The notes: generated by a model from the letters alone, not told the origin. A stretch of 28,514 nucleotides of DNA from a bacterium (GCA_040752695.1 JBFMGO010000081.1:1-28514), one strand, 5' to 3'; shown: positions 1-28,514, counted from the first letter of the stretch. Numbers and translations: made by a program.

Positions 1-1
1 C

Positions 2-136
2 GGGTTAAACTATGCGGATGACGATTTGCCCGAAAGTGTTGCTGCCAGCAGGGAGGTGTTATCACTTCCCATCTTTCCGGACATGACGTCAGAGCAGATT
101 GCCTACGTTTGCCAAAGCCTGGAGGAATTATTATAG
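2..136 (+). CDS. C-terminal end of a DegT/DnrJ/EryC1/StrS-family PLP aminotransferase (5' truncated by window)
   Basis: Frame 2 reads GLNYADDDLPESVAASREVLSLPIFPDMTSEQIAYVCQSLEELL*, stop TAG 134-136. The 'LPxS...VLSLPIFP' ending is typical of this family. Not in the ORF track. Confidence 0.75.
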   Translation, partial: GLNYADDDLPESVAASREVLSLPIFPDMTSEQIAYVCQSLEELL

Positions 137-1308
137 AAGTCCCATCCTCGGCAGTGATTCTCATGGTGGCTGGTGAGGCTTCCGGCGATTTGCATGGAGG
201 AAACCTGGCCAGAGAGATTTTGACTCGACTTCCCCAAGCCCGGATTTTTGGCATCGGCGGTGCAAAAATGCAAGAGGCCGGCGTGCAACTGCTTCGAAGC
301 ATCGACGATCTGGCTGTAGTCGGAATCTCCGAAGTCGTGCTCCATTGGAAGGCCATCCGGCAGACTTTTCATACCTTAAGCCAGTTTATCCGGGAGAGGC
401 GGCCGGATCTGGTAATCCTGATCGATTACCCGGATTTCAATCTCCGATTAGCCAGGGTAGCCAAAAGAGAGAGAACCCGGGTCCTGTATTACATCAGCCC
501 ACAGGTTTGGGCCTGGCGGAGCTGGCGGGTGAAAACCATTGCCCGGAACGTGGATACTCTTTTGGTGGTGTTCCCTTTTGAGATCCCCTTCTATCAGGGT
601 TGCGGTCTGGATGTCCGGTTCATCGGCCACCCTCTGGTGGATCTTTTGGACGCTGCCGGGGCAGAACCTCGCGGCAGGGAAAAGGTCAGCTTTCAATTGG
701 GAGTGGACCCAAAGGGGCCGATTGTGGGGCTTCTGCCGGGAAGCAGGCGAAGCGAGATTCAACGGCTTTTGCCTCAGCTTTTGGGTGCGGCTACGAGGAT
801 TTCCCGGACGATGCCCAGTGTACAGTTTCTGCTGGCTCTGGCCCCGACCATCAAACCCGCAGAAGTCGAACCATACCTTCGGGAACTCGACCCTTCAGTA
901 AAAGTCCTGTGCCAGGTGGACAGCACCTACGATATCATCCGGCTTGCCGATCTGGTATTGGTAAGCTCAGGTACGGCGACCCTGGAAACGGCCCTTTTGA
1001 ATACCCCGATGATTCTGGTGTACCGGCTCTCACTGATAAGCTACATCCTGGGAAGGCTTCTGATAAGGGTTCCCTACATCGGTCTGGTCAATCTGGTGGC
1101 CGAAAAAAGAATCGTTCCGGAATTGATCCAGTACCAGGCCAGTCCGGAGCGGATCGCCTCCCTGGCTCTGAACATTCTGCGGGATTCAAAAAGACAGGAA
1201 TCTATGCGCCGGGAACTCGGAAAGATCAAGGAAAAACTCGGAGATCCAGGGAGCTCTGCCCGTGCAGCCGAGGTGGTTGTGGAAATGCTTGGCCGGGGAA
1301 GAAAATAA
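109..1308 (+). CDS. lpxB: Lipid-A-disaccharide synthase (true start possibly GTG 154 or ATG 163)
   Basis: Motifs AGEASGDLHG, LIDYPDFNLRLA, YYISPQVWAWR, FPFE, FIGHPL, LLPGSRRSE, SGTATLE, VPELIQ. Confidence 0.95.
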   Translation: MPKPGGIIIEVPSSAVILMVAGEASGDLHGGNLAREILTRLPQARIFGIGGAKMQEAGVQLLRSIDDLAVVGISEVVLHWKAIRQTFHTLSQFIRERRPDLVILIDYPDFNLRLARVAKRERTRVLYYISPQVWAWRSWRVKTIARNVDTLLVVFPFEIPFYQGCGLDVRFIGHPLVDLLDAAGAEPRGREKVSFQLGVDPKGPIVGLLPGSRRSEIQRLLPQLLGAATRISRTMPSVQFLLALAPTIKPAEVEPYLRELDPSVKVLCQVDSTYDIIRLADLVLVSSGTATLETALLNTPMILVYRLSLISYILGRLLIRVPYIGLVNLVAEKRIVPELIQYQASPERIASLALNILRDSKRQESMRRELGKIKEKLGDPGSSARAAEVVVEMLGRGRK

Positions 1309-1361
1309 GTATTCCCTCCCTGCCAACGGGAAGCATTCCCCATATCAAAGGGCAACAGTTT

Positions 1362-2063
1362 ATGGAAGATAAAAGAGCGACGAGTTGGAAACAGCGGAAG
1401 AAAAAATGGAAAAAAAGGGCGCTTGATCTTGAGATCTTCCCCTGGTTGGGGGCCTGGTTGATCCGGTTCCTGGGTTTGACCATACGTCAGGAATGGATCG
1501 GGAGAGAAAAAGTCCATGCTTTATGGCGGAGGGGGCAGTCAGTTATTTACGTTTTCTGGCATGGCCGCCTGCTCATGATGCCTCTGATCTGCCGGGGCAG
1601 GCGGGCCGGAGTGATGATCAGCCATCATCGGGATGGAGAGTTGATCACCCGGATTATCCGGCGCTTTGGCTATTACTCGGTTCGAGGATCGAGCAGCCGG
1701 GATGGAATGGCTGCGTTGAGACGGCTGTCCAGGGAAATGAAAGCAGGGTCCGATGCCGCTATAGCTCCTGATGGGCCACGAGGTCCCCGGTATCAGGCCC
1801 AAAGCGGCGCTGTCCTGCTGGCCCGTCTGACCGGCTGCCCTCTTATCCCGGTAGCCTTTGGCACTTCCAGAGGGAAATTCCTGTCAAGCTGGGACCGGTT
1901 TTTAATCCCGTATCCTTTTTCCAGAGGCGTGTTTATTTTCAGCGACCCGATCTGGGTGGCCCAGGAAGAGGGCCGGGTATCAATGGAGGAAAAACGCCAA
2001 CTCCTGGAGGCCAGGCTGAACCAGATTACAAAAGAGGCCGACCATTACTTTGATGAGCTTTAG
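1362..2063 (+). CDS. DUF374 lysophospholipid acyltransferase family protein, LpxJ-like lipid A late acyltransferase
   Basis: C-terminal part of ORF 600..2063, ATG at 1362. Motifs FWHGRLL, ISHHRDGE, VRGSSSRDG, PDGPRGP, SWDRFLIPYPFSR; adjacent to lpxB. Confidence 0.85.
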   Translation: MEDKRATSWKQRKKKWKKRALDLEIFPWLGAWLIRFLGLTIRQEWIGREKVHALWRRGQSVIYVFWHGRLLMMPLICRGRRAGVMISHHRDGELITRIIRRFGYYSVRGSSSRDGMAALRRLSREMKAGSDAAIAPDGPRGPRYQAQSGAVLLARLTGCPLIPVAFGTSRGKFLSSWDRFLIPYPFSRGVFIFSDPIWVAQEEGRVSMEEKRQLLEARLNQITKEADHYFDEL

Positions 2064-2199
2064 CCGAATTCACTTTTTTCTGGACATGAGAGCTCAGCTT
2101 TTTAGAGCGTTTGACTTTTTATCAGGATAGACTGTTTCCGCCAATTATGAACGGTTGGGGCTTTTTTAAAAGTGTCTGGTGGAAAGATCGTTATTTCCC

Positions 2200-2228
2200 T
2201 TGACAGGTATTACTATATATTTTATAAT
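2200..2228 (+). promoter_or_regulatory. Sigma70 promoter of the cob operon
   Basis: Perfect TTGACA (2200-2205), 17-nt spacer, TATAAT (2223-2228), immediately upstream of the riboswitch. Confidence 0.9.
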
Positions 2229-2240
2229 TTATCAAATTTA

Positions 2241-2443
2241 GGATTCACGGGAAAAGCCACGAAAAAGCTTTTAAGGGAAAATGGTGTAAGACCATTGCGG
2301 ACCCGCCGCTGTAACCGGGGATGAAAACTGCAAAGAGCCACTATCTTATGGATGGGAAGGGGCAGTGAGTAAGATGATCCGGAAGCCAGAAGACCTGCCT
2401 GTGGATATGTAAGAAGTATTGCTACCTTCGTGGATTAGGGTAG
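2241..2443 (+). ncRNA. Cobalamin (AdoCbl-type) riboswitch
   Basis: AAGGGAA-atggt-GTAAG-accat, gcgg-ACCCG-ccgc-TGTAA, GCCACT...GGGAAGG, and B12-box AGCCAGAAGACCTGCC (2384-2399). P1 attcacgg/ctgtggat; P13-like hairpin ctacctt-cgtggatt-agggtag at 2422-2443. Lies upstream of cobalamin genes. Confidence 0.95.
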
Positions 2444-2472
2444 GCCTTACTCGGAACAAGATGGAAAACGGC

Positions 2473-2513
2473 ATCCCCGGGTTTAATTGATAATAAACCC
2501 GGGGATTTTTTTT
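2473..2513 (+). terminator. Intrinsic terminator (riboswitch expression platform)
   Basis: 13-bp perfect stem ATCCCCGGGTTTA (2473-2485) / TAAACCCGGGGAT (2494-2506) followed by a T-run to 2513. Confidence 0.9.
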
Positions 2514-2666
2514 ACCGGCTGATTTTTACCAGATGATTTTTTAACCAATTAATTTATACCGAATGAATCAAGATCAGACGTGTAGATCGCCTATTCAGGA
2601 AGTGGATCACACGTTCAAGAAGTGGATCATACATTCGGGAATTGGATCATGCATTCATGAATAGGA
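2504..2666 (+). repeat. Degenerate tandem repeats in the cobT leader (14-17 bp x4, then 20 bp x3.5)
   Basis: gattttt(t)accagat-like units 2504-2564; ttcaggaagtggatcacacg / ttcaagaagtggatcataca / ttcgggaattggatcatgca at 2594-2653. Confidence 0.85.
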
Positions 2667-2674
2667 GTTGGAGT

Positions 2675-3751
2675 ATGAATTTATTAGAGGCAACCCTCAA
2701 AGAAATTGTTCCCCAGGATGCATTTGCCCGTACAAGGGCAAAAGAGCGTCTTTCTCAGCTCACCATGCCTTTCTGGGCGCTTGGCCGCCTCATGGACCTG
2801 GCTGAGGATCTGGCTGGTATGACCTGTTCCAGCCGTCCTTCAACCATGAGAAAAGCCATCGTCGTCATGGCCGCCGATCATGGTGTTGCCGCAGAAGGAG
2901 TGAGCAAATACCCGCAGGAAGTGACCGCCCAGATGGTCGGGAATTTCGTGGAAGGTGGAGCGGGGATTAACGTGCTGGCCCGGCTGGCAGGAGCGCGGGT
3001 GGTAGTTGTCGATATGGGAGTAGCAGGCGATCTGAGTTCTCTGGTCAGTGAGGGAAAGATTCTTTCAAAGCATATGGGCAAGGGAACACGAAACATTGCT
3101 CGAGGTGCAGCAATGAGCCGTGATCAAGCTGTCCTTTGCCTGGAAGCAGGGATTGAGGTAGCCCGTGAGTTGGGGCCAACGGTTGATATCTTCGGCACAG
3201 GGGACATGGGCATAGGGAATACGACTCCGAGCAGTGCCATTCTCGCGGTCCTTGGTGGCTTGCAGCCTGTGGAAGTAACCGGGCGTGGGACCGGCATAGA
3301 TGACCAGCAATGGCATCAGAAGGTCTCTACTGTCAAAAAGGCTCTTGAAGTGAATCAGCCAGACCCCCTGGACGCCCTGGATGTGCTGGCCAAAGTAGGC
3401 GGATTCGAGATTGCCGGTATTGCCGGTTTGATTCTTGGCGCTGCCGCCTTGAGAAAACCGGTTCTGGTTGATGGGTTCATTTCAACAGCCGGTGCTTTGA
3501 TTGCCCATCGGCTTTCGCCTCATGCTGCCGATTACATGATCGCTGCCCATAAGAGCATGGAACAGGGCCACAAAAAGGCATTGGAAATTCTAGAGAAAAA
3601 GCCGTTGCTGGATCTTGATCTTCGTCTGGGTGAAGGCACGGGAGCTGCTCTGGCTATGAATCTGCTGGAAGCTGCTGCCGGTATCCTGACAGATATGGCT
3701 ACTTTTGAGGAAGCTCAGGTTTCCCAGGCCGTTGCGCACGCTATCGAGTAA
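2675..3751 (+). CDS. cobT: Nicotinate-nucleotide--dimethylbenzimidazole phosphoribosyltransferase
   Basis: Motifs MAADHGVAAEGVSKYPQEVT, GDMGIGNTT, VGGFEIAG, VDGFIS, LRLGEGTGA, MATFEEA. ATG 2675 follows GGAG. Confidence 0.95.
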   Translation: MNLLEATLKEIVPQDAFARTRAKERLSQLTMPFWALGRLMDLAEDLAGMTCSSRPSTMRKAIVVMAADHGVAAEGVSKYPQEVTAQMVGNFVEGGAGINVLARLAGARVVVVDMGVAGDLSSLVSEGKILSKHMGKGTRNIARGAAMSRDQAVLCLEAGIEVARELGPTVDIFGTGDMGIGNTTPSSAILAVLGGLQPVEVTGRGTGIDDQQWHQKVSTVKKALEVNQPDPLDALDVLAKVGGFEIAGIAGLILGAAALRKPVLVDGFISTAGALIAHRLSPHAADYMIAAHKSMEQGHKKALEILEKKPLLDLDLRLGEGTGAALAMNLLEAAAGILTDMATFEEAQVSQAVAHAIE

Positions 3752-3759
3752 AGACTCGC

Positions 3760-3830
3760 TTATGGGGAGTTGCTCATGAAGGGATTATTATGAAGGGATT
3801 ATCATGAGGGTTTGTTCATGATGGAAATTA
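3760..3830 (+). repeat. 14-bp degenerate tandem repeat x5
   Basis: ttatggggagttgc / tcatgaagggatta / ttatgaagggatta / tcatgagggtttgt / tcatgatggaaatta. Confidence 0.85.
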
Positions 3831-3850
3831 TCAAAGAACTTTAGGAAGCT

Positions 3851-4990
3851 ATGAAGCCGTCATCGCTTATAGACAAAGAGATGAATACATTAAAGACCGG
3901 TACCGTACGATATGAACATGGCGGAAACCTGAGAAAATTGGCTGAAATTGCCGGTTGTCCCCGTGAGGGCATCCTTGATTTTTCTGCGAATATCAATCCT
4001 CTTGGACCGCCCGGCTGGCTTTCGGACCTGATTAACGCAAAGATAAGCTCTTTAGTGCACTATCCCGACCCTGACTGTCGGTCTTTGGTCAAAGCCCTCA
4101 GTAATCGATATCAGATAAGGGAAGGCGAGATTCTGATCGGGAATGGATCGACTGAGCTCTTCTACCTCCTTCCGCGGGTTCTTCCCGTATCCAGCGCTCT
4201 CGTGCCGGTGCCCTCATACGCGGACTATACCAGGGCTCCGCAACAGGCAGGATTACCGGTTGAAGTTATCCCCCTGGAAGAGGGCAGCGGCTTTGAGCTC
4301 GATCTTTCAGCTCTCAGGGTAAGGCTGAAAGGGAATGAGCTGGTCGTGATCGGTCTCCCGAACAATCCCACCGGGCTTTTGTTCGATACAGACTCTTTGC
4401 GCATGCTGGCCGTGCAGCATCCTTCTACGTTCTTTATGATTGATGAGGCGTTTATCGATTTTATCGCAGGTGCTGACAGTTTAATCTCTCGTCGGCTGGC
4501 CAATGTCATAGTGCTTCGTTCGCTTACCAAGTTCTACGCCATTCCCGGCTTAAGATTAGGGTGGGCTGCGGCTGACAGCGCGATAGTCGAACGGGTGCGG
4601 GCAATTGCTCCCCCATGGTCAGTCAACTCAATTGCCCAGGCAGTAGGGGAAGCGCTTTTTCAGATGGATAATGAATATGCAGAGCGTACCCGGTCCCTGG
4701 TGCAGGAGGAGCAAAAGTTCATCCTCGGAGAACTTCGATCTTTTGGTGGATTAACGGCATTCCCTGGAAAGGCTAATTTCCTTCTGGTGCGGATCGATCA
4801 CGGTGAACTGAAGGCACCAGGCTTAGCCCGGCGGATGCTTAAGGAAGGTCTGGCCATTCGTGTCTGCGATAACTTTCCGGGACTGGACGATCGGTTTTTT
4901 CGGCTGGCGGTCAGAACAAGGGAAGAAAACAGGCGGCTTTTAGGAGCATTGCAGGCCGCACTGGGACGCGGTTATTCGCCCGGCAGATAA
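3851..4990 (+). CDS. cobD: L-threonine-O-3-phosphate decarboxylase
   Basis: HGGN, DFSANINPLGPP, HYPDP, GNGSTE, PNNPTG, DEAFIDF, SLTKFYAIPGLRLG (PLP lysine); cob operon context. Confidence 0.92.
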   Translation: MKPSSLIDKEMNTLKTGTVRYEHGGNLRKLAEIAGCPREGILDFSANINPLGPPGWLSDLINAKISSLVHYPDPDCRSLVKALSNRYQIREGEILIGNGSTELFYLLPRVLPVSSALVPVPSYADYTRAPQQAGLPVEVIPLEEGSGFELDLSALRVRLKGNELVVIGLPNNPTGLLFDTDSLRMLAVQHPSTFFMIDEAFIDFIAGADSLISRRLANVIVLRSLTKFYAIPGLRLGWAAADSAIVERVRAIAPPWSVNSIAQAVGEALFQMDNEYAERTRSLVQEEQKFILGELRSFGGLTAFPGKANFLLVRIDHGELKAPGLARRMLKEGLAIRVCDNFPGLDDRFFRLAVRTREENRRLLGALQAALGRGYSPGR

Positions 4991-5029
4991 TGATGAGATG
5001 AGCGTAGATGATGAGATGAGAGTAAGATA

Positions 5030-5989
5030 ATGAGATTAGAGTATCAGATTTTACTGGCTCTTGGACTTGATCTTTTGATTGGAGACCCGCGCTGGTTTCC
5101 TCATCCGGTTAAACTGATCGGAAGATCAGCCGCAGGATTGGAACCTTTTTTGCGGCGATCCTTCTCGAAACCGCGAGCGGCAGGTGTGGCGATGGTTCTG
5201 GTAATTACCTCCCTTACCGGCCTTGGGACTTTTTCCCTGATCGCGGGAGCACAGCGGTGGGGAGCACGATGGATTCATCCTCTGGCTGGAGATATCGTCT
5301 CAATCCTGGTTATCTATACTTCCCTGGCTGTACGGGATCTCATCCATCACAGTTACCGGGTTTATCGCTGTCTTAAGGATAGTGATCTCGACGGGGCCAG
5401 ACAGAGAGTGGCGCTGATGGTTGGCCGCGATACGGACCGGCTGGATGAGGAGGGTGTCGCGCGTGCAGCCGTAGAAAGTGTTGCCGAGAATATGGTCGAT
5501 GGCATTACAGCACCGCTCTTTTTTACCTTCCTGGCAGGACCGGTAGGGGCTATGGTTTACAAGGCTATTAATACTCTTGACTCAACCTTCGGTTATAAAA
5601 ATGAGCGGTATAGGGAATTCGGATGGGCTTCAGCAAGGATTGACGATGGAGCCAATTACCTGCCGGCCAGGCTGACTGCACCCTTAGTGCCGGTGGCCGC
5701 TGCTTTGCTGAAACTGAAACCTCTCGATTCGCTTCGGATACTCCGGCGTGACCGGAAAAAGCACCCCAGCCCCAATTCAGGCTTTGCCGAAGCTGCATTT
5801 GCCGGTGCCCTCGGAGTACAATTAGGCGGACTGAACTATTACTTTGGCTGCCCTTCGGCCAAGCCGGTTTTGGGAGACTCAAGCGTGAGACTGTCGATGA
5901 ATCATATTCTCAAAGCCAATGCCCTGGCCCTTGCAACAACAGCCCTGGCCACCCTCTTTCTCTTCGGGTTGCGAATGGCTCTTTTTTAG
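5030..5989 (+). CDS. cbiB: Adenosylcobinamide-phosphate synthase
   Basis: DLLIGDP..PHPV, VGRDT, ESVAEN..DG, YKAINTLDSTFGY, DD.ANYLPARL, HPSPNSG. Confidence 0.95.
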   Translation: MRLEYQILLALGLDLLIGDPRWFPHPVKLIGRSAAGLEPFLRRSFSKPRAAGVAMVLVITSLTGLGTFSLIAGAQRWGARWIHPLAGDIVSILVIYTSLAVRDLIHHSYRVYRCLKDSDLDGARQRVALMVGRDTDRLDEEGVARAAVESVAENMVDGITAPLFFTFLAGPVGAMVYKAINTLDSTFGYKNERYREFGWASARIDDGANYLPARLTAPLVPVAAALLKLKPLDSLRILRRDRKKHPSPNSGFAEAAFAGALGVQLGGLNYYFGCPSAKPVLGDSSVRLSMNHILKANALALATTALATLFLFGLRMALF

Positions 5990-6050
5990 CCCGGGCTTAG
6001 GGAATTGCCCAATACATGACTCGAAATACCATGCTCAAGAAGGAAATGAA

Positions 6051-7169
6051 ATGAAAAAAGCATTGCTCTTACTGGGACATGGCTCCCGTATTCAGGAGGC
6101 CAATGAATCCCTTTATTCTATAGCTGAGATGGTCAAGAAAAAAAGCGGTCTGACCATAGTGAAACCTGTCTTTCTTCAATTCGCCTCTCCTACCTTACTG
6201 GAAGGAATTGAATATTGTCTGGCCCAGGGAGTTGAGGAAATTCTCATCCATCCTTATTTTCTTTACGCGGGTGCCCATGTGCTTCAGGATATCCCGGCTA
6301 TGATTGAAAGCTTCCGCAGCGATCATCCCGGCGTGCGCATCAGAATTACTTCTCCTTTGGGTGTGCATGATAAGCTGGCGGAAATTGTTCTTGAGAGGCT
6401 TAAGGAAAATGGAGACCCTGGGATAGCAATCGGTGAGCCAGGAATCGGTGAGCCGATGATCGGGCAAGCACCCGATTTAGCTTTCCCTGATCAGACCTTG
6501 AGTGGTCAGCCCCTGTGTGATCAGATTTTGAGTGAACCGGCCTTGAGTGATCCAGATCTCTGTGATCCAGCCTTAATCGAGAGGAAAAGCTTTGCAATCA
6601 TATCGAACGAGATTCAGGAAGATATTTTCCCTGAGCCTCTTCGACCGATAGTCAAGCGGGTTATTCATGCTACGGGGGATGTCACTATTGCTTCAGCGAT
6701 ACGCTTTTCTCCACATTTTTACCAGCACCTCTCGGAATCCCTATCCGGGGGAGCACCCATTATCACTGATGTATTCATGGTCAAGGAGGGCTTAAGCCTG
6801 CCCCTTTTGGCCAGGTTCAATAACCCGGTTTTTTGTTTTATCCGGGATGACGAGGTAAGAGAGACAGCCGAAAAGGAGAAGATCACCCGCTCCATGGCTG
6901 CCCTGCGAAAAGGAGCGGCTCTCTATCCGGAAGGTATTTATCTGGTTGGAAATGCACCAACCGCTCTTCGTGAATTAATCCATTTATATCGCCGTCACGA
7001 GATTGCACCGGCAGGTATAGTTGGCTGTCCGGTTGGATTTGTGGGAGCGGCTGAGGCCAAAGAAGAGCTCTGCCAGACGGATCTTTCCTATTTCACCTGC
7101 CTGGGACCCAAGGGAGGAAGCCCTATGGCAGCAGCGGTTATAAATGCACTGTTAAAAGAGTTACCATAA
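6051..7169 (+). CDS. cbiX/cbiC: Fusion of a short CbiX cobaltochelatase and the cobalt-precorrin-8 methylmutase CbiC
   Basis: N-terminal LLGHGSR...PYFLYAGAHVLQDIP (CbiX); C-terminal IERKSF...RVIHATGD...GNAPTAL...PVGFVGAAEAKE...KGGSPMAAA (CbiC). The domains are joined by a repeat linker. Confidence 0.9.
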   Translation: MKKALLLLGHGSRIQEANESLYSIAEMVKKKSGLTIVKPVFLQFASPTLLEGIEYCLAQGVEEILIHPYFLYAGAHVLQDIPAMIESFRSDHPGVRIRITSPLGVHDKLAEIVLERLKENGDPGIAIGEPGIGEPMIGQAPDLAFPDQTLSGQPLCDQILSEPALSDPDLCDPALIERKSFAIISNEIQEDIFPEPLRPIVKRVIHATGDVTIASAIRFSPHFYQHLSESLSGGAPIITDVFMVKEGLSLPLLARFNNPVFCFIRDDEVRETAEKEKITRSMAALRKGAALYPEGIYLVGNAPTALRELIHLYRRHEIAPAGIVGCPVGFVGAAEAKEELCQTDLSYFTCLGPKGGSPMAAAVINALLKELP

Positions 7170-7185
7170 CTGGATGGTGGTGCGG

Positions 7186-7320
7186 CATACACCTGGCAAG
7201 GGTAGATAACGGTATATACACCTGGCGACTATACCCCTGGCAAGGATGTAAATGCCTGTTAATTTAGTACCTGACAATAGTATAGTGCCTGGCAATGGCT
7301 ATATCTGGCAATGGTAAATC
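7186..7320 (+). repeat. Degenerate CCTGGCAA-core repeats x7
   Basis: Cores at about 7192, 7221, 7236, 7255, 7270, 7288 and 7304 (e.g. atacacctggcaagg, atacccctggcaagg, gtgcctggcaatgg). Confidence 0.75.
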
Positions 7321-7347
7321 CCAAGAAGGACAAGGAGGATAAAGTTA

Positions 7348-8088
7348 ATGAAGAAAAAAACCTATACCCATTTTTTCTTAATTCTTTTTTCCACCGTTTT
7401 GGTGATGCTTCAGGCAAAGACTGCCTGGGCCATGCATATTTCAGAAGGAATTCTTCCCTTTCCCTGGGCCGCCTTTTGGACAGTGTTAGCTGCACCATTT
7501 CTTATCAAGGGGCTTTTTGATATCAAAAGGAAAAAAGAGGAAATGCCAAGCTATCTCCCCTTGTTGGGGATGGTTGGAGCGGCCGTGTTTGTGTTTTCCT
7601 GTCTCCCGGTTCCCGTTCCCATAGCCGGAACGTGCAGTCACCCGGCAGGCACCGGACTTTCGGTAATTCTCCTGGGATTTTTCCCCAGTATCACGGTGGC
7701 CGCCGTAGCGCTTTTAATCCAGGCCCTTTTCCTTGCCCACGGAGGATTAACCACCTTCGGAGCCAATGTATTTTCCATGGGCATTATCGGGTCTCTGGCA
7801 GGCTTTCTCACTTTTCAGCTCGGCAAGTCATGGAAAATTCCTTTATTCTGGCGTGCCTTTATAGCCGGTGTAGCCGCGGATCTTTTTACCTACCTGGCTA
7901 CCTCGGTGGAACTTGGCCTTGCCTTGCACGGAGATCAGGCTGCGGCTAAAGTTATCACCACCATCTTTTTCTCGTTCCTGCCGACCCAGATTCCCTTAAG
8001 CCTTTTAGAAGGGGTGCTCACGGCAGGTGCAGTCGTTTATATCTATAAGCACCGGCCTGTAGTTCTTCAGAAAATGCAAGTGGTGTAG
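7348..8088 (+). CDS. cbiM: ECF cobalt transporter S component with N-terminal signal-peptide-like extension
   Basis: MHISEGILP metal-binding N-terminus after AKTAWA; GTCSHPAGT, QALFLAHGGLTTFGAN, TQIPL..LEG. Confidence 0.95.
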   Translation: MKKKTYTHFFLILFSTVLVMLQAKTAWAMHISEGILPFPWAAFWTVLAAPFLIKGLFDIKRKKEEMPSYLPLLGMVGAAVFVFSCLPVPVPIAGTCSHPAGTGLSVILLGFFPSITVAAVALLIQALFLAHGGLTTFGANVFSMGIIGSLAGFLTFQLGKSWKIPLFWRAFIAGVAADLFTYLATSVELGLALHGDQAAAKVITTIFFSFLPTQIPLSLLEGVLTAGAVVYIYKHRPVVLQKMQVV

Positions 8089-8168
8089 CCGGAGAGTTTA
8101 TGGCGGTTTTTCTGCTTGTGTATGATATGGAGTAAGGAAAGTCAGCCGGGAGTTTTGCAGGGAATTTA

Positions 8169-8219
8169 AGTGATGGTTATCGTATAGTGATGGTTTTTAT
8201 GTAGTGATAGATATTATGT
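8169..8219 (+). repeat. 17-bp degenerate tandem repeat x3
   Basis: agtgatggttatcgtat / agtgatggtttttatgt / agtgatagatattatgt. Confidence 0.8.
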
Positions 8220-8240
8220 GTGTATGGAGGAACTAAGGTT

Positions 8241-8567
8241 ATGAGAAAGGGAAAGGCATTGTTCCTGTTTCTTGCCGTGATGCTATTTTCCTGTACCTTG
8301 ATAATTGGTATCATTGGCCGGCCGATAACTGCCTCGTGTGCTGAATGGTCGGGTGTGGATGAGACAGTAGTCGAAAAGTATGCAGAACACTATGGCCGCT
8401 CAGCCCGTGAGCCTTTCATTAATACCGATCAGGGGGACATCCTGCTGTTTGTGTTTTGCCTGGCAGGCACCATTGGAGGATTTGTCATGGGCTATTCATT
8501 TCGTAAATTTTTTCATGAGCCACAGGAAGAACTCGTTCACGCGCCACGAGGCCATTCGAAATGCTGA
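8241..8567 (+). CDS. cbiN: CbiN-like small membrane component of the cobalt ECF transporter
   Basis: Two hydrophobic segments flank WSGVDETVVEK...EPFINTDQGD.LLF.F..AG..GGF..GY; located between cbiM and cbiQ. Confidence 0.75.
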   Translation: MRKGKALFLFLAVMLFSCTLIIGIIGRPITASCAEWSGVDETVVEKYAEHYGRSAREPFINTDQGDILLFVFCLAGTIGGFVMGYSFRKFFHEPQEELVHAPRGHSKC

Positions 8568-9328
8568 TTCATCATTTGACAGACAGGGGCCACTTTGGAG
8601 TCAACACCTGGTTTGGGCAACTTGACGGCCGCCTTAAGGTTATTTTTGTCCTTCTGGCTCTTATCATTAACCTCTACCGGAATTCTTTCCTTGCGTGCGG
8701 ATTCTTTGCCCTGCTGGCCTTGCTTTTCTTTTTTTCAGCAAGGGTTCCATTCAGGAGTCTGATAATCCGGCTGATTCCTCCGGCAGGAATAGCAGCCGTG
8801 GTACTCTGTATTCAGGGTGTTGTGATAAGAGGAAGCGTTGTGTACTCCCTCTCTTTCCCCTATGGCCTTACGTTGGCCGTTTCACGGGAAGGACTCATCC
8901 AGGGGGCGCTGCGGGCTTCGTCGATTCTGAGCGGAGCACTTTTAATTCTGGTCCTTGCCCTGACGACACCTATGCACCAGATGGTATCAGCGCTGACCTG
9001 GTTCCGGGTGCCTGGTCTTTTTCTCGATCTTTTTCTTTTCCTCTTTCGCTATCTCTTTCTCCTGGCTGAAGAAGCCAACCGTATCTATGAGGCCCAAAGG
9101 GTTCGCCTGGGCTATTGTGGATGGCGCCGGAGCCTGCGCTCTCTACAGACCCTTGGAGGAATGCTCTTTTTGAGGGCCTTTGACCGGGCAGAAAATGTGT
9201 ATCAGTCCATGCAGACTCGAGGCTATGGGGGGCAGAACATTGCAGTTATGGTGAATCCCTTGACCGGCAGGGATTATCTGTTTTTGCTCATGCTGCTTTC
9301 TTTGAATCTGGTAGGGCTTGTTATTTAA
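8561..9328 (+). CDS. cbiQ: ECF cobalt transporter T component
   Basis: LDGRLK, FRYLFLL.EE, AQRVRLG, LFLRAFDRAENVYQSMQTRGY. Confidence 0.93.
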   Translation: MLIHHLTDRGHFGVNTWFGQLDGRLKVIFVLLALIINLYRNSFLACGFFALLALLFFFSARVPFRSLIIRLIPPAGIAAVVLCIQGVVIRGSVVYSLSFPYGLTLAVSREGLIQGALRASSILSGALLILVLALTTPMHQMVSALTWFRVPGLFLDLFLFLFRYLFLLAEEANRIYEAQRVRLGYCGWRRSLRSLQTLGGMLFLRAFDRAENVYQSMQTRGYGGQNIAVMVNPLTGRDYLFLLMLLSLNLVGLVI

Positions 9329-9380
9329 TGGCAAGGAGCAGGGAACAGGGGAAAGGGCAGGTGGGGATGGTAGAGGGTAA

Positions 9381-9460
9381 GGTAAAGGATACCGAAGGGT
9401 ACAGAAAGGTACAGAGGGATGTATAAGAATGTAGAAGGATTCAGAAGGATAAAGAAGGAT
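9381..9460 (+). repeat. 10-bp purine-rich drifting tandem repeat x8 ending at the cbiO start
   Basis: ggtaaaggat accgaagggt acagaaaggt acagagggat gtataagaat gtagaaggat tcagaaggat aaagaaggAT(G). Confidence 0.85.
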
Positions 9461-10322
9461 GAAGGGACAGCCGTTATTAAGCGTGGAAAATATCAGCTAT
9501 ATTTACCCTGACCACACCCGCGCGCTGGAGGATGTTTCTTTGACCATTCGAAGGGGTGAGTTTTTTGCCGTCCTTGGGGCGAATGGCTCAGGGAAAACTA
9601 CCCTTTTGAAGATTCTCAACAGCCTCCTGAAACCTTCATCCGGCAAGGTATTATTAGAAGGAGCATCATTATCCTCTCTTGACAGGAATCTCCTTTTTTC
9701 CCGGATCTGTACGGTTTTTCAAGATCCCAATGATCAGCTCTTTGCTCCCACGGTAGAGCAGGACATCTCGTATGGTCCCTATAATCAGGGGCTATCCGAA
9801 TCCGAGGTTCGCCAGAGGGTGAAGAAGGCCCTTGCACTGGTTGATATGGGGTCATCGGCGCGAAAGTCAATCCATGCCCTGAGCTATGGACAGAAAAAAC
9901 GCATCTGCCTGGCCGGTGTTCTGGCCATGCAGCCCGAGGTTATCATTCTCGATGAACCGACCTCCGGCCTCGATCCCATGGGCGTCAGCGCTACTATGAG
10001 GTTGCTGAAGAAGCTGAACCAGGAAGAGGGGATCACCATGATCATGGCTACCCATATGGTGGATCTTGTCCCTTTGTTCATAAACCGGCTGGCTATCCTG
10101 CGCAAGGGGCGTATTTGCAGCGTGGGAACGCCGGAAGAAATTTTTCATAATGCGGATATGGTAAGGGATGCCAAGCTTCGCTTGCCCAGGGTAGCCCACT
10201 TGATGGAAATACTTAAGAAAGAGGATCACCTTGGCCTTGAAAAAATTCCCTTGACTATTGGAGAGGCAAGAAGAGTAATCGTGAATCTGATATCGAGGAA
10301 ATGGGAAGATGCCGATTCATGA
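9459..10322 (+). CDS. cbiO: ECF cobalt transporter ATPase
   Basis: Walker A GANGSGKTT, FQDPNDQLF, LSYGQKKR signature, LDEPT. Confidence 0.95.
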   Translation: MKGQPLLSVENISYIYPDHTRALEDVSLTIRRGEFFAVLGANGSGKTTLLKILNSLLKPSSGKVLLEGASLSSLDRNLLFSRICTVFQDPNDQLFAPTVEQDISYGPYNQGLSESEVRQRVKKALALVDMGSSARKSIHALSYGQKKRICLAGVLAMQPEVIILDEPTSGLDPMGVSATMRLLKKLNQEEGITMIMATHMVDLVPLFINRLAILRKGRICSVGTPEEIFHNADMVRDAKLRLPRVAHLMEILKKEDHLGLEKIPLTIGEARRVIVNLISRKWEDADS

Positions 10323-11673
10323 AAAGTCATCCATTCATGGGAAATCACCGGTTCATGAAAAGCCATCGTTTCATGAGAAGACGCCGCTTCATGGGCAGAT
10401 AACCGGAAAGTCGGGGCACCCTCAGCAATCACGACAACCACGCGGTGCAAATCTTCGGCCAGGCTATACGACAGGCTCCTGTGCAGCAGCGGCAGCCCGC
10501 GCCTGTGTGGAGCATTTGCTGCTGCAAAAAGATTTTGCAGTCACCAGCCTGCTCTTGCCATCGGGCGAGCGGCTTTTCCTTCATCCTGTCAATCCGCTCA
10601 TGGGCGAAAACTGGGCTGCCTGTGGAATTATCAAAGATGCTGGAGATGACCCCGATGTCACAGACGGGATCGAAATCCGGGCCAGGGTGGTAATGATCGA
10701 TTCGCAACCGGGACGTGATTCAGAACCAGGACTTGATTCGCGACCGGGAATTGATTTACAATCCGCAAATAGTACCAGGGGGAATAATACCGGGCTCGAT
10801 ACTATCGGGCTCGATATTATCGGGAGCAATGATATCGGGAGCAACGATATCTGGATTGTGGGCGGGGAGGGAGTGGGCCTGATTACCAAAGAGGGGCTGG
10901 AGCTTCCTCCGGGAGAGCCAGCCATAAATCCGGTTCCCCGCAGGATGATCCGGGATAATATCCGGGAGATATTAAAAGAGGCCAAGAGCTTTTCAGGCAG
11001 TGTCATGGTTGAGATTTCCGTTCCCCAGGGCAGAACAGTATCATTAAAAACCATCAACGCCCGTTTAGGCATTGTAGGCGGTATATCCATCCTGGGCACA
11101 ACCGGCCTGGTGGAGCCCATTTCAACCCTGGCCTGGCAGGATACCATTGTCGCCTGCCTTAAAGTAGCCAAAGCCTCAGGCTGCGAAGGTGTAGTACTCT
11201 CTCCCGGAAGATCAAGCGAGGCCGCAGCCAGAAGGATATTTCCCTGGTGGCCGGAAGAAGCCTTTATCATGATAGGCGATTATGTGGGGTTCTCCCTCGA
11301 TGAGGCCAGGAGACTCCATTTCCAGCAGATTATTATATCTGCCCAGTTTGCCAAATTGATAAAAATATCTCAAGGGTGCCTCCAAACGCATGTGCACCAT
11401 TCCCAGATAGATATGTCCTGGTTGTCCGAAATTGCCCATCAGACCGGGTATGGGAAGGAGACTCTCGCCTTTATAGCGCAGGCACACACTGCCCGCCAGA
11501 TTTATCAGTATTTGCGGGAGCGGTCAGACAGCCTCTTTTTCTCCACATTGGTTTACCGGATCTCGAAAGCCTTAGGGATAAGATGCATTCTTTTCTCCTA
11601 TGAAGGAGAAAAAATCGCAGATAGTCAGGAAGGAATGGAAGGGAATGGAATGGCAGGCCAGATCCAGATATAG
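10309..11673 (+). CDS. cbiD: Cobalt-precorrin-5B C1-methyltransferase with repeat-derived N-terminal tail and insertion
   Basis: LRPGYTTGSCAAAAA, KDAGDDPDVT, GGEGVG, PAINPVPRRMI, LGIVGGISILGTTG. Confidence 0.95.
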   Translation: MPIHEKSSIHGKSPVHEKPSFHEKTPLHGQITGKSGHPQQSRQPRGANLRPGYTTGSCAAAAARACVEHLLLQKDFAVTSLLLPSGERLFLHPVNPLMGENWAACGIIKDAGDDPDVTDGIEIRARVVMIDSQPGRDSEPGLDSRPGIDLQSANSTRGNNTGLDTIGLDIIGSNDIGSNDIWIVGGEGVGLITKEGLELPPGEPAINPVPRRMIRDNIREILKEAKSFSGSVMVEISVPQGRTVSLKTINARLGIVGGISILGTTGLVEPISTLAWQDTIVACLKVAKASGCEGVVLSPGRSSEAAARRIFPWWPEEAFIMIGDYVGFSLDEARRLHFQQIIISAQFAKLIKISQGCLQTHVHHSQIDMSWLSEIAHQTGYGKETLAFIAQAHTARQIYQYLRERSDSLFFSTLVYRISKALGIRCILFSYEGEKIADSQEGMEGNGMAGQIQI

Positions 11674-11720
11674 TCAAGATATAGTCAAGCCGGAGCCACG
11701 CCGGAGTCAAGGCGGATATA
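11666..11720 (+). repeat. 11-bp drifting tandem repeat across the cbiD stop
   Basis: agatatagtca x2, then agccggagcca / cgccggagtca / aggcggatata. Confidence 0.75.
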
Positions 11721-11786
11721 GTAAATAGTAAGGAAGAAGGGTGGGAAGGGCGAATCACATGAAGACCAGGTTGGAGAGTGAATTAA

Positions 11787-13118
11787 GTGAATGATATGAA
11801 AGCGTTAGGTGAGTGGTTACACATTGTGGGTATAAACCCTGTGGGTGAAAACCCTATGAGCCCTTGCCCCGAACAGGCGATTTTCAACCAGCAGTGGAAC
11901 GATCAGGGGAAGCAGGAGGGAAGCCAGCAGGGGGGCCATCAACGCTATTCTCCTTTTCTGCTCCATCCTTACTTACCTGATGATACCGTGCTTTTGGTCG
12001 GTGCGCAAAGGCTTCAGGGGCTTTTCCCGGGCTTCGGGGGGGAAAGGTTACTCCTCAAAGGGAATCTTGATTCCCTTATTGCTCAGCTCAAATCGTACCG
12101 GGGCAAGAGCGTGGTAGTTCTGGCTTCGGGTGATCCGAATTTTTATGGAATTGCCTCCACCTTGCTTCAGCACATTGACCCGCAGGAAATCGCTATTTAT
12201 CCTGCTGTAAGCTCTATGCAGTGGGCTTTTGCCAAAGCGAAAATTCCCTGGCATGATGCCAGCCTGATCAGCTTGCATGGAAGGCCGCTCCATCACCTGG
12301 CCAGAGTCTGGCCCAGCAGAAAGATTGGTATTTTTACCGATGGCTGCAATACACCGGCCCGAATCGCTGCCTTCCTGTTAGACCGGGGAGTCTGCCCAGA
12401 TGAATGCCGCTGTTTCCTCTTTGAAAATCTTGGTCAGAAGCATGAGAAAATGACTCAAGGCACACTTTCGGATCTTTCGAAAAGAGAGAGTGATCCTCTT
12501 AATATTTTACTCATCATGGGAGCAGGCCCAAAGAACCCCTTTAGCCGATATCCTGTGCCCGGACTGCCGGAAGAGGAGTTCTTCCATACCGCTGGCCTGA
12601 TTACGAAGCGCGAAGTTAGAACTGCCCTGCTTTCCTACCTGAGACCGCAAGAGGATTCAATTTTATGGGATATCGGGGCTGGAAGCGGCTCTGTCTCGAT
12701 AGAGGCTTCAAGGTTTATTCGATCCGGGATCATCCTGGCAGTAGAGAAAAAGCCTGCCGAAGTGGAAAATATCATTAAAAACCGTCAGAAATTCCAGACC
12801 CTCAACCTTGAGGTTATTTCAGGTGAGGCCCCCTCGATCCTGGCCGAACTTCCCGATCCTGACCGGATTTTCCTTGGCGGAAGCGGACGGTCTCTTGGCC
12901 CCAATCTGGAAACCTGCTGGCAGAGATTGAAAAAAGGCGGGCGGATAGGAGTGAATGTCATTACCCTGGAGAGTCTGGCCATAGCCAAAGAATTCTTATG
13001 TTCACAGGCTGCATCTTTCGATATGACGGCTATCCAGATTTCTCGAAAGAAAGACCTGGCAGGATTAACGGTTATGGAACCTTCTCCAGCCGTATATATT
13101 TTGGTTGGGGAAAAATAG
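11787..13118 (+). CDS. cbiET: Bifunctional cobalt-precorrin-7 C5-methyltransferase / precorrin-6B C15-methyltransferase (CbiE-CbiT fusion)
   Basis: VLASGDPNFYGI, PAVSSMQWAFA, SLHGR (CbiE); ITKREVR, WDIGAGSGSVSIE, PDRIFLGGS (CbiT). Start is GTG 11787 or ATG 11796. Confidence 0.93.
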   Translation: MNDMKALGEWLHIVGINPVGENPMSPCPEQAIFNQQWNDQGKQEGSQQGGHQRYSPFLLHPYLPDDTVLLVGAQRLQGLFPGFGGERLLLKGNLDSLIAQLKSYRGKSVVVLASGDPNFYGIASTLLQHIDPQEIAIYPAVSSMQWAFAKAKIPWHDASLISLHGRPLHHLARVWPSRKIGIFTDGCNTPARIAAFLLDRGVCPDECRCFLFENLGQKHEKMTQGTLSDLSKRESDPLNILLIMGAGPKNPFSRYPVPGLPEEEFFHTAGLITKREVRTALLSYLRPQEDSILWDIGAGSGSVSIEASRFIRSGIILAVEKKPAEVENIIKNRQKFQTLNLEVISGEAPSILAELPDPDRIFLGGSGRSLGPNLETCWQRLKKGGRIGVNVITLESLAIAKEFLCSQAASFDMTAIQISRKKDLAGLTVMEPSPAVYILVGEK

Positions 13119-13157
13119 GAAGCAGGAAGCAACCAATTAATAACAGGATGGAGAGGA

Positions 13158-13883
13158 TTGACAGGAAAGAAGAAGATGGCCGAAGGGATTTTTTATGGTA
13201 TTGGTATCGGACCGGGAGATCCGGAACTTATTACGATCAAGGGTTTGAGAATTCTCCAGCGTACACAGATCATCGCTTATCCAATATCTTGCAGAGGAGA
13301 GCGAAGCATGGCTCTTTCCATCGTGGAGAAAGCCATCGACCTTGCCGGAAAGGAAACGATCGAACTTTTCTTTCCCATGCGATACGAACCCGAAATGCTT
13401 TGGTTATCCTGGGAGGAAGCGATAAAAAGGATTATTACTCATCTTGGGCAGGGAGAGGATGTAGCCTTTATCACGATTGGGGATGTGTCTCTGTACTCTA
13501 CTTTTATCTATCTGTGTGAAATCATGCAGAGGAAATATCCGCACATCCAGGTGAGATTTGTGCCGGGAGTATCCTCTCTCAGTGCCTCTGCTGCCGCGGT
13601 ATCTCTCCCCATAGGCAAGGCAGATGAGCGGGTGGCTATCTTCCCGGCTACTGAGGACCGTGACAGGTTGCGAAAGACCCTGGAGGATTTTGATACGGTA
13701 GTACTGCTCAAAGTAAACCGGGTTTTTGCCCAGGTATACGAGATGCTCGAAGAAATGGGCATGCTCAATAAGGCTATCCTGTTTCAGCGGATCGGTACGG
13801 AACAAGAGAGGATTATCCATGATCTTTCTCCACTCACCGGCAGGGAAGTGGACTATATGTCACTCCTGATCGTGAAGAGGTGA
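13158..13883 (+). CDS. cbiL: Cobalt-precorrin-2 C20-methyltransferase (start TTG 13158 or ATG 13176)
   Basis: YGIGIGPGDPELITIK, FITIGDVSLYSTF, VPGVSS, VLLKV, YMSLLIV. Confidence 0.92.
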   Translation: MTGKKKMAEGIFYGIGIGPGDPELITIKGLRILQRTQIIAYPISCRGERSMALSIVEKAIDLAGKETIELFFPMRYEPEMLWLSWEEAIKRIITHLGQGEDVAFITIGDVSLYSTFIYLCEIMQRKYPHIQVRFVPGVSSLSASAAAVSLPIGKADERVAIFPATEDRDRLRKTLEDFDTVVLLKVNRVFAQVYEMLEEMGMLNKAILFQRIGTEQERIIHDLSPLTGREVDYMSLLIVKR

Positions 13884-13905
13884 GGGGAGGAAAAACCATC
13901 ATGAA

Positions 13906-13988
13906 CAGTATAATCAGAGCTGTATAACTGGAGCAGCATATTAGAGGGGCATAATCAGAGCAGTATAATCAGAGGGGTATAATTATAT
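13906..13988 (+). repeat. 14-bp degenerate tandem repeat x6 containing TATAAT copies
   Basis: cagtataatcagag / ctgtataactggag / cagcatattagag / gggcataatcagag / cagtataatcagag / gggtataattatat. Confidence 0.88.
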
Positions 13989-14553
13989 GAACGATGCTGA
14001 TTTCCGGGTTCTCGAGCCAAAAGAGAGGGTCGGTCTTATCGTTGTACTTACCGGTAATGGGAAAGGTAAGACCACTTCTGCCCTGGGTATGACCCTGCGC
14101 ATGGTTGGACATGGACTTAAGGTATGCCTTATCCACTTTATTAAAGGCTACCTTTATGCAGGCGAAATGGATAGTCTCAAGCGGCTGTCGCCTGAAGTAG
14201 AGGCTCATTTTACCGGTAAAGGCTATTGTGGGCTGGGAGGCAATCCATACCCCTGGGAGGAGCACAGAGAAAAAGCCCAGGAGGCCATGAAACTGGCCTT
14301 TGAGAAAATGGCTTCAAACTCTTTTGACCTTCTCGTTCTCGATGAAATCCATAATGCCGTCAAATTGAAATTGGTCGATCTGGACCAATTGCTTGAGCTC
14401 ATTGACAAAAAACCCCCCCACCTTCACCTTGTTCTGACTGGCCGGGACGCCCATCCTGAAGTGATTGAAAGAGCCCACACGGTTACTGAAATGAGAGAAA
14501 TTAAACATTCCCTCCGGCAGAAAATAGAACCGCAAAAGGGTATTGACTATTGA
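13987..14553 (+). CDS. cobO: Cob(I)yrinic acid a,c-diamide adenosyltransferase (CobO/BtuR family)
   Basis: TGNGKGKTTSALG, FIKG, LVLDEI, VLTGR, VTEM..IKH, QKGIDY. Confidence 0.95.
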   Translation: MNDADFRVLEPKERVGLIVVLTGNGKGKTTSALGMTLRMVGHGLKVCLIHFIKGYLYAGEMDSLKRLSPEVEAHFTGKGYCGLGGNPYPWEEHREKAQEAMKLAFEKMASNSFDLLVLDEIHNAVKLKLVDLDQLLELIDKKPPHLHLVLTGRDAHPEVIERAHTVTEMREIKHSLRQKIEPQKGIDY

Positions 14554-14569
14554 CAGATAGTGTATCTTA

Positions 14570-14648
14570 TAGAGTAACTCCTGTAGAGTAACTCCTGAGC
14601 AAGACCAGGTAAGTTATGACAATAAGTTACGAGGATAAATTATGAGGA
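14570..14648 (+). repeat. Perfect 14-bp duplication plus 13-bp x3 repeat overlapping the cbiF start
   Basis: tagagtaactcctg x2 (14570-14597); taagttatgacaa / taagttacgagga / taaattATGagga (14610-14648). Confidence 0.85.
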
Positions 14649-15487
14649 AAGGTAAGGTTTATTTTATCGGTGCAGGGCCAGGTGATCCTGAGCTGATTAC
14701 GGTCAAGGGCAAGAGGATCTTATCCGAGGCTGAGACAGTGGTTTATGCCGGCTCCCTGGTTAATCCGGCATTGCTCGTCTTTGCTCCGAAGCAAGCCACA
14801 ATATACGATAGTGCATCCATGACCCTTGATGAAATTACCAGCATTCTTATTATGGCAGCCCAGGAGGGAAAGACGGCAGTCAGGCTCCACTCCGGCGATC
14901 CTTCTCTCTATGGGGCCATTCAGGAGCAAATAGCTCCTTTAGTCGAGGCAGGAATTTCTTTTGAAATAGTGCCGGGTGTAAGCTCGGTTTTTGGCAGTGC
15001 TGCTTCCCTGCGTCAGGAGTTGACCTTACCTGAGGTCTCCCAAACCCTCATTCTAACCCGTAGAGGCGGGAGGACAAAGGTACCTGCCTCGGAATCCCTG
15101 CCAAATCTGGCCAAAGCAGGAGCAACGATGGCTATTTTTTTGAGTATTCCAGCTATTCAAGAGGTAGTGGATGATCTTTTGGCCGGAGGATACCGGAAAG
15201 AAACGCCGGTTGCTGTAGTTCAAAGAGCCACCTTTCCAGATGAGCGCATAGTGCGTGGCAGTCTGGAGAATATCGCCGACCTTGTCCATGCAGCCGGTAT
15301 CCAAAAAATGGCCTTGATTCTGGTGGGAGAAGTATTGAATGCCTCGGCTAACCTGGAAGATGAGGGTATTCCCGAAACTATTCCCTCTCAGCTCTATAGT
15401 CCGGGGTTTAGCCATGAGTATAGAAAGGGAGCCCGTGAAGAGCAGACCCGTGAAGAACAGAGCCGTGAAAAGCAAACCAGCAAATAG
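14642..15487 (+). CDS. cbiF: Cobalt-precorrin-4 C11-methyltransferase
   Basis: VYFIGAGPGDPELITVKG, YAGSLV, RLHSGDPSLYGAI.EQ, ELTLPEVSQT, SQLYSPGFSHEYR. Confidence 0.95.
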   Translation: MRKGKVYFIGAGPGDPELITVKGKRILSEAETVVYAGSLVNPALLVFAPKQATIYDSASMTLDEITSILIMAAQEGKTAVRLHSGDPSLYGAIQEQIAPLVEAGISFEIVPGVSSVFGSAASLRQELTLPEVSQTLILTRRGGRTKVPASESLPNLAKAGATMAIFLSIPAIQEVVDDLLAGGYRKETPVAVVQRATFPDERIVRGSLENIADLVHAAGIQKMALILVGEVLNASANLEDEGIPETIPSQLYSPGFSHEYRKGAREEQTREEQSREKQTSK

Positions 15488-15550
15488 TAAACCAGCAAAT
15501 AGTAACCCAGGGAATAGTAAACCAGCAAATAGCAAACCAGTGCAAAGAGT
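15431..15550 (+). repeat. 15-bp drifting tandem repeat x8 crossing the cbiF stop
   Basis: gcccgtgaagagcag / acccgtgaagaacag / agccgtgaaaagcaa / accagcaaatagtaa x2 / cccagggaatagtaa / accagcaaatagcaa / accagtgcaaagagt. Confidence 0.9.
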
Positions 15551-15552
15551 GC

Positions 15553-16881
15553 ATGCGAAAAGAGCACTTGAATCAAGAGGAGATGAAGCTGAAGGTGAAA
15601 GGGGAAGGTAGAAAAGAGCTTGCTATTTACGCACTCACGCCCGGAGGCGAGGCCCTGGCTCTAATTCTGGGCCGTGAATTCCCCCATGCCGAGATTTTTC
15701 TCCCATCATTCAGTTCAGTGTCTGGCTCCGTCTCTGGCTCAGTGTCTGGCTCAGTCTCCTGCTCTGCATCCGGTACCATTCCCTTGAGTGTCGCACCTGG
15801 CGTCTCCTTATTCCCGGGTGGTATATCAAGCCCCTTGGGCAGTGCTGAGCCTCCTGATACATCGAGTGTTGAATCCAGCATCAAGGTTCGGATACGATTC
15901 TTTTCCGAAGGGATAGGAAAGGTAGTAGGCCACAATTTTCACCTCTTCAGGTCACACGTTTTTATCATGGCCACAGGGATCGTGGTAAGGAGTATAGCCC
16001 CATATCTCACGGATAAATGGAATGATCCGGCCGTGGTAGTGCTGGATGAAAAAGGAACCTATGCTATAAGCCTTCTTTCCGGGCATTGGGGAGGGGCGCA
16101 CGATCTCGCACGGGAGATTGCCCATAAGATCGGGGCATTTTCTGTTATTACGACTGCTACCGATGTAGGCAATAAGACAGCCGTCGAAGTCTGGGCCAAA
16201 AGACAGGGTTTCCGTCTGGAAAATACTTCCCGGGTCACAGCCTTTAACGCTGCTTTGGTAAGGAATATTCCTCTCTTGTGCTGGAGCGAGTATCCGGAAT
16301 ACCTCACCGCCCTCCCCCAGGGTATGATCGCGTGGAATGATGGCAAGATCGTATGTGACAAGGGCAAAATGGCATGGGATGAGGATATCAGGGCATGGCA
16401 GAGAGACAGCTCTCATCCTGTGGATTTTCTGGTAGTTATTTCTCCTCGTACTGATCTTCCGCAGTGGCCTGTTGAACACCTTTTGCTCCTGAGACCGCCG
16501 GTTCTCTGTCTTGGCCTTGGCTGTAACAGGGGTACTTCAGGGGAGGAGATCTATAACTGTGTCAAAGAGACACTGGAGGAGCATGGATACTCGATATTCT
16601 CCCTGGCCCTCCTGGGCACGATCGACCTTAAGGCTGACGAGCCGGGATTACTGGCTTTTGCTCGAAGGCTTGAGCTTGAGATTCGCTTTTTTCGAAAGGA
16701 AGAATTAAATCGCGTTGATCCTCCCAGCGCACCATCAAGCTATGTAAAGAATACACTCGGAGTAAAAGGAGTTTCAGAATGTGCAGCCATGCTTCTTTCG
16801 GGCAACAGGAATCTTGTGATTACCAAGGTCAAACGGGGCAATGTAACCATAGCCCTGGCTCAGAAACCAGCCCGAAAATAG
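15553..16881 (+). CDS. cbiG: Cobalt-precorrin-5A hydrolase (start may be 15583 or 15595)
   Basis: FIMATGIVVRSIAP, DKWNDPAVVVLDE, ISLLSGHWGGA, VITTATD, LGLGCNRG, KADEPGL, GVSECAAM. Confidence 0.93.
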   Translation: MRKEHLNQEEMKLKVKGEGRKELAIYALTPGGEALALILGREFPHAEIFLPSFSSVSGSVSGSVSGSVSCSASGTIPLSVAPGVSLFPGGISSPLGSAEPPDTSSVESSIKVRIRFFSEGIGKVVGHNFHLFRSHVFIMATGIVVRSIAPYLTDKWNDPAVVVLDEKGTYAISLLSGHWGGAHDLAREIAHKIGAFSVITTATDVGNKTAVEVWAKRQGFRLENTSRVTAFNAALVRNIPLLCWSEYPEYLTALPQGMIAWNDGKIVCDKGKMAWDEDIRAWQRDSSHPVDFLVVISPRTDLPQWPVEHLLLLRPPVLCLGLGCNRGTSGEEIYNCVKETLEEHGYSIFSLALLGTIDLKADEPGLLAFARRLELEIRFFRKEELNRVDPPSAPSSYVKNTLGVKGVSECAAMLLSGNRNLVITKVKRGNVTIALAQKPARK

Positions 16882-16910
16882 AAACAGGAAAAATACCAGA
16901 AACAGGAAAG

Positions 16911-17840
16911 TTGACGGAAAAAGGAAGGTTATCGGTTATCGGCCTCGGGCCGGGGAAGAGAGAGTATTTCACCCTTCGGGGCCTTCAGGCGCTGGAAGAG
17001 TCAGAGGTTATTATCGGGTATGAGCGGTATACCCGGCTGGTCAGGGATTTTTGGCCGGGAAGGAAGGTGCTGTCTTCAGGGATGAGAAAGGAGCTTGCAC
17101 GGTGCAGGGAAGCGCTATCGCTGGCCAGGGAAGGAAAGCGTGTGGCTCTTATCTGTGGCGGTGATCCAGGGATTTATGGCCTGGCTGGTCCTGCCCTGGA
17201 GCTTTTGCTCAGAGAAAAGGAGCATGAAGAAAACCCGACCGGGACAAAGACAGAGACCAGGACCGGGACGAATACCGGGACGAAGACGGAAACCGGGACC
17301 GGGACGACGAGCCGGATTGACACAGAGACCGAGGCAGGGATTAAGGCTGGGACCGACACCGGGAGCGAGACCGGCACGGAGACCGGAACCGAAATCGAGA
17401 TCGAGATTGTTCCCGGCCTGTCAGCGGTGAGTGCGGCAGCATCTATACTCGGAGCACCGCTTATGAATGACATGGCCATAATCAGCCTCAGTGATCTCTT
17501 AACTCCCTGGCCAGTGATTGAAAAGCGTCTTAAGGCTGCGGCTGAGGCAGATTTTGTTACCGCCCTGTATAATCCCAAAAGTATAAAACGCACCTCTCAG
17601 ATTTTAGAAACCCAGGCTATTTTCCTGCAATTTCGGTCCCCCGATACCCCGGTAGGAGTGGTCCACAATGCGCTCCGGGATGAAGAAGAGAGAAAAATCA
17701 TAACCACTCTGCAAGAGTTTACCAAAGAGGAGATCACCATGCTCTCTCTGGTAATTATCGGGAATTCTCAAACCCGCACCATCAGAGGAAAAATAATCAC
17801 TCCCAGGGGATACGAAAGGGTCTATGATCTTGGGAAATGA
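16911..17840 (+). CDS. cbiH: Cobalt-precorrin-3 C17-methyltransferase with Thr/Gly-rich insertion
   Basis: VIGLGPG, GGDPGIYGLA, IVPG.SA..AAASILGAPLMND, ISLSDLLTPW, LYNPKS, ITPRGY. In-frame TTG 16911 follows AGGAAAG. Confidence 0.93.
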   Translation: MTEKGRLSVIGLGPGKREYFTLRGLQALEESEVIIGYERYTRLVRDFWPGRKVLSSGMRKELARCREALSLAREGKRVALICGGDPGIYGLAGPALELLLREKEHEENPTGTKTETRTGTNTGTKTETGTGTTSRIDTETEAGIKAGTDTGSETGTETGTEIEIEIVPGLSAVSAAASILGAPLMNDMAIISLSDLLTPWPVIEKRLKAAAEADFVTALYNPKSIKRTSQILETQAIFLQFRSPDTPVGVVHNALRDEEERKIITTLQEFTKEEITMLSLVIIGNSQTRTIRGKIITPRGYERVYDLGK

Positions 17841-19429
17841 TCAGAGTGAATGGGAAGACTATCGGAATGAATGGGAAAACCGTCGGAATAACAGGGGAGA
17901 AATCCCTCAATAAAAAGGTAATAATAACCGATAACAAGGTGAAGATCCCCCGAATCATGGTGGCGGGTGCGCAGAGCGGCTCAGGCAAGACGACCCTGAC
18001 TATCGGGCTGCTCCATCTTTTAAAAAATCAGGGCCTCGAGGTGTCGCCCTTTAAGGTAGGCCCCGATTTCATCGATCCGGGCCACCACAGCCACATCAGC
18101 GGTCTGGCCTCACGAAATCTCGATGGCTGGATGCTTTCCAAGGGATATAATCTTTCGACCTTTATCCAGCATGCAATGGGCAAAGACCTGGCCCTGATTG
18201 AAGGAGTCATGGGCCTTTTTGACGGGCTCAGCGGCCTTCGTGAGGATGGGAGCTCGGCTCAGATGGCCAAGTGGCTCACCTGCCCGGTAATACTGGTCAT
18301 TGACTGCCGCAGTATGGCCCGCAGTGTAGCTGCGCTGATTCAAGGATATGAGCACTTTGACCGCTGCGTGTCTCTGGCGGGGGTCATCTTTAACCGGGTA
18401 GGCAGCCAGAGACATTTTGCTTACCTGAAAGAGGCTGTAGAAGCCTACTGCCACGCCGAGGTACTGGGCTCCTTTCCCCGCGATGAGTCGCTGGTTATCC
18501 CTGAGCGGCATCTCGGGCTGGTCACAGCAGAAGAAGAACCCATACCGGAATCTTTCTTGAACCTGATTGCCTCCGTGTTAGAAGAGAGGGTAAATATCGA
18601 GCGGATACTCGCCATTGCCCGGAGCGCTCAGGATATGGCCCCATCATCATCTTCTTCTCTCCTTCTTAATCCTCCCGCGGAAGAATTTCAGGTTCTTCCC
18701 TTATTCTCATCATCATCTTCTTCTTCATTCTCCTCCTCCTCCTCATTCTCATCATCACCTTCATCATTCTCCCCCTCCCCCTCACCTTCCTCCCCCCTGA
18801 AAGGGATGATAAGAAGAGTGGCCGTGGCCAGAGACGAGGCATTTTGCTTTTATTATCAGGACAATTTGGACCTTTTCAGACAGGCCGGAGCGGAATTGCT
18901 CTTTTTCAGTCCCCTGCGGGACCAGTCGATTCCAGATTTCTGCGAGGCCCTCTACCTTGGCGGGGGATATCCTGAGCTGTATGGACAGCAGCTTTCTCAA
19001 AATATCAGCATGCTTGACTCCATTCGAAAATTCATTGAGGAGGAAGGACATGTTTTGGCCGAGTGCGGCGGGTTTGTCTATCTTACCGGAGGCATAACGA
19101 CCTTTGATCAACAGTTTTTTCCCCTTGCCGGCATCTTTCCTGTCACCTCGCGGATGGAAAAGAGGGTTCACCTTGGCTATCGTGAGATTCACATCAGTGA
19201 GGATTGCCCGCTTGGCCCTGCGGGCAGCAGGCTTCGGGGGCATGAATTTCACTATTCGACCGTGCAAAAGATGCCTGATACCATATCAAGGGCTTATGAG
19301 GGCTTTGATTCGAATGGCAGGGAGAGGAAGGTTGAGGGATTTCGATATAAAAATTGTCTGGCTGGCTATCCACACATTCATTTCGGCTCACGTCCTGAGA
19401 GTGTTTACTCTTTTTTACAAAGGGCTTAG
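17837..19429 (+). CDS. cbiA: Cobyrinate a,c-diamide synthase
   Basis: SGSGKTT, FKVGPDFIDP, IEGVMGLFDG, ERHLGL, AVARDEAFCFYY, GGGYPE, AECGG, GHEFHYS. Confidence 0.95.
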   Translation: MIRVNGKTIGMNGKTVGITGEKSLNKKVIITDNKVKIPRIMVAGAQSGSGKTTLTIGLLHLLKNQGLEVSPFKVGPDFIDPGHHSHISGLASRNLDGWMLSKGYNLSTFIQHAMGKDLALIEGVMGLFDGLSGLREDGSSAQMAKWLTCPVILVIDCRSMARSVAALIQGYEHFDRCVSLAGVIFNRVGSQRHFAYLKEAVEAYCHAEVLGSFPRDESLVIPERHLGLVTAEEEPIPESFLNLIASVLEERVNIERILAIARSAQDMAPSSSSSLLLNPPAEEFQVLPLFSSSSSSSFSSSSSFSSSPSSFSPSPSPSSPLKGMIRRVAVARDEAFCFYYQDNLDLFRQAGAELLFFSPLRDQSIPDFCEALYLGGGYPELYGQQLSQNISMLDSIRKFIEEEGHVLAECGGFVYLTGGITTFDQQFFPLAGIFPVTSRMEKRVHLGYREIHISEDCPLGPAGSRLRGHEFHYSTVQKMPDTISRAYEGFDSNGRERKVEGFRYKNCLAGYPHIHFGSRPESVYSFLQRA

Positions 19430-19472
19430 CGTTTTGCTCTTTTTTACACAACTTTCTTAAGGATGTTCTCGC

Positions 19473-20999
19473 ATGGAAAAACCATTCTTAAAAAAAGCAT
19501 TAAAAATCATGTTCCTCGGCACAGGATCGGACGTAGGAAAAAGCATGACCGCGACAGCCTTTTGCCGTATATTCAAAAACAGGGGCTACCGGGTGGCGCC
19601 TTTTAAGGCGCAGAATATGTCCAATAATTCTTTCGTTACTCTTGAAGGAGGAGAGATCGGCCGGGCTCAGGCAGCACAGGCAGAGGCAGCCGGGCTGGCT
19701 CCTTCTATCCATATGAACCCGGTGCTCCTCAAACCGACCGGTCAGATCGGCTCACAGGTGATACTCCAGGGCACGGTCTATGGCAACATGACAGCCAGGG
19801 AATATTATGCCTTTAAACCTGCGGTGAAAGAACTGGTCATGGAGAGTTTTCACAGGCTGGCTCAGGAAAATGAGATTATTGTCATGGAAGGCGCCGGTTC
19901 ATGCTGCGAGGTTAACCTGCGGGCTCATGATATTGTTAATTTCGAGATGGCCCTTTCCGTGGGGGCACCGGTCATCATCGTGGCAGATATTGACCGGGGC
20001 GGGGTCTTTGCTCAGATTATCGGCTCTCTTGAGGTTATTTCGGACAGGGAAAGGGATCTTGTTCAGGGTTTTATAATCAATAAGTTTCGCGGCGATCCTG
20101 ACCTTTTCAGGGAAGGGGTTGATTATCTAGAGCAGCGGACAGGGAAACCGGTTTTGGGCCTGGTTCCTTACTTTTCCGAAGTTACGATCGAGAGAGAAGA
20201 CAGCATGGCCCTTGAAGCACAGGCCCGCAAAAGAGCAACGGAAGACCATAAAGTCAATATCGCTGTCATACGTCTGCCCCACATCTCTAACTTCACCGAT
20301 CTGGAGGTTCTGGAACGGGAGCCGGAGACCGTTCTCAATTGGTTGTATACGCCGATCGAGCTTTTTGCCTATGATCTTTTGATTCTTCCAGGGAGCAAGA
20401 ACAGCCTGCATGACTTGCTCTGGCTGCAAAGATCGGGATGGGCGGAAAAGATCCGGAAATTTGCCGGTACCGGCAGATGGGTTATCGGGTTGTGCGGAGG
20501 CTTTCAGATGCTGGGAAGAGAAATTACCGATCCTGACAGTCACGAGGGAAGTCTGAAGCAGGTCGAAGGGCTCGGGCTGCTCGATGTCAGCACCGAAATC
20601 CAACCCATAAAGGTCGTAAGATGCACCGGGGGAAGAGATCGTCTCTTTGGGGAACAGGTTACCGGCTACGAAATACATATGGGAGAAAGCCACCTTTTTG
20701 GCAACACTCAGCCTTTTTTAACGTTAACGGAGGAAGGCCGCTTTGATGGGGCGATGAGTGAGCAGGGCACGGTCATGGGAACTTATCTCCACGGCTTGTT
20801 TGATGCAAAAGGCTTTCGAAGGCACCTCCTGAGCCGGATCGCTGCCCAAAAAGGCATACCTTTTGAGCTTTCCGCAGGGCAGTGCAATTTCTGGGAAGAA
20901 AAGGAAAAACAGTACGAGCTTGTGGCGGCCCATTTCCTGCGCTATACGAACACAGAGCGGATTACCCGGATCATGGAGGAGTATTCCGGGGATAAATAA
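19473..20999 (+). CDS. cbiP: Cobyric acid synthase
   Basis: GTGSDVGKS, PFKAQNMSNN, MNPVLLKP, DIDRGG, INKFRGD, ISNFTD, LPGSK, CGGFQMLG, GYEIH, GTYLHGLF. Confidence 0.96.
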   Translation: MEKPFLKKALKIMFLGTGSDVGKSMTATAFCRIFKNRGYRVAPFKAQNMSNNSFVTLEGGEIGRAQAAQAEAAGLAPSIHMNPVLLKPTGQIGSQVILQGTVYGNMTAREYYAFKPAVKELVMESFHRLAQENEIIVMEGAGSCCEVNLRAHDIVNFEMALSVGAPVIIVADIDRGGVFAQIIGSLEVISDRERDLVQGFIINKFRGDPDLFREGVDYLEQRTGKPVLGLVPYFSEVTIEREDSMALEAQARKRATEDHKVNIAVIRLPHISNFTDLEVLEREPETVLNWLYTPIELFAYDLLILPGSKNSLHDLLWLQRSGWAEKIRKFAGTGRWVIGLCGGFQMLGREITDPDSHEGSLKQVEGLGLLDVSTEIQPIKVVRCTGGRDRLFGEQVTGYEIHMGESHLFGNTQPFLTLTEEGRFDGAMSEQGTVMGTYLHGLFDAKGFRRHLLSRIAAQKGIPFELSAGQCNFWEEKEKQYELVAAHFLRYTNTERITRIMEEYSGDK

Positions 21000-21039
21000 G
21001 AGCTTCGGTCAGCTCAATTCGTTTGTTCGGCTCGTTTGT

Positions 21040-21633
21040 TCAGTCTTTTTCTTCTTCAAATACCCATTCTTGCAATGAATAATCGGGCTGATTTTCTCCT
21101 ATCTCTGCTGATTCAGATACTTTATATGATTTATGCTTTTGTTTTTTTAAAACCCTTCTCTGTCCGGAATCCGATTCAAGGAATATCTCATCATGGAGGA
21201 TCTGAAAATGGCCCAATTCTCCAAGACTTATGATACCCAATTCTCCAGGATTCCTCTTCCAGTTTTTCTTCAGTTTGTATGAGCCTGTTCTATGCAAGGA
21301 AAGAATGGCTGTTTGTTTATCATAATTGCCAATCAAGAGCATAACTTTGTTCAAAGAAGACGTTCTCCAATAATCCCTGAATAACTTCGGTGTTATCAAA
21401 AGAAAAGCTATGGTTCCGATGTCACACAGCCAGGGAACGATAAACAGCCAAAATGCCTTCCCGGATAATAACATCCAAATATTAATAGAGAGCGGGCCAA
21501 TAATGGGGATAAAAACCGGGGAACTGCGCTTTTTACGAATGATCCATGTGATGCCGCTCAGGATACCGGTAAGAAGGCTGAGTGAAGGGAATATAAATCC
21601 AAAAATCAAGAAACCATCAAATAATGTATTCAT
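21040..21633 (-). CDS. Hypothetical membrane protein (about three N-terminal TM segments, soluble C-terminal domain)
   Basis: 197-aa ORF with hydrophobic N-half; fills the gap between cbiP and arsM; no recognisable family motif. Confidence 0.7.
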   Translation of the reverse strand: MNTLFDGFLIFGFIFPSLSLLTGILSGITWIIRKKRSSPVFIPIIGPLSINIWMLLSGKAFWLFIVPWLCDIGTIAFLLITPKLFRDYWRTSSLNKVMLLIGNYDKQTAILSLHRTGSYKLKKNWKRNPGELGIISLGELGHFQILHDEIFLESDSGQRRVLKKQKHKSYKVSESAEIGENQPDYSLQEWVFEEEKD

Positions 21634-21745
21634 ATCCTGTGACCATGATTCCGCACCCTGTTTATCAAATTATAAGCATTAACATAATCTGGTGAACCTT
21701 GCACTTTGGCATGATCTATTTTTGGGGTAAGCAGTATAATCCCGC

Positions 21746-22582
21746 TCAGATTTTGTTTGGTTTGACGCCGTATACTTTTATGCTCCTGACCATATTTGCA
21801 ATATCTTTTATTCTCTCAGGTGTTATTTGTGAGTTATTTATGATTGCTTTTACAGTAGAGTCATTAACCATGCAATCTATAGAAAAGGATGTTTCATCGA
21901 TTATCTTTACTTCCTGAAATCCTGCCCTTTTTATGGTCTCAATATACTCATCTCTGAGTATTGCCCCGGAGAGACAGCCAATATAGGCTTCAATAGAATT
22001 TTTTATAACATCCGGAAGCTCTCCCAGTAAGACTATATCCGAGACCATCAGCCTGCCACCTGGTTTTAACACTCTGAAGGCTTCCATAAAGACCTTGCTT
22101 TTATTAAGGGAAAGGTTGATAACGCAATTTGAAATCACTGCATCAACTGAGTTATCAACAACCGGTAGATTTTCAATCTCTCCAGGTCTGAACTCCACGT
22201 TTCCATAATTACCTATTCGGGCGTTTTCTCTAGCCTTTTCAATCATCTCTGGTGTCATATCTACGCCGATCACTTTTCCCTTCTTGCCGACCTTGTCCGC
22301 AGCAAGAAAACAATCGAATCCGGCCCCTGAGCCAAGATCAAGGACAACTTCCCCCTCTTGTAAGGAGGCAAGAGCAATGGGATTTCCGCACCCAAGACCT
22401 AAATTCGCACCCTCCGGAACTCCTTTTAAATCTTCTTCGCTATATCCGATCTTTTTACTAATACTATGTGCAAAATCAACACTTCCACAACAATGATCTT
22501 TAGGGATACAGCATGAGTCAGCTTGTTTAGCTATTTTACCGTAACCTTCTCTCAAGGCTTCCTTCACTTTATTGTCTTCCAT
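21746..22582 (-). CDS. arsM: Arsenite S-adenosylmethionine methyltransferase
   Basis: N-terminal CC..CC, NLGLGCGNP, VLDLGSGAGFD, GVDMTPEM, ISNCVINL, GCLSGA. GGAGG RBS at 22591-22595 supports ATG 22582. Confidence 0.9.
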   Translation of the reverse strand: MEDNKVKEALREGYGKIAKQADSCCIPKDHCCGSVDFAHSISKKIGYSEEDLKGVPEGANLGLGCGNPIALASLQEGEVVLDLGSGAGFDCFLAADKVGKKGKVIGVDMTPEMIEKARENARIGNYGNVEFRPGEIENLPVVDNSVDAVISNCVINLSLNKSKVFMEAFRVLKPGGRLMVSDIVLLGELPDVIKNSIEAYIGCLSGAILRDEYIETIKRAGFQEVKIIDETSFSIDCMVNDSTVKAIINNSQITPERIKDIANMVRSIKVYGVKPNKI

Positions 22583-22619
22583 TTTAATTACCTCCATAAG
22601 TATTCATAATTATTTACTC

Positions 22620-22628
22620 ATTGTACCA
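22620..22628 (-). promoter_or_regulatory. Possible extended -10 promoter of arsM
   Basis: Minus strand reads TGgTACAAT about 40 nt upstream of the start; no good -35. Confidence 0.4.
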
Positions 22629-22919
22629 TAAAATTCGGATACTCACCCAATGTATTTTTGAAGAGCCTGTCTATTTCTGGTTAATCTCCCGCATCCTGCC
22701 ATCCTGTCCGCCTTTCTAAAAGAACCAATGTCGGGATTTAGACAATCAAGAGAGTTCTGATCCCTTAATTTCAGTCAGGAACCTGATTCAGGAAAGATAT
22801 CGATAAGCAGATAATTGAGAAAATTTTAGCCCGATGTGATACTATTAGATCTGTTTTTGGATGGCCTCATAAGAGGCGGGGCTTGTCAGGCTTTGGAGAT
22901 TTCAATACTATTCAGATAA

Positions 22920-23067
22920 CTATACTTTTGCACTTTTTGTCATTCCCGCGAAAGCGGGAATCCAGAAGCCCTTGAAAAACCTGGATTCCCGCTTTCGCGG
23001 GAATGACGGGTGGTTAGTGCGAAGCTATCAGTATTTCAAGCACTTATTAAAAAATGCAAAAGTATAG
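22920..23067. mobile_element. 148-bp MITE-like element carrying a REP-like doublet
   Basis: TIRs CTATACTTTTGCACTTTTT (22920-22938) and AAAAAATGCAAAAGTATAG (23049-23067), 18/19 match; flanking direct repeat CAGATAA at 22913-22919 and 23068-23074; no ORF inside. Confidence 0.85.
22939..23007. repeat. REP-like palindrome doublet in inverted orientation (REPIN-like)
   Basis: GTCATTCCCGCGAAAGCGGGAATCCAG (22939-22965) and its exact reverse complement (22981-23007), 15-nt spacer. Confidence 0.9.
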
Positions 23068-23097
23068 CAGATAAAACAGATTGGAGGTTTTTTGAGT

Positions 23098-23871
23098 ATG
23101 TCTGACCTTATCGACTATACTATTTACGGCGATGATATGCAGATTGTTGAGATCGAATTAGACCCTGCTGAGGGAGTGAGGGCTGAAGCAGGGGCCATGA
23201 TGTACATGGATGAAGGAATCGAGATGCAAACCTCTACAGGCGGGGGCGTATTCAAAGGACTTAAGCGCATGATCACCGGAGAGAGTTTCTTTATTACGAC
23301 CTTCCTGAACAGCGGGAGAGGCAAAGCGCATGTTGCTTTTGGTGCGCCGTATCCAGGGAAAATAATCCCCCTCGAATTGGACAAACTCGGAGGCACATTC
23401 ATGTGCCAGAAAGATGCTTTCTTATGTTCGGCCCAGGGAATTGAGATTGAGGTGGCGCTTACAAAGAAAATCGGAGCAGGGTTATTCGGTGGAGAAGGGT
23501 TCATCCTGCAGCGGCTCGAGGGGGATGGGATGGCGTTTGCTCATGCAGGAGGAACGATTATCAAAAGAGTGCTCCAGGATGGCGAGGTGCTGCGGGTAGA
23601 TACAGGCTGTCTTGTAGCCTTCTCTCCTTCCGTAGACTATGACATACAGTTTGTCGGGGGATTTAAGAATGCTCTTTTCGGGGGAGAGGGGATATTTTTG
23701 GCCAGGATGACCGGTCCAGGACTTGTTTACCTGCAAAGCCTTCCCTTTTCGCGCCTTGCTGATCGCATTTATGCGGCATCGCGCTTTCAGCAAAAAGGTG
23801 AACAAAAAGGCATCGCCGGTATTGGTGGTGGTCTTTTGGGTGGAATCCTGGGAGGAGATCGGTCTTTTTAG
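23098..23871 (+). CDS. TIGR00266 / AIM24 family protein
   Basis: GDDMQIVEIELDP.E.V.AEAGAM, GESFF.T.F, AFGAPYPGKI, GLFGGEGFILQRL.GDG, VDTGC.VA, QSLPFSRLA; GGAGG at 23083. Confidence 0.9.
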   Translation: MSDLIDYTIYGDDMQIVEIELDPAEGVRAEAGAMMYMDEGIEMQTSTGGGVFKGLKRMITGESFFITTFLNSGRGKAHVAFGAPYPGKIIPLELDKLGGTFMCQKDAFLCSAQGIEIEVALTKKIGAGLFGGEGFILQRLEGDGMAFAHAGGTIIKRVLQDGEVLRVDTGCLVAFSPSVDYDIQFVGGFKNALFGGEGIFLARMTGPGLVYLQSLPFSRLADRIYAASRFQQKGEQKGIAGIGGGLLGGILGGDRSF

Positions 23872-23972
23872 CATCTTTGACGATGAGGAGCAGGAAAATG
23901 GGCTCGTGCAAGGTCCATGATTCTATCATAATTAATAGAGATAATACCATATATTACATAAAAGGTTTAACA

Positions 23973-24380
23973 ATGCAAGTAGTTACAGCCGCTGTTATTG
24001 AAAAGGAGGGGAAGATCCTGGTCGCCAAAAGGAGGAGGGGGGATCATCTGGAAAATAAATGGGAATTTCCCGGAGGCAAATTGGAGCAGGGAGAAACACC
24101 TGAACAATGTTTAAGAAGAGAGCTCTTGGAAGAGTTCGGAATTGAGACGAGAATTGGAGAGTTTATCTGCTCGAGTCAATGTGTGTACAGCCATATCTCC
24201 ATTGAATTATTGGCTTATCGAGCGGAGCATCTCTCAGGGGCGATTACCTTGTACGAGCATGAAGAAATCCGATGGGTGTGGCCGGAAGAACTTGAAGCCT
24301 ATGATTTTGCCAATGCCGATATTCCCATCGTCAAAAAATTGATGCAGGATTATGCGGAGGAAAAAAGATCTGCACCTTGA
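23973..24380 (+). CDS. Nudix hydrolase, MutT/NudG-like NTP pyrophosphohydrolase
   Basis: Nudix box WEFPGGKLEQGETPEQCLRRELLEEFG; C-terminal FANADIPIV. Confidence 0.88.
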   Translation: MQVVTAAVIEKEGKILVAKRRRGDHLENKWEFPGGKLEQGETPEQCLRRELLEEFGIETRIGEFICSSQCVYSHISIELLAYRAEHLSGAITLYEHEEIRWVWPEELEAYDFANADIPIVKKLMQDYAEEKRSAP

Positions 24381-24478
24381 AATGAGCCGTTAAAGAAAAC
24401 AAGCCTGATGATGTTCATAATAAAGTCCATAGTCCTGTAGTATACAAAATAGGTGTAAATAAGCAGGATCTATGATAG

Positions 24479-24907
<429 letters not shown>

Positions 24908-24979
24908 TCTACCCGCAATGGGAAAAAGAGAAGGGAAGGATATTCAGGGTATCACGGTTGTCTGAGAGATGTTTAGATA

Positions 24980-25008
24980 TTTACAGTAAAATTAAAAAAT
25001 GTTAAAAT
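24980..25008 (+). promoter_or_regulatory. Probable sigma70 promoter
   Basis: TTTACA (24980-24985), 17 nt, TAAAAT (25003-25008), with TG in the extended -10 position. Confidence 0.5.
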
Positions 25009-25018
25009 TTATTAATAG

Positions 25019-25777
25019 GTGATTATGCTTCAAAATTCCTTTATCCATATTCCCGGCATTGGAGAAATAACTGAAAGGAGGCTCTGGACAAAAGGTCTCA
25101 TGACCTGGGATGACTTTTTGAATAACCAGGGTGAGAGTGAACTTGGAATCCGGAAAAGGGAGGCAGTTTCAAAATACCTGTTCCTCTCCAAAGAGGCTCT
25201 TTCTTCTCATAATTACTGTTTTTTTGAGGATTGCTTCCCTTCGAAAGAGAAGTGGCGGTTATTCGACGAATTTAAAGGCCATGTGGCCTACCTTGATATT
25301 GAAACGACAGGCTTATCCCCGTGGGAGGGCTATATTACCGTAATAGGCTTATATGACGGAGAAAAAGAAAGAGCCTTTATCATGGGAGATAACCTCGACG
25401 GATTTGCTGATGAAATTGCAGCATACAAGGTGATCGTAACCTTTAACGGAGCGAGATTCGACATACCATTTATCAGACAATCCCTCAACCTCCGGATGGA
25501 TCAGATCCATATTGATCTTATGTACCCTTTAAAACGGCTTGGCTATTCAGGAGGTTTAAAAGCGATCGAGCAGACGCTCGGTATCTTTCGCCCGTCTGAT
25601 ATTGGAAACATAGATGGCTTTGAGGCTGTGAGGCTTTGGTTTGATTACCACAGAAACGGTAATACGAGAGCGCTGGAAAGATTGGTGAAGTATAATCTTG
25701 AGGATACCAGGAATCTAAAAGTTCTCATGGAACTGGTGTACGAGAGGCTCAAAGGGCAAACGTTTTCATTCCAGTAA
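25019..25777 (+). CDS. RNase H-like predicted exonuclease (YprB/RNase_H_2 type) with N-terminal HhH-like motif
   Basis: FIHIPGIG..TE..LW, YLDIETTG, VTFNGARFD.PF, HIDL, GGLKAIE, YNLED (DEDDy-like acidic residues). Confidence 0.85.
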   Translation: MIMLQNSFIHIPGIGEITERRLWTKGLMTWDDFLNNQGESELGIRKREAVSKYLFLSKEALSSHNYCFFEDCFPSKEKWRLFDEFKGHVAYLDIETTGLSPWEGYITVIGLYDGEKERAFIMGDNLDGFADEIAAYKVIVTFNGARFDIPFIRQSLNLRMDQIHIDLMYPLKRLGYSGGLKAIEQTLGIFRPSDIGNIDGFEAVRLWFDYHRNGNTRALERLVKYNLEDTRNLKVLMELVYERLKGQTFSFQ

Positions 25778-25973
25778 TCTCCTCATAATAGCCTCCTCAT
25801 CCAGTATTCTCATCAGAATGAGCAGGGCAGGTAGGGAAGAAGTATGGGCTTAAGTGATAGAAAATATATGCACGAAAAAGGAAAATCCACGAAGGGTTCG
25901 GCAGAAGGAGTTTCCCTCTGGAAGTGGTTGCTCTTTAAAGTCTGGTTACTATTCCACCCCCAACATTGGTAAT

Positions 25974-26085
25974 AATGCCCAGGCAATGCCAAGGCACCCT
26001 AAAGGCAATGCCAATTGGCGAAAACCCTGATTACCATAAATAAGCTTTACACCATACATAAGCTTTACGCCAAAATAAGCCTTAC
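25974..26085 (+). repeat. 11-bp x4 and 18-bp x3 degenerate tandem repeats
   Basis: aatgcccaggc / aatgccaaggc / accctaaaggc / aatgccaattg; accataaataagctttac / accatacataagctttac / gccaaaataagccttac. Confidence 0.8.
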
Positions 26086-26134
26086 TCGAAGGATTACCAT
26101 AAGTTTTGCAGCCAATGAGGAAGGATAGAAGCCA

Positions 26135-26572
26135 ATGAAAAAATCGACAAGAACGATAGTATCCATAACGCTGCTCTTAGCGCTCAGTCTTTTCTCTTGT
26201 ACCAAAAGGAGCAGGTACGATGAACTCAGTGACAGGATTATTGTATTATTCCAGCAAGGGCAGTATCCTGAAGCAGAAAAGTTAGCGAAAGAGGCGGTAA
26301 CGATCGCCAAAGAGACGTTTGGCCCAAATCATGCAAAAACAGCAGCTTCTCTGGATACACTGGCCATGATATTCTGCTCCCAAAGAAATTACGAGCAAGC
26401 TGAACCTCTCTATAAGGAAACCTTAGCCATAATGGAAAAAGTATCGGGGCCGGAGAGTCCTGATCTGGCACATGTTCTGGAAAATATGGCCGGGTTCTAC
26501 CGGACTGTGGGGAATGAAGAAGAGGCTGAAAGACTGACTGCGAGACTGAATAAGATTCGGTCCAATCACTGA
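26135..26572 (+). CDS. Tetratricopeptide-repeat lipoprotein
   Basis: Signal peptide ending in lipobox LFSC; kinesin-light-chain-type TPRs (QGQYPEAE..., GPNHAKTAASLDTLA...YEQAEPLY). Confidence 0.8.
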   Translation: MKKSTRTIVSITLLLALSLFSCTKRSRYDELSDRIIVLFQQGQYPEAEKLAKEAVTIAKETFGPNHAKTAASLDTLAMIFCSQRNYEQAEPLYKETLAIMEKVSGPESPDLAHVLENMAGFYRTVGNEEEAERLTARLNKIRSNH

Positions 26573-27264
26573 CCGATGGCCCCTGCACCTGTATTTCCCT
26601 GCGGTAAAAACACTGCACCGACTGCACTCACAAAGTCGGCAATGTAGTCAGTGCCGCTCCAGGCAAGGTCGATATCAAAACACCTTTTGACAAGGGAAAT
26701 GACATTTACCCCCAACGATTCAAGACTGTATATCCTCTCCATCGGCTTTTTGCAACTCTGATCACCTTCCTCAACTGCACACACCTTACAGGCTGAACAT
26801 GCACCAGAGCCTGCAACCAGATACCCTGCCTCACGCTGTTTCAAAAGATCGTTTACCAGGAGGTCTCTGGCCATTCTAAAACAGGAACGGTATCTTTCTT
26901 CAATGAACTCGAAATACCCGGTGGGCACTCTCAGACATATCACTCTCGCTGCATGAGCTCCTTGTATGTAGTGGAGGAAAGAGGGACTGTAGGGTGGGCA
27001 TGACAGGTTTTTTCCATACTTCGGGCACCCCTCGCACGGCACTTTATACCGGTCGCCATGGTTGATATCCGCCAGGGTCACTATACCTTCGTACCGTTCA
27101 TACAATAGCATGCTGCCCGTGGCATCGACATGTTCGATGACGTCAACATTCCATTTCTGATCATTTGTATGTTTCTGATCACTTGTGTGCTTTTGATTGC
27201 TTGTATGCTTCTGATCGTCGTTTGTGTGCTTCTGGTTTTTTCTTTGCTGCGGCTGGTAAGCCAT
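26566..27264 (-). CDS. DUF2284 Cys-rich predicted metal-binding protein with repeat N-terminus
   Basis: CEGCPKYGKNLSCPP, GACSACKVC...CKKP, SLESLGVNV. Confidence 0.85.
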   Translation of the reverse strand: MAYQPQQRKNQKHTNDDQKHTSNQKHTSDQKHTNDQKWNVDVIEHVDATGSMLLYERYEGIVTLADINHGDRYKVPCEGCPKYGKNLSCPPYSPSFLHYIQGAHAARVICLRVPTGYFEFIEERYRSCFRMARDLLVNDLLKQREAGYLVAGSGACSACKVCAVEEGDQSCKKPMERIYSLESLGVNVISLVKRCFDIDLAWSGTDYIADFVSAVGAVFLPQGNTGAGAIGQ

Positions 27265-27293
27265 TTCCCCAATTGTTCCTTTCTGCTCTGTAT

Positions 27294-28295
27294 CTATCTT
27301 CTGGCAATCCGGGACTCACAAAAGTGGATTAACCGGCTGATGAGCTGATTCGTGGGGGCAGATATGCCCAGTGGTAAAGCCATTTGGCTGATGGCACCGT
27401 TGAGGGCATCGATTTCGGTCTTTTTCCCTTTTTGCAGATCCTGAAGCATGGAGGCATGGTGAGAAGCAGTGGCCGGGATGAGATTGTTGATGAGGTGTTC
27501 AAAGTATTCTCCTGCTGTTTCTTGAGGCAACACAATCCCTTTTCGCTCCGCCACCTGGTAAATTTCACTCACGATCTCTTTCATAATGGTCCTGGTTTCC
27601 TGGTTTTCCCCCAATTCCCCGTAGGTCACTCTGAGCAGCGCGGCCAGTGGATTGAGAGCACAATTGTATAAGACCTTTGCCCAGATGAATGGAAAGATAT
27701 TGTCGACCATACCGGTCGGGATGCATGCTTTCTGGAAATCCTCAACAATTTGCCTGATCTTTTCCGATTGCCTGATCTTTCCCGAAGATGATCCATCCTG
27801 CTCCGCAGCACCCGCGGCAGCACCCGCCGGAGCATCCCCTATGGCTCCCAGCAAGACTTTATCTGCACATACGGTGACTTTCGCCTCTCCAGGCCGGGGA
27901 ATCTCAACACCAAAAATCACCCTTCCGCCAACGGTGCGGCTTATGGTTGCCTGATCAGCGATCTTTTCCACATTCCCAAGCCCATTCTGGAGTGAGATCA
28001 CCAGGCCATCGTCAGCTAACAGAGGAACAATCTGCCTTACAGCTTCAGCAGTATCAAAAGACTTAACACACAGGAGAATGATCTGACAGGGGGAGAGAAT
28101 TTCCTGAATTGAGGAAAAAGTCCTCAGTCCTTCAGCCCTGTGCTCTCCCCAGATCCCGTGAATATATAACCCGTGCTTTCGGATTTCTTCAAAATGCCCG
28201 CCTCTTCCCAGAAACCCTACTTCCTGACCGGAAAGATGGAGAAATCCACCGAATATGCTTCCCAATGCTCCTGTTCCTGTTACCAGATACTTCAC
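27294..28295 (-). CDS. panE: 2-dehydropantoate 2-reductase (ketopantoate reductase)
   Basis: GTGALG Rossmann motif, LCVKSFD, SLQNGLG, WAKVLYNCALNPL, SMLQDL..GKKTEIDALNG. In-frame GTG at 28295 follows AAGGGG. Confidence 0.9.
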   Translation of the reverse strand: MKYLVTGTGALGSIFGGFLHLSGQEVGFLGRGGHFEEIRKHGLYIHGIWGEHRAEGLRTFSSIQEILSPCQIILLCVKSFDTAEAVRQIVPLLADDGLVISLQNGLGNVEKIADQATISRTVGGRVIFGVEIPRPGEAKVTVCADKVLLGAIGDAPAGAAAGAAEQDGSSSGKIRQSEKIRQIVEDFQKACIPTGMVDNIFPFIWAKVLYNCALNPLAALLRVTYGELGENQETRTIMKEIVSEIYQVAERKGIVLPQETAGEYFEHLINNLIPATASHHASMLQDLQKGKKTEIDALNGAISQMALPLGISAPTNQLISRLIHFCESRIARR

Positions 28296-28344
28296 GTATT
28301 CTTTCCCCTTATGATAACAATAAACGCTCATATTAGGGAAGCCA

Positions 28345-28388
28345 TCAAATCCCGTCATTCCCGCGAAAGCGGGAATGACGGGATTTGA
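28345..28388. repeat. Perfect 20-bp hairpin containing the same REP-like motif
   Basis: TCAAATCCCGTCATTCCCGC-GAAA-GCGGGAATGACGGGATTTGA. Confidence 0.88.
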
Positions 28389-28514
28389 AGCCTTCTATAG
28401 TAGGTGTGTTGCCTTATAATTATGAGCGACAATAAAAAAGAAACGCCGGATTAGCTCAATCCCGCACTGATTCAATCCCGCTTCATTGCCTCCTGTCTAA
28501 GCTCCCCGGGCATC

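Follow-up and report, generated by a model that had tools for sequence, protein, structure and literature searches.

Among the closest described systems is an Escherichia coli topA mutant, in which tandem duplications form independently of pre-existing repeats and point mutations are not raised (PMC6954433). Like the duplications in the genome studied here (G000), those of the topA R168C strain are de novo, head-to-tail and repeat-independent, with lengths from a few to ~36 bp. R168C is a laboratory mutant with a changed pocket residue, and its authors identified no motif and did not decide between a direct and an indirect action of the enzyme (PMC6954433); G000, in contrast, is a natural genome with an intact R168, a C(-4) mark is clearly present at both ends of its duplications on one strand, and hundreds of the products have become fixed, some of them within core enzymes. 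E. coli TopA recognises TCNTT^A/T, in which C(-4) is required (PMC9352719; PMC3467081), and the C(-4) rule is documented for both topoisomerase I and reverse gyrase; during cleavage TopA is covalently joined to the 5' phosphate, while the strand with the 3'-OH is held non-covalently (PMC7587558). Trapped yeast and human Top2 share with G000 a topoisomerase cut that starts the duplication of unique DNA, but their duplications span 2-5 bp and involve a staggered double-strand break and NHEJ (PMC11477040), whereas those in G000 span 10-25 bp and involve one strand, and Ku was not found.

Three further systems resemble G000 in their repeat load. Borg tandem repeats, located on archaeal extrachromosomal elements, are perfect, have at least three units and were ascribed to polymerase slippage; as in G000, nearly all units are unique, lengths are divisible by three in genes only and low-complexity protein segments are encoded (PMC9879509). 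The G000 repeats, however, lie on a bacterial chromosome, are mostly degenerate (only 5 of 439 intergenic arrays of at least three copies are perfect) and probably originate as doublets without microhomology. Portiera BT also shows lineage-specific repeat gain, longer spacers and no clear deletion bias, but is a reduced endosymbiont with a 7-bp spike, loss of dnaQ, mutL and ssb, and faster substitution (PMC3673631), whereas G000 has a 6-Mb genome, a broad 12-24 bp spectrum (7-mers account for 17 of 1,069 intergenic arrays), intact mismatch-repair motifs and substitution that is not faster. Ehrlichia ruminantium likewise expanded tandem repeats in spacers genome-wide, with a non-coding focus and ~64% coding DNA (PMC10710844); G000 is ~81% coding and has arrays in genes.

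G000 is an uncultured bacterium with a ~6 Mb genome that is 96.6% complete. The window, i.e., the whole stretch of 28,514 nucleotides that was analysed, contains lpxB and a cob operon, and its gene names (cobalamin genes, DUF2284, PanE) match NCBIfam/Pfam. Tandem Repeats Finder (TRF) returned 61 rows at a score of at least 30 and 23 merged arrays at a score of at least 50, while 50 Markov simulations of the window were nearly empty (mean 0.1 rows, maximum 2), in agreement with the more than 20 unrelated tracts of the initial annotation. The array density, 8.1 per 10 kb, was the sixth highest among contigs longer than 15 kb. The whole genome contained 2,022 arrays (334/Mb), compared to five (2.5/Mb) in a 2-Mb Markov-5 control genome, and 553 of 4,226 called genes carried an array. 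Array periods had their mode at 14-21 bp and the lag spectrum peaked at 12-21 bp; an excess at 1-6 bp units, as in slippage microsatellites and VNTRs, was not found in this spectrum. Distinct units were present in 1,887 of 1,902 arrays, which does not fit dispersed elements (REP, CRISPR, IS target duplications), as the annotation had proposed for the window. Its sorting by reading frame also held genome-wide: the period was divisible by three in 599 of 619 genic arrays vs 397 of 1,069 intergenic ones. The window tracts are listed in Table 1; arrays of at least three copies form their majority.

Table 1. Tandem repeat tracts in the window.
Position	Strand	Feature	Evidence
2509..2541	+	14-bp array x2.4, extends T-run after hairpin 3' of cobalamin riboswitch	TRF, sequence
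2593..2661	+	20-bp degenerate array x3.5, upstream of cobT	TRF; lag identities 0.71/0.63/0.57
3410..3427	+	Exact 9-bp doublet within cobT, each end with C(-4); 9-mer may be chance	
3774..3833	+	14-bp array, cobT-cobD spacer	TRF
4990..5043	+	19-bp array, cobD stop into cbiB start	TRF
6420..6559	+	15-bp array; 38-aa insertion in CbiX-CbiC linker, lacking in G002	TRF, ortholog comparison
8169..8219	+	17-bp array, cbiM-cbiN spacer	TRF
9384..9464	+	10-bp purine-rich arrays, cbiQ-cbiO spacer, up to cbiO start	TRF
10301..10393	+	18-bp array, 24-aa N-terminal extension of CbiD, lacking in G002	TRF
10699..10855	+	18-bp and 15-bp arrays, 43-aa CbiD loop insertion	TRF
11666..11689	+	Exact 11-bp doublet (2-bp overhang) at cbiD stop	Sequence
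11683..11716	+	Degenerate 11-bp continuation of the preceding doublet	TRF
11825..11933	+	15-bp and 12-bp arrays, giving CbiE/T insertions of 8 and 19 aa	TRF
13906..13983	+	14-bp array x5.6, cbiL-cobO spacer	TRF
14570..14597	+	Exact 14-bp doublet lacking microhomology; each end with C(-4) on + strand	TRF, sequence
14610..14648	+	13-bp array running into cbiF start	TRF
15432..15540	+	Pair of 15-bp arrays, one extending the CbiF C-terminus, the next spanning the cbiF stop	TRF
15715..15880	+	12-bp array and older unrecognisable insert; ~48 extra aa in CbiG vs G002	
16324..16407	+	21-bp degenerate array; 21-aa insertion in CbiG	Lag identity
16880..16931	+	18-bp array, cbiG-cbiH junction	TRF
17225..17405	+	6/12/36-bp hierarchical array; ~54-aa Thr/Gly/Glu insertion in CbiH	Lacking in G001 and G002
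17840..17889	+	21-bp array, CbiA N-terminus	TRF
18698..18784	+	3/6/39-bp Ser/Pro tract; 41-aa insertion between CbiA domains vs G002	
25974..26085	+	11-bp and 18-bp intergenic arrays	TRF
27155..27234	-	18-bp array, N-terminus of DUF2284 protein	TRF
27750..27834	-	18-bp and 12-bp arrays inside PanE	TRF

All periods claimed in the annotation were recovered: between genes 20, 14, 19, 17, 10, 11, 14, 14/13 and 11/18 bp (the last 18-bp array at 26033), and within genes 15 bp (CbiX-C at 6488, CbiD at 10791 and 10818, CbiE, CbiF), 18 bp (CbiD twice, DUF2284, PanE), 12 bp (CbiG, PanE at 27803), 21 bp (CbiA by TRF, CbiG by lag identity), 6/12/36 bp (CbiH) and 3/6 bp (CbiA). The CbiG 21-mer was missed by TRF, but had a lag-21 identity of 0.60 vs 0.19-0.30 at off-period lags. 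In the 43-aa CbiD insertion, each array was anchored on one edge of the ancestral loop. At the CbiA inter-domain site, G001 has a shorter Ser-rich linker. Two further claims stood in part. The greater likeness of neighbouring copies was seen in several window tracts, e.g., the CbiX-C array with lag identities of 0.55/0.44/0.36/0.28, and not in CbiH, the CbiD N-terminus or TRF arrays genome-wide (94 vs 92 of 207). Intergenic arrays touched stop codons more often than expected (77 of 404, 59 expected), and start codons, taken from our own gene calling, less often (25 of 404, 59 expected).

The doublet set comprised isolated exact doublets of 11-46 bp, of which 234 events were scored. For 182 intergenic exact doublets of at least 11 bp the overhang was 0, 1, 2 or 3 bp in 84, 40, 22 and 11 cases, respectively (random placement: 53, 28, 12 and 4%); it was near random for 157 and reached at least 4 bp in 25 (~3% expected). 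Doublets arise de novo and microhomology is not needed. When 16 positions flanking 250 boundaries were scanned without bias, a C occurred at -4 in 109 (p=5e-13) and the mirror G in 87, a topoisomerase I mark that goes beyond the initial annotation. Marks on the same strand co-occurred (odds ratios 7.7 and 7.1), while cross-strand combinations were avoided (0.26 and 0.25). Both ends were preceded by C(-4) on a single strand in 122 of the 234 events vs 43.5 expected (z=14), and C(-4) ranked foremost among 28 informative offset/base pairs (60 vs 14); the unmarked doublets make up about half. A flank was repeated in 33 of 283 doublets, and the mark persisted without them: with unique flanks 82 of 165 doublets had the C(-4) pair, compared to 15-35 for other offsets. 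The pair occurred inside genes (22/45), between genes (63/123) and in both contig halves, and 45 of 98 older doublets with one mismatch retained it, compared to 16-25 for other offsets. Marked doublets showed no transcribed-strand bias (27 vs 33). In the window, the doublet at 14570..14597 is the clearest young TopA-marked event, and one register of that at 11666..11689 also gives C at -4 of both ends. Among the sister genomes, 8 of 14 doublets fit C(-4) in G002 (3.1 expected) and 5 of 15 in G004 and G005 together (2.0 expected); G001 had the highest doublet density (9 in 120 kb), yet only 2 of 9 fit (1.3 expected).

The two ends of the 120 oriented events differed in the remaining motif. T(-5) was enriched at both (62 and 57; background 31%), whereas T(-1) (56 vs 32, p=0.002) and A/T(+1) (87 vs 60, p=0.0005) were confined to the upstream end, which also had low G. 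The E. coli motif's T(-2) showed no enrichment (41/120). With its T^A/T context, the upstream end alone resembles a complete cut site. One type IA topoisomerase was found in G000, TopA, with intact equivalents of R168, R169, D172, R173, Y177 and Y319 and no G000-only substitution at otherwise invariant positions; the catalytic Tyr and the residues forming the C(-4) pocket (R169, R173, Y177) are preserved.

The repeats probably originate as one-strand C(-4) doublets made by TopA, followed by homology-guided growth into arrays and ordinary decay, with selection retaining only in-frame events in genes. TopA would cut one strand once, at the upstream C(-4) site, and stay bound to the 5' end at the unit start, while Pol I or another polymerase would add 10-25 nt to the 3'-OH, displacing the strand ahead. 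The extended 3' end would then dock in the C(-4) pocket and attack the phosphotyrosine, so that TopA rejoins the strand, and replication would fix the extra copy. More tentatively, multi-copy arrays may descend from such doublets by gaining one to three units per step via misaligned pairing, with growth outpacing loss in the G000 species.

The arrays of at least three copies carried no detectable mark: the boundary C was at background (0.22 vs 0.22), the TopA motif score was not above it, sharp-ended arrays fit at -4 in 15 of 48 cases vs 7-18 at other offsets, and doublets nested in arrays, a comparison of low power, fit in 58 of 93 vs 59.3 expected. It is therefore conceivable, though unlikely, that TopA makes the doublets as a side stream and the long degenerate arrays stem from slippage at chance microhomologies with an expansion bias. 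The long-overhang tail of the isolated doublets and the paucity of arrays in relatives with equal doublets fit such a separate origin; seeding alone fails to explain 161 multi-copy arrays per Mb in G000 vs 18 in G001, because doublet density is alike across the family (15-75/Mb). The array periods, however, fall in the doublet range rather than at 1-6 bp, decayed two-copy arrays keep C(-4) (0.31 vs 0.21), and the original ends would be obscured as arrays grow and decay. Growth within arrays uses long homology: exact doublets nested in arrays had long overhangs. The second stage is also in line with the rarity of perfect arrays of at least three copies, with the frequent variants common to several copies in arrays of at least five copies (83 shared vs 139 single) and with the flat lag profile, which lay between simulations lacking block duplication (516:160) and those with 50% (305:618).

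UvrC cuts 4-5 bonds 3' of a lesion, and the mark is short and mainly T-C. A different nicking process, such as excision repair acting on TC sequences or a nickase not yet described, could place a C four bases from the cut with TopA uninvolved, and the published R168C duplications fit C(-4) weakly (8 of 34, 7.0 expected; 8 of 22 vs 4.4 for units of at least 8 bp, a cut-off chosen afterwards). Such a process would leave C(-4) at the downstream end and T^A/T at the upstream end only unaccounted for, and given the documented topoisomerase I rule and the single type IA gene, we regard it as improbable. Slightly more improbable still are pairs of cuts on opposite strands with end joining, which also yield duplications without microhomology (PMC11477040; discussion in PMC6954433). 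The depletion of cross-strand mark combinations contradicts this route for the marked half, Ku was not found in any of the five genomes searched, and neither G000 nor its family yielded an ATP-dependent ligase; unmarked doublets may nevertheless form in this way.

The annotation had also suggested error-prone duplication or a lack of deletion bias, and had named repair genes for inspection. Neither suggestion was supported as stated, and the repair genes either have intact motifs or were not found across the whole family, so that none of them accounts for G000. Changes between copies had a ts/tv of 2.15, implied an equilibrium GC of 41%, near that of intergenic DNA, and showed no excess of sequence contexts or double substitutions; the copies decay in a neutral-looking manner, by ordinary mutation. 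Across 43 gene triples, 931 amino-acid changes were unique to G000 vs 1,031 to a sister genome, an indirect measure of the point-mutation rate. Indels of 1-2 aa were not in excess in G000 (129 vs 153 and 59 vs 69), whereas segments of at least 10 aa were (108 vs 16); the enzyme-loop insertions are missing from same-genus genomes, and the long inserts were gained on the G000 lineage. Repair loss or weak selection, as in Portiera BT, letting slippage products accumulate is very unlikely. A DnaQ-type exonuclease was not found in G000, G001, G002 or G004, nor were MutS2-length proteins in the family, and MutL, PolA and SbcD carry insertions; however, MutS is intact, as are the PHP metal ligands of DnaE, the endonuclease motif of MutL and the acidic residues of the PolA 5' nuclease. 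The genome has xseA, sbcD, recJ and rnhA, its proteins show no raised divergence, and slippage needs the microhomology that most doublets lack. Assembly artefacts, for which one contig overlap with mismatches (suggesting mixed strains) might speak, can practically be dismissed, since an assembler would not sort periods by frame or yield a neutral mutation spectrum, the strand-specific mark is common to other genomes, and most arrays are short, with a mean span (~82 bp) below the 127-bp contig overlaps.

The annotation's central proposal is supported: local duplication is active, spacers and enzyme loops grow longer through it, and selection retains only in-frame events. We judge the chances evenly balanced that wild-type TopA is itself a direct, sequence-readable maker of tandem repeats, duplicating 10-25 bp of unique DNA by a single cut, polymerase extension and mis-rejoining. 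If so, this process and the later growth of its products would, in this lineage, have created new low-complexity loops in hundreds of proteins, among them PolA, MutL, SbcD and most enzymes of cobalamin synthesis, and would have lengthened a 16-gene block by 13%.

The genome under study (G000) was assembled into 239 contigs totaling 6.05 Mb, with 48% GC and a completeness of 96.6%; the window is its contig C81. Genes were called with our own hexamer model, which returned 4,226 genes and a coding fraction of 81%. The start codons of this caller were imperfect and, as a consequence, a few coding arrays were counted as intergenic (the CbiD start, for example, was called late). Tandem Repeats Finder (TRF) at a score of at least 50 detected 2,022 merged arrays genome-wide (334/Mb), 23 of which lie in the window, far above the 0.1 rows per simulated window and the 2.5/Mb of a Markov genome. 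All repeat periods named in the initial annotation were recovered in the window. The sorting of repeats by reading frame that it described held genome-wide: in the set of 1,902 arrays with periods of 6-40 bp, multiples of three made up 599/619 genic vs. 397/1,069 intergenic arrays. The units were unrelated, as had also been claimed, with 1,887 distinct units among these 1,902 arrays. The intergenic periods formed a single broad peak at ∼12-22 bp, and a detector-free lag spectrum peaked at 12-21 bp and was low at 1-6 bp. Arrays occupied 5.5% of the intergenic and 2.1% of the coding DNA.

Besides lpxB, the window contained the cob/cbi operon (cobT to cobQ) and a small number of further genes, the last of them panE. 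The riboswitch ahead of the operon was followed by a hairpin and a T-run, into which the first array merged. A 7 kb stretch without arrays held cobQ followed by a block that looked A/T-rich and carried arsM, a TIGR00266 gene, a Nudix hydrolase, a glyoxalase and an RNase_H_2 protein; this stretch is possibly a recent acquisition in which repeats have still to accumulate. Two related palindromic elements were separate from the tandem arrays and resemble a dispersed REP-type family.

Coordinates of features in the window and of one split repair gene match
Feature	Location	Description
Cobalamin riboswitch	window 2232-2416	Rfam RF00174, 97.7 bits
Exact doublet	window 11666	unit at least 11 bp; fits the C(-4) mark
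Exact doublet	window 14570	unit at least 11 bp; fits the C(-4) mark
Array-free stretch	window 18785-26032	no array at score of at least 50
Palindromic element	window 22939-23007	
Palindromic element	window ∼28354-28381	
SbcD	G000:C16:57274-58236	split match

The relatives were sampled in small amounts except for G002, with 0.12-1 Mb each for the same-genus genomes G001 and G002 and the sister/family genomes G004 and G005. For periods of 6-40 bp, array density per Mb was 322 in G000, 248 in G001 (27 arrays in 109 kb) and 135 in G002 (132 in 978 kb). It was 39-109 in other family members, 0-87 in the order, 0-200 in the class (12-60 kb each) and 49 at 79 cbiF loci of other prokaryotes. Arrays of at least three copies numbered 161 per Mb in G000, 66 in G002, 18 in G001 and 16 at the other loci. 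The insertions in CbiX-C, CbiD, CbiE/T, CbiG, CbiH and CbiA were missing or far shorter in G002, and likewise in G001 where its contig reached. A 16-gene block measured 16,009 bp in G000 vs. 14,139 bp in G002, with G000 longer in 14 of 15 intervals, and syntenic spacers (298 pairs) were longer in G000 in 141 cases and shorter in 77. Among 537 ortholog pairs, extra segments of at least 10 aa occurred 108 times in G000 vs. 16 times in G002, while indels of 1-2 aa showed no G000 excess; 83 of 169 insertions of at least 8 aa were periodic at p ≤ 0.05. When 43 triples were polarised with G004 as outgroup, G000 had gained 240 aa and lost 20 aa, and G002 had gained 74 aa with an apparent loss of 245 aa, part of which may represent independent gains in G000 and G004. 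A period of 7 bp was present in 26 of 72 arrays outside genes in the 978-kb sample of G002, a spike that resembles Portiera BT and is unlike G000, which shows that the sister species differ in their repeat spectra. Degenerate 7-8 bp arrays were also abundant at two unrelated loci of cbiF (L068 and L030), whose titles name Omnitrophota and Selenomonadaceae.

The youngest events were examined as isolated exact doublets, i.e., two identical adjoining copies, of at least 11 bp. G000 contained 283 of them (47/Mb), compared with 75/Mb in G001, 37 in G004, 15 in G002 and 8 at the 79 outside loci; the Markov control contained none. Unit length was a multiple of three in 72/78 doublets within genes vs. 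63/182 between genes. In 157 of the 182 intergenic doublets the overhang (microhomology beyond the unit) was near random, leaving a tail of 25 with at least 4 bp. As slippage and flap re-annealing require microhomology, most doublets are not explained by either process.

A base scan over 250 boundaries of doublets without overhang found C at position -4 in 109 cases (p = 5e-13) and, as its mirror, G in 87. C(-4) was found at both ends in 27/125 doublets on the top strand and 37/125 on the bottom strand and, when split by end and strand, the end marks attracted each other within one strand and repelled across strands. With register shifts allowed, 122/234 doublets fitted vs. 43.5 from local nulls. 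An offset scan gave 60 vs. 14 for C(-4), with some A and T positions raised less than twofold. The mark survived the exclusion of repeated flanks and was present in genes, in spacers and in both contig halves; the window had two exact doublets of at least 11 bp, and both fitted. It appeared again in one-mismatch doublets (45/98), in decayed two-copy arrays, in G002 and in G004 and G005 taken together; it was not clear in G001 (2/9), the order and class samples (3/13) and the outside loci (1/7), and eight-base doublets, mostly chance, lacked it. A unique orientation was possible for 120 of 255 events. In these, T(-5)C(-4) and low upstream G were common to both ends, T(-1) and A/T(+1) were confined to the upstream end, and T(-2) of the Escherichia coli motif was not enriched. 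The replication-strand split, judged on weak GC skew, was 41 vs. 27.

Topoisomerase I and reverse gyrase follow the rule of a C four bases 5' of the cut, and topoisomerase III does not (PMC3467081; PMC7587558); the in vivo motif of E. coli topoisomerase I is described as TCNTT^A/T (PMC9352719). In topoisomerase I (TopA), the 5' end is covalently bound and the C(-4) pocket takes up the 3'-OH strand. G000 encoded a single type IA enzyme with every pocket and catalytic residue kept. That natural duplications bear a TopA mark at both ends, on a single strand and with an asymmetry between the ends, points to direct catalysis; the junction result is drawn from the sequence statistics of one assembly. 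The simplest fit to the junction asymmetry would be a cut-extend-rejoin reaction: TopA would make one cut at the unit start, polymerisation would add 10-25 nt to the free 3' end, and the enzyme-bound 5' end would be rejoined to the new 3' end, which would have to fit the C(-4) pocket without needing to be a cut site.

An E. coli topA mutant has already been linked to de novo duplications. That report (PMC6954433) describes the R168C duplications as independent of repeats, gives no motif for them, calls the way in which tandem repeats emerge out of non-repetitive DNA unknown and leaves direct and indirect topA action undistinguished. For our R168C set, 34 distinct events were taken by position and length, and their units as found in the reference sequence agreed with the published tables. 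The set leaves out three rows of the form '20 bp->20 bp' or '19 bp->19 bp', one event in which an existing repeat grew, and same-event repeats; it also lacks two R168C places of the supplement, and two R35P events were kept apart. C(-4) fitted 8/34 events (7.0 expected), and 8/22 with units of at least 8 bp (4.4 expected). The R168C enzyme may be less selective, with R168 helping to position the strand, and the counts therefore speak neither for nor against the TopA model.

Other causes were sought among repair and replication genes, several of which the initial annotation had singled out. Duplications from a flap-nuclease defect (rad27/polA type) depend on microhomology, and the acidic residues of the PolA 5'-nuclease were intact. 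A TopA-specific lesion was rejected because no change was unique to G000. Loss of proofreading was rejected: DnaQ was not found in the searched family members, array-poor ones included, but the DnaE PHP ligands were intact. Reverse transcriptases (two in G000) also occurred in repeat-poor relatives. Loss of mismatch repair, end joining, a Y-family polymerase and missing adduct-removing nucleases were dismissed: MutS and MutL were intact; neither Ku nor an ATP-dependent ligase was found in the family members searched, array-poor ones included; the only Y-family candidate was a 165-aa partial frame adjoining lexA (L188, contig C125) that looks broken or truncated, with none in G001 or G002; and XseA, SbcD, RecJ and RNase HI (rnhA) were all present. 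Gyrase and a second GyrA/ParC-type gene were both present.

TopA (L258) and its family relatives carried a few family-wide changes at positions conserved elsewhere, e.g., Thr for Ile within the PFITS motif and Ser for Ala following the catalytic loop. Insertions also hit core repair enzymes: PolA (L129) had 26 aa in its polymerase domain, the MutL (L182) linker was filled with repeats (703 vs. 599-650 aa frames), and SbcD gave a split match. A MutS-family protein had ∼610-630 aa in G000, G004, G005 and G007 and MutS2 length (∼810-830 aa) in the f2 genomes. The end of contig C93 and the start of C200 both carried the PolA N-terminus, in versions that differed at several places, a hint of strain mixing or low coverage in that region.

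The growth of arrays was considered separately from their birth. The proposal that neighboring copies are more alike stood for ortholog-defined insertions (lag 1 above lag 3 in 66/83), where the gradient is partly due to repeats being local inside a longer insert, and failed within TRF arrays (94 vs. 92 of 207). Pure one-unit sequential growth predicts a lag gradient of ∼3-4 to 1; in simulations, sequential growth with some block duplications bracketed the observed data. A one-step burst was rejected, as it predicts 10-14% perfect triplets and 4/240 were observed. Exact doublets nested in arrays had long overhangs, so that array growth looks homology-guided. Multi-copy arrays had no detectable C(-4) mark, and self-propagation of the TopA site was rejected because the motif was not in excess and the best C was not extra conserved (0.103 vs. 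0.115). The long tracts of the window may have started as TopA doublets, given that the length ranges match and the mark is present in decayed two-copy arrays; the TopA model accounts for the seeds better than for the long tracts.

The differences between copies were mostly transitions, implied an equilibrium GC of 41%, and showed neither context nor double-hit excess; no repeat-induced hypermutation was seen among them. The copying had been called error-prone, which was not borne out: the changes looked neutral and protein divergence was not raised (931 unique amino-acid changes vs. 1,031 in the sister genome). Four-fold sites differed by ∼0.7-0.8 substitutions per site between G000 and G002, time enough for ordinary decay of copies to 75-85% identity, and copying need not be error-prone.

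Repeat-rich, frame-sorted genomes are known for Borgs (PMC9879509), Portiera BT (PMC3673631) and Ehrlichia (PMC10710844). No report of natural bacterial duplications with a C(-4)/TopA mark at their junctions was found in the literature searched, with most subscription journals outside it. The mark specifies a precise reaction for reconstitution from purified proteins, which opens the birth of tandem repeats to testing as one defined reaction, and its signature can be scored in any genome. For the organism, a large-genome bacterium whose protein evolution shows no sign of speed-up, the excess of insertion over deletion (240 vs. 20 aa in the 43 polarised genes) is the opposite of the usual bacterial deletion bias, and the lineage reveals which loops of core enzymes are able to take 20-60 extra residues.
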